Positions 1 to 18,887 of a stretch of DNA of 18,887 bases are shown here, one piece after another. Below the pieces are notes generated by a model. The model saw only the letters and a list, made by a program, of their open reading frames with translations. It was not told the DNA's origin and did no database searches. Within the stretch, counting starts at the first letter, position 1. Each line of letters begins with the position of its first letter. The position numbers were made by a program, and so were the translations under genes. Source of the stretch: Candidatus Fervidifonticultor quintus (GTDB lineage: Bacteria > Sysuimicrobiota > Sysuimicrobiia > Sysuimicrobiales > Humicultoraceae). The DNA lies in assembly GCA_031459535.1 (NCBI GenBank), contig JAVKIJ010000063.1, positions 1 through 18,887 on the forward strand. The letters run 5' to 3'.

Positions 1-239
1 CAGCTCTCGGCCAGAGACGGTGCGATCTTCCCGTCGTGGGTGCGCTTCACCAGTTGTTCATAGACGAAGCCGGCCACGAAGCTGGTCGGCGCTTCCTGGA
101 TGCGGATGGGATCGAGGACCGTGAGGTCGGCCTCATTGGCGATCACCAGTTCCTGGGCCGCCGGCGCAGACGAGACCGCACCGCCGCTCGCCAGCAGCGC
201 CGCCACCACCAGTACCACCACCAACCATGCCTGGGGCAT
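1..239 (-). CDS. ABC transporter substrate-binding protein, family 5 (OppA/DppA-like); N-terminal part, runs off the window
   Basis: Not in the ORF track. Manual translation: MPQAWLVVVLVVAALLASGGAVSSAPAAQELVIANEADLTVLDPIRIQEAPTSFVAGFVYEQLVKRTHDGKIAPSLAES. It has a signal peptide and LDP...VYEQLV...I-x-P-x-LAES, typical of SBP family 5. RBS GGAGGTGA lies upstream. Confidence 0.85.
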   Translation of the reverse strand, partial: MPQAWLVVVLVVAALLASGGAVSSAPAAQELVIANEADLTVLDPIRIQEAPTSFVAGFVYEQLVKRTHDGKIAPSLAES

Positions 240-312
240 GGCGCTCACCTCCAGAGACCCCCGTGGTCATTTCACGCTGAATACCACCGCGCGTCAAGCG
301 CTGTAGGGCTAC

Positions 313-341
313 TTGCACAGGTCAGGGTGAGGCGCTACTCT
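313..341 (+). promoter_or_regulatory. Putative sigma70-type promoter for the cupredoxin gene
   Basis: TTGCAC (313-318), 17-nt spacer, TACTCT (336-341) in the divergent intergenic region. Confidence 0.45.
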
Positions 342-398
342 TGCGGAGGTGGTTCGCCGCTTGCGCGGCACAATACTGTGGGAGGAGGCAGGAGTCGA

Positions 399-878
399 AT
401 GCGCAACGTATGGTTTGTCCTCGCCGTGCTGGTCGTCGCGGCCGTCGCGGCCGGGTGCGGTGGGAGAGGCGGCGAGCAGCCCGCCGCTCAACAGCCGACC
501 CCTGGGGCGTCACCGGCAACCGCCGCATCGCCCCAACCCGCGGCGTCACCGGCGGCAGCCGCGTCACCCGCTGCGCCGGGGCGCGGGGTCGAGGGTGGGG
601 AGGTCGTCATCGTGATGAAGGACAATCTCTACGAGCCGGCGACCGTCACGATCAAGGCGGGCCAGGAGTATGAGTTCGTCGCCAAGAACGAGGGGACCAC
701 GGTCCACAACCTGATCATCCAGGCGAAGGATCAGGTGGGCCAGGACTTCGCCTCCGACATCGCGGTGAACGCCGGGCAGGACAGCAAGTTCAAAGTCAAA
801 ATCGACAAAGAGGGCACCTACCCCATGGTGTGCACGTATCATCCCGAGATGAAAGGCGAGGTCAAGGTCGTCAGATAG
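399..878 (+). CDS. Cupredoxin (type 1 blue copper) lipoprotein with Pro/Ala-rich tether
   Basis: ATG at 399 after GGAGGAGG/GGAG. Signal peptide MRNVWFVLAVLVVAAVAAG-C ends in a lipobox. C-terminal cupredoxin domain has H (VHNL) and C-T-Y-H-P-E-M copper ligands. The ORF-track start at 36 is a shadow extension. Confidence 0.88.
   Translation: MRNVWFVLAVLVVAAVAAGCGGRGGEQPAAQQPTPGASPATAASPQPAASPAAAASPAAPGRGVEGGEVVIVMKDNLYEPATVTIKAGQEYEFVAKNEGTTVHNLIIQAKDQVGQDFASDIAVNAGQDSKFKVKIDKEGTYPMVCTYHPEMKGEVKVVR
507..578 (+). repeat. Four imperfect 18-nt tandem repeats encoding ASPATA/ASPQPA/ASPAAA/ASPAAP linker
   Basis: Units start at 507, 525, 543 and 561 (GCGTCACCG-like), in frame within the cupredoxin gene. 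Confidence 0.75.
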
Positions 879-905
879 GCTAGCCAGGCCGGACACTGGC
901 ATTCT

Positions 906-948
906 GCCGGCGAGGGGCGGGGGTAGTCCGCCCCTCGCCGGCTTTGCT
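906..948 (+). terminator. Intrinsic terminator after the cupredoxin gene
   Basis: Perfect 15-bp stem GCCGGCGAGGGGCGG (906-920) / CCGCCCCTCGCCGGC (928-942), 7-nt loop, then TTTGCT. Confidence 0.75.
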
Positions 949-1081
949 CCAGACCTTCGGACGTCGGGTGTTCCCCTGATGCCAAATCAGGTCCAGGCTG
1001 GATTGTGGGCGGCAACCCCGAGGGGTACCGTCGGAAACAAGAGTAAACGGGTAAGAATATCCGGATTCTTGAGGACGACCC

Positions 1082-1525
1082 ATGGAGTTGAGCCGAGCCG
1101 CCCAGTTCGCCATCCGCACCGTCGTGGACCTGGCGGCGGTAGGGCCCACCCGGACGGCCGACATCGCCGCTCGCCGTGGCATCCCGCCTGCGCAGGCCGG
1201 AAAGATTGTGCAGCAGCTCGTGCGTGGCAGCATTGTGCGCACCACCCGGGGGGCGGCCGGCGGCGTGCGCCTGGCACGGCCGGCCGAGCGGGTGACGCTG
1301 AAAGAGGTCATCAACGCCGTCGAAGGCCCCCTGGCCGTCTCCCGGTGTATTGTCTACGACGACTGTCCCTGTGTGCAGCCCTGCCCCGTTCGTACAGCCC
1401 TGAGCCGGATTCAGCACGAACTTGAGCGCCTGTTGGACGGCGTGACCGTCGCCGACCTGGCAAGAGACGACAGGCGTCCGCGACGATCGGCCGGTGCGCC
1501 TGACGGAAGCGACATCGACGCATGA
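1082..1525 (+). CDS. Rrf2-family (IscR/NsrR-like) transcriptional regulator, probably Fe-S binding
   Basis: wHTH with RGAAGGVRLARPAERVTLKEVINAVEG signature, Cys cluster C-x5-C-x-C-x3-C, RBS GAGGA. Confidence 0.92.
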   Translation: MELSRAAQFAIRTVVDLAAVGPTRTADIAARRGIPPAQAGKIVQQLVRGSIVRTTRGAAGGVRLARPAERVTLKEVINAVEGPLAVSRCIVYDDCPCVQPCPVRTALSRIQHELERLLDGVTVADLARDDRRPRRSAGAPDGSDIDA

Positions 1526-1538
1526 AGGGAGGACGGAC

Positions 1539-3521
1539 ATGACGCGATTGACGTTGACGCTGACCGCGGTGGTCGTGGCCGCGCTGCTGGTGACCGGCGC
1601 TTATCTGCTCGGGGCCCGCTCGGCCTCCGGGTTGGCGGGACTGGCCGAGGCTGCCCAGATTGCCCAGGCCCGTCAGCTCGGGCCCGACGCCGTGAGCGCA
1701 GCCGTGCGAAGCTTCGTCCCGCCGGGAAAGCAAGACGAGTACCTGATGTTCTCGTCCGGCGGCCACTCGGGCCAGATCCTGGTCATCGGCATCCCGTCCA
1801 TGCGGCTGCTCAAGGTGATCGGCACGTTCTCCACCGAACCGTGGCAGGGATTTGGCTATGGGGCTGACTGGTCTCAGAAGGTGCTGGAAGGCGGCTCCAA
1901 CGGTAGCGCGGCCCCGCTCACATGGGGGGACACCCACCACCCGGCGTTGTCTGAGACCAACGGCGACTATGACGGCCGGTGGGTCTACATCAACGATCGA
2001 GCCAATGGCCGGATCGCCATGGTCGACCTGCGCGACTTCCGCGTCAAGCAGATCGTGAAGATCCCCAACATGATGACCTCGCACGGCGGGGTGTTCGCCA
2101 CGCCCAACACCGATTACGTCCACGTGTCCAGCAAGATCCCCACTGTCTGGGGTGGCGGGTACGCGCCGTTGGAACAGTACAAGGACAGGTACCGAGGCGC
2201 CTCCGCGTGGCTGGCCGTGGACAAGGCGACCGGGCGGATCGACCTCGCCCGATCTTTCCAGATTGAACTGCCCCCGTACAACCAGGACCTGGCTGATGCG
2301 GGCAAGCTGGCCAGCGACGGATGGGGCTTCATCAACTCGTACAACACCGAGATGGCCACCGGCGGCAACATGGAGGGCAAGCCGGCCATCGAGGCCGGGG
2401 CCTCGGCCCGGGACTTCGACTTCCTGCACATCATCAACTGGAAGAAGGCCGAGCAGACACTCGCTGCGGGCAAGTTCGAGATGCGCAACGGGATCAAGGT
2501 CATCCCGCTACAGACGGCGGTGGCGGAGGGCCTGCTGTATTTTGCGCCCGAGCCGCGCAGCCCGCACGGCGTGGACGTGGCGCCCAACGGTCAGTACATC
2601 GTCGTCTCCGGCAAACTGGACCCGCACACCACGGTCTACAGTATCGACAAGATCAAGGCGGCCATCGAGAGGAAGGATTTCGAGGGCACCGATCCCTTCG
2701 GCGTGCCCATCCTCAGGTTCGACGCGGTGGTCGCTGCCCGGGTGGCGGTGGGCAACGGCCCTCTGCACACCCAGTTCGACGATAAGGGCTACGCGTACAC
2801 CAGCCTGTTCGTGGACAGCGCCGTCGCCAAGTGGTCGCTGGGCGAGCCCTACCACAAAGGCGACGCGGCCTGGAAGCTGGTGGACAAAGTCTCGGTGCAC
2901 TACAACATCGGGCACCTCTCGGTTGCCGAGGGCGACACCGTCAGCCCCGACGGCCGGTACCTCGTGGCGCTCAACAAGTGGTCGGTGGACCGCTATCCGG
3001 TCCTGGGCCCGCTGCACCCGCAGAACTTCCAGCTCATCGACCTGACCGGGCCCAAGATGAGGATCGTCTATGACATGCCCATTCCCATCGCCGAGCCGCA
3101 CTACACGCAGATCGTCAAGCTGGACAAGATCAAGGCCTGGCAGGTCTATCCTATGGGTACAGACATCCTGACCATGGAGCGCAGCCCTTATGCTACCGAG
3201 CGCGGCAAGGAGCGCATCGAGCGGAAGGGCAACACGATCGAGGTATGGATGACCGCGGCCCGCAGCAACTTCCGGCCGGACATCGTGCGGGTCAAGAAGG
3301 GCGATGTGGTCGTCCTGCACATCACCAATACCGAGAAGATCCGCGACGCGACCCACGGCTTCGCGATACCGGACTACAACATTCAGATGAGCGTTGATCC
3401 GGGCGAAACCGTCACGGTCAGGTTCGTGGCATCCAAGCCCGGGGCGTTCAGCTACTACTGCACCGAGTTCTGTTCGGCGCTGCACCTGGAGATGCAGGGC
3501 TGGCTGTTGGTGGAGCCCTAA
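1539..3521 (+). CDS. nosZ: Nitrous oxide reductase, clade II (Sec-type), no cytochrome c extension
   Basis: RBS AAGGGAGGA then ATG 1539. Hydrophobic N-terminus has no twin-Arg. Motifs: SGGHSGQ; CuZ His in DTHH, SHGG, SPHG, PLHT, NIGH, EPHY; CuA THGF and YCTEFCSALHLEM at the C-terminus. Confidence 0.98.
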   Translation: MTRLTLTLTAVVVAALLVTGAYLLGARSASGLAGLAEAAQIAQARQLGPDAVSAAVRSFVPPGKQDEYLMFSSGGHSGQILVIGIPSMRLLKVIGTFSTEPWQGFGYGADWSQKVLEGGSNGSAAPLTWGDTHHPALSETNGDYDGRWVYINDRANGRIAMVDLRDFRVKQIVKIPNMMTSHGGVFATPNTDYVHVSSKIPTVWGGGYAPLEQYKDRYRGASAWLAVDKATGRIDLARSFQIELPPYNQDLADAGKLASDGWGFINSYNTEMATGGNMEGKPAIEAGASARDFDFLHIINWKKAEQTLAAGKFEMRNGIKVIPLQTAVAEGLLYFAPEPRSPHGVDVAPNGQYIVVSGKLDPHTTVYSIDKIKAAIERKDFEGTDPFGVPILRFDAVVAARVAVGNGPLHTQFDDKGYAYTSLFVDSAVAKWSLGEPYHKGDAAWKLVDKVSVHYNIGHLSVAEGDTVSPDGRYLVALNKWSVDRYPVLGPLHPQNFQLIDLTGPKMRIVYDMPIPIAEPHYTQIVKLDKIKAWQVYPMGTDILTMERSPYATERGKERIERKGNTIEVWMTAARSNFRPDIVRVKKGDVVVLHITNTEKIRDATHGFAIPDYNIQMSVDPGETVTVRFVASKPGAFSYYCTEFCSALHLEMQGWLLVEP

Positions 3522-3539
3522 TTTAGCCTCCCGCGATGC

Positions 3540-3566
3540 GGGGGAGGGGCTGCTCGACCCTCCCCC
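3540..3566 (+). other. Intergenic stem-loop between nosZ and nosL
   Basis: GGGGGAGGG (3540-3548) pairs with CCCTCCCCC (3558-3566); no U-tract follows. Confidence 0.55.
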
Positions 3567-3579
3567 CGGGGGATGCGCG

Positions 3580-4059
3580 ATGGCAGTCACACGGAGACGG
3601 TTTCTCTACCTGGCGGCCGCCGCAGCCGCGGGGACCGCGGCCGCTCCCGCAGCCTGGGCGCTGCTTGGCCGCGCGCCCGTCGAGGTCGGCCCGCCGACCA
3701 TCCGCTACGGCCGCGACCGGTGCGACGCCTGCGGGATGATCATCAGCGACCCTCGCTACGCAGCTGCGGCGTGGAGCGGCGCGAGCGCTTCCCGCTACGA
3801 CGACATCGGATGCCTGATCGGCCGCATGGGGCAGGCCCTGGCAAGCGGCAAGGCTGCGGCGTACGTCCACGATGCCTCCAGCCAGGAATGGCTGGAAGCC
3901 GAGTCGGCCGTCTTCGTGCGTTCACCGGCGGTCCACACGCCGATGGCATCGGGCATTGCCGCGTACGCCACTGGCGAGGTCGCGGCCCGCGCGCACCCCG
4001 GCGCCGAGCTGCTGACCTTCCAGGCCCTGCTGGGCACGGGAGGCCGGGCGCCGTCATGA
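3580..4059 (+). CDS. nosL: NosL-family copper chaperone with twin-arginine-type leader
   Basis: Start MAVTRRRFL at 3580. Motifs CDACGMII, YDDIGC, W-x-x-A-x-x-A-x-F-V and TPM; lies directly after nosZ. Confidence 0.88.
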   Translation: MAVTRRRFLYLAAAAAAGTAAAPAAWALLGRAPVEVGPPTIRYGRDRCDACGMIISDPRYAAAAWSGASASRYDDIGCLIGRMGQALASGKAAAYVHDASSQEWLEAESAVFVRSPAVHTPMASGIAAYATGEVAARAHPGAELLTFQALLGTGGRAPS

Positions 4060-6026
4060 TGGCTGGCGCGCGCGAGCGGCGCGTCGTGGCCATGGCAGTG
4101 GGGCTGGCGTTCCTCCTGCTCGCGGCCGGCGCGCTGCTGCCGCTGTGGTCGATGACCCTTTACGCACCCCAGTACGTCAACGGCCTCCGGTTGACCATCG
4201 AGGGCCGCGGTGTGCGCGGCGACGTAGACGAGCTCAACGCCCTCAACCACTACATCGGGATGCCCCCCATCCGCCAGGAGGACATTCCCGAGGCGCGGCT
4301 CTTCTACCCGGCAGTGGCGGCGATCGCAGTCGGCCTGCTCCTCGTGCCGTTCATGCCGTGGCGGCCCTTCCGGTGGCTGGTGCTCTTCGGAGCGTGGGCG
4401 CTGCCGCTGGCCTTCCTGGCAGACCTGCAGTGGCGGCTCCACACCTTCGGTCACAGCCTGGACCCCAAGGCCGCCTTCCGGCTGCCGCTGTTCACGCCGA
4501 AGGTGCTCGGCCCCACGGTCGTGATGAACTTCAACGTGATGGCGATACCCGGCGCAGGCCTCCTCCTGCTGCTGCTGAGCGCGCTGGTGGCGACCTTTGG
4601 GCCGCGTCTGGCCAGCCGGGGACTGCACTGGCGCCGCGCCGGGGCGAGCATGGGGCTGGCAGCCACGGCGGCGCTGGTGCTGGCGCCGGCAGCGCCAGCG
4701 TCGACCTTGGCGCGGGTGCCGGTGGCTGGCTTCGACCTGCGGGCCGCCGTTGCGGCTGCCGCGCCGGGTGCGGTCCTCGATGTGCCCCCCGGCCTTTACG
4801 ATGGCCCCCTGGTTTTGACCAGGGCCATCACGCTGCGGGGAGGAGGCCAAGCGGTCATCGACGGCGGCGGCCGCGGCGACGTAGTGGTGATCGCCGGCGA
4901 CGATGTGCACCTGGAGGGCTTCGTCGTCCGCGGCAGCGCCCTGGTGTTCTCCAGGGAAGCGGCGGGCATCGTGGTGCGCGGCGCCCGGGCCGTGGTGCGC
5001 GACAACCGGATCGACGACGTGTTGTTCGGTATCTACCTGGCCGGCGCGCGCGACGCGGTGCTCGAGGGCAACGTTGTGCGCGCCGCCGACCTGCCGGTTG
5101 AACGGCGGGGCCATGCCATCTACCTGTGGCGCGCCCATCGCAACCACCTCCGGGCCAACCACGTGCTCCGCGGCAAGGACGGGATCTACATCTCGTTCTC
5201 GGATGACAATACCGTCGAGGACAACCGGATCAAGGGATGTCGCTACGGCATCCACTACATGTACGCGAACCGTAACACGTTCCGGCGGAATACGTTCGAG
5301 GACAATCTGGTTGGGGCCGCGGTCATGTACTCCACCGACGTGACCCTCGACGGCAACATCTTTGCCGGGAGCCGCTCCTCGGCCGCCGGCACCGGTCTGA
5401 TCTTCAAGGACGCCGACCGGCTGCTCGTACGGTCGAACCGCGTGGTCCGCAACCGCATCGGGATGGAGTTCGACAACACGCCGGCGACCATCGGGAGCTG
5501 GGCACGGGTCGAACGCAACCTGATCGCCTTCAACGAGATTGGCTTCAACCTGATGAGCACGGCGGCGATCACCGCCACGGAGAATGTCATTGTCGAGAAC
5601 CTGCAGGCGGTGCGCTGGCGCGGCGCCGCCACCTCGGGCGGCAACCGGTGGGCTGCAGGCGGCAGGGGCAACTACTGGGGCGACTACGCCGGCTTCGACG
5701 CCACGGGCGACGGGATCGGTGATGTCCCATATCGGAGGACGGACCTCCTGGAGGGTCTGGCCGGCCGGGCGCCTGCGCTGCAGGCGTTCCTGTTCACCCC
5801 CGCGCACCTAGCGCTGGAGGCCGGCGTGCGGCTGGTGCCGCTGGTCCGGGCGGAGCCGGTCGTCGAGGATCCGGCACCCCTGTTGCGTGCCCCTCATGTG
5901 CTGACCGGTAGCGGCCCGGAGAAGGCCGCCACCACGGGCGTCGACCTGTTCGTGACCGGGCTGGGGATGCTGGTGCCCGGGGTTGCGGGTCTGGTGGGGT
6001 TGCGGCTCTGGAGGCGCCGGCCGTGA
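4056..6026 (+). CDS. nosD: Fusion of NosB-like membrane protein (N-terminal) and NosD maturation protein (C-terminal, beta-helix)
   Basis: ATGA overlap with the nosL stop. N-terminal part has PLW..TLYAPQY..GL, ELNALNHYIGM and FGHSLDP plus 4 TM segments (clade II NosB-like). C-terminal part has GHAIYLW, DGIYISFS, RYGIHYMY and GNYWGDYAGFDATGDGIGDVPY (NosD), then a C-terminal TM segment. Confidence 0.9.
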   Translation: MMAGARERRVVAMAVGLAFLLLAAGALLPLWSMTLYAPQYVNGLRLTIEGRGVRGDVDELNALNHYIGMPPIRQEDIPEARLFYPAVAAIAVGLLLVPFMPWRPFRWLVLFGAWALPLAFLADLQWRLHTFGHSLDPKAAFRLPLFTPKVLGPTVVMNFNVMAIPGAGLLLLLLSALVATFGPRLASRGLHWRRAGASMGLAATAALVLAPAAPASTLARVPVAGFDLRAAVAAAAPGAVLDVPPGLYDGPLVLTRAITLRGGGQAVIDGGGRGDVVVIAGDDVHLEGFVVRGSALVFSREAAGIVVRGARAVVRDNRIDDVLFGIYLAGARDAVLEGNVVRAADLPVERRGHAIYLWRAHRNHLRANHVLRGKDGIYISFSDDNTVEDNRIKGCRYGIHYMYANRNTFRRNTFEDNLVGAAVMYSTDVTLDGNIFAGSRSSAAGTGLIFKDADRLLVRSNRVVRNRIGMEFDNTPATIGSWARVERNLIAFNEIGFNLMSTAAITATENVIVENLQAVRWRGAATSGGNRWAAGGRGNYWGDYAGFDATGDGIGDVPYRRTDLLEGLAGRAPALQAFLFTPAHLALEAGVRLVPLVRAEPVVEDPAPLLRAPHVLTGSGPEKAATTGVDLFVTGLGMLVPGVAGLVGLRLWRRRP

Positions 6027-6922
6027 TCGCCATCACCAACCTAGGAAAGCGGTTCGGCGCCTTCGTGGCGCTGGACGGCATCACCACCGCGATTGGCCGG
6101 GGCGCATTCACCCTGGTGCTCGGCGCCAACGGCGCGGGCAAGACCACCCTGTTGCGGTGCGTTCTGGGCTTGGCTGCCTTCGACGGTACCGTGACCGTGG
6201 GCGGCTACGACGTCTCCGCCGATGGCTCGGCCGCCCGGTCGCTGGTGGGCTATGTGCCCCAGCGTCCGGCGCTGCCGCCGGACCTGAGCTGCCTCGATGT
6301 CCTCGATCTGTTCGCCCGCCTGCGTGGGCGGCGCTCCGGTGACCCCGCGTGGCTGGAGAGGGTGGGGCTGGCCGCCGAAGCGTCCGCGCCCGTGCGCGCC
6401 CTGTCGGGCGGCATGCGCCAGCGCCTCGCACTGGCGGTGGCGTTGCAGGCGGATCCGCCGGTCCTCGTGTTCGATGAGCCCGCCGCGCACCTGGACGGCG
6501 CGTCGCGCCGGGCGCTCCATCGAGATCTCGCGGAACTGGCCCGTGGCGGCCGGACCGTGGTGCTGGCGACGCACCTGGCCGCGGAGCCGCTCCAGGTGGC
6601 CACGCAGGCGCTCGTCCTGCACCGCGGGCGCCTGATTTATGATGGTCCCGCAGACCGGCTGGGAGAAGCCGTCCAGCAACGGGTCGTGTTTGCGATGAAC
6701 GGCGTGGGTCGGGAACCCCTGCGGACGGCCCTGGCCAGCATGCCCGATGTACACGTGAGTGAAACGCCGGATGCGATTATCGCGACGACACCGGCTGGAG
6801 GAGCCTTTGCGCTCCTGGCGGCGGTCGCCGCCGCGGGCGTGCGGCCGTTCGAGGTCCACGTGGAGGAACCCATGGTGGATCCCGCGCGGCTCGTCCGGGC
6901 CAACGGGGAGACCAGGCGATGA
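6023..6922 (+). CDS. nosF: ABC ATPase NosF
   Basis: Walker A GANGAGKTT, signature LSGGMRQR, Walker B VLVFDEP, H-loop; GTGA overlap with nosD. Confidence 0.92.
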   Translation: MIAITNLGKRFGAFVALDGITTAIGRGAFTLVLGANGAGKTTLLRCVLGLAAFDGTVTVGGYDVSADGSAARSLVGYVPQRPALPPDLSCLDVLDLFARLRGRRSGDPAWLERVGLAAEASAPVRALSGGMRQRLALAVALQADPPVLVFDEPAAHLDGASRRALHRDLAELARGGRTVVLATHLAAEPLQVATQALVLHRGRLIYDGPADRLGEAVQQRVVFAMNGVGREPLRTALASMPDVHVSETPDAIIATTPAGGAFALLAAVAAAGVRPFEVHVEEPMVDPARLVRANGETRR

Positions 6923-7749
6923 GGACCTTGGGCGTCCTGGTCGGGCACGAACTCCGTGAAGCCGTCCGACACCGGTGGTTGGTGGGGTACGGTGTGCTGT
7001 TCGCCGCTCTGGCCCTGGGGCTCGCCCTGATCGGCCCGCGGATCTCTGGCGCCGTGGGGCTCGAAGGCTACGGTCGCACCACGGCCAGCCTTCTCAACCT
7101 CTGCCTGACCCTGGTGCCGCTGATTGCCCTGCTGTTGGGCAGTGTGGGACTCTCGGGCGACCGGGAAACCGGCGTGCTCGAGCTGTTCCTGGCGCAGCCG
7201 GCCAGCCGCGCGCAGTTGCTCATCGGGCGTTTCGCAGGCTCGCTGGCCGCCATCGGGCTCGCCACGCTGCTCGGGTTCGGGATTGCCGGCGCGCTGATCG
7301 GCCTGGCCACCGGGGCCGCCGGCGGCCTGCAGTACGCGGCGTTCTTGGGCATCGCGCTCGCCCTGGCCGCGGTCTTCCTCGCCATCGGGAGCGCCATCGC
7401 CGTCATGTCGCGCAACCGTGTGCAGGCCATCGCGCTCGCCCTCGCCGCCTGGTTTGCCGCGGTCGTCGTCTTCGATCTGGCGCTGATTGCTGCGGGAGCC
7501 CTGGTCGGCGCCGGGGTGGGGGCGCTCGCCGCCGCGGTGCTGCTGAATCCCGTCGAAGTCGCGCGGATCCTGGCGCTGCTGCTGCTCGATCCGGGCCTGG
7601 AGGTTCTCGGCCCGGTAGGTGGATTCCTGGTGGCGCGGTTGGGAACCGCCGGGACCGCCGCCCTGCTGATGACCGCCCTGGCCGCCTGGGTGACCGCACC
7701 GCTGCTCGCCGCGCTGGCGCTGTTTGAGACCCGCGATCCTCTGACCTAG
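6919..7749 (+). CDS. nosY: ABC permease NosY
   Basis: Multi-TM protein with RTTASLLNL..LVPLIALLLG, DRETGVLELFLAQP and LLNPVE motifs; ATGA overlap with nosF. Confidence 0.9.
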   Translation: MRTLGVLVGHELREAVRHRWLVGYGVLFAALALGLALIGPRISGAVGLEGYGRTTASLLNLCLTLVPLIALLLGSVGLSGDRETGVLELFLAQPASRAQLLIGRFAGSLAAIGLATLLGFGIAGALIGLATGAAGGLQYAAFLGIALALAAVFLAIGSAIAVMSRNRVQAIALALAAWFAAVVVFDLALIAAGALVGAGVGALAAAVLLNPVEVARILALLLLDPGLEVLGPVGGFLVARLGTAGTAALLMTALAAWVTAPLLAALALFETRDPLT

Positions 7750-7805
7750 CCCCGCGTCCGGCGGGTCGCGTCCGTTGCCACCCGGAGCACGCCGCAGACG
7801 GACCG

Positions 7806-7834
7806 TTGTCGGTCCGGCCCGCACGGCCTAGAAT
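7806..7834 (+). promoter_or_regulatory. Putative sigma70-type promoter of the usp-dsbA-vkor block
   Basis: TTGTCG (7806-7811), 17-nt spacer, TAGAAT (7829-7834); strong RBS AGGAGGTGA at 7851-7859. Confidence 0.6.
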
Positions 7835-7863
7835 GAGGGCGCCACAGCAAAGGAGGTGAGCTC

Positions 7864-8319
7864 GTGCCACCACAGATCTCGACGATCCTGGTCCCGGTGG
7901 ACTTCTCGGCGGGATCCGAGGCCGCGGTGGAGTGGGCGCAAGCGCTGGCTACCGCGTTCGGCGCGCAGCTGGTGCTGTTGCACGTGATCGACACTTCGGC
8001 CAACGCCCTGATCGGCGGGCCCGGCGGCGTCCTGGCGCCTCCTCCGCCGGCGGCGCTCTATGACGAGCTGCGCGAGGAGGCCCGCACCGCCATGGCCGCG
8101 CTCGCTGCCCGCGTGCCGGGCGCCTCAGCCCTGATTCGCGAGGGATCACCCCGTCACGAGATCCTGGCGACTGCTGCTGGCGTGAAGGCCGATCTCATCG
8201 TGATGGGGACCCACGGTCGCACCGGGCTCGCGCACCTCCTCTTCGGCAGCGTGGCCGAACACATCGTACGTCACGCGCCGGTCCCGGTCTTCACCATTCG
8301 CCGTCGGGACGCCGTATGA
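7864..8319 (+). CDS. Universal stress protein (UspA family)
   Basis: ILVPVDFS, LLHV, DLIVMGTHGRTGLAHLLFGSVAEHIVRHAPVPV (ATP-binding G-2x-G-9x-GS motif); GTG start with strong RBS. Confidence 0.95.
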   Translation: MPPQISTILVPVDFSAGSEAAVEWAQALATAFGAQLVLLHVIDTSANALIGGPGGVLAPPPPAALYDELREEARTAMAALAARVPGASALIREGSPRHEILATAAGVKADLIVMGTHGRTGLAHLLFGSVAEHIVRHAPVPVFTIRRRDAV

Positions 8320-8990
8320 GCCCCTCGCCCAGGAAGCGGCAGATTCGCCCCAGAAGGGCCCCGGTCATCGCCGTGGTGCTGCTCGCTGCCGCCGCGGCTG
8401 CGGTGGCCGCCGTCGTCCACTTCACGACCGCGAAGCCTGCGCCGCCCGCCCTGGACGCCGCGCTGGCGCCCGCCGAGCCCGGCGGCAAGTCACGCGGCCG
8501 GCCCGATGCGCCCGTGGTCGTGGAGATCTTTTCGGATTTCCTGTGCATCCACTGTGCAGACTTCGCCAACAGCACCGAGCGGGCCCTGGTCGCAGAGTTC
8601 GTCGAACCCGGCGTCGTCAGGCTGATCTACAGGCAGTTCCCGGTGATCTCCCAGTTGTCCGTGAGCATCGCCGAAGCCAGCGAGTGCGCCGCAGACCAGA
8701 AGCGCTTCTGGGCGTTCCACGACGCTGTCTACGTCCGGGTCCAGCGCGGCGCCATGCGCCGGGCCGCCGACATCGACAGTGCCGCCCGCGAGGCCCGGTT
8801 GGACCTGGCGGCCCTGGCCACGTGCCGCCAGGGGGGCCGCATGCGGTCCCGCGTCGAAGCCGACTTCAACGACGGGGCGTCCCGCGGCGTCCAGGCCACC
8901 CCGACGTTCTTCATCAACGGCCGGCAGGTCGTGGGCAACCAGCCCCTCGACGTCTTCCGCGCTGAGATCAATGCCGCCCGGAAGCGCTGA
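8316..8990 (+). CDS. dsbA: Membrane-anchored DsbA/BdbD-like thiol-disulfide oxidoreductase
   Basis: N-terminal TM segment, GRPDAPVVVEIFSDFLCIHC (CxxC), GVQATPTFFING cis-Pro loop; ATGA overlap with usp. Confidence 0.88.
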   Translation: MSPSPRKRQIRPRRAPVIAVVLLAAAAAAVAAVVHFTTAKPAPPALDAALAPAEPGGKSRGRPDAPVVVEIFSDFLCIHCADFANSTERALVAEFVEPGVVRLIYRQFPVISQLSVSIAEASECAADQKRFWAFHDAVYVRVQRGAMRRAADIDSAAREARLDLAALATCRQGGRMRSRVEADFNDGASRGVQATPTFFINGRQVVGNQPLDVFRAEINAARKR

Positions 8991-9438
8991 GCGGGTCACC
9001 GCCGCCCGCCCAAGGGCCCTCTCGCGGCGGTGGGTCTGGCCGGCACTGGTCGGCGCGGCGCTGGTGGGCGTTGGCATCTGCGGCTATCTCACCGCGACGA
9101 CGCTGGCGGGGGCGGCGCCGGTCTGCGTGGCCGGCGACTGCGCCACGGTGGCATCGAGCCCGTACGCCAAGTTCCTCGGCGTCCCCACGGCGACGTGGGG
9201 ACTCGCGGCGTACGGGGCCATGGGCGCGCTGTCCGCGGCGGTGGCGTGGGGCCGGGCCGCCCCGCCGTGGCTTCCCCATGCAGTGCTGGGTCTGGCGATG
9301 TTCGGCGTGGTCTTCTCGGCGTACCTGCTGTGGGTTCAGCTCGCGGTGCTCCGCGCGGTCTGCTCGTGGTGCGCCGCCAGCGACGTGCTGTGGGTGATCC
9401 TGTTGGCTCTGGCTGGCGTCGGGGTGCTGGCCGAGTAG
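8971..9438 (+). CDS. Vitamin K epoxide reductase (VKOR) family protein, DsbB-equivalent
   Basis: TM protein with loop Cys pair VCVAGDCATV, SPYAKFLGVP and active-site CSWC. Start is uncertain (in-frame ATG 8971 overlaps the dsbA end). Confidence 0.88.
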   Translation: MPPGSAERVTAARPRALSRRWVWPALVGAALVGVGICGYLTATTLAGAAPVCVAGDCATVASSPYAKFLGVPTATWGLAAYGAMGALSAAVAWGRAAPPWLPHAVLGLAMFGVVFSAYLLWVQLAVLRAVCSWCAASDVLWVILLALAGVGVLAE

Positions 9439-9537
9439 CGCCGCAGCGCTGGGCAAAATCCGTTCCGTACCCGATGGCGCCCCAGACGGCGTCACCTACC
9501 CTGGAGGCGACGGGCACACCGTGGGGGTGAGTGGCCG

Positions 9538-10041
9538 GTGAGCGCAACCAAGGACTCCCTGACGCGGGACTACAAGCGCGAGCACGATCAGCTCGACGCA
9601 GGGCTGGCGGCGATGACCGAGACCATGGATCGCCTGCAGCGTCAGGTTGAGTCGTCTCAAATTGGGGCGCTCAGCCAGACCCGGCAGTTCCTGCAGCAGG
9701 TCTTCGTGCCCCATGCCGAGTGGGAGGAACTGACGTTCTATCCCGCGCTGGGGGAGCTGGTGCGCAAGCACGGCGATCCCAACGCGCCCATGTTCATCGA
9801 CCACCGGGAGATCATGGGGCGGGTCCAGGCGTTCGTGGCGCTGGCCAGCCGCATCGAGGCCGGCGAGCGCGATCCGGCCACAATCGACCGGGCGCGGATT
9901 CTCGCCTACCAGATTGCGGCCCTGGTGGAAGCGCACGAGCGCAAGGAGGAGGAGGTCTACCTGGCGCTCCTGGAGCGTCACCTCTCCGACCGCGAGGTGG
10001 TCCACGTCCTCACCGTGGGCGACCAGCTCGGCCACGACTAG
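9538..10041 (+). CDS. Hemerythrin-like (HHE) di-iron protein
   Basis: Ligand pattern EH...HAEWEE..FYP...DH...HERKEE. Confidence 0.88.
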   Translation: MSATKDSLTRDYKREHDQLDAGLAAMTETMDRLQRQVESSQIGALSQTRQFLQQVFVPHAEWEELTFYPALGELVRKHGDPNAPMFIDHREIMGRVQAFVALASRIEAGERDPATIDRARILAYQIAALVEAHERKEEEVYLALLERHLSDREVVHVLTVGDQLGHD

Positions 10042-10055
10042 GATGGATCACGCCG

Positions 10056-10772
10056 ATGCTGGTGCGCGACCGCATGTCCAGTCCGGCCATCGTGATCGAC
10101 GTCGACGCGTCCATCGCCGAGGCGCACACGCTCATGCGCCAGCACGATATTCGGCGGCTGCCGGTGCTCAAGCGCGGACGGCTGGCGGGTATCGTGACCT
10201 GGACCGACCTCATGCGTGCTGAACCGTCCCCTGCTTCCACGTTGAGCGCGTTTGAGGTGCCGTCGCTGCTCAGGTCGGCGCGGGTTGGCGAGATCATGAC
10301 CCCCGAGCCGATCACGATCGGACCCGATGCCCCCATCGAGGCTGCCGCGGTGATCATGCGGCGTGAGAAGATCGGGGGCCTCCCGGTGACCCAGGGTCAG
10401 ACCCTGCTGGGCGTGGTGACCGAGAGCGACATCTTCGAGGCGTTCATTGACCTCACCGGGCTGCGCAGGGGAGGGGCGCGGCTGGTGGTGGATCTGTCCG
10501 GACGGACGAACCCGATCGCGGGCATCGCGGCCATCGTCGAGGCCAGTGGGGTGGCCCTGACATCGCTGGCGACGTACCAGCAGGAAGGTCGCCAGCTAGC
10601 CGTGGTGCGAGTGGACGCGCCCTACCCGCTACACGTGGTGCAGGCGCTGAGCGACGGAGGCTTTGCGGTGCTGCACCTGGCGGCCGCGCCCGAGGCTGCG
10701 GACGACGCGCGAGGCAGCCGACGGCCGTACGAGGAGTACACGAAGGCCTGGGTCACGGAGCGGCAGCACTAG
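10056..10772 (+). CDS. CBS-pair plus ACT-like domain protein (AcuB-like)
   Basis: Start MLVRDRMS. Motifs IRRLPV..GRLAGIVT..DL and KIGGLPV...LLGVVTESDIFEAFIDLTG, then a C-terminal ACT-like alpha/beta domain. Confidence 0.85.
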   Translation: MLVRDRMSSPAIVIDVDASIAEAHTLMRQHDIRRLPVLKRGRLAGIVTWTDLMRAEPSPASTLSAFEVPSLLRSARVGEIMTPEPITIGPDAPIEAAAVIMRREKIGGLPVTQGQTLLGVVTESDIFEAFIDLTGLRRGGARLVVDLSGRTNPIAGIAAIVEASGVALTSLATYQQEGRQLAVVRVDAPYPLHVVQALSDGGFAVLHLAAAPEAADDARGSRRPYEEYTKAWVTERQH

Positions 10773-10792
10773 GCCGGGCCCACGACAACCAA

Positions 10793-10874
10793 TCCTGGCG
10801 ACGGTGGTGGCGCAGACCCTCCTCACCCCCCGTCGGACAACCGATGCGGAGACTGCGCCGTCGCCTCGCCAGGA
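10793..10874 (+). other. Long structured intergenic element (candidate ncRNA or 3'UTR structure)
   Basis: 10793-10801 pairs with 10866-10874, and 10803-10815 pairs with 10853-10865 (three G-U pairs). Inner hairpin at 10831-10846; CU-rich segment at 10817-10830. Confidence 0.45.
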
Positions 10875-10878
10875 AAGT

Positions 10879-10906
10879 CCAGCGACCGCCGCCCGGCGGT
10901 CGCTGG
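10879..10906. terminator. Hairpin between convergent genes, probable bidirectional terminator
   Basis: Perfect 12-bp stem CCAGCGACCGCC / GGCGGTCGCTGG, followed by TGTT on + and ACTTT on -. Confidence 0.6.
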
Positions 10907-10928
10907 TGTTCCTCGGGGTCGAGCAGGG

Positions 10929-11312
10929 TTAGCGTGATCGGGGCTGGAGCGGACAGAGGACGCCGGAGAAGGACCGGTTCCTGGCCCACGCCTCCCAGGC
11001 CTCGTCACCCAGTGCGGCCCGCATGGCGGCTGAGACCAATCGTTCCCCCGGCGCCGCATCGTGCGCGGTGAACAGCAGCAGCAGATGACAGGGGAACTCG
11101 GGACAGACCCCGCAGTGCTCCACCCCACGCTGCCGGGCGCAGGCGTAGACCGGGCAGATGTTGCGCAGCTCGACCTCCTCCTGCCGTGAGCACGACGGGA
11201 CGTGTTCCTCAAACCAGGCATCGCCCTCGAAGCGCGCGCCGCAGATGCCGGCGAACCGGCGACCGCCGAGTTCGCGCTCGGCGCGGCGGATGGCCTCCTC
11301 AGCGGTAGACAT
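10929..11312 (-). CDS. Cys-rich small protein, DUF3795-like
   Basis: Start MSTAEE after RBS AAGGGGGG; CPVYAC..RGVEHCGVCPEFPC motif; 8 Cys in total. Confidence 0.7.
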   Translation of the reverse strand: MSTAEEAIRRAERELGGRRFAGICGARFEGDAWFEEHVPSCSRQEEVELRNICPVYACARQRGVEHCGVCPEFPCHLLLLFTAHDAAPGERLVSAAMRAALGDEAWEAWARNRSFSGVLCPLQPRSR

Positions 11313-11418
11313 GCGAATCCCCCCTTGGTCACACCGTATGGCGGTCGCCGGCTGGTGTCCATCGAGTCCCGAGAGTATGTCCACGGTTGGGACGATGTGT
11401 CATACTGGCGATGCAACC

Positions 11419-11652
11419 ATGTGTCTCGCGGTACCGTACCGCCTGGTGGAGATCCGCGGCCCGGGGCGCGCGTTGGCCGAAGGGCCCGATGGCGTGCGCG
11501 AGATCTCCACGGAGCTGCTCGACGCGCCGGCCCCCGGCACGTATGTGCTCGTGGCCTACGGCGCCGCGGTCCGCGAGATCGACCCCGCCGATGCCGCACA
11601 GTTGCGCGGGCTCCTGGCGGCCATGCAGGCGGCGTCTGAGGATCTGCCCTGA
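11419..11652 (+). CDS. hypC: HypC/HybG/HupF-family hydrogenase chaperone, atypical (no conserved His)
   Basis: N-terminal MCLAVP and PGTYVLVAYGAAVREID; 77 aa; in hydrogenase context. Confidence 0.82.
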   Translation: MCLAVPYRLVEIRGPGRALAEGPDGVREISTELLDAPAPGTYVLVAYGAAVREIDPADAAQLRGLLAAMQAASEDLP

Positions 11653-11657
11653 GTACC

Positions 11658-11678
11658 GCCCGCGCCGCCGGCGCGGGC
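11658..11678 (+). other. GC hairpin downstream of hypC
   Basis: GCCCGCGCC (11658-11666) / GGCGCGGGC (11670-11678); no U-tract follows. Confidence 0.4.
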
Positions 11679-11793
11679 ACCGCCCCGGTCCTTCCCCCTA
11701 GGCGCTGACCCGGAGACCCACCTACGGCGGAATCCACTGTAGGACCGATGGTGGCTCGCAGGCCCAGACGGTATCGTGGCAATGGAGGACGCT

Positions 11794-12576
11794 GTGGCGC
11801 AGCAGCATCAGTCTCTTGTCGCCCCACCCGTAGATCGGACAGCGGTGCGCGATTCATCGCTGGACGGGATGCGCCTGTTTGCCCGGTTCGCGTTCCCACC
11901 TAATCGCCTGGGGTACTGCGGGGCCGACGTCAACACCGAGATCCTTGGCTACCTCCAATCCGGCACGGCCGACGAAGGGCTGCGGCGTCACCTGCGGACT
12001 TTTGCTGCGGCCTATCCGTACCTGGAGCTGATCGCCCGGTGCAATGGCATTGCCGATCCGTTCGACGTTCGGGTCGTGGAGGCGTACTGGATCGGGAACG
12101 CGTTGCTGGAGCGTGTGGACTGGGCCCGCTACGCTCGGGACCTGCACGAGCGGTTTCGAGGGCGTGCCTCGCCCGCGACCATGGAACTGTTGGTGGGCAA
12201 GCCGCCGGCCGGCGCGCGGGCCCACCACGCCTTCCACGTGTTCGACGTCTCCCGGCGCCTGGGGCTGCCGCACGGCGATCTGGCCCTGGATCTGTGCCGC
12301 ATCGCATGGGGGACGATCACCGCCGTCGAGCCCGGGGCCTTCGTGGTGTCCTACCGGCCCATCGTCATCCAGGCCGGCCGGCTCGCATTTGGCGATCCTC
12401 GGCCGGAGCGGGTGCTGCGGGCGCTGGAGGTGGATCCCGACCTGGACGGCGCCGCGCCCGGTGATGTGCTGGCTTTCCACTGGCGGTGGGCCGCCGTCCG
12501 CTTGCGGCCCGATCAGGTGGCCGCCCTGGAGCGGTATACGCGCGGCATGATGGCGCTGGCCAATCAGACGTTCTGA
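11794..12576 (+). CDS. DUF6390-like uncharacterised protein in the hydrogenase maturation cluster
   Basis: GTG 11794 after GGAGGA (alternative start 11776). Motifs PPNRLGYCG, YPYLELIA, VVEAYWIGN, HHAFHV, CRIAWG and FHW. Family name is from memory. Confidence 0.7.
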   Translation: MAQQHQSLVAPPVDRTAVRDSSLDGMRLFARFAFPPNRLGYCGADVNTEILGYLQSGTADEGLRRHLRTFAAAYPYLELIARCNGIADPFDVRVVEAYWIGNALLERVDWARYARDLHERFRGRASPATMELLVGKPPAGARAHHAFHVFDVSRRLGLPHGDLALDLCRIAWGTITAVEPGAFVVSYRPIVIQAGRLAFGDPRPERVLRALEVDPDLDGAAPGDVLAFHWRWAAVRLRPDQVAALERYTRGMMALANQTF

Positions 12577-12586
12577 ACGAACTGCG

Positions 12587-12832
12587 ATGCACGAGGTGGC
12601 GGTGGCGGAGGCACTGTTGCAGCAGGCGGCGGAGGCGGCCGAGCGCGCCGGGTTGACCGTGGTGCAGAACGTGGGAGTCTGCGTGGGCGAGCTCAGCGGC
12701 GTCGCCCCCCAGGCACTGGCGTTCGCATTCGAGATCCTGCGCAGTGGTCCCATGCTGGGAGGGGCGTCGCTCCAGATCCGCGCGACGGCCGGCGACGACC
12801 TGCACCTGGAGTGGGTCGAGGGGGAGTCGTGA
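12587..12832 (+). CDS. hypA: Hydrogenase nickel chaperone HypA, short form lacking the Zn-finger
   Basis: N-terminal MHE, VGELSGV...ALAFAF, GASLQI and C-terminal GDDLHLEWVE; only 81 aa, no CxxC. Confidence 0.85.
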   Translation: MHEVAVAEALLQQAAEAAERAGLTVVQNVGVCVGELSGVAPQALAFAFEILRSGPMLGGASLQIRATAGDDLHLEWVEGES

Positions 12833-13500
12833 TGCGAGTCGAGGTCCTCGAGCGCGTCCTGCGGGCCAATGACGCGCTGGCAGCGGAGGTCCGCGCCATG
12901 CTGGACCGGGCCGGAACCGTGGCGATCAACGTCATCGGGTCCCCCGGCAGTGGCAAGACCGCGCTGCTGGAGCAGACGGCGGCCATTCTGCATCCTCGGG
13001 TGCGGCTGGGTGTCATCGAGGGCGACATCGCCACCACCCGGGACGCCGAGCGTATCGCCCGGTGCGGTGTGCCGGCGGTGCAGATAGAGACCCGGCTGGT
13101 GGGCAACGCGTGCCATCTGGACGCCAACCTGGTTCGGTCGGCCTTGCAGCGGCTGCGGCTTCCAGAGATCCAGGTGCTGTTCGTGGAGAACGTCGGCAAC
13201 CTGGTCTGCCCGTCGGCGTACGATCTGGGAGAGCACTTGCGCGTGGTGGTGGCCAGCGTGCCCGAAGGCGATGACAAGCCGCGCAAGTACCCCGCCACCT
13301 TCGCACGGGCCTCGGCGGTGGTGCTGAACAAGGTGGACCTGTTGCCGGTGACGGACTTCTCACTGGCGGCGTTCACCGAGGGCCTGCGCGAGGTGGCAAC
13401 CGCGCCGCTCTTCCCGCTCTCGGCGCGCACGGGTGAGGGGCTGGGCACCTGGATCGCCTGGGTTGAGGCCCAGCGCGAGGTGATGCAGAGGGTGGGATGA
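12832..13500 (+). CDS. hypB: Hydrogenase nickel-insertion GTPase HypB
   Basis: TGATG overlap with hypA; GSPGSGKT, ACHLDA, ENVGNLVCP, EGDDKPRKYP, NKVD. Confidence 0.96.
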   Translation: MRVEVLERVLRANDALAAEVRAMLDRAGTVAINVIGSPGSGKTALLEQTAAILHPRVRLGVIEGDIATTRDAERIARCGVPAVQIETRLVGNACHLDANLVRSALQRLRLPEIQVLFVENVGNLVCPSAYDLGEHLRVVVASVPEGDDKPRKYPATFARASAVVLNKVDLLPVTDFSLAAFTEGLREVATAPLFPLSARTGEGLGTWIAWVEAQREVMQRVG

Positions 13501-13991
13501 GCATGACTGGCGAGACCGGAGGAAACGTGGTCCTCGACGCGCTGCGCACAAGCCCCCTGTTTGGATTCCTGGAGTCTGCGCACCTGGAGAAGCTCGTGGC
13601 CTTCGCCCGCGAGGTGTCCTGGCCGCCAGACCGGGTGATCTTCCGCGAGGGAGAACCGGATGACAAGCTCTATCTGGTGCTGGAAGGTCTGGTGGCCCTG
13701 GACATCTACGTGCCGGGCCGCGGCCGCGTCACGATTCTGACCATCGGCCCGCAGGAGGTCCTGGGGTGGTCGGCGGCGGTGCCGGAGGTGGAGAAGAAGA
13801 CCGCCAGCGCCCGCACCCTGCAGCCCACGCGCGCCATCGCCATAGACGCCTCAGCGCTCCATGCGGCCTGCGAGCAGGATCACGATCTCGGCTATCACGT
13901 CTACCGGACGCTGGCCAACGTGATTGCCAGCCGCCTGAAGGCCACGCGCCTGCAGCTGCTGGACGTGTACGGGGTCAGCGAGAGGACGTGA
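13497..13991 (+). CDS. Stand-alone cyclic-nucleotide-binding-fold (Crp effector-like) protein, no HTH
   Basis: IFREGEPDDKLYLVLEGLV, GPQEVLGWS, TASART; 164 aa; ATGA overlap with hypB. Confidence 0.88.
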   Translation: MSMTGETGGNVVLDALRTSPLFGFLESAHLEKLVAFAREVSWPPDRVIFREGEPDDKLYLVLEGLVALDIYVPGRGRVTILTIGPQEVLGWSAAVPEVEKKTASARTLQPTRAIAIDASALHAACEQDHDLGYHVYRTLANVIASRLKATRLQLLDVYGVSERT

Positions 13992-13999
13992 GGGAATCG

Positions 14000-15121
14000 A
14001 TGCCCGCCCGTACCCCGTCGCTGGGCGCCCACGTGGTCATCCCGAAGCCGGCGCTCCAGCATGTCTTCGATGCCCTGCGCGATGCCGGTTACACCGTGAT
14101 CGGTCCCACCGTGGCCCAGGGGGCCATTGTCTATGACAAGATCACCCAGGTAGCCGATCTGCCCATCGGATGGACCGACGAGCAGGGCCCCGGCACGTAC
14201 CGGTTGCGCCGCCAGGCCGATGGGCGGTACTTCGGGTTCGTGGTCGGTCCCCATTCGTGGAAGAAATACCTCTACCCGTCGCGGCTGAGACTCTTTTCGG
14301 TGCACCGCGACGGGGACGGATTTGCCGTGCAGGCCGATGGGGAGACTCCGCCCAAGTACGCGTTCATCGGCGTTCGGGGTTGCGAGATGGCCGCCATCGC
14401 AGTGCAGGATCGGGTCTTCCTGGAAGGCGCGGTCTGTGACCCGTACTACAAGGCTGCACGCCAGGTGGCATTCCTGCTGGCCGTCAACTGCGTCGAACCG
14501 CATGCCACGTGTTTCTGCGCCTCCATGAAGACCGGCCCGCGCTGCGCCTCCGGGTTCGACCTGGCCCTGACCGAACTGGCCGATGCGTTCGTGCTGGAGG
14601 TCGGCTCGGAGCTCGGCGCTCAGATGCTAGTCGGCGTCGACTGGCGGCCGGCGGGCGCCTTTGAGTTGAGCCACGCCCGGCGGCTGCTGGCCGAGGCCGA
14701 GACGAAGATGGGCCGAACCCTGGAGACCCGCGACCTCCCCGATCTCCTCTACGAGCGCCTCGAGCACTCCCGGTGGGCCGAGGTGGCGCTGCGGTGTCTG
14801 TCCTGCGCCAACTGCACCATGGTCTGCCCGACGTGCTTCTGCGCCGACGTGCACGAGGTCTCTGACCTCACCGGAGAGACCGCGGCCCGCGTGCGGGTGT
14901 GGGACTCGTGCTTTGATCGCGACTTCTCCCATGTCTTCGGCGGTAACCTGCGGCCCAACATCCGCGCCCGCTACCGTCAGTGGTTGACCCACAAGCTCGC
15001 GGCCTGGATCGATCAGTTCGGCGTCTCTGGCTGCGTGGGATGCGGCCGGTGCATCACGTGGTGCCCGGTTGGCATCGACCTGACCGAGGAAGTGGCCGCG
15101 ATTAGGGAGGAACCCGAATGA
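14000..15121 (+). CDS. hyhB: Group 3b hydrogenase (sulfhydrogenase) beta subunit, 4Fe-4S dicluster protein
   Basis: [44 protein letters not shown]. Start ATG 14000 (alternative GTG 13988). Confidence 0.92.
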
Positions 15122-15987
15122 GTGCGGTGCAGGTCACCGCAACTGGGCCCCCGGCCGCAGTTCACCCGATGGTCCCCTGGCCGGCGATCATCACCCAGAT
15201 CCAGCCCGAGGCGGCAGGGATCGCCACCTACACGCTGGAGTTCCGGGACCCCGCGGTGCGAGAGGCGTACCGGTTTCGGCCAGGGCAGTTCAACATGCTG
15301 TACGTCCCGGGGATCGGGGAGTCGGCCATCTCCATCAGTTCGGATCCCGCGGAACCGTCCAGCCTCCGGCACACCATTCGCCTCGCCGGCAACGTCACCC
15401 AGGCCATCGGGCGGTTGACCGCCGGCGACTGGATCGGCGTCCGCGGGCCGTACGGGAGCCAGTGGCCGATGGACCGGGCCCTGGGCAGGGATCTCATCAT
15501 CGTCGGCGGTGGGATCGGGATGGCGCCCCTGCGGCCGGCGATCTATTACCTCATCAGGCACCGGGCCCAGTACGGACGGGTGACCATTCTGATCGGGGCC
15601 CGGACGCCTGCGGACCTACTCTACCCGCAGGAGTACGACGTCTGGCGCGGCCACGACATGGACGTGGTGGTTACCGTGGATCGAGCCGACGAGACCTGGA
15701 AGGGCCGGGTGGGTGTCGTCCCGATCCTCTTCTACTCCCTGCGACCCGATCCCAGGCGCACGACGGTCTTCACGTGCGGGCCCGAGATCATGATGCGGTT
15801 CGTCATCTACGAAGCCCTGGCCCGGCGCATTCCCAAGGACGCCATCTTCCTGTCCCTGGAGCGCAACATGAAGTGCGCCGTGGCGTTCTGCGGCCGTTGC
15901 CAGTACGGGCCGGTCTTTCTCTGCAAGGACGGCCCGGTCCTCAGCTACGACCGCCTCGAGCCGTTCTTTGGTGTGGAGGAGTACTGA
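15118..15987 (+). CDS. hyhG: Group 3b hydrogenase gamma subunit (FAD/NAD(P)-binding, 2Fe-2S)
   Basis: [46 protein letters not shown]...CKDGPV. Confidence 0.93.
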
Positions 15988-16799
15988 TGGCCGCACCCGG
16001 AAGGCGTCCCCCGACCCTGGCGGTGTTCAAGTTCGCGTCCTGCGACGGCTGTCAGCTCTCGCTGCTGGATTGCGAAGACGAACTGCTGGCCGTGGCAGGG
16101 CAGATGGACATCGCCTACTTCCCCGAGGCCCGGCGCCGCGCGGTCGCCGGGCCCTATGACCTGGCGCTGGTCGAGGGATCGGTGACCACGGCGGAGGAGG
16201 TCGAGCGTATCAAGGAGGTGCGCCGGCAGTCCCGGATGCTGGTCACCATCGGGGCATGCGCCACCGCGGGCGGCATCCAGGCGTTGCGCAACTGGGCCGA
16301 CGTGGCCGAGTTCGCCCGCGTGGTCTATGCCAGCCCCGAGTACATTCACACCCTGGCGCACTCCAGGCCGATCAGCGACTTCGTGCCCGTGGACTTTGAA
16401 CTGCGCGGGTGCCCGATCAGCAAGGCCCAGCTCCTGGAGCTGATCACCTCCGTGCTCGTGGGCCGCAGGCCACAGACGCCCGCGCACAGCGTGTGTGTGG
16501 AGTGCAAGCGGGGCGGGACCGTGTGCGTTATGGTCGGCTCGGGCATCCCGTGTCTGGGCCCGGCCACCCAGGCGGGCTGCGGGGCCATCTGCCCGGCCTA
16601 CGGGCGCGGATGCTACGGGTGCTTCGGCCCCATGGAGCTGCCCAACGGGGTAGCCCTGGGGACCCGCTTCCTGACCCTGGGCCAGGCCCCCGGGGACGTG
16701 GTACGGGCCTTTAGGCTCTTCAATGGCTACGCGCCGGCATTTCGGGCGACCAGCCAGCGTTTCGGCCGGGGTGCTGTTGCCGATCAATCGGGGGAATGA
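15987..16799 (+). CDS. hyhS: Group 3b [NiFe]-hydrogenase small (delta) subunit
   Basis: TGATG overlap; [55 protein letters not shown]. No export signal. Confidence 0.93.
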
Positions 16800-18103
16800 G
16801 GTCGATGGCCCAGCGGCGGATCAACGTGGACTATCTGGCCCGCGTGGAGGGCGAGGGCGCCTTGCGCGTGGTCCTCGAGGACGACCGGGTGAGCGACGTG
16901 CAGCTCAACATCTTCGAGCCACCCCGGTTCTTCGAGGCGTTTCTGCGCGGCCGGTACTTCCAGGAGGCGATTGACATCACCGCGCGCATCTGCGGTATCT
17001 GCCCAGTCGCCTACCAGATGAGCGCGGCCCACGCCCTGGAGAAAGCCCTGGGGATCGCCCCGCCGCCGGGCGTGCGGGCGCTGCGGCGCCTGTTCTACTG
17101 CGGCGAGTGGATCGAGAGCCATGTGCTACACATCTTCATGCTGCACGCGCCCGACTTCCTGGGGCACGAGTCATCCATCAGCATGGCCGCCGATCCCGCG
17201 CTGCGGCCGTGGGTCGAGCGGGCGCTGCGGATGAAGAAGATCGGCAACCACCTGATGACGGTGATCGGCGGCCGGGAGATTCATCCGGTCTCGGTGTGCG
17301 CCGGCGGGTTCTACCGCGCACCCCGTCGCGCCGATCTGACGGCGCTGGCGCCAGATCTGGCCTGGGGGCTCGAGACCGCCGTCGCTGCCGTCCGGTGGGC
17401 CGCCGGCCTCGCGTATCCCGACTTCGCCCCCGACTACGAGTTCGTGTCCCTGTCCCATCCCGACGAGTACCCGATGAACGAAGGCCGGGTTCGGTCCTCG
17501 CGCGGGCTCGATATCCCCGTCGAAGCCTTTGAAACCCACTTCACCGAGCTGCACGTAGCGCACTCCAATGCCTTGCACTCGTGCCGCGCCGATACCCAGA
17601 CCAGCTACATGGTCGGACCACTGGCCAGAGTGAACCTCAACTTCGACCGGCTGTCGCCTGCGGCGCAGGCGGTCGCGCGTGAGGTCGGGCTGCGGCTCCC
17701 CATTCACAACCCGTTCATGAGCCTGCTGGCGCGCGGGCTGGAGACCGTGCACGCCTTCGAGGAGGCCCTTGCGCTCGTCGAAGGGTACTGGCCGCCCGAC
17801 CCGCCCGCCACACCGGCGGCACTGCGGGACGGTGAGGGCGCACACGCGACCGAGGCCCCCCGCGGGCTGCTCTACCATCGGTACCGAGTGGGCGCCGACG
17901 GGCTGATCACGGAGGCCAGGATCGTGCCGCCCACCGCCCAGAACCTCAAACGCATGGAGGACGACCTCTGGCAGTTCGTCCCGAACGTCCTGCACCTGCC
18001 GCAAGACGAGGTCACGTGGCGGTGTGAGCAGCTCGTCCGCAGCTACGATCCGTGCATCTCGTGCGCGACCCACTTCCTGAAGCTGCAGATCGATCGGCGC
18101 TAG
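16796..18103 (+). CDS. hyhL: Group 3b [NiFe]-hydrogenase large (alpha) subunit
   Basis: RVEGEG, L1 [26 protein letters not shown]2 [12 protein letters not shown] plus short C-terminal extension FLKLQIDRR. Alternative start 16805. Confidence 0.97.
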
Positions 18104-18110
18104 GGCTGCC

Positions 18111-18614
18111 ATGGGCGCCACAGCCCCCGCCGTCCTCATCATCGGCGTGGGAAACGACGATCGGGGAGACGATGCTGCGGGACTGCTGGCGGCACGGCGG
18201 GTCCGGGCCCAGCTCGCTGCGCGCCCGGCGTCTGGCGCCGGGGTGGCCGTGGTCGAGTGCACCCGTGATCCGACCACCCTCACGGAGGTGTGGGAAGGCG
18301 CAGGGCTGGTCTTCCTGCTGGACGCTGTCCAGTCCGGCGCCCCCCCGGGCACGATCCGGCGCTTCGAGGCGGGCACGGAGCCGCTGGTGGTGGGACGGGG
18401 GCGCGGTTCCACCCATGCCCTCGGCGTGGCCGAGGCTGTTGAGCTTGCCCGGGCCCTCGGCCGGCTCCCGCCCCGGCTGATTGTCTACGGGATCGAAGCC
18501 ACAACCTTCGTTCCGGGTACGCGACCCACGCCCGCCGTCGACGAGGCGGCGTCGGAGGTCGCCGGCCGCGTCCTCGGCGAGATCCCCCACGAGCTGATCA
18601 CCCCAGGAGCCTAG
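18111..18614 (+). CDS. Hydrogenase maturation endopeptidase
   Basis: IIGVGNDDRGDDAAG, LLDAV, STHALG, VYGIE; directly follows the large subunit. Confidence 0.93.
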   Translation: MGATAPAVLIIGVGNDDRGDDAAGLLAARRVRAQLAARPASGAGVAVVECTRDPTTLTEVWEGAGLVFLLDAVQSGAPPGTIRRFEAGTEPLVVGRGRGSTHALGVAEAVELARALGRLPPRLIVYGIEATTFVPGTRPTPAVDEAASEVAGRVLGEIPHELITPGA

Positions 18615-18685
18615 GCCAAATAGGGTTTCCATCCGATGGTCCGGCCGGGCTCCGCGGTCTATGCTGGCAGCGGGGGATGAGGCCT

Positions 18686-18887
18686 GTGCTCGAGGTGGAC
18701 GAGCTCCGCGACGGCCGCCCGACGATCCTCCAGCTCACAGACTCCCGGGAGCTGGCCCGGTACGAAATCCACCCCGGACTGGGGGCCTTCTGTGCCTACG
18801 GGCCGCGACGGGGCCAGATCGTCCGGGAGTCCCTGGGCAAGGGACTGCGGGTCCCAGGGGGCGAGGTGTTCGCCGCGACCACCGGCG
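18686..18887 (+). CDS. Partial CDS, AcuA-like (GNAT acetyltransferase) N-terminus; runs off the window
   Basis: Not in the ORF track. Open from GTG 18686 (or ATG 18677): VLEVDELRDGRPTILQLTDSRELARYEIHPGLGAFCAYGPRRGQIVRESLGKGLRVPGGEVFAATTG. LARYEIHPGLGAF and L..P.G.V resemble my recollection of the Bacillus AcuA N-terminus. Confidence 0.55.
   Translation, partial: MLEVDELRDGRPTILQLTDSRELARYEIHPGLGAFCAYGPRRGQIVRESLGKGLRVPGGEVFAATTG

Follow-up and report, generated by a model that had tools for sequence, protein, structure and literature searches.

Parts of a preprint (bioRxiv 10.1101/2023.09.11.557286) describe the group 3b [NiFe]-hydrogenase of Mycobacterium smegmatis, Hyh, as an enzyme that is induced by hypoxia, is activated by DosS/T-DosR, and works as an H2-evolving redox valve. 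For the phylum CSP1-3, passages of another study (PMC11604079) propose H2 as an electron donor for the phylum and state that nosZ and hydrogenases were horizontally acquired. In this study, we analyzed a window of 18,887 nucleotides, which is an entire contig of a 3.1-Mb MAG (G000, completeness 88.85%) of the genus Fervidifonticultor, phylum CSP1-3/Sysuimicrobiota. The phylum is uncultured, and the source habitat of the MAG is a hot spring.

Gene Content of the Locus

The window consists of two known modules, a clade II N2O-respiration operon and the operon of a soluble NAD(P)-linked group 3b [NiFe]-hydrogenase with hyp genes. Both sit within a conserved low-oxygen/redox neighbourhood of the genus. 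The first block runs cupredoxin, rrf2-nosZ-nosL-(membrane domain plus nosD)-nosF-nosY, followed by usp-dsbA-vkor and hemerythrin-CBS. The second block, beyond a single gene on the opposite strand, contains hypC, DUF6390-hypA-hypB, the gene of a cNMP-domain protein, hyhBGSL, and the protease gene. Using Pfam, NCBIfam, and extra profile scans, we found every gene named in the original prediction at its position, and hypC starts 3.67 kb past the end of nosY (predicted as about 3.7 kb). As it also said, nar, nir, and nor genes and a membrane-bound uptake hydrogenase are absent from the window. Its text did not include the cupredoxin, Rrf2, DUF3795, DUF6390, hypA, hypB, and cNMP-domain genes, and its start coordinate, 399, is the start of the cupredoxin gene. 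The nos side contains the following genes:

399..878, + strand, cupredoxin (plastocyanin/azurin-like) lipoprotein (PF13473 E 3.3e-15, PF00127 E 4.9e-08)
1082..1525, + strand, Rrf2-family regulator (PF02082 E 1.1e-29; TIGR00738 99.8 bits)
1539..3521, + strand, NosZ, Sec-type (clade II) nitrous-oxide reductase (TIGR04246 816 bits, cut-off 625)
3580..4059, + strand, NosL copper chaperone, Tat-like signal TRRRF (PF05573 25.3 bits, cut-off 24)
4056..6026, + strand, membrane domain-NosD fusion, 656 aa (NosD model TIGR04247 352 bits, cut-off 300)
6023..6922, + strand, NosF, ABC ATPase within the nos operon (PF00005 E 2.7e-23)
6919..7749, + strand, NosY, ABC-2 permease (PF12679 E 2.1e-19)

The match of NosZ to TIGR04246 ("Sec-dependent nitrous-oxide reductase") supports the predicted clade II assignment. 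Its signal peptide has no twin arginine, and the CuA motif C-x3-C-x3-H-x2-M lies at the C-terminus. The TAT-type and clade III models scored 452 and 216, each under its own cut-off. The closest solved structures are those of clade I NosZ (E 1.6e-109). The rrf2 gene, whose product has the cysteine group C-x6-C-x5-C, ends 13 bases before nosZ and is probably co-transcribed with it; rrf2 was immediately 5′ of nosZ in every nos locus examined. The cupredoxin translation has a readable lipobox-type signal and C..H..M copper ligands, its gene is kept upstream of rrf2-nosZ in G001, G002, G003, G004, and G005, and the protein is likely the direct electron donor to NosZ.

In the fusion protein, the TIGR04247 match spans residues 389-772 of the long ORF. 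The N-terminal membrane domain has about four helices in 230-235 aa, and NosB-like is a provisional name for it; no Pfam family matched the N-terminal 235 aa in the Pfam scan. Its structural look-alikes (TM 0.71-0.75) are found as stand-alone proteins and as fusions with NosD (a 72-member cluster) or NosL.

Between the two modules lie the following features, and the minus-strand DUF3795 gene is the border between the nos and hyp-hyh sides:

7806-7834, + strand, predicted sigma-70-like promoter of usp (promoter scan)
7864..8319, + strand, universal stress protein, USP (PF00582 E 6.4e-38)
8316..8990, + strand, DsbA-like thioredoxin-fold protein (PF13462 E 1.3e-28; NF041057 Rcas_1661 family 137 bits, under the cut-off of 190)
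9034..9438, + strand, VKOR-family quinone-linked disulfide oxidoreductase (PF07884 E 2e-24)
9538..10041, + strand, hemerythrin-domain protein (PF01814 E 1.1e-12)
10056..10772, + strand, CBS-pair protein with an ACT-like tail and a 3′ hairpin (PF00571 E 3e-32)
10929..11384, - strand, DUF3795 cysteine-rich protein (PF12675 E 5.8e-08)

The locus runs on to another contig, C82, with a 278-base overlap at 97% identity to the C82 end. Within the window, the continuing operon begins with one gene:

18661..18887, + strand, 5′ part of a GNAT-like gene (about 209 aa), continued on C82

According to Pfam, the GNAT gene is followed on C82 by CBS, USP, and CBS/BON genes, genes for the alpha and gamma subunits of a 2-oxoacid:ferredoxin oxidoreductase (POR), and a NarL-type response regulator gene. 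These genes back the predicted low-oxygen/redox neighbourhood, and the downstream gene order of G005 is identical.

The Hydrogenase and Its Maturation

The hydrogenase module contains the following genes:

11419..11652, + strand, HypC chaperone (PF01455 E 1e-14; TIGR00074 54 bits, cut-off 48)
11776..12576, + strand, DUF6390, hydrogenase-linked protein (PF19927 E 1.1e-59); the true start is probably further downstream than 11776
12587..12832, + strand, short HypA, 81 aa (PF01155, profile positions 1-67 of 112)
12811..13500, + strand, HypB nickel GTPase (TIGR00073 242 bits, cut-off 121)
13497..13991, + strand, cNMP-binding-domain protein, 164 aa (PF00027 E 5.6e-14)
14000..15121, + strand, HyhB, beta subunit, AsrA-like, Fe-S (PF17179 E 1.6e-32)
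15118..15987, + strand, HyhG, gamma subunit, FAD/NAD(P)-binding, AsrB-like (PF00175, PF10418)
15987..16799, + strand, HyhS, small (delta) subunit (PF01058 E 1.4e-24; HydD E 2.8e-48)
16796..18103, + strand, HyhL, group 3b [NiFe] large subunit (assigned from the nearest solved structures)
18111..18614, + strand, hydrogenase maturation endopeptidase (TIGR00072 101.7 bits, cut-off 47)

The subunit make-up and the nearest solved structures support the predicted assignment to group 3b. Among solved structures, alpha chains of sulfhydrogenase 1 rank first for HyhL (9nez_D, full length, E 1.5e-72), followed by Mvh (3c, 1.5e-47), the NAD-reducing enzyme (3d, 1.1e-43), and Frh (3a, 1e-32). Among NCBIfam models, HyhB matched best to sulfhydrogenase HydB (E 5.5e-43), and HyhG matched NF006220 (E 5.6e-59) and HydG (E 2.2e-48). 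The cNMP-domain protein encoded inside the operon has no DNA-binding domain, and the FtrB model matched over its N-terminal 142 of 236 positions only; in G028, G039, and G007 this gene sits between hyhB and hyhG. HypA is the nickel-binding N-terminal part alone, without the zinc-finger part, and has an equal aligned length in all relatives. Elsewhere, the MAG encodes a second [NiFe]-hydrogenase, a cytoplasmic Mvh/Vhu-like group 3c enzyme adjoining Hdr-like genes, and beside these 3b and 3c enzymes, we found no uptake hydrogenase of group 1 or 2 in the MAG.

The predicted full hydrogenase set holds for the beta, gamma, small, and large subunits and the protease, but HypD, HypF, and HypE gave no match over the cut-offs anywhere in the MAG. 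Across the 94 genomes of the phylum, 8 have HypD and 10 have true HypF. The hyh genes could then be relics that cannot be matured, since these cofactor-building proteins are missing. We regard this as very improbable. All four hyh frames are open, HyhL carries intact RxCGxC and DPCxxCxxH motifs with the C-terminal cleavage tail, and the operon is held at 74-80% identity across two genera. Furthermore, 37 of the 94 genomes have DUF6390, the eight with HypD all lack it, and DUF6390 is present with HypD absent in 35 of the 45 hydrogenase-bearing genomes of the phylum. In other phyla, 44 of 50 DUF6390-bearing genomes have a [NiFe] large subunit, and HypD is absent in 35 of these 44. The retention of this pattern on such a scale argues for function.

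Synteny and Species Distribution

The nos and hyh genes lie on one contig in four of the six species of the genus (G000, G001, G002, and G005), and in G003 and G004 contig ends fall inside the region. However, linkage of nos with a 3b hydrogenase is confined to this genus: within the regions fetched, it was not found in G007, G028, and G039, the three other CSP1-3 genomes with both that we examined. Among the 94 genomes of the phylum, NosZ occurs in 28, the 3b enzyme in 36, and both in 12, and the two are distributed independently. Eight species of the genus g4 lack NosZ and retain Hyh (75-80% identity), and several other genomes have NosZ and no Hyh. Two sister genera (G011 and G012) keep nos-dsbA-vkor-hr-cbs-hypC...hypB, and the adjacent hydrogenase there shares only about 30% identity with HyhL. 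Meanwhile, G018 and locus L008 have usp-dsbA-vkor-cbs-hypC...hypAB without nos, and G018 also has hyhBGSL.

The adjacency might be a product of descent only, without regulatory or metabolic meaning. The nos module would have landed beside, or been lost from, an older hyp-hydrogenase stretch. A comparison of the flank genes with a sister genus, whose usp-dsbA-vkor-cbs-hyp-hyh scaffold lacks nos, shows the module to be an indel (about 11 kb). The lack of linkage in G007, G028, and G039 and the horizontal acquisition stated in the passages of PMC11604079 point the same way. However, in three genera nos has kept its place beside hyp and hydrogenase genes despite the changing hydrogenase type. We consider descent alone possible, but rather unlikely.

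Transcription Units and a Shared Palindromic Site

At the level of transcription, the original prediction of one co-regulated island is weakened. Intergenic hairpins lie 3′ of the cupredoxin gene, nosZ, and cbs, and convergent genes with a hairpin, together with the opposite-strand DUF3795 gene, lie between nos and hyh. As read from the hairpins, the predicted usp promoter, and the minus-strand gene, nos and hyh belong to different transcription units, which also suits descent alone. Metatranscriptome contigs of one hot-spring library cover 30 of 30 bins of the window, with DNA carry-over possible, and near-identical pieces from this library span nosY-usp, cbs-DUF3795, DUF6390-hypA, hypB-cNMP, and hyhL. 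Since the RNA consists of assembled contigs from a single library that may carry DNA, it does not demonstrate co-expression.

Four units share an A/T-flanked palindrome, approximately ATCGGG-N6-CCCGAT, which a -10-like hexamer follows after about 20 bases. The site matrix was trained on 17 sites of other genomes, and the sites are as follows:

984..1005, + strand, palindromic site before rrf2-nosZ, 21.8 bits, -10-like TANNNT 20 bases on
9456..9477, + strand, palindromic site before hemerythrin-CBS, 27.6 bits, -10-like TANNNT 19 bases on
11730..11751, + strand, palindromic site before DUF6390-hypA-hypB-cNMP-hyhBGSL-protease, 21.4 bits, TANNNT 20 bases on
18618..18639, + strand, palindromic site before the GNAT operon, 18.5 bits, with a -10-like hexamer; an identical site is on C82

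The centre of the palindrome lies about 42 bases before the inferred start of transcription, a position that suits a dimeric regulator in contact with RNA polymerase. It is a predicted regulator site, with a putative regulator and inducing signal. The site with TANNNT occurs in all 20 aligned upstream regions (rrf2 8/8, hr 6/6, and, within the genus, DUF6390 6/6), and a site of at least 14 bits precedes rrf2-nosZ in seven of seven more distant nos loci. In addition, locus L007 has one before DUF6390 (23.3 bits), and a weak one (10.8 bits) with a -10-like hexamer is on the minus strand at 11380, on the DUF3795 side. No upstream site of at least 7 bits was found for usp, hypC, and the cupredoxin gene. 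Among relatives, G018 has no site before DUF6390, the 3b operons of G039 and G007 have no nearby site of at least 14 bits, and that of G028 has a single one 2.4 kb upstream.

In the whole MAG, 65 matches reached 14 bits or more, at 56 distinct places; the reversed genome gave 4. This 18.9-kb contig accounts for five of the 65, at four distinct places, one being read on both strands. We scanned 40 genes downstream of sites, and the 29 with a family include ABC solute-binding proteins, CstA, branched-chain amino-acid permease, Sdh/Frd, molybdopterin oxidoreductase, MoaA, and several regulators. The regulon is broad, and thus the common site says little about a specific nos-hyh link. Under descent alone, the motif would be the site of a global regulator, standing before roughly one operon in 30 by estimate rather than by count. 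However, with 56 distinct sites in the whole 3.1-Mb genome, their presence before 4 of about 7 local transcription units is a local enrichment. The predicted co-regulated switch therefore survives in part: the nos, hemerythrin-CBS, and hyp-hyh operons have a predicted site in common, but the regulon of about 56 sites, with its transporter, Sdh/Frd, and Moco genes, is not island-specific. Co-regulation of nos and hyh is plausible but global.

Possible Electron Flow and Biological Role

The locus could also be one catabolic unit for H2-driven N2O respiration that replaces a membrane-bound uptake hydrogenase, with electrons passing from H2 through Hyh to NAD(P)H, complex I, menaquinone, cytochrome bc plus cupredoxin, and NosZ. 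All parts of this chain are encoded: Hyh has a FAD/NAD(P) gamma subunit, a cupredoxin gene lies beside nosZ, and the MAG has two NuoD genes and three cytochrome b genes. The common promoter site, the lack of a group 1 or 2 enzyme in the MAG, and the H2 proposal in PMC11604079 agree with it. However, the 3b linkage is limited to one genus while two sister genera hold another hydrogenase there, and the g4 species and the genomes with NosZ alone separate the two enzymes. The best-studied bacterial 3b enzyme is an H2-evolving valve in the part of the preprint (bioRxiv 10.1101/2023.09.11.557286) that describes it, and our literature search gave no experiment tying 3b enzymes to N2O. We consider H2-driven N2O respiration unlikely.

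We lean slightly towards the explanation that nos and hyh are switched on together by a change in oxygen or redox state and act as parallel handlers of reducing power. The four promoters (rrf2-nos, hemerythrin-CBS, DUF6390-hyp-hyh, and GNAT-CBS-USP) bear one palindromic predicted protein-binding site, through which such a change would induce N2O respiration and the hydrogenase jointly. The quinone pool would supply NosZ with electrons, carried by a cytochrome bc complex and the cupredoxin; the respiratory parts encoded in the MAG, with one haem-copper oxidase besides the NuoD and cytochrome b genes, agree with this reading. Meanwhile, Hyh would bring NAD(P)H and H2 into equilibrium, in a running direction that we infer, and in this respect it may resemble the DosR-controlled Hyh of M. 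smegmatis.

Gene content and transcription units of the region

All genes listed in the original prediction were confirmed by Pfam and NCBIfam scans. In addition, two genes absent from the text of that finding were found on the nos side, namely a lipoprotein cupredoxin gene and an rrf2 gene. Further genes that it does not mention are DUF3795 on the minus strand, DUF6390, the 81-residue HypA, HypB and the cNMP-domain protein.

Features of the window (coordinates, followed by the assignment)
399-878: lipoprotein cupredoxin
1082-1525: Rrf2 regulator, ending 13 bases before nosZ
1539-3521: NosZ, TIGR04246 (Sec-dependent) 816.2 bits against a cut-off of 625
4056-6026: 656-residue fusion of a membrane domain (about 230 residues, without a Pfam family) and NosD
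12587-12832: short HypA of 81 residues, with the nickel-binding N-terminal part and no zinc-finger part
13497-13991: cNMP-domain protein of 164 residues without a DNA-binding part, inside the group 3b hydrogenase operon

The genes were read as seven units: the cupredoxin gene; rrf2-nosZLBDFY; usp-dsbA-vkor; hr-cbs (hr, hemerythrin); DUF3795 on the minus strand; hypC; and DUF6390-hypA-hypB-cNMP-hyhBGSL-protease. Hairpins were found 3' of the cupredoxin gene, nosZ and cbs, and usp has its own sigma-70-like promoter at 7806-7834. Furthermore, cbs and DUF3795 are convergent, and DUF3795 and hypC are divergent. Thus, the nos and hyh genes do not form one operon.

The proposal of a low-oxygen and redox gene neighbourhood gained from the continuation of the region. 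The last 278 bases of the window's contig, C99 (18610-18887), match the end of contig C82 (locus L170) of the same genome with 97% identity, and the 3% mismatch in this overlap suggests a strain mixture in the metagenome-assembled genome (MAG). The gene order on C82 is GNAT-like, CBS, USP, CBS/BON, the alpha and gamma subunits of a 2-oxoacid:ferredoxin oxidoreductase (POR), a NarL-type response regulator, a P-type ATPase, TatA, TatC and housekeeping genes, and it is the same downstream of the locus in G005, another genome of the genus.

The nos module

The assignment of NosZ to clade II held. The Sec-dependent model was passed, and the scores were below the cut-offs of the TAT-type model (TIGR04244, 452.2 versus 625) and of the L-NosZ model of clade III (NF052460, 215.6 versus 700). 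As read from the translation, the signal peptide has no twin arginine, only one arginine followed by a hydrophobic stretch. The C-terminus carries the CuA motif C-x3-C-x3-H-x2-M. This motif and the HH, SPHG, PLHT, HYxxGH and EPH histidine stretches, which we take to be the CuZ ligands, align with the solved NosZ 5i5i.

Clade II (Sec-type) nos clusters are known from Wolinella, Anaeromyxobacter and Gram-positive N2O reducers. The cluster shares with them the Sec-type NosZ, NosD, NosF, NosY and NosL and the lack of nosR and nosX, neither of which was found within the window; the membrane domain would be a candidate counterpart of their small membrane protein near nosZ. It differs from them in the rrf2 gene before nosZ, the lipoprotein cupredoxin, the NosD-fused membrane domain and the Tat-like signal of NosL. 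The rrf2 gene stands directly before nosZ in every nos locus of the phylum CSP1-3 that we examined. No cytochrome c or NosGH-type genes were found within the window.

The structural look-alikes of the NosD-fused membrane domain are nos-linked hypothetical proteins that stand alone or are fused to NosD or to NosL. The fusion with NosD occurs in a cluster of 72 proteins, mostly from Actinomycetota, and the fusion with NosL in Bacteroidota. On these structural grounds, the reading of this gene as nosBD in the original prediction is reasonable, and the membrane domain can be regarded as a putative NosB.

The hydrogenase module

The hyhBGSL genes have the group 3b architecture, with an AsrA-like Fe-S beta subunit, an AsrB-like FAD/NAD(P) gamma subunit, a small and a large subunit (PF00374, PF01058, PF17179, PF00175 and PF10418). 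The best NCBIfam matches of all four subunits are sulfhydrogenase subunits, with scores under the cut-offs of the narrow Thermococcales equivalogs. The nearest solved structure of the large subunit HyhL is sulfhydrogenase I alpha (E = 1.5e-72), ahead of Mvh (group 3c, 1.5e-47), the NAD-reducing Hox type (3d, 1.1e-43) and Frh (3a, 1e-32). Both NiFe cysteine motifs were recognized in the alignment, RxCGxC near the N-terminus and DPCxxCxxH near the C-terminus. The subunit make-up and these structures bear out the group 3b call.

The order beta, gamma, small, large with AsrA-like beta and AsrB-like gamma subunits is the same in sulfhydrogenase I of Pyrococcus and Thermococcus and in Hyh of Mycobacterium smegmatis; like the latter, the present enzyme sits amid hypoxia-type genes. 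However, the present operon differs from both by encoding the cNMP-domain protein, and by a hyp set of hypC, DUF6390, short hypA and hypB, with HypD and HypF not found in the genome. The short HypA aligns at the same length in all relatives. The cNMP gene lies before hyhB in the window and between hyhB and hyhG in three genomes of other genera (G028, G039 and G007; loci L150, L152 and L154), and it also adjoins 3b genes in two Chloroflexota loci (L044 and L068). The phosphate-binding stretch of this protein looks non-canonical; thus, it may be a regulatory subunit.

The gap between hypC and DUF6390 holds, in most relatives, a 3.6-kb Opp/Nik-like ABC transporter that consists of two permeases and one solute-binding protein (locus L097 300-3950 in G001; also G002, G011, G018, L007 and L008). 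It may be a nickel uptake system. This transporter is missing from the gap in the present genome and in G005, and the nearest copy in the present genome is on contig C1 with 50-59% identity. The gap does not hold hypD or hypE in the relatives, since it is occupied by the transporter.

A palindrome shared by the predicted nos and hydrogenase promoters

Cross-species alignments of the sequences upstream of rrf2, hr and DUF6390, which are three unrelated intergenic regions, revealed one common architecture. An imperfect palindrome of 22 bases is followed, at a distance of 16-24 bases, by a TANNNT hexamer. The palindrome's core is approximately ATCGGG-N6-CCCGAT, with A-rich and T-rich flanks. Palindrome and hexamer were present in all 20 upstream regions (8 of rrf2, 6 of hr and 6 of DUF6390). 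A weight matrix was trained on the 17 sites from other genomes alone and gave the following scores in the window.

Palindrome sites in the window (position, score)
984, before rrf2: 21.8 bits
9456, before hr: 27.6 bits
11730, before DUF6390: 21.4 bits
18618, before the gene after the protease gene: 18.5 bits

Across the genome, 65 matches reached 14 bits or more, and they fall on 56 separate places; the reversed genome gave 4 matches. Locally the density is high, with four of about seven units carrying the palindrome. Furthermore, the arrangement of site, rrf2 and nosZ is kept in all seven of the more distant nos loci (G007, G011, G012, G028, G033, G039 and G058).

Transcription generally starts about 7 bases after a -10 hexamer. 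With the start set in this way, the centre of the palindrome lies about 42 bases upstream, a predicted position that fits class II activators and overlaps the -35 region. Thus, both activation and repression are possible. Between the -10-like hexamer and the start of rrf2, at about 1055-1072, there is a further conserved element. It is a short palindrome of the AATCCGGATT type and could be a candidate operator of the nos-linked Rrf2 protein.

The genes downstream of 40 other matches were also inspected, and 29 of them had a Pfam family. They include regulators (a second rrf2, MerR, AsnC, HxlR and ArsR), transport genes (ABC solute-binding proteins, a branched-chain amino-acid permease and CstA) and redox genes (an Sdh/Frd flavoprotein, a molybdopterin oxidoreductase with its Fe-S partner, MoaA and a cytochrome bd-like protein). 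Because these functions are varied, the palindrome is predicted to mark a global regulon. Near the 3b operon, the palindrome was missing in G039 and G007; in G018, a genome of genus g4, it was missing before DUF6390. No match of at least 14 bits was found on contig C77, which carries a group 3c hydrogenase.

The original prediction had described the two clusters as a possible co-regulated switch. One part of this idea can be kept: a common predicted cis-element precedes the nos and hyp-hyh units (984 and 11730), with the same hexamer spacing and with conservation in orthologues. However, the element is not specific to the island, given its 56 places and many functions, and the linkage of nos and 3b genes is not kept wherever both occur.

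Candidate regulators

Which protein might bind the palindrome was considered for three families. The first is Rrf2. Three Rrf2 genes are encoded in the genome (contigs C99, C111 and C55), two of them preceded by the palindrome, and the orthologues of the nos-linked gene have two tandem copies. This resembles RsrR of Streptomyces venezuelae, a global [2Fe-2S] Rrf2 regulator. RsrR has inverted-repeat operators and hundreds of sites across the genome, and its own promoter carries sites in tandem (PMC5015018). The likeness concerns architecture only, with inverted-repeat sites before Rrf2 genes and tandem sites before the nos-linked one. On the other side, genus g4 keeps the sites without nosZ; therefore, the nos-linked Rrf2 paralogue is probably not the sole binder.

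The second family is CRP/FNR. The single clear CRP-family protein of the genome, on contig C47, looks like a classical cAMP receptor: it lacks cysteines, its pocket is of the cAMP type and its recognition helix reads R-E-x-x-x-R. The motif GTGA-N6-TCAC occurs in 71 copies, compared with 10 in the reversed genome, and TTGAT-N4-ATCAA occurs in one copy. The C47 protein probably binds the enriched GTGA-N6-TCAC motif and governs a separate classical CRP-type regulon, so that it was ranked low as a binder of the palindrome.

The third family is NarL. The gene for the NarL-family response regulator lies on C82, about 5 kb past the window's end. The closest solved structure of this regulator is VraR, with DevR in fourth place, and its recognition helix differs from that of DevR. 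The palindrome has a 7-2-7-like fit to such regulators, which is only a resemblance. The region is also like the DosR-type hypoxia regulon of mycobacteria in combining USP, CBS and hemerythrin genes with a 3b hydrogenase cluster and a nearby NarL-family regulator gene, and in having palindromic sites that overlap the -35 region of several promoters. However, the palindrome has a 2-base centre, whereas the DosR box has a 4-base centre, and the predicted regulon contains many transport genes. In mycobacteria, DosS/T-DosR induces the 3b Hyh, which disposes of reductant by evolving H2 (bioRxiv 10.1101/2023.09.11.557286).

Distribution and linkage in CSP1-3

The synteny survey covered 94 CSP1-3 genomes, including the present one (G000) and the unpublished G013 and G022.

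Occurrence among 94 CSP1-3 genomes
NosZ (E up to 1e-50): 28
Group 3b large subunit (at least 56% identity): 36
Both: 12

Among the 12 genomes with both, nos and hyhL were found on one contig only in genus g1, Fervidifonticultor (G000, G001, G002 and G005). In two further genomes of this genus, G003 and G004, the contig ends inside the region, and the gene order is compatible with linkage. In G007, G028 and G039, nos and 3b genes are on different contigs, and no partner was found in flanks of 15-18 kb; NosZ and 3b are also on different contigs in G059, G076 and G090. A lack of linkage in relatives had been named beforehand as one part of what would refute the island idea. It was not seen inside g1, but nos and 3b genes were unlinked outside g1, in G007, G028 and G039.

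The gene orders in other genera are of interest here. In g7 (G011) and g8 (G012), the order rrf2-nosZLBDFY-dsbA-vkor-hr-cbs is kept, with HypB further on in both. In G011, HypC follows cbs and DUF6390-hypA is kept at the locus; in G012, DUF6390 is elsewhere on the chromosome. The hydrogenase next to nos in these two genomes is only about 30% identical to HyhL. In g8, a hydrogenase large-subunit-like frame near nos has two in-frame TGA codons (L100 18868-19425; G012:C1:808864-810525), which could mean selenocysteine or a broken gene.

In g4, G018 has the order usp-dsbA-vkor-cbs-hypC-(ABC transporter)-DUF6390-hypAB-cNMP-hyhBGSL-protease, and NosZ was not found in any of the eight g4 genomes. In G001, the genes that adjoin usp in g4 are found upstream of the nos module, at a distance of about 11 kb from usp. 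This gap indicates that the nos module is a discrete insertion or deletion. The pattern agrees with a previous study, which reported that nosZ and hydrogenases of CSP1-3 were gained horizontally (PMC11604079).

Hydrogenase maturation and DUF6390

The original prediction had called the hydrogenase set full. This applies to hyhBGSL and the protease, but the canonical set of HypA to HypF is incomplete. HypC, the short HypA, HypB and the protease are present. In this genome, which is 88.85% complete, HypD had no match, and HypF (best 33 bits versus 466) and HypE (best 105 versus 252) stayed under their cut-offs. HypD was also not found in any of the five other species of the genus, with completeness up to 98%.

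Among the 94 CSP1-3 genomes, HypD was found in 8, true HypF in 10 (leaving out one partial match of 198 bits in G003) and DUF6390 in 37, and DUF6390 occurred together with HypD or HypF in none; since these genomes are related to each other, the counts carry no formal test.

Maturation genes in the 45 CSP1-3 genomes with a large-subunit match
DUF6390 without HypD: 35
HypD without DUF6390: 7
Neither DUF6390 nor HypD: 3 (completeness 91, 68 and 83%)

Outside CSP1-3, we sampled 50 DUF6390-bearing genomes from 74 such loci, including the unpublished G099 and G124. A [NiFe] large subunit was present in 44 of the 50 and HypD in 9, and 35 of the 44 have the hydrogenase without HypD. In a pairwise BLASTP comparison, DUF6390 matched HypC along 55 residues with E = 0.068, a match too weak to establish a likeness between the two. 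DUF6390 did not appear under its family name in the literature searched.

Hyh is one of a large group of [NiFe] enzymes encoded in genomes without HypD and HypF. If such enzymes are active, the textbook maturation pathway would not be universal.

Respiratory gene content of the genome

The MAG has 3.1 Mb in 138 contigs, with 68.7% G+C, completeness of 88.85% and contamination of 5.24%. Its nearest named relative is Candidatus Fervidifonticultor tertius, whose scaffold of 47,821 bases is locus L010 (G005:C18). The genus was assigned in 2024 to the candidate phylum CSP1-3, named Sysuimicrobiota in that work (PMC11604079).

A second [NiFe] hydrogenase is encoded on contig C77 (6461-16609, locus L005). 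It is Vhu/Mvh-like and belongs to group 3c, has its own protease, and adjoins two histidine kinase genes as well as HdrA-like and HdrB-like genes. Hydrogenases of groups 1 and 2 were not found in the 88.85% complete genome. The same holds, at this completeness, for NirS and for true NarG (best 60 bits versus a cut-off of 1084). The sole match to the NirK model was rejected, as it is a two-domain multicopper oxidase (83.5 bits versus 296). There is one haem-copper oxidase, so that this MAG, at 88.85% completeness, offers no NorB candidate. In addition, two NuoD genes and three cytochrome b genes are encoded.

The genome-wide search for nirK, nirS and nor therefore extended to the 88.85% complete genome what had been noted for the window, with no true denitrification gene found. 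This gene content suggests an N2O reducer that does not denitrify and can also respire oxygen, in agreement with the description of the phylum as facultative anaerobes (PMC11604079).

Transcription and a possible mechanism

In one hot-spring metatranscriptome (assembled contigs), 216 pieces aligned to the window, 40 of them at least 99% alike, 81 at 95-99% and 95 at 90-95%, and together they cover all 30 bins of the window. Long, nearly identical RNA pieces were found on nosY-usp, cbs-DUF3795, DUF6390-hypA, hypB-cNMP and hyhL. These data are compatible with transcription of both modules in situ, with the limit that contigs give neither level nor strand and that DNA carry-over was uncontrolled. 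For transcripts, the main text of PMC11604079 refers to its Table S7, and for trees of hydrogenases and nosZ to its Figs S18 and S24, which may bear on expression and phylogeny.

The following mechanism can be proposed. A cytochrome bc complex and the membrane-anchored cupredoxin would carry electrons from the quinone pool to NosZ, whose copper-sulfide centre would be built by NosL, the NosB-like/NosD fusion, NosF and NosY. The Rrf2 protein, with its cysteine group, would sense NO, the iron-sulfur status or the redox state. The link between NAD(P)H and H2 would be made by Hyh, and one signal acting on the common palindrome would raise both nos and hyh.

Judged from sequence, Hyh could run either way, toward H2 uptake that serves N2O respiration via complex I or as a valve that releases H2 when no acceptor is present. 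The original prediction had offered both. Two points favour N2O reduction and H2 release as parallel electron sinks: the type of hydrogenase next to nos is interchangeable among genera, and the only physiologically studied bacterial 3b enzyme that we found acts as a valve. Therefore, parallel sinks take the larger share of our confidence over the feeding of N2O respiration by H2. A specific coupling of H2 to N2O is a guess, and an unlikely one. It is very doubtful that the whole chain holds, in which one redox-sensing regulator induces, via the ATCGGG-N6-CCCGAT palindrome, both the cupredoxin-fed clade II NosZ and the cytoplasmic Hyh, cytoplasmic H2 oxidation pays for N2O respiration without a membrane-bound uptake hydrogenase, and Hyh is built by a HypC-DUF6390-HypA-HypB route without HypD and HypF.

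Implications

Both clade II nos clusters and 3b hydrogenases are familiar systems, and their presence in CSP1-3 has already been published (PMC11604079; PMC11962464). That nos and hyh are adjacent in this genus was not found in the literature searched, and the searched passages of the two CSP1-3 papers mention the genes separately, without linkage. Likewise, the conserved rrf2-nosZ pair, the shared promoter palindrome and the mutual exclusivity of HypD/HypF and DUF6390 were not found in the literature searched. The analysis gives testable outputs, namely a specific candidate operator sequence common to the nos and hydrogenase operons, a conserved rrf2-nosZ pair and a few candidate regulators. 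A concrete regulatory element that can be tested has been added to the island idea, and the nos-hyh linkage itself is restricted to one genus.

Non-denitrifying organisms with clade II NosZ are the main biological sink of N2O, a strong greenhouse gas. Members of CSP1-3 are abundant in soils and hot springs. The electron source and the inducing signal of their NosZ bear on when these cells consume N2O.

Follow-up and report, generated by a model that had tools for sequence, protein, structure and literature searches.

A fused nosB–nosD gene in a clade II nitrous oxide reductase cluster and a possible place for NosB in the CuZ assembly machinery

Organisms with clade II nitrous oxide reductase (NosZ) are considered a major sink for N2O, a greenhouse gas. 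Their hallmark accessory gene is nosB, which proved essential in Wolinella, the only organism in which this has been tested. Papers from 2024 to 2026 still call its function unknown. According to papers that cite Hein, Witt and Simon (2017), the NosB of Wolinella succinogenes is a four-helix polytopic membrane protein encoded beside nosZ and nosD. A bioRxiv preprint (10.1101/2024.05.17.594689) likewise describes NosB as a polytopic membrane protein with four (or six) transmembrane helices, and two motifs, LNHYIGM and YGHN, have been published for it in PMC9697520 (accessible sections). According to the same sections, NosB is fused N-terminally to the copper-maturation protein NosL in Dyadobacter fermentans and Flavobacterium azooxidireducens, an arrangement that had already prompted a copper-management idea. 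In Sulfurimonas denitrificans (ABB45043.1), the available portion of PMC11409646 presents NosB as the membrane module at the N-terminus of NosC2, a Nos protein of the periplasm. The literature's working model places NosB with NosC2 in electron transfer (PMC11409646 and PMC11539149, as far as their text is accessible). The NosDFY complex of Pseudomonas stutzeri is represented by PDB 7o0y and 15 further entries. We found no description of a NosB–NosD fusion in the open literature; Hein et al. (2017) or Hein and Simon (2019) may mention one.

The DNA analyzed here (the window) is an 18,887-nt stretch from Candidatus Fervidifonticultor quintus that carries a clade II cluster in the order cupredoxin, nosZ, nosL, nosB-D, nosF, nosY (Table 1). 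Translation of the window gave a single stop-free frame of 656 aa for nosB-D; within the sequence ATGA, its start codon (ATG at 4056) overlaps the TGA that ends the NosL-like gene upstream. A longer frame from 3573 was rejected as the true start; it crosses the whole of nosL in another frame, and the matches of relatives begin at query residues 3–13. Along the chain, the NosB module (aa 1–185) is followed by a basic linker, a signal-peptide-like segment (aa 192–215), NosD (aa 228–611) and an anchor helix (aa 631–649). Helices were called from Kyte-Doolittle peaks using a 19-residue window; four peaks fell within the NosB module (aa 10–28, 2.64; aa 82–100, 2.22; aa 107–125, 1.53; aa 161–179, 2.39) and two after it (aa 201–219, 1.59; aa 631–649, 2.00). 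The fused product is predicted to be a six-span membrane protein, and its full-length AF2 model had a pTM of 0.75. Every short loop assigned to the cytoplasm carries a net positive charge, which fits the positive-inside pattern, and the RLWRRRP tail that follows the anchor helix contains four K/R. A segment comparable to this helix was present in 36 of 51 fused homologs. The preliminary description of the ORF as a four-TM NosB-like region joined to a complete NosD and a C-terminal TM was borne out by hydropathy, AF2 and a match to the full TIGR04247 model, and its placement of NosD outside the membrane agrees with the predicted topology.

Table 1. Features of the nos cluster and of the fused NosB–NosD chain, in window coordinates
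Feature	Position (nt)	Strand	Residues, evidence or remarks
Cupredoxin-domain protein	36..878	+	PF13473 3e-15, PF00127 4.5e-08; upstream of nosZ
nosZ, clade II (Sec-type) nitrous oxide reductase	1494..3521	+	TIGR04246 816.2 bits vs cutoff 625
NosL-like gene	3580..4059	+	PF05573 24.1 bits vs cutoff 24; stop overlaps nosB-D start
nosB-nosD fused gene	4056..6026	+	656 aa plus stop; open frame
NosB module	4056..4610	+	aa 1-185; hydropathy, AF2, family search
NosB module spans		+	TM1 aa 10-28, TM2 aa 82-100, TM3 aa 107-125, TM4 aa 161-179; hydropathy
NosB periplasmic loops		+	loop 1 aa 29-81, loop 2 aa 126-160; hydropathy
LNHYIGM motif, NosB signature	4242..4262	+	aa 63-69, exact
FGHSLDP, counterpart of published YGHN	4446..4466	+	aa 131-137; FGHS at aa 131-134
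Basic cytoplasmic linker	4602..4628	+	aa 183-191, PRLASRGLH, after TM4; n-region continues with WRR
Signal-peptide-like segment WRRAGASMGLAATAALVLAPAAPA	4629..4700	+	aa 192-215
NosD beta-helix	4737..5888	+	aa 228-611; TIGR04247, PF05048, 7o0y_A
C-terminal anchor helix	5946..6002	+	aa 631-649, Kyte-Doolittle 2.00; AF2 helix 627-653
nosF (ABC ATPase)	6023..6922	+	PF00005 2.7e-23; start overlaps nosB-D stop
nosY (ABC-2 permease)	6919..7749	+	PF12679 2.1e-19

The N-terminal part was assigned to the NosB family by the published motifs, by a family search and by its relationship to NosB-L ORFs of Flavobacterium and NosB-like genes of Gemmatimonadota. No match to this part was found in Pfam or NCBIfam, neither of which has a NosB model; with phmmer, a threshold of E ≤ 0.001 gave 761 representative proteins, of which 378 remained at E ≤ 1e-10. 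In keeping with the four hydropathy peaks, the AF2 model of the NosB part alone (pLDDT 96.7, pTM 0.89) was found to consist of four long helices, together with strands at 31–55 and 152–165, and its two periplasmic loops are predicted to form a small β-sheet with the family's conserved residues. Across 156 domain rows, the LNHYIGM motif was conserved at N64 (152/156), H65 (148/156), G68 (153/156) and M69 (136/156), and Y66 was also conserved. The second motif reads FGHS and keeps G132 and H133; here conservation was 148/156 for G132, 115/156 for H133 and 140/156 for P137. Clade II NosB and the window module both carry LNHYIGM and (Y/F)GH(N/S) motifs, and the module lies in a clade II (Sec-type NosZ) cluster beside nosZ and nosD. 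Its homologs include Flavobacterium NosB-L ORFs (L085, L089) and Gemmatimonadota NosB-like genes, which the accessible sections of PMC9697520 tie to NosB, and the same motif series occurs in the Sulfurimonas NosB-C2 reference sequence (from the available part of the PMC11409646 supplement). Unlike Wolinella NosB, which is a separate protein, the window module makes up the N-terminal third of a NosD chain. In addition, the Wolinella system has NosG, NosH, NosC1 and NosC2 as partners, whereas the window cluster is without all four; profile searches of the window detected no NosG, NosH, NosC or NosR genes.

In its architecture, the predicted NosB module is like the Claudin/TARP/DUOXA tetraspan fold, with four helices and an extracytoplasmic β-sheet drawn from loops 1 and 2. 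In VIA-align, the 11 best-ranked rows were all of the claudin-type fold (Z 9.1–10.4, rmsd 4.7–5.7 over 133–163 residues), and the best Foldseek match in the PDB was claudin-19 (E 1.5e-3, TM 0.44), with no PDB match to the module at E ≤ 0.001. The module is unlike the claudin families in that the VIA-align identity was 7–10%, the Z values stay under what the tool treats as decisive for bundles of helices, and the families matched come from eukaryotes. As judged from the predicted model, the likeness is a resemblance of architecture only. The claudin-like fold carries no functional information on NosB.

The second half of the chain matched TIGR04247 over model positions 1–377 of 377 (352.5 bits against a cutoff of 300), PF05048 (1.6e-39; 136 bits against 23.6) and the P. 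stutzeri NosD structure 7o0y_A (E 7e-41 over aa 243–614). AF2 predicted short strands throughout aa 240–522, mostly with a pLDDT of 95–98, as in a right-handed β-helix, and genes for the NosF ATPase and the NosY permease lie downstream with overlapping stops and starts. The correspondence with P. stutzeri covers the β-helix, which aligns with the C-terminal D-x-x-P-L stretch included, and the nosF and nosY genes that follow. The P. stutzeri NosD chain (436 aa) differs in being without a NosB module, and it also lacks a C-terminal membrane helix, since it ends 12 residues past the aligned part. It belongs to a clade I system. In contrast to the NosB–NosL fusions, the partner of NosB in the window is NosD, and NosL is a separate protein encoded just upstream with a twin-arginine signal (MAVTRRRFLY...). 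The window fusion also differs from the NosB–NosC2 protein of S. denitrificans, where the partner is a monohaem cytochrome c (PMC11409646, accessible portion). The cupredoxin-domain protein is a possible electron donor.

At the joint between the two modules, aa 183–199 contain four K/R and no D/E, and basic linkers were found at the same place in fused homologs. The signal-like segment, previously placed at about 4630–4700, was located at aa 192–215 (WRRAGASMGLAATAALVLAPAAPA, nt 4629–4700). It consists of an n-region (WRRAGAS), a 12-residue h-region (MGLAATAALVLA) and a c-region (PAAPA), followed by ST, an n-h-c architecture with small residues at −3 and −1 that was recognized by inspection only. 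The joint was modeled by AF2 with low confidence (pLDDT 45–55), as a helix at 193–208 with pLDDT falling below 50 at 209–219. A separate NosD start at M199 was considered and rejected; the methionine is not conserved in fused relatives, and the product would be without a charged n-region. A hydrophobic segment was kept at the joint in 49 of 51 fused proteins. Two relatives with split genes keep nosB and nosD in the same frame: TAG and a further 15 nt lie between them in L020, and TGA with 0 nt in L025, and NosD begins with a plain signal peptide. Their sister (L065) is fused, and within this group the fused and split forms differ by a single stop codon with a spacer of no more than 15 nt. Comparison of these sequences indicates that the internal segment is a descendant of the NosD signal peptide. 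The former signal peptide would restart export and place NosD in the periplasm beside NosY and NosL, and the anchor helix would return the chain to the cytoplasm just ahead of nosF.

Signal peptidase I may cleave the finished chain after the c-region of this internal signal (around A-P-A, aa 213–215), yielding NosB with five spans and a mature NosD that its C-terminal helix would anchor, in which case the fusion would serve only co-translation and 1:1 dosing; this outcome, which we consider possible if rather doubtful, is compatible with NosB as a partner of NosDFY. The geometry of the segment, with its 12-residue h-region, proline-containing c-region and small residues last, is that of a signal peptide and not of a membrane span. 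The restriction of the AF2 helix to 193–208, ahead of the poorly modeled 209–219, points the same way, as does the joint hydropathy of 1.59, one of the lowest values across the 51 fused proteins. There is also a precedent in the FbcH cytochrome b-c1 precursor of Bradyrhizobium japonicum, for which cleavage at an internal signal peptide has been reported and in which a polytopic membrane protein is likewise followed by an internal signal peptide and then by a periplasmic domain with a C-terminal anchor. By eye, AxA-like small-residue motifs close the segment in many homologs (FPLGVNA/Q, AHTAFA/Q, PAMEASA/Q), but the motif does not discriminate because alanine-rich, high-GC proteins yield AxA by chance. 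Moreover, several homologs possess long, strongly hydrophobic joint segments that resemble stable spans, such as those of L026 (2.84, 27 uncharged residues) and L035 (2.62), which argues against cleavage.

Ten of 41 related genomes, counting the one that the window comes from, hold the fused, stop-free frame at 62–68% identity (G000-G005, G009, G011, G012, G020), and the fused ORFs of L002-L010 are 645–679 aa long and end in a stop. The fusion is common to four genera of the window's family. The concern that close relatives might encode separate genes did not hold for the nearest ones, as 5/5 other genomes of the genus and three more genera are fused, but it did for eight more distant genomes of the same order, where nosB and nosD are separate. 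The one order relative with separate genes that was examined (L012) belongs to a different NosB clade. For a wider count, the domains of the 64 proteins of at least 300 aa among the best 150 of the 761 clusters matching aa 1–195 were scanned. Single chains carrying both NosB and NosD, the count of which had been proposed as a check, were found in 42 of these best 150 (of 761) representative clusters; eight of the 42 also carry a NosF ATPase domain, and one (P0114) is a NosB-D-F-Y chain of 1290 aa with 11 cluster members from separate assemblies. Ten others of the 64 long representatives carry NosL, and the Bacteroidota NosB–NosL ORFs are about 335–350 aa long. Among species genomes, the fused state was seen at 14 of 80 loci, whose genomes bear six different phylum labels (Sysuimicrobiota, Actinomycetota, Acidobacteriota, Chloroflexota, Armatimonadota and Candidatus Sulfomarinibacteraceae). 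When the fusion trait was mapped onto a tree of 89 NosB domains, it required five changes (gains or losses), at least three of them forced by well-supported branches.

The fusion had been read beforehand as Rosetta-stone evidence that NosB partners NosDFY. That argument is now stronger because the fusion recurs and extends to NosB-D-F, NosB-D-F-Y and NosB-NosL; for the same reason the window case is not singular, and the partnership is still something we infer. The best explanation overall, and one that we regard as reasonably probable, combines an inherited NosB–NosD fusion with NosB as a membrane component of NosDFY(L), the machine assembling the CuZ centre of NosZ. Taken by itself, a role for NosB in maturation alongside NosDFY(L) is slightly more likely than not. 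Within such a machine, NosB would most likely be a docking scaffold or a candidate copper hand-over site at the periplasmic face of the membrane, with W31, Q39-Y40, N64-H65-Y66, M69, E79 and G132-H133 as candidate residues of that face. More tentatively, NosB could be a missing claudin-like subunit of clade II NosDFY(L), in which W31, H65, M69, E79 and H133 would take Cu(I) from NosL to NosD, or which would hold NosD on NosY. A point against a maturation role is that H133 is not invariant. NosB is probably not a redox protein: its only conserved histidines are H65 and H133, both at helix ends, cysteine is absent from 66 of 156 NosB domains and nowhere conserved, and CxxCH occurred in 0/150 proteins (best 150 of the 761 matches to the NosB part).

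An alternative that we find unlikely is that NosB delivers electrons to NosZ, as in the NosGH / NosB-C2 / NosC1 model, and was fused to NosD merely through adjacency and topology. In 76 of 80 loci NosD directly follows NosB on the same strand, and fusion is therefore mechanically easy, as the single stop codon between the genes of L020 and L025 also suggests; NosB–NosC2 fusions and an electron-transfer model have moreover been published (accessible parts of PMC11409646 and PMC11539149). As a counterpoint to partnership, adjacent genes whose products have compatible topologies may become joined with no bearing on function. A neutral event of this kind is at odds with a joint kept over four genera at 62–68% identity, with recurrence at least three times and with whole NosB-D-F-Y chains, whose parts are bound to equal stoichiometry and to one location. 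Nor does it fit the joining of NosB to the copper chaperone NosL, the lack of conserved cysteines or haem motifs in NosB, or the retention of NosB in a window cluster without NosGH or NosC genes. The recurrent, inherited fusions to NosD, NosD-NosF-NosY and NosL provide a testable assignment of NosB to the copper-centre assembly machine. If the assignment is true, nosB mutants would lose N2O respiration through a defect of CuZ maturation and not of electron transfer, and the NosB-D-F-Y single chains that occur in nature (P0114, L037 and L086) would offer ready material for solving the structure of the whole machine.

That the NosB–NosD fusion is real and inherited is almost certain. An artefact in which faulty sequencing, misassembly or a wrongly chosen frame merged two genes is extremely improbable: the source genome is fragmented (138 contigs, 88.85% complete), and the three DNA runs behind the bridging Logan contigs may be the window's own source sample, but these contigs were assembled independently, by another assembler, and cross the joint (4497–5060/5100) with 0 differences and no indels, the same fused frame is present in nine other genomes, and 51 fused proteins align through the joint, so that the junction cannot be put down to misassembly as had been feared. 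An RNA run gave short contigs at 4058–4246 and 4934–5100 which, since an RNA library can carry DNA, do not show transcription.

Surveys that seek a separate nosB gene will score fused genomes as nosB-less. Because Pfam and NCBIfam are without a NosB model, the fused proteins are labelled only NosD or NosL. Database entries with the NosB–NosD architecture itself are common, and NosD is the only name they bear.

ORF listing and Pfam/NCBIfam scans of the window revealed a compact clade II nos cluster with all genes on the + strand (see table). For the NosL-like gene the most likely start is the ATG at 3580, giving a product (MAVTRRRFLY...) with a twin-arginine signal; the protein possesses a CDACGM motif, and no lipobox cysteine was seen near its signal. 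The gene's stop (TGA) and the ATG at 4056 overlap in the tetranucleotide ATGA, and the start of nosF is likewise overlapped by the stop of the fused nosB-nosD gene. Domain scans found no NosG, NosH, NosC or NosR genes and no cytochrome c within the window.

Features of the nos region and of the fused protein (nt positions in the window unless marked aa)
Feature	Position	Strand	Remarks
Cupredoxin-domain protein	36-878	+	280 aa; C-terminal cupredoxin/plastocyanin-like domain; upstream of nosZ
nosZ	1494-3521	+	Sec-type model TIGR04246, 816 bits (cutoff 625)
NosL-like gene	3580-4059	+	PF05573, 24.1 (cutoff 24), barely at threshold
nosB-nosD fused gene	4056-6026	+	656-aa product
nosF	6023-6922	+	directly after fused gene
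nosY	6919-7749	+	downstream of nosF
Universal stress protein; Rcas_1661-family thioredoxin-like (seleno)lipoprotein homolog	7864-8990	+	directly after nosY
HypB/CobW-type GTPase and cNMP-binding protein, then cytoplasmic-type [NiFe]-hydrogenase set	12811-18614	+	Fe-S subunit, FAD/NAD subunit, small and large subunits, HycI-like protease
NosB-module hydrophobic peaks	aa 10-28, 82-100, 107-125, 161-179		hydropathy
Joint hydrophobic peak	aa 201-219		hydropathy
C-terminal helix	aa 631-649		hydropathy

Hydropathy analysis of the fused product located six hydrophobic peaks, and those outside the joint coincide with the four-TM NosB-like region and C-terminal TM segment proposed in the preliminary description. 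Net positive charge was found at the N-terminus, in the loop at 102-107, in the linker at 183-199 and in the C-terminal tail, so that on a standard positive-inside reading the long loops (aa 29-81 and 126-160) and all of aa 216-630 would be periplasmic, in agreement with the NosD-outside topology suggested earlier. The signal-peptide-like segment, WRRAGASMGLAATAALVLAPAAPA, spans aa 192-215 (nt 4629-4700), where it had previously been placed. The NosD part matched TIGR04247 along the entire model (positions 1-377 of 377) with 352.5 bits against a cutoff of 300, was also matched by PF05048 and Beta_helix, and aligned over aa 243-614 (E 7e-41) with the NosD chain 7o0y_A of the P. stutzeri NosDFY structure; judged by its full-model match, it is complete, as had been claimed.

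The NosB part matched no Pfam or NCBIfam family, and no consistent family was found among 56 standalone relatives. A phmmer search with aa 1-195, run as a full scan of 1.84 billion representatives, matched 761 proteins at E<=0.001, of which 378 reached E<=1e-10. Alignment of the 56 standalone members showed four motif blocks: LPxW...L.APQYP.GL, E(I)N.LNHYIGM, W(L)Y.(F/Y)GH.LDP.AP and PFTP...G. One report lists LNHYIGM and YGHN as conserved NosB stretches and recognizes Flavobacterium NosB and NosB-L by these motifs together with 40-46% identity to Gemmatimonas NosB (PMC9697520); loci of Flavobacterium and Gemmatimonadota are among our own hits. An identical motif series occurs in the Sulfurimonas reference NosB-C2 sequence in the supplement of PMC11409646. 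The window's protein matches LNHYIGM letter for letter and reads FGHS in place of YGHN, and this shared series supports the proposed NosB homology of the N-terminal part.

The NosB-NosD fusion is real. Among 41 related genomes searched, the window's own included, 21 gave a match. In ten of them (G000-G005, all six of the genus in the set, and G009, G011, G012 and G020) the entire query lay in a single open frame free of stops at 62-68% identity, within ORFs of 645-679 aa that each ended in a terminal stop. Two adjacent, separate matches were found in eight genomes (G007, G026, G028, G030, G031, G033, G036 and G039), and one of these split loci (L012), when inspected closely, showed a stop and a different frame. 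Matches in G019 and G023 were cut by contig ends, and that in G021 was weak. An assembly slip at the joint is excluded by contigs that another assembler produced from three DNA runs, which span nt 4497-5060/5100 without a single difference or indel; because these runs may be the source sample, the contigs speak to the assembly and not to independent biology. The in-frame fusion first read from the window thus stands, with the same open frame in 10 of 41 genomes and a joint bridged by contigs of another assembler, and within its own lineage the fused gene is ordinary. An insertion of ~21 residues in the first periplasmic loop, at query residues 71/72, belongs to the fused gene of one genus in the window's family (G012:C1:798363-800330 and G020:C3:3145-5112, loci L010 and L009).

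Databases hold NosB-NosD proteins in large numbers, labelled as NosD. The 150 best representative clusters split into 86 proteins shorter than 300 aa and 64 longer ones, and a Pfam scan of the latter counted 42 single chains with NosD, the combination that the preliminary description proposed to count; eight of these 42 had a NosF ATPase domain in addition, one of them (P0114, 1290 aa) with the NosY permease as well. NosL was found in 10 of the 64, and 12 had no domain match at 1e-5, among which three truncated NosB-NosD and three NosB-NosL proteins were recognized by eye. Separate assemblies contributed 11 members to the cluster of the 1290-aa chain. Chains joining NosB, NosD, NosF and NosY with gene order kept (P0114, L037:2091-5909 and L086:3998-7693) are a natural one-polypeptide form of the whole machine. 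Two tandem NosB domains were observed in P0033, P0041, P0034, P0063 and P0065, with P0034 (1149 aa) arranged as NosB-NosB-NosD-NosF. Source names were "nitrous oxidase accessory protein" or "copper chaperone NosL" for fused proteins and "hypothetical protein" for standalone ones, and in the ESM Atlas a 675-aa "NosD" cluster and a 316-aa "NosL" cluster have N-termini matching the NosB fold.

A search of one genome per species gave upward of 600 matching stretches as a lower bound. NosB and NosD shared one frame in 14 of the best 80 loci, distributed by record title over Chloroflexota lineages (four, one of 1232 aa), Acidimicrobiia/Iamiaceae (three), Acidobacteriota (three), Ca. Fervidifonticultor (two), Ca. 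Sulfomarinibacteraceae (one) and Armatimonadota (one, 1273 aa). The two Ca. Fervidifonticultor loci have ORFs identical to those of two genomes of the window's genus, which puts the window within or beside that genus of Ca. Sysuimicrobiota. In 76 of the 80 loci NosB and NosD share a strand with NosD second; in the remaining four NosD lies 3.6-4 kb upstream. At L030:3791-5800, from a MAG labelled Polynucleobacter, NosB heads an open frame of ~605-670 aa that has no NosD match within it; its NosD is found 3.6 kb upstream. A tree of 89 NosB domains, from which two duplicate loci and one locus without NosB were excluded, requires five changes of the fused state, at least three of them forced by well-supported branches. 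Ten fused sequences, the window's among them, form a clade with 99% support, nested in a larger clade of 22 rows, 19 of them fused.

All 51 aligned fused proteins have a common order of TM4, basic linker, hydrophobic segment, small residues, variable linker and NosD, the last starting with D-L-x-x-x-I-x-x-A-x-P-G..., and in 49 of the 51 the hydrophobic segment at the joint reached KD >=1.3. In the split Dehalococcoidia loci L020 and L025, nosB and nosD share one frame, with a gap of TAG plus 15 nt in the former (L020:2296-2316) and a TGA followed at once by a TTG start in the latter (L025:2064-2069); NosD has an ordinary N-terminal signal peptide in both, and the sister locus L065 reads through. 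The internal segment is therefore the former NosD signal peptide, and loss of a single stop suffices for the fusion. The old signal would have to be retained, since NosB ends in the cytoplasm and NosD acts in the periplasm. His-rich or His/Met-rich stretches (e.g., HHHH, HDHGGHDH) occur after the signal-like segment, ahead of the NosD fold, in many homologs (P0005, P0006, P0007, P0011, P0017, P0023 and P0028, and the NosD N-termini in L021 and L023) and look like metal-binding tails; the window's fused protein has none.

The fused chain may be cut at the internal signal segment, and a precedent exists in the FbcH cytochrome b-c1 precursor, which is reported to be cleaved at such a signal. In the window's protein, cleavage is favoured by a hydrophobic core of just 12 residues followed by P-A-A-P-A, by a joint hydropathy at the low end among the 51 fused proteins, and by the AF2 model, with a helix at 193-208 followed by pLDDT <50 at 209-219. 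However, AxA-like motifs have no discriminating value in alanine-rich sequence, and long, strongly hydrophobic joints in other lineages argue against generalizing cleavage.

Structure prediction of the NosB module alone (pLDDT 96.7, pTM 0.89) gave four long helices, a five-stranded sheet built from the two periplasmic loops, and a short helix with the LNHYIGM motif at its end. Claudin-type tetraspans (claudins, TARP gamma subunits, MP20, DUOXA1) ranked top in both structure searches, with Z 9.1-10.4 at 7-10% identity in VIA-align and a best Foldseek match of E 1.5e-3 and TM 0.44, a resemblance of architecture only, below the level indicating kinship. Across 156 domain rows the conserved residues were P29, W31, A37, Q39, Y40, P41 (V in the window), G43, L44, G55, L63, N64, H65, Y66, G68, M69, E79, G132, P137, A139, P148, G152 and F159, with H133 in 115 of 156; a secondary-structure map of the predicted model places them at or near periplasmic helix ends. 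Nothing in the NosB sequence points to haem or iron-sulfur binding: no cysteine was conserved (66 of the 156 domains had none), and CxxCH occurred in 0 of the 150 best representatives.

We infer that NosB is a membrane subunit of the NosDFY(L) assembly machine, because it is fused to NosD, NosD-F(-Y) and NosL, nosB-nosD adjacency is near-universal, the window has no NosGH or NosC genes, and redox motifs are absent; there it would be a docking scaffold or copper hand-over site. The working model of the literature places NosB with NosC2 in electron transfer (PMC11409646, PMC11539149), and a NosB-NosC2 fusion is on record (PMC11409646). In view of that model and fusion, NosB may be a general membrane platform for proteins acting on NosZ. 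A NosB-NosL fusion is already published (PMC9697520); a NosB-NosD fusion was not found in the open literature searched, and Hein et al. 2017 and Hein and Simon 2019 might mention it. The NosB-NosD architecture is informative on an open question and overlooked by current annotation.

Since the window has no cytochrome c, NosGH or NosR, the cupredoxin-domain protein may be the electron donor to NosZ. Located 3′ of the nos genes are a universal stress protein, a thioredoxin-like protein, hemerythrin and CBS proteins, and a [NiFe]-hydrogenase cluster. The thioredoxin-like protein matched the Rcas_1661 family at 136.9 bits, under the cutoff of 190, and is a possible thiol-disulfide helper for copper centres.

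Follow-up and report, generated by a model that had tools for sequence, protein, structure and literature searches.

The assembly of [NiFe]-hydrogenases is thought to be understood through HypA to HypF and a few lineage-specific helpers, mainly from work on Proteobacteria and archaea. HypC associates with both HypD and the precursor of the large subunit, and it carries the Fe(CN)2CO unit. The His of the HypC GDxVLVH motif is the residue that we take to be His51 in E. coli numbering. CooT, a small β-barrel nickel accessory protein of CO dehydrogenase that has long been noted as HypC-like, binds Ni(II) via a Cys near its N-terminus. NikR is a nickel-responsive repressor tied to nikABCDE. HupF keeps an N-terminal Cys. 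[quoted passage not shown]

Here, we describe a gene of the DUF6390 family (PF19927) in an 18,887-nucleotide contig of Candidatus Fervidifonticultor quintus, the whole stretch of DNA that was analyzed (hereafter, the window). A literature search found no paper naming DUF6390 or PF19927. The family is widespread, occurring in three or more types of hydrogenase cluster and in at least six phyla, and its hosts include soil phyla credited with atmospheric H2 uptake as well as the tiny genomes of Patescibacteria. DUF6390 is probably an unrecognized metal-handling helper for nickel–iron hydrogenases because it has a HypC-related domain, four invariant Cys/His residues, and hydrogenase-assembly and transporter genes as neighbors. 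In it, the functional residues of HypC itself stand in a new context.

The DUF6390 Gene and Its Neighbors in the Window

The gene lies at 11794..12576 on the forward strand. Its product matches PF19927 (E 1.1e-59) with 202.4 bits, above the gathering cutoff of 25, over residues 29–265 and profile positions 3–240 of 244, and is thereby a DUF6390 member. The GTG at 11794, the start chosen in an earlier sequence-only reading, lies 5 nt downstream of GGAGG; alternative starts are an ATG at 11782 and a GTG at 11776. From the farthest GTG, the ORF spans 11776–12576 (+) and encodes 266 aa, and all residue numbers are counted from 11776. The strings that the sequence-only reading had quoted (CRIAWGTITAVEPGAFVV, PGDVLAFHWRWAAVRL, GYCG, and HHAFH) are all present in the translated ORF, and the Cys codon (TGC, 12295–12297) and the His codon (CAC, 12478–12480) that it had singled out are both in frame. 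A scan of 10700–13600 for promoters and terminators returned nothing useful. Homologues at E ≤ 1e-3 numbered 3251 of 5296 candidates and 1061 cluster representatives (50% identity), and at least 590 genome matches were confirmed.

DUF6390 is located between a His-less hypC and a hypA-hypB pair, as the sequence-only reading had placed it from its neighbors; HMM matches, coordinates, and the HypC sequence agree on this. The upstream hypC (about 11419..11652, +; 77 aa from MCLAVP) matches PF01455 (E 1.5e-15) and TIGR00074 (54.4 bits, cutoff 48). It lacks the His after V-L-V because it reads VLVAYGAA, with Ala at the position where HypC usually has the conserved His. The downstream hypA (12587..12832, +) encodes a short form of 81 aa that covers PF01155 profile positions 1–67 of 112. 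It retains the MHE N-terminus, has no CxxC zinc domain, and scores below the NCBIfam cutoffs. A tie between zinc-less HypA and DUF6390 was considered and rejected: 22 ORFs of the HypA cluster have at least two CxxC motifs. Seven have none, namely, the short forms in L001–L004, L012, and L032 and one un-HypA-like ORF in L017. The next gene, hypB (12811..13500, +), matches TIGR00073 with 242.3 bits (cutoff 121.2) from residue 9 onward and probably starts at the ATG at 12832, which overlaps the stop codon of hypA.

Further downstream, HMM scans assigned 13497..18614 (+) to an ORF with a cNMP-binding domain, four hydrogenase subunits, and an endopeptidase of the HycI type (18111–18614, +). The four subunits, all of group 3b type, are a Fer4_22 protein, a FAD/NAD-binding protein, a small subunit, and a large subunit (16796–18103). 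The best NCBIfam matches of the large subunit are sulfhydrogenase alpha subunits, below their cutoffs. This set of four subunits together with the sulfhydrogenase matches fits group 3b, and DUF6390 is encoded upstream of group-3b-type hydrogenase genes. HypD, HypE, and HypF domains, whose genes the sequence-only reading had likewise not seen in the window, were absent from the 23 window ORFs scanned (22 on the + strand tiling the window and 1 on the − strand).

A C-Terminal HypC-Type Domain

Residues 174–263 (12295..12564, +) form a HypC-type OB domain with a terminal helix. The C-terminal third of DUF6390 is a HypC homologue by four tests, namely, profile–profile alignment, a profile search of the PDB, structural comparison, and matches to PF01455. 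When a profile of this domain was aligned with 46 HypC sequences by hhalign, Prob reached 96.3 with a score of 47.8 (P 1.5e-9). As a control, 60 HypC alignments with shuffled columns attained a maximum score of 17.9 and a maximum Prob of 7.9, and the N-terminal domain, serving as internal control, reached Prob 0.3. Both hhalign and the PDB profile search align Cys174 (12295–12297) with the essential Cys of HypC. His235, which forms an invariant pair with Trp236 (12478–12483) in a GDxVxxHW motif, aligns with the conserved His column of HypC, including the His of T. kodakarensis HypC, and the His of GDxVLVH is present in 98/98 diverse relatives. A search of every PDB sequence with the family profile (A2; E ≤ 10) retrieved three sequences, each of them HypC/HupF (2z1c, E 0.069; 3vyr, E 0.079; 3d3r, E 1.2), with Cys and His in register. 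The single window protein had one irrelevant match among PDB sequences (E 1.4); HypC was recovered only by the family profile.

PF01455 matched 19 of 98 relatives (best E 4e-7), whereas the next commonest other family matched 3 of 98. Six of 12 locus homologues also matched PF01455 (E 0.0054–0.28). The window protein itself had no PF01455 match at E ≤ 1 and no NCBIfam match, and it falls below the HypC/HupF HMM cutoffs (PF01455, TIGR00074); its homology is visible at the profile level only. The AF2 model (pLDDT 93.2) has its strands within 177–243 and a helix at 245–263, reproducing the OB barrel followed by a C-terminal helix of HypC/HupF. Its top Foldseek match was chain 2z1c_B, T. kodakarensis HypC (prob 1.00, target TM-score 0.61–0.77), and the HypC chains 2z1c, 3vyr, 3vys, and 3vyt were among the top matches (target TM-score 0.53–0.77, E 0.015–0.05). 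The Foldseek E-values are weak throughout: the best is 0.015, none reaches 1e-3, and the OB folds of the PAN N-domain and of ribosomal proteins come out almost equal. An ESM Atlas look-up of the domain gave no usable match. The sequence-only reading had proposed a cryptic HypC-type OB domain and helix with Cys and His at HypC's own positions, and it had named a lack of OB-fold similarity to HypC as grounds for giving this up. AlphaFold/Foldseek and profile comparison picked HypC first, and its observations overall (a real ORF, the DUF6390 match, the neighbors, and the HypC likeness) held.

DUF6390 thus shares with HypC, HybG, and HupF an OB-type β barrel followed by a helix, with the Cys before strand 1 and the GDxVxxH His in register, and a gene that lies within hydrogenase clusters, usually directly downstream of a true hypC in the best 80 of at least 590 loci. 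It differs in several respects. HypC is a single domain of about 75–110 aa, whereas DUF6390 has 266 aa. The Cys of HypC is N-terminal, following Met, whereas that of DUF6390 is residue 174, behind a helical domain of 150 residues. HypC reads C-x-x-x-P-G where DUF6390 reads C-R-I-x-W-G, and the hhalign alignment shows an extra hairpin of about 13 residues in the DUF6390 barrel. A transporter link and DNA-binding fusions further set DUF6390 apart, and we know of no HypC fused to a DNA-binding domain. CooT offers a precedent for a HypC-like fold that works with nickel, but it is a single small domain and a dimer, unlike DUF6390. CooT was absent from the first 25 of the 38 Pfam families that 98 relatives matched at E ≤ 1, from the PDB profile-search matches, and from the 50 listed Foldseek matches, so no specific relationship between DUF6390 and CooT is shown. 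A further parallel is HupF, likewise a second HypC-type protein beside hypC with an extended HypC fold, in organisms that make hydrogenase in air (PMC3534401). The HupF extension described there is C-terminal, whereas DUF6390 is extended by an entire domain at its N-terminus, which brings two further invariant ligands; binding of HupF to HupL and HupK is measured, whereas DUF6390 is known here from sequence, context, and a model. A HypC-homologous domain with a role as a hydrogenase accessory protein is very probable for DUF6390.

N-Terminal Domain and Invariant Residues

The N-terminal domain (residues about 28–174, 11857..12297, +) is all-helical in the AF2 model, and a domain-only model reached pLDDT 83.6. 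Foldseek found no matching PDB fold for this model (best E 1.6, prob 0.03), and an ESM Atlas look-up returned no usable match. Its ligand-type residues are Cys48 (codon 11917–11919), His151 (12226–12228), and the flanking His150 and His154 of HHAFH. Across 98 diverse relatives, Cys48, His151, Cys174, and His235 are invariant (98/98) and are the only invariant ligand-type residues. His154 (89/98) and His150 (67/98) are partly conserved, which bears out the conservation of the YCG and HHxFH residues that had been picked as potential ligands. Cys240 is present in 77/98 relatives; the window protein has Ala at 240. Cys2His2 is the commonest structural zinc set and is also able to hold a [2Fe-2S] cluster. 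Metal binding at the four invariant residues is likely.

Several homologues with a different C-terminus (P0261, P0240, P0157, P0195, P0199, and P0224) were dropped, as they carry Arg/Pro/Gly/Ala-rich tails typical of frameshifted reads; such tails mean that these variants are no evidence for a free-standing N-terminal domain. A fusion to a HypC fragment (P0236) was dropped together with them.

Genomic Context and Fusions

Loci were found with two peptide patterns from the closer alignment (A1), and the best 80 of at least 590, one genome per species, were taken as a non-random sample. Hydrogenase or hyp genes were nearby in 61 of these best 80 of at least 590 loci, a raw share, and in 32 of the 38 sample loci flanked on each side by 5 kb or more. 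The sequence-only reading would have fallen had the family not been enriched next to hydrogenase genes, and this count speaks for enrichment. In the best 80 of at least 590 loci, HypC was encoded within 5 kb in 46 (45 on the same strand, directly upstream in 23), HycI in 44, the large subunit in 37, HypA in 28, and HypB in about 15, with hypC as the most constant neighbor, ahead of hypA and hypB. Among 40 scanned representatives of the 54 recurrent neighbor clusters in this sample (best 80 of at least 590), no hypD, hypE, or hypF was found, and the recurrent neighbors included no hupK-like gene. Two neighbor clusters (c21 and c34) lie over the DUF6390 gene in a different frame, match no family, and were ignored, as were two clusters of antisense ORFs (1 and 2).

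DUF6390 sits downstream of hypC at the junction of the hydrogenase-maturation genes with a transporter. An EamA gene was adjacent in 34, Nik-type ABC genes in 20, and both in none of the best 80 of at least 590 loci (hypergeometric P 1.6e-6 for exclusivity), and the EamA/Nik label changed at least 4–5 times on the protein tree. The neighboring ABC ATPase ORF scored above the curated cutoffs of NikE and NikD; the best match of the neighboring solute-binding protein was NikA, with 151 bits under a curated cutoff of 393. To our knowledge, EamA transporters are not known as nickel carriers. In Patescibacteria, minimal loci hold EamA, DUF6390, and a small protease-like gene directly beside hydrogenase structural genes. 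DUF6390 is also found in clusters of group 1 type that include cytochrome b, and in others that carry NifU-Rieske, DUF5947, and DUF6084 genes. Six full-flank loci (within the best 80 of at least 590) had no hydrogenase gene within 10 kb, and a scan of these six for other nickel enzymes found none. The EamA–DUF6390 pairs in L021, L031, and L069 had no hydrogenase gene within 10 kb.

The interpretation offered by the sequence-only reading stood for the cryptic HypC domain and the tie to hydrogenases. Its restriction to group 3b hydrogenases fell with the other cluster types just listed, and nothing shows a variant maturation pathway without hypD, hypE, and hypF, which are not recurrent near DUF6390 in these loci. 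Carriage of Fe(CN)2CO is taken up below.

Fusions were surveyed among the top 150 representatives, with 14 of odd length scanned, and six HTH fusions were found (PadR, XRE (two), GntR, MarR, and ArsR). HTH-fused proteins are a small minority of the family, and a Pfam scan found no DNA-binding domain in the window protein, which is not a one-component regulator by this measure. EamA–DUF6390 fusions accounted for 6 of 11 long homologues and also occurred in P0130 and P0223. PadR–DUF6390 fusions were present in 3 of the best 80 of at least 590 loci (L027, L029, and L043), and in L027 and L043, the Nik-type genes directly follow the fusion. This order mirrors the tie of NikR to nikABCDE, and the likeness to NikR-type repressors is a functional analogy only: NikR has a wholly different fold and family, and most DUF6390 proteins, including that of the window, have no DNA-binding domain. 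Separately, phosphoribulokinase and RuBisCO genes lie directly upstream in L043.

Proposed Nickel Handling and Alternative Roles

The transporter link and the EamA and DNA-binding fusions, none of which the sequence-only reading had noted, fit a protein that senses or hands over an imported metal at least as well as they fit an iron scaffold. We favor, with a probability of roughly 0.4, a Cys2His2 metal-binding accessory protein on the HypC fold that handles or senses nickel. On this reading, DUF6390 is a two-domain accessory protein of [NiFe]-hydrogenase clusters, with a helical N-terminal domain and a HypC/HupF-type OB domain. Cys48, His151, Cys174, and His235 would meet in a single Cys2His2 metal site at the domain interface, and the N-terminal domain would cover the face that HypC presents to HypD. 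This site may bind an imported metal, most probably Ni(II). Free DUF6390 would pick up nickel from the importer side and either pass it to HypA/HypB and the HypC-loaded large subunit or control how they use it, and HTH-fused DUF6390 would act as the metal-sensing half of a repressor for nik and hydrogenase operons. Our choice of nickel over iron or zinc is tentative, and HypC, the closest homologue of the OB domain, handles iron, not nickel. A complex prediction of the large subunit (A4) with DUF6390 (A2) scored 0.00, where 0.32 is the mark; with no answer obtained, it counts neither for nor against.

A protein that hands over or senses nickel or iron would add an extra step to the maturation pathway, explain how metal import is coupled to hydrogenase assembly, and likely be required for expressing such hydrogenases in other hosts. 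HTH-fused DUF6390 would then be a new metal-sensor family, and its EamA partner, a candidate new metal transporter. A more far-reaching version is doubtful: DUF6390 as the first member of a nickel-binding module, a HypC fold plus a new helical domain, used in a free hand-over protein, in fused repressors, and with an EamA nickel transporter. If true, free DUF6390 would be the missing nickel hand-over step from importer to HypA/HypB in Chloroflexota, Dormibacterota, Actinomycetota, Armatimonadota, and Patescibacteria, including atmospheric-H2 oxidizers. The PadR, XRE, GntR, MarR, and ArsR fusions would be a new class of nickel-responsive repressors, and the EamA partner, a new transporter of nickel or a nickel chelate that replaces NikABCDE.

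A HypC-type iron chaperone, in line with the metal scaffold or chaperone of the sequence-only reading, is a live alternative to nickel handling, though a rather unlikely one. In such a protein, the Cys174/His235 face together with Cys48 and His151 would hold Fe or Fe(CN)2CO, or would hold the apo large subunit open, beside or in compensation for an adjacent HypC that often has no conserved His. This role fits a HypC homologue that retains the functional Cys and His, and it fits hypC being the most constant neighbor (46 of the best 80 of at least 590 loci). The aligned position in 46 neighboring HypC proteins holds His in 12, Tyr in 15, Asp in 9, Ser in 5, Ala and Asn in 2 each, and Gln in 1, whereas DUF6390 always has His; this count covers HypC beside DUF6390 only, so the low His share may not be special. 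HupF also provides a precedent, being a further HypC paralogue that has an added region (PMC3534401). However, the Cys of HypC is the first mature residue, whereas that of DUF6390 is internal after 150 residues that probably cover the HypD-binding face, and nothing shows carriage of Fe(CN)2CO. The hypD, hypE, and hypF genes are not recurrent neighbors in the best 80 of at least 590 loci, and an iron chaperone leaves the DNA-binding fusions, the EamA fusion, and the either/or transporter pairing unexplained.

The DNA-binding fusions, repeated across several HTH families, mark a signal-receiving module and would suit a sensor of redox state, oxygen, or a small molecule. The Cys/His set, with Cys240 and His154 in most members, would then hold an iron–sulfur cluster or iron and tune hydrogenase expression or maturation to the oxygen or redox state, with no metal moved. 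Conservation of these extra ligands (Cys240 in 77/98, His154 in 89/98) and hosts that include aerobic H2 oxidizers, with phosphoribulokinase and RuBisCO genes upstream in L043, agree with this role. We nevertheless find it improbable. DUF6390 has no cluster-binding motif of known type, position 240 is Ala in the window protein, most members have no DNA-binding domain, and the constant transporter neighbor and EamA fusions remain unaccounted for.

The four residues might instead be a structural zinc staple, for which Cys2His2 is the commonest set, in a protein that adapts or regulates the EamA or ABC transporter. The substrate would then perhaps be a nonmetal, and the link to hydrogenase, indirect. 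EamA fusions and the EamA–DUF6390 pairs of L021, L031, and L069 away from hydrogenase genes (none within 10 kb) are in line with such a role. Hydrogenase loci nevertheless make up 61 of the best 80 of at least 590, and the minimal loci of Patescibacteria keep EamA and DUF6390 beside hydrogenase structural genes. A mere staple would not be expected to keep precisely the Cys and His that function in HypC, which makes this role quite improbable.

Convergence or a chance match between small β barrels, with DUF6390 unrelated to HypC, draws on the weak Foldseek E-values, the nearly equal scores of generic OB folds, and the lack of a PF01455 match at E ≤ 1 in the window protein, but it is already disfavored and highly improbable, as HypC ranks first in four independent sequence and structure tests with a clean shuffle control, the functional residues are in register, and true hypC genes adjoin DUF6390 genes.

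A HypC-Related Domain in the DUF6390 Protein

The 266-residue DUF6390 protein (PF19927; residues numbered from the GTG at 11776, with an alternative start at 11794) is a clear member of its family (E 1.1e-59). NCBIfam holds no model for this family, and a literature search returned no mention of DUF6390 or PF19927. The sequence-only reading had proposed a hidden HypC-like domain; every string that it quoted is present in the ORF, and the Cys codon at 12295 and the His codon at 12478 are in frame. An AlphaFold2 model (pLDDT 93.2, pTM 0.88) was built from an alignment of 98 diverse full-length representatives with 29–68% identity to the window protein. Residues 1–27 were poorly ordered, residues 28–174 were all helical, residues 177–243 formed seven strands, and residues 245–263 formed a single long helix. 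The top PDB fold match was Thermococcus kodakarensis HypC (2z1c_B, E 0.015, prob 1.00), followed by the HypC chains of HypC-HypD and HypC-HypD-HypE complexes (3vyr, 3vys, 3vyt), with TM-scores relative to the target of up to 0.77. These E-values were weak, none at or below 1e-3, and generic OB folds (PAN N-domain, ribosomal proteins) came close behind. A separate model of the helical N-domain, made from 80 sequences (pLDDT 83.6), matched no PDB fold (best E 1.6, prob 0.03).

For a profile-profile comparison, the last 97 columns of the alignment were set against 46 aligned HypC sequences, consisting of the window's own and ORFs adjoining DUF6390 in other genomes. This comparison gave Prob 96.3 and P 1.5e-9 over 63 columns, placing Cys174 on the Cys of HypC and GDxVxxH on its GDYVLV[H]. 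The N-domain control reached Prob 0.3, and 60 column-shuffled HypC alignments reached at most Prob 7.9 and a score of 17.9, versus 47.8 for the real alignment. Searched against 177,635 distinct PDB sequences, the whole-family profile returned three sequences at E ≤ 10, all HypC/HupF (2z1c, 0.069; 3vyr, 0.079; 3d3r, 1.2), with CRIsWGkV aligned on CLAVPGKV and gdlVslHWgw on GDWVIVHTGF. Pfam HupF_HypC was matched singly by 19 of the 98 representatives (E ≤ 1, best 4e-7) and by 6 of 12 locus homologues; the second most frequent foreign Pfam family had 3 members. With three sequence tests agreeing with the fold search, homology of the C-domain with HypC is established at the level of sequence and predicted structure, as the earlier reading had anticipated. 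The protein nevertheless falls outside the defined HypC family: it misses the HMM cut-off, has two domains, and carries its Cys internally, whereas the Cys of HypC begins the mature chain.

The DUF6390 family is large. Of 5296 word-sharing candidates, 3251 match it at E ≤ 1e-3, and its 50%-identity cluster representatives number 1061 at E ≤ 1e-3, 102 of these at E ≤ 1e-30. Only seven columns of the 98-member alignment are invariant: C48, G49, F76, H151, C174, H235, and W236. The ligand-type residues C48, H151, C174, and H235 (98/98 each) are spread over both domains, and H154 (89/98), C240 (77/98), and H150 (67/98) occur in most members. By these counts, selection froze exactly the Cys and His singled out by the sequence-only reading, plus one residue of each of its N-terminal motifs. 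At residue 240 (12493–12495), five residues past the invariant His, the window protein has Ala and its closest homologue (representative P0003) has Cys.

Association with Hydrogenase Genes

The plus strand of the window is tiled with genes. A nitrous-oxide reductase set (cupredoxin, NosZ-like, NosD, ABC ATPase, and ABC-2 permease; 3–7749) lies upstream of the hydrogenase region, an arrangement also kept in related locus L004. Genes for Usp, a DsbA-like thioredoxin, and a CBS protein follow, and then hypC (11419–11652, start MCLAVP at about 11419), the DUF6390 gene (11776/11794–12576), hypA (12587–12832), hypB, a cNMP-binding ORF (13497–13991), four hydrogenase subunits, and a HycI-type endopeptidase, all on the plus strand. 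Among the related loci analyzed, the nearest relatives come from Armatimonadota-type MAGs. The window hydrogenase fits group 3b, since the best family matches of its large subunit are sulfhydrogenase alpha subunits, with scores under the cut-offs. As had been noted, hypC lacks the usual His (VLVAYGAA), and no HypD, HypE, or HypF domain occurs among the 23 window ORFs scanned.

Scanning one-genome-per-species contigs with two peptide patterns gave at least 600 matches and at least 590 confirmed relatives, of which the best 80 (the top-scoring subset) were analyzed with flanks of up to 10 kb. They belong to Chloroflexota (the majority), Armatimonadota, Dormibacterota, Actinomycetota (including Arthrobacter sp. 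ISL-72), Patescibacteria, Spirochaetota, and Bacillota. By tblastn with the window's proteins, a hydrogenase or hyp gene lay no more than 10 kb away in 54 of these best 80; with clustered neighbors added, the count rose to 61. Such a gene was present at 32 of the 38 loci whose flanks both extend 5 kb or more. Because a hydrogenase cluster covers, by our estimate, well under 1–2% of such genomes, 61/80 is a very large excess, and the suspected link to hydrogenase genes holds in this set.

All ORFs within 5 kb were clustered, and of the 54 recurrent clusters, representatives of 40 were scanned. In the best 80 of at least 590 loci, the neighbors were HypC (46 loci, 45 on the same strand), HycI (44), the large subunit (37), an EamA transporter (34), HypA (28), a family-5 solute-binding protein with permeases and ATPases (20), NifU-Rieske (17), HypB (about 15), DUF6084 (12), and DUF5947 (11); none of the recurrent neighbors scanned was HypD, HypE, or HypF. 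The genes typically run in the order large subunit, HycI, (HypA, HypB), HypC, [EamA], DUF6390, [ABC transporter], and the gene immediately upstream is HypC in 23 and EamA in 14 of the 80. The accompanying hydrogenase clusters are 3b-type, group-1-type with cytochrome b, or of a NifU-Rieske, DUF5947, and DUF6084 type, a set associated with actinobacterial high-affinity (group 1h) hydrogenase clusters.

Transporters, Regulator Fusions, and a Possible Metal Site

The fused ATPase ORF of the ABC system exceeds the curated cut-offs for NikE (373.8 vs 332.55 bits) and NikD (329.4 vs 318.7), and the binding protein matches NikA best (151 bits, well below the cut-off of 393). From these matches, the system looks like a nickel importer. 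In the best 80 of at least 590 loci, EamA and this Nik-type system never occur together beside DUF6390, with a chance of 1.6e-6 assuming independent loci, which they are not fully. On a quick maximum-likelihood tree of DUF6390 proteins, the EamA/ABC label changes 5 times versus 16.4 in shuffles, and 4 of the 5 changes are forced by well-supported branches. These repeated changes mean that the swap occurred several times. Of the 11 homologues exceeding 466 aa, 6 are EamA-DUF6390 fusions, as are two other representatives. Each fusion comes from one record only, so some may reflect gene-calling errors.

Of the 150 representatives listed, 14 of odd length were scanned for domains. Six are helix-turn-helix fusions from five families (XRE twice, PadR, GntR, MarR (C-terminal), and ArsR), and the rest comprise EamA (two), a HypC fragment (one), and DUF6390 alone (five). 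Independent capture by several DNA-binding families suggests that DUF6390 is a signal-receiving domain. PadR-DUF6390 occurs in 3 of the best 80 of at least 590 loci (L027, L029, and L043), in a single clade. In L027, it is followed by Nik-type genes, with NifU and DUF5947 further on. In L043 (Dormibacterota contig, 4991–9184), it stands between Nik-type genes and, directly upstream, phosphoribulokinase and RuBisCO large and small subunit genes, which hints at CO2-fixation genes and H2-oxidation supply genes in one neighborhood.

DUF6390 emerges as a conserved protein of hydrogenase gene clusters that carries a HypC-derived domain and invariant Cys/His residues, has a constant transporter neighbor, and putatively serves in some cases as a regulator's sensor. 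C48, H151, C174, and H235 may form a single interdomain metal site, the metal would be the imported one, and that metal would be nickel; we give these steps jointly a probability of about 0.4. The iron scaffold of the sequence-only reading appears less likely but retains genuine support, since the homologue HypC is an iron chaperone and hypC is the most faithful neighbor. It is also favored by the neighboring HypC ORFs, where, in this set drawn from DUF6390 neighbors only, His occupies the aligned position in 12 of 46 (Tyr 15, Asp 9, Ser 5, Ala 2, Asn 2, Gln 1). HupF (PMC3534401) provides a precedent for a second, extended HypC paralogue with a separate role. However, an iron scaffold leaves the transporters and the regulator fusions unexplained, and the internal Cys speaks against a HypC-like grip on HypD. 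With lower and nearly equal probability, DUF6390 could be a redox or cluster-based sensor or a structural-zinc adaptor.

Variation in Neighboring Genes

A GC-rich inverted repeat (CCCGCGCC...GGCGCGGG, about 11655–11685, +) stands 3' of the hypC stop codon, within the 141-bp gap separating hypC from the DUF6390 gene; it lacks a T run, and the terminator scan did not detect it. In the window and 7 loci (L001, L002, L004, L034, L038, L066, and L067), the gene for the Fer4_22 subunit of the 3b-type hydrogenase adjoins a small ORF with a cyclic-nucleotide-binding domain, which may encode a regulator or a regulatory subunit. In Patescibacteria (L037, L054, L059, L064, L076, and L078), the genes for EamA, DUF6390, and a small HycI-like protein face the structural genes of a 3b-type hydrogenase, and hyp genes are absent from the surrounding 5 kb. 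The HycI-like gene, of ~125 aa, lies 3' of DUF6390 in 5 of the 6 loci, and its motifs (GNxDL, D-x-V-x-G, and HDFD) recall HycI/HybD endopeptidase; it had no Pfam or NCBIfam match. A conserved ~400-aa protein with a W-C-C-H-G-H motif and weak ThuA-like Pfam matches only is encoded just 3' of DUF6390, before the Nik-type transporter genes (L017, L026, L027, L039, L041, L045, and L061). It may be another metal-binding protein.

The window hypA product has 81 aa and keeps the MHE nickel-binding N-terminus, with the entire CxxC...CxxC zinc domain absent. A short hypA also occurs in the four closest relatives (L001–L004) and two further loci (L012 and L032), and the remaining 22 ORFs of the HypA cluster have at least two CxxC motifs each.

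Follow-up and report, generated by a model that had tools for sequence, protein, structure and literature searches.

The window analysed here, the whole stretch of 18,887 nucleotides from Candidatus Fervidifonticultor quintus (contig JAVKIJ010000063.1, forward strand), carries hydrogenase maturation genes followed by the structural genes of a [NiFe] hydrogenase. A short hypA gene lies between a DUF6390 gene and hypB. The following features were assigned.

1494–7749, upstream of the hyp genes: clade-II-like nos cluster (nosZ, nosD, nosF, nosY), from Pfam/NCBIfam scans
11419–11652, + strand: hypC, a TIGR00074 match to residues 88–161 of the listed ORF, with a canonical MC start
11776–12576, + strand: DUF6390 protein, 266-aa ORF (PF19927, 202 bits), immediately upstream of hypA
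12587–12832, + strand: short hypA, 81 aa, predicted to comprise the nickel-binding domain only (PF01155, AlphaFold model, 34-column gap)
12832–13500, + strand: hypB, GTPase-type nickel chaperone, 222 aa (TIGR00073, 242 bits against a cut-off of 121)
13497–13991, + strand: ORF of 164 aa with a cyclic-nucleotide-binding domain, between hypB and the hydrogenase beta subunit
13766–15121, + strand: HyhB/HydB-like Fe-S subunit, with homology from about residue 166
15118–15987, + strand: HyhG/HydG-like FAD/NAD(P)-binding subunit (Pfam/NCBIfam scan)
15462–16799, + strand: hydrogenase small subunit, HydD-like, with homology from about residue 186 of the listed ORF
16796–18103, + strand: group-3b-like [NiFe]-hydrogenase large subunit with RICGIC and DPCISCATH ligand motifs
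18111–18614, + strand: HycI-type maturation endopeptidase (PF01750)

The upstream part of the window (36–7749) encodes a cupredoxin protein, a nosZ product with a propeller and a cupredoxin domain, NosF, NosY and an unusually long NosD (817 aa). Genes for a universal stress protein, a DsbA-like protein, a hemerythrin and a CBS protein separate the nos cluster from hypC. The listed 164-aa "HypC fusion" ORF (from 11158) was over-extended, HypC beginning at residue 88 (MCLAVPYRLVEI). Where E. coli HypC has its conserved His in the motif VLVHVG, the window hypC reads VLVAYG, and its product may be a His-less HypC. At the loci L026:1685–5125, L027, L028, L030 and L031, genes for a family-5 solute-binding protein and two permeases, a nickel/peptide-type ABC transporter, are inserted between hypC and the DUF6390 gene; this insert is absent from the window.

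The cyclic-nucleotide-binding ORF is 68–73% identical in all relatives whose locus extends that far, and it overlaps the over-extended HyhB ORF in a different frame. Since homology begins only at about residue 166 of the listed HyhB/HydB-like ORF, the true start of this gene is probably near 13991. The four hydrogenase subunits gave best matches to the beta, gamma, delta and alpha subunits of sulfhydrogenase (group 3b), in that order, and the large subunit ends in a nine-residue C-terminal extension. Judged from its sequence, the hydrogenase looks like a normal [NiFe] enzyme, because the RICGIC and DPCISCATH motifs and the C-terminal extension are all kept. A second, Mvh/Hdr-like [NiFe] hydrogenase of the same genome, with Hdr-like partners (a CCG domain, 4Fe-4S proteins and a pyridine-nucleotide-disulphide oxidoreductase), is encoded at G000:C77:6461–15985. 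Its genes are interrupted by a two-component system and an ABC transporter and have no hyp genes nearby, and this enzyme presumably depends on the hypA and hypB of the window.

Sequence and predicted fold of the short HypA

The hypA frame is stop-free over 81 codons (translation MHEVAVAEALLQQAAEAAERAGLTVVQNVGVCVGELSGVAPQALAFAFEILRSGPMLGGASLQIRATAGDDLHLEWVEGES), with the N-terminus MHEVAVAE and the C-terminus GASLQIRATAGDDLHLEWVEGES. The protein contains no CxxC motif, and its single Cys (C32) is not conserved in relatives. The stop codon TGA (12830–12832) shares its A with the hypB ATG (12832–12834), giving TGATG at 12830–12834. An earlier, sequence-only reading of this DNA had described an 81-aa protein with an MHE start, zero CxxC motifs and a TGATG overlap with hypB, all of which were read directly in the sequence; it had further stated that the final strand of HypA was kept, and the strand before the missing segment and the G-D-D/E-L...E strand after it do still align with full-length HypAs.

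The short HypA scored 54.1 bits against PF01155 (gathering cut-off 28.9), the match spanning only model positions 1–67 of 112. Its score against TIGR00100, the hypA equivalog of NCBIfam, was 51.1 bits over model positions 1–66 of 116, below the cut-off of 88.1. When 44 clean short forms were aligned, chosen for full length with N-terminal fragments omitted, no internal gaps were needed; H2, E3 and G34 were invariant and M1 was conserved in at least 90%. His73, a potential extra nickel ligand, was not conserved, the relatives having R, Q or S. The hallmarks of the HypA family thus comprised the MHE motif, the PF01155 score, the fold and the hypB/[NiFe] neighbours, with the zinc site lacking. 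By these sequence marks, the 81-aa protein is a HypA homologue.

Alignment of the short protein with full-length HypAs of the same phylum revealed a single clean 34-column gap, which takes out both CxxC pairs and leaves both flanks in register. A four-residue turn (A68-G69-D70-D71) stands where the relatives have 31–34 residues with both CxxC pairs. According to the AlphaFold2 model generated from the 44-row alignment (pLDDT 96.4, pTM 0.83), the protein folds into a helix (2–21), a strand (25–34), two helices (41–51 and 54–57) and two strands (61–67 and 72–80). All 11 Foldseek matches of this model at E ≤ 0.0011 were HypA structures, the best being 3a43_B (TMq 0.88, rmsd 1.9 Å). A profile of the 44 short forms matched T. 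kodakarensis HypA (3a43) over residues 1–67 with E 7.5e-16 and H. pylori HypA with E 6e-12; a second, weak stretch of this profile placed the last strand on residues 101–114 of H. pylori HypA. Because of the family match, the model, the Foldseek result and the alignment gap, we conclude that the short HypA, as modelled, consists of the HypA nickel domain, a tight beta-hairpin taking the place of the inserted zinc domain.

Compared with T. kodakarensis HypA (PDB 3A43/3A44; 5AUN/5AUP with HypB; 5YXY/5YY0 with HyhL), the window's protein shares the MHE motif and the predicted nickel-domain fold (34–36% local identity over residues 1–67), and T. kodakarensis HypA likewise serves a group-3b (Hyh) hydrogenase. 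The T. kodakarensis protein, however, has 139 aa and carries a CxxC...CxxC zinc domain between the last two strands, where the short HypA has its four-residue turn. In crystals, T. kodakarensis HypA reportedly touches HypB and HyhL mainly through its nickel domain. The HypB of T. kodakarensis is of the ATPase type, according to excerpts of PMC12134894, whereas the window HypB is of the GTPase type. H. pylori HypA (PDB 6G81, 2KDX) and E. coli HypA/HybF have the MHE nickel site seen in the short HypA and work with a GTPase-type HypB that binds HypA through an N-terminal pair of hydrophobic residues (PMC3287977, in part); their zinc-site Cys residues are needed for full activity (PMC7055735, in part), whereas the short HypA has no zinc site.

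Conservation within and beyond the phylum

The short form was found repeatedly in the relatives of the window's organism. A separate public cluster contains an 81-aa protein 90% identical to it. Among the 41 nearest genomes, all six of the genus had short-type HypA (model positions 1 to 64–69), as did four other genera, and full-length HypA occurred in five further genera. A profile search of 94 genomes of the phylum gave a HypA match in 40: when the short type was counted as a match ending at model position 64–69, it occurred in 21 genomes (one match being truncated by a contig end), full-length HypA in 21 and both types in two. The ORFs of 12 relatives, read residue by residue, were intact and 79–86 aa long with an MHE or GTG-HE start, and nearly all ended in L-x-L-E-W-I/L-E-G-E. 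DUF6390 adjoins the short hypA in 11 of 11 loci of relatives, with hypB directly after it in 10, and the order DUF6390–hypA–hypB was seen in nine of the nine longer named loci. Group 3b genes lie downstream wherever the contig continues, except at L033, which has a different hydrogenase there.

Two divergent arrangements were also observed. At L022 (G039:C2), in another family of the phylum, a more divergent short HypA of about 86 aa (VHERGLVQ...VESVDLEG), with a longer linker and no CxxC, sits between a HycI-like protease and DUF6390, with no hypB match within the 3.2-kb locus. At L110:8656–9225 (G001:C44), in the same genus as the window, a second HypA-like gene closes a group-4-type hydrogenase cluster whose large subunit is a fused Complex1 30-kDa/49-kDa protein. 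This HypA-like protein keeps both CxxC pairs and lacks the MHE N-terminus (Pfam match from model position 12; likely start MRGAEDLL). It thus mirrors the short form, which lies 16 kb upstream of it on that contig.

We then examined selection on the short hypA with the NG86 method. For 13 sequences, the 78 pairwise dN/dS values ranged from 0.09 to 0.58 and were thus all below 1; because the sequences are kin, these comparisons are non-independent. Where hypA dS was < 0.5 (seven pairs), hypA gave 0.09–0.42; six of these close pairs gave 0.09–0.32 for hypA against 0.14–0.32 for hypB. At larger distances, hypA reached 0.2–0.58 against 0.09–0.3 for hypB, that is, two to four times higher, and the constraint on hypA is therefore looser than that on hypB. 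Within the window's genome, which is 88.9% complete, this hypA was the sole PF01155 match over the cut-off.

In a hot-spring metatranscriptome library, a 552-nt contig covered 12214–12765, extending from the last part of the DUF6390 gene into hypA. It differs at five positions, of which the two within hypA are synonymous (L11 ttg>tta and A47 gca>gcg). The same library also gave contigs over portions of hypC, hypB and the hydrogenase subunit genes, in 26 of 30 bins. Because contigs assembled from an RNA library may include DNA and reveal neither strand nor expression level, this hint of expression is a weak one. The sequencing runs X5 and X6 matched only in pieces of 32–43 nt and were uninformative on habitat or strain.

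Since the gene is intact in relatives, keeps its place, shows dN/dS below 1, is the sole hypA of its genome and encodes a confidently predicted fold, it is not a pseudogene, nor is it an artefact of assembly. The sequence-only reading had likewise held that it was "not a pseudogene" and had suggested that short homologues be searched for, that dN/dS be determined and that a full-length hypA be sought elsewhere in the genome. Each line of work came out in its favour: the deletion recurs across the genus, four other genera, the phylum and beyond, and so is not peculiar to one assembly or strain, the gene is under purifying selection, and no full-length copy above the cut-off was found.

When 1.84 billion cluster representatives were searched exhaustively with HMMER, 750 matched at E ≤ 0.001. 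Among the best 150 of these 750 representatives (50%-identity clusters), 50 were at most 95 aa long without CxxC, 70 had two or more CxxC motifs and 30 were of other kinds (fragments, frameshifts, one CxxC, N-terminal extensions). Most of the 50 short representatives were 77–88 aa long and aligned end to end; several were fragments. Short forms only 30–63% identical to the window's protein share its excision boundaries, and these other CxxC-free HypAs of about 80 aa, which belong to other phyla, resemble it in length, MHE motif and G34 as well. One 80-aa short form comes from Paenibacillus thiaminolyticus and bears the NCBI name HypA; one source labels an 80-aa member "Zn finger protein HypA/HybF". 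The cluster representatives P0143 and P0047 have a His/Asp/Glu-rich loop (e.g. EEHDHDHEEHEHTHTHE) at the zinc-finger position, together with no CxxC and the same final strand (...RLAWIEGT).

Genome contigs were scanned with a 6-row alignment. Among the best 80 of 282 relatives, a set steered by two peptide patterns and not a census, 13 proved to be true short forms; the window's phylum contributed nine, and Spirochaetota and Alphaproteobacteria two each. In all 13, hypB lies within about 300 nt downstream. The short HypA is the only HypA match in the two Spirochaetota and two Alphaproteobacteria genomes, and, unlike the window's lineage, all four have HypD, in three cases on the same contig.

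A tree of 116 HypA N-terminal regions (49 short and 67 full; 64 columns), from which 35 of the 150 representatives had been dropped as fragments, for odd lengths or for having one CxxC, was unresolved, with one starred branch. On it the short/full label required 30 changes; shuffled labels required a mean of 37.7, and three of 500 shuffles were as low as 30. The tree is compatible with a single origin of the short form.

DUF6390, the search for HypD, HypE and HypF, and alternative explanations

A profile search for HypD (PF01924) found no match in the window's genome, and tblastn with HypD and HypF from two genomes of the same order as queries found nothing. HypD passed in five of the 41 nearest genomes (three of one genus and two of other genera). 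HypE was above the cut-off in the same five and HypF in four of them, the fifth having a partial, contig-cut match. DUF6390 passed in 18 of the 41, and HypD, HypE and HypF were found in none of these 18; the five HypD/HypE genomes had no DUF6390. A [NiFe] large subunit was present in 25 of the 41 genomes. For one genome with DUF6390 and no HypD match, G012, incomplete binning is an unlikely cause, because it consists of four contigs at 97% completeness. A radical-SAM route to the iron site via HydG was considered and rejected, as HydG (TIGR03955) was not found in the window's genome.

The DUF6390 model (pLDDT 74.6) had a helical N-terminal part and a C-terminal part consisting of a beta-barrel and a helix. 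The best PDB matches of the C-terminal part were HypC structures, all weak (E 0.015–0.07) and mixed with OB-fold ribosomal proteins. Cys48, His150/151/154 and Cys174 were invariant in nine DUF6390 sequences, and the HypC-resembling part begins at an invariant Cys. We found no paper naming DUF6390 or PF19927 in the openly licensed PMC and bioRxiv literature. Fervidifonticultor has been placed in the phylum CSP1-3/Sysuimicrobiota, in which hydrogenases of groups 1f, 1g, 3b, 3c and 3d occur (PMC11604079, in part); the word "maturation" is absent from the available portion of that text.

Because HypD, HypE and HypF were not found in this lineage, the pathway in which the short HypA acts there may be non-canonical. 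We tentatively propose, with confidence somewhat short of even, that the zinc-less HypA serves as nickel arm in a [NiFe] maturation kit that is complete without HypD, HypE and HypF. Its members would be HypC, the HypC-like DUF6390 protein, HypB, the short HypA and the protease, and the Fe(CN)2CO group would be made or delivered by an undescribed route. The loss of the zinc finger and the HypDEF-less kit are, however, separable, because short HypAs occur together with HypD, and in G038, from another genus of the phylum, a full-length hypA (C144:11438–11788) adjoins DUF6390 (11833–12552).

The same observations bear on a different role for the protein, which could be a HypA-derived domain acting, for example, as an adaptor or regulator in DUF6390/HypC iron-site handling or as a nickel buffer. 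Such a role would fit the constant adjacency to DUF6390 in the window's phylum, the unusual maturation implied by genomes with no HypD, HypE or HypF, and a description of the zinc domain as needed for partner interactions (PMC13202556, in part). However, the nickel-binding MHE motif is invariant, and hypB comes directly after the gene in 10 of the 11 loci of relatives and accompanies it in all 13 loci of the contig scan. Furthermore, sole short HypAs exist in genomes that have HypD and show no tblastn match to DUF6390 at the locus, so the short form is not tied to the DUF6390 system, and the G038 arrangement shows that DUF6390 can also adjoin a full-length HypA. We therefore regard a different role as unlikely.

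Another explanation is a split gene, with the zinc domain supplied in trans by a separate zinc-ribbon protein. Weak matches to the zinc-finger region do occur in the genome (C59, 18.5 bits; C1:70060–70167, 15.9 bits; C1:87116, 12.3 bits), but all lie below the 28.9-bit cut-off and on other contigs, and the one that was read proved to be a generic zinc-ribbon ORF (77 aa, CxxC...CxxC) away from any hydrogenase gene. In addition, no zinc-ribbon ORF lies within the conserved cluster, and in the model the sheet is closed by the hairpin so that no edge stays open; this arrangement appears very improbable.

Least credible of all is a decaying remnant, an in-frame-deleted and non-functional hypA tolerated since nickel enters the enzyme without HypA: high nickel does rescue hypA and hypB mutants of model organisms (PMC12134894, in part), the dN/dS of hypA exceeds that of hypB at larger distances and the TIGR00100 equivalog cut-off is missed, yet the frame is intact in every relative read, the excision boundaries are identical at only 30–60% identity, dN/dS stays below 1 throughout (0.09–0.42 in the closest pairs), H2, E3 and G34 do not vary, the fold is predicted with high confidence and the short form is the sole HypA in the five genomes checked, from three phyla.

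The HypB partner, the proposed nickel route and its meaning

Together, these results make it likely that the protein is a functional single-domain HypA, a nickel domain from which the zinc-finger domain has been excised, with a hairpin in its place. We infer that this HypA binds nickel, contacts HypB and the large subunit and works independently of zinc; a Zn-independent Ni chaperone, as the sequence-only reading had suggested, is the interpretation that we consider best.

HypA binds nickel at its MHE motif (PMC7055735 and PMC3287977, both in part), and Met1-His2-Glu3 of the short form would, by homology, bind Ni(II). In HypB, residues at the start of the G-domain, Y4/L6 in A. fulgidus and L78/V80 in E. 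coli, are needed for HypA binding and hydrogenase maturation, according to excerpts of PMC3287977. The N-terminus of the window HypB, MRVEV, contains a hydrophobic-x-hydrophobic motif of this kind, and nine of nine aligned HypBs start with M-R/K-V/I-E/N-V, so that positions 3 and 5 are hydrophobic.

A structure model with HypB had been suggested by the sequence-only reading, and the predicted complex of HypB with the short HypA reached the mark, although weakly, with a median score of 0.48 against 0.04 for the best control. The runs agreed in at least 97% of contacts, and the partner pLDDT was 88 or higher. Of 157 solved complexes, 116 reached the same mark, as did two of 215 mismatched pairs; those doing so with scores of 0.60 or below were only 18 of the 157 solved complexes and both of these mismatches. 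The counts are rough here, because our own alignments were used.

On this basis, the short HypA may dock on the N-terminal V-E-V peptide and the G-domain of the co-translated GTPase HypB and receive nickel from HypB or with its help. It would then hand the nickel to the immature large subunit of the downstream group-3b-like hydrogenase and probably also deliver it to the Mvh/Hdr-like hydrogenase encoded elsewhere in the genome. This would follow the canonical scheme, in which nickel reaches the large subunit via HypA and HypB (PMC12134894, in part). By analogy with the canonical pathway, the HycI-type protease would subsequently trim the C-terminal extension.

Such a route departs from what has been described for canonical HypA. 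Cys mutants of H. pylori HypA lose hydrogenase and urease activity, and a review places a zinc site in all HypA proteins (both PMC7055735, in part). A 2026 paper describes a conserved two-site HypA architecture, with the zinc site essential for partner interaction (PMC13202556, in part). Since the zinc site matters in canonical HypA, the short form must compensate for its loss somehow. We found no paper describing a HypA without the zinc domain in the openly licensed PMC and bioRxiv literature. The loss of the zinc domain would thus be new, whereas the sequences themselves already stand in databases under the name HypA. This labelling is itself an annotation problem, as CxxC-free proteins are called HypA, and once "Zn finger protein HypA/HybF", without comment.

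The zinc-less HypA will be of interest to metallochaperone specialists. The HypDEF-less lineage, with hydrogenases that look intact, is the bolder lead and may outweigh the HypA variant in importance. The natural short and long HypAs offer a direct comparison for the long-standing question of the role of the zinc domain, and Paenibacillus thiaminolyticus is at least one named species with a short form. A zinc-less HypA that is widespread, under selection and present as the sole copy suggests that many organisms may be able to deliver nickel with the nickel domain alone.
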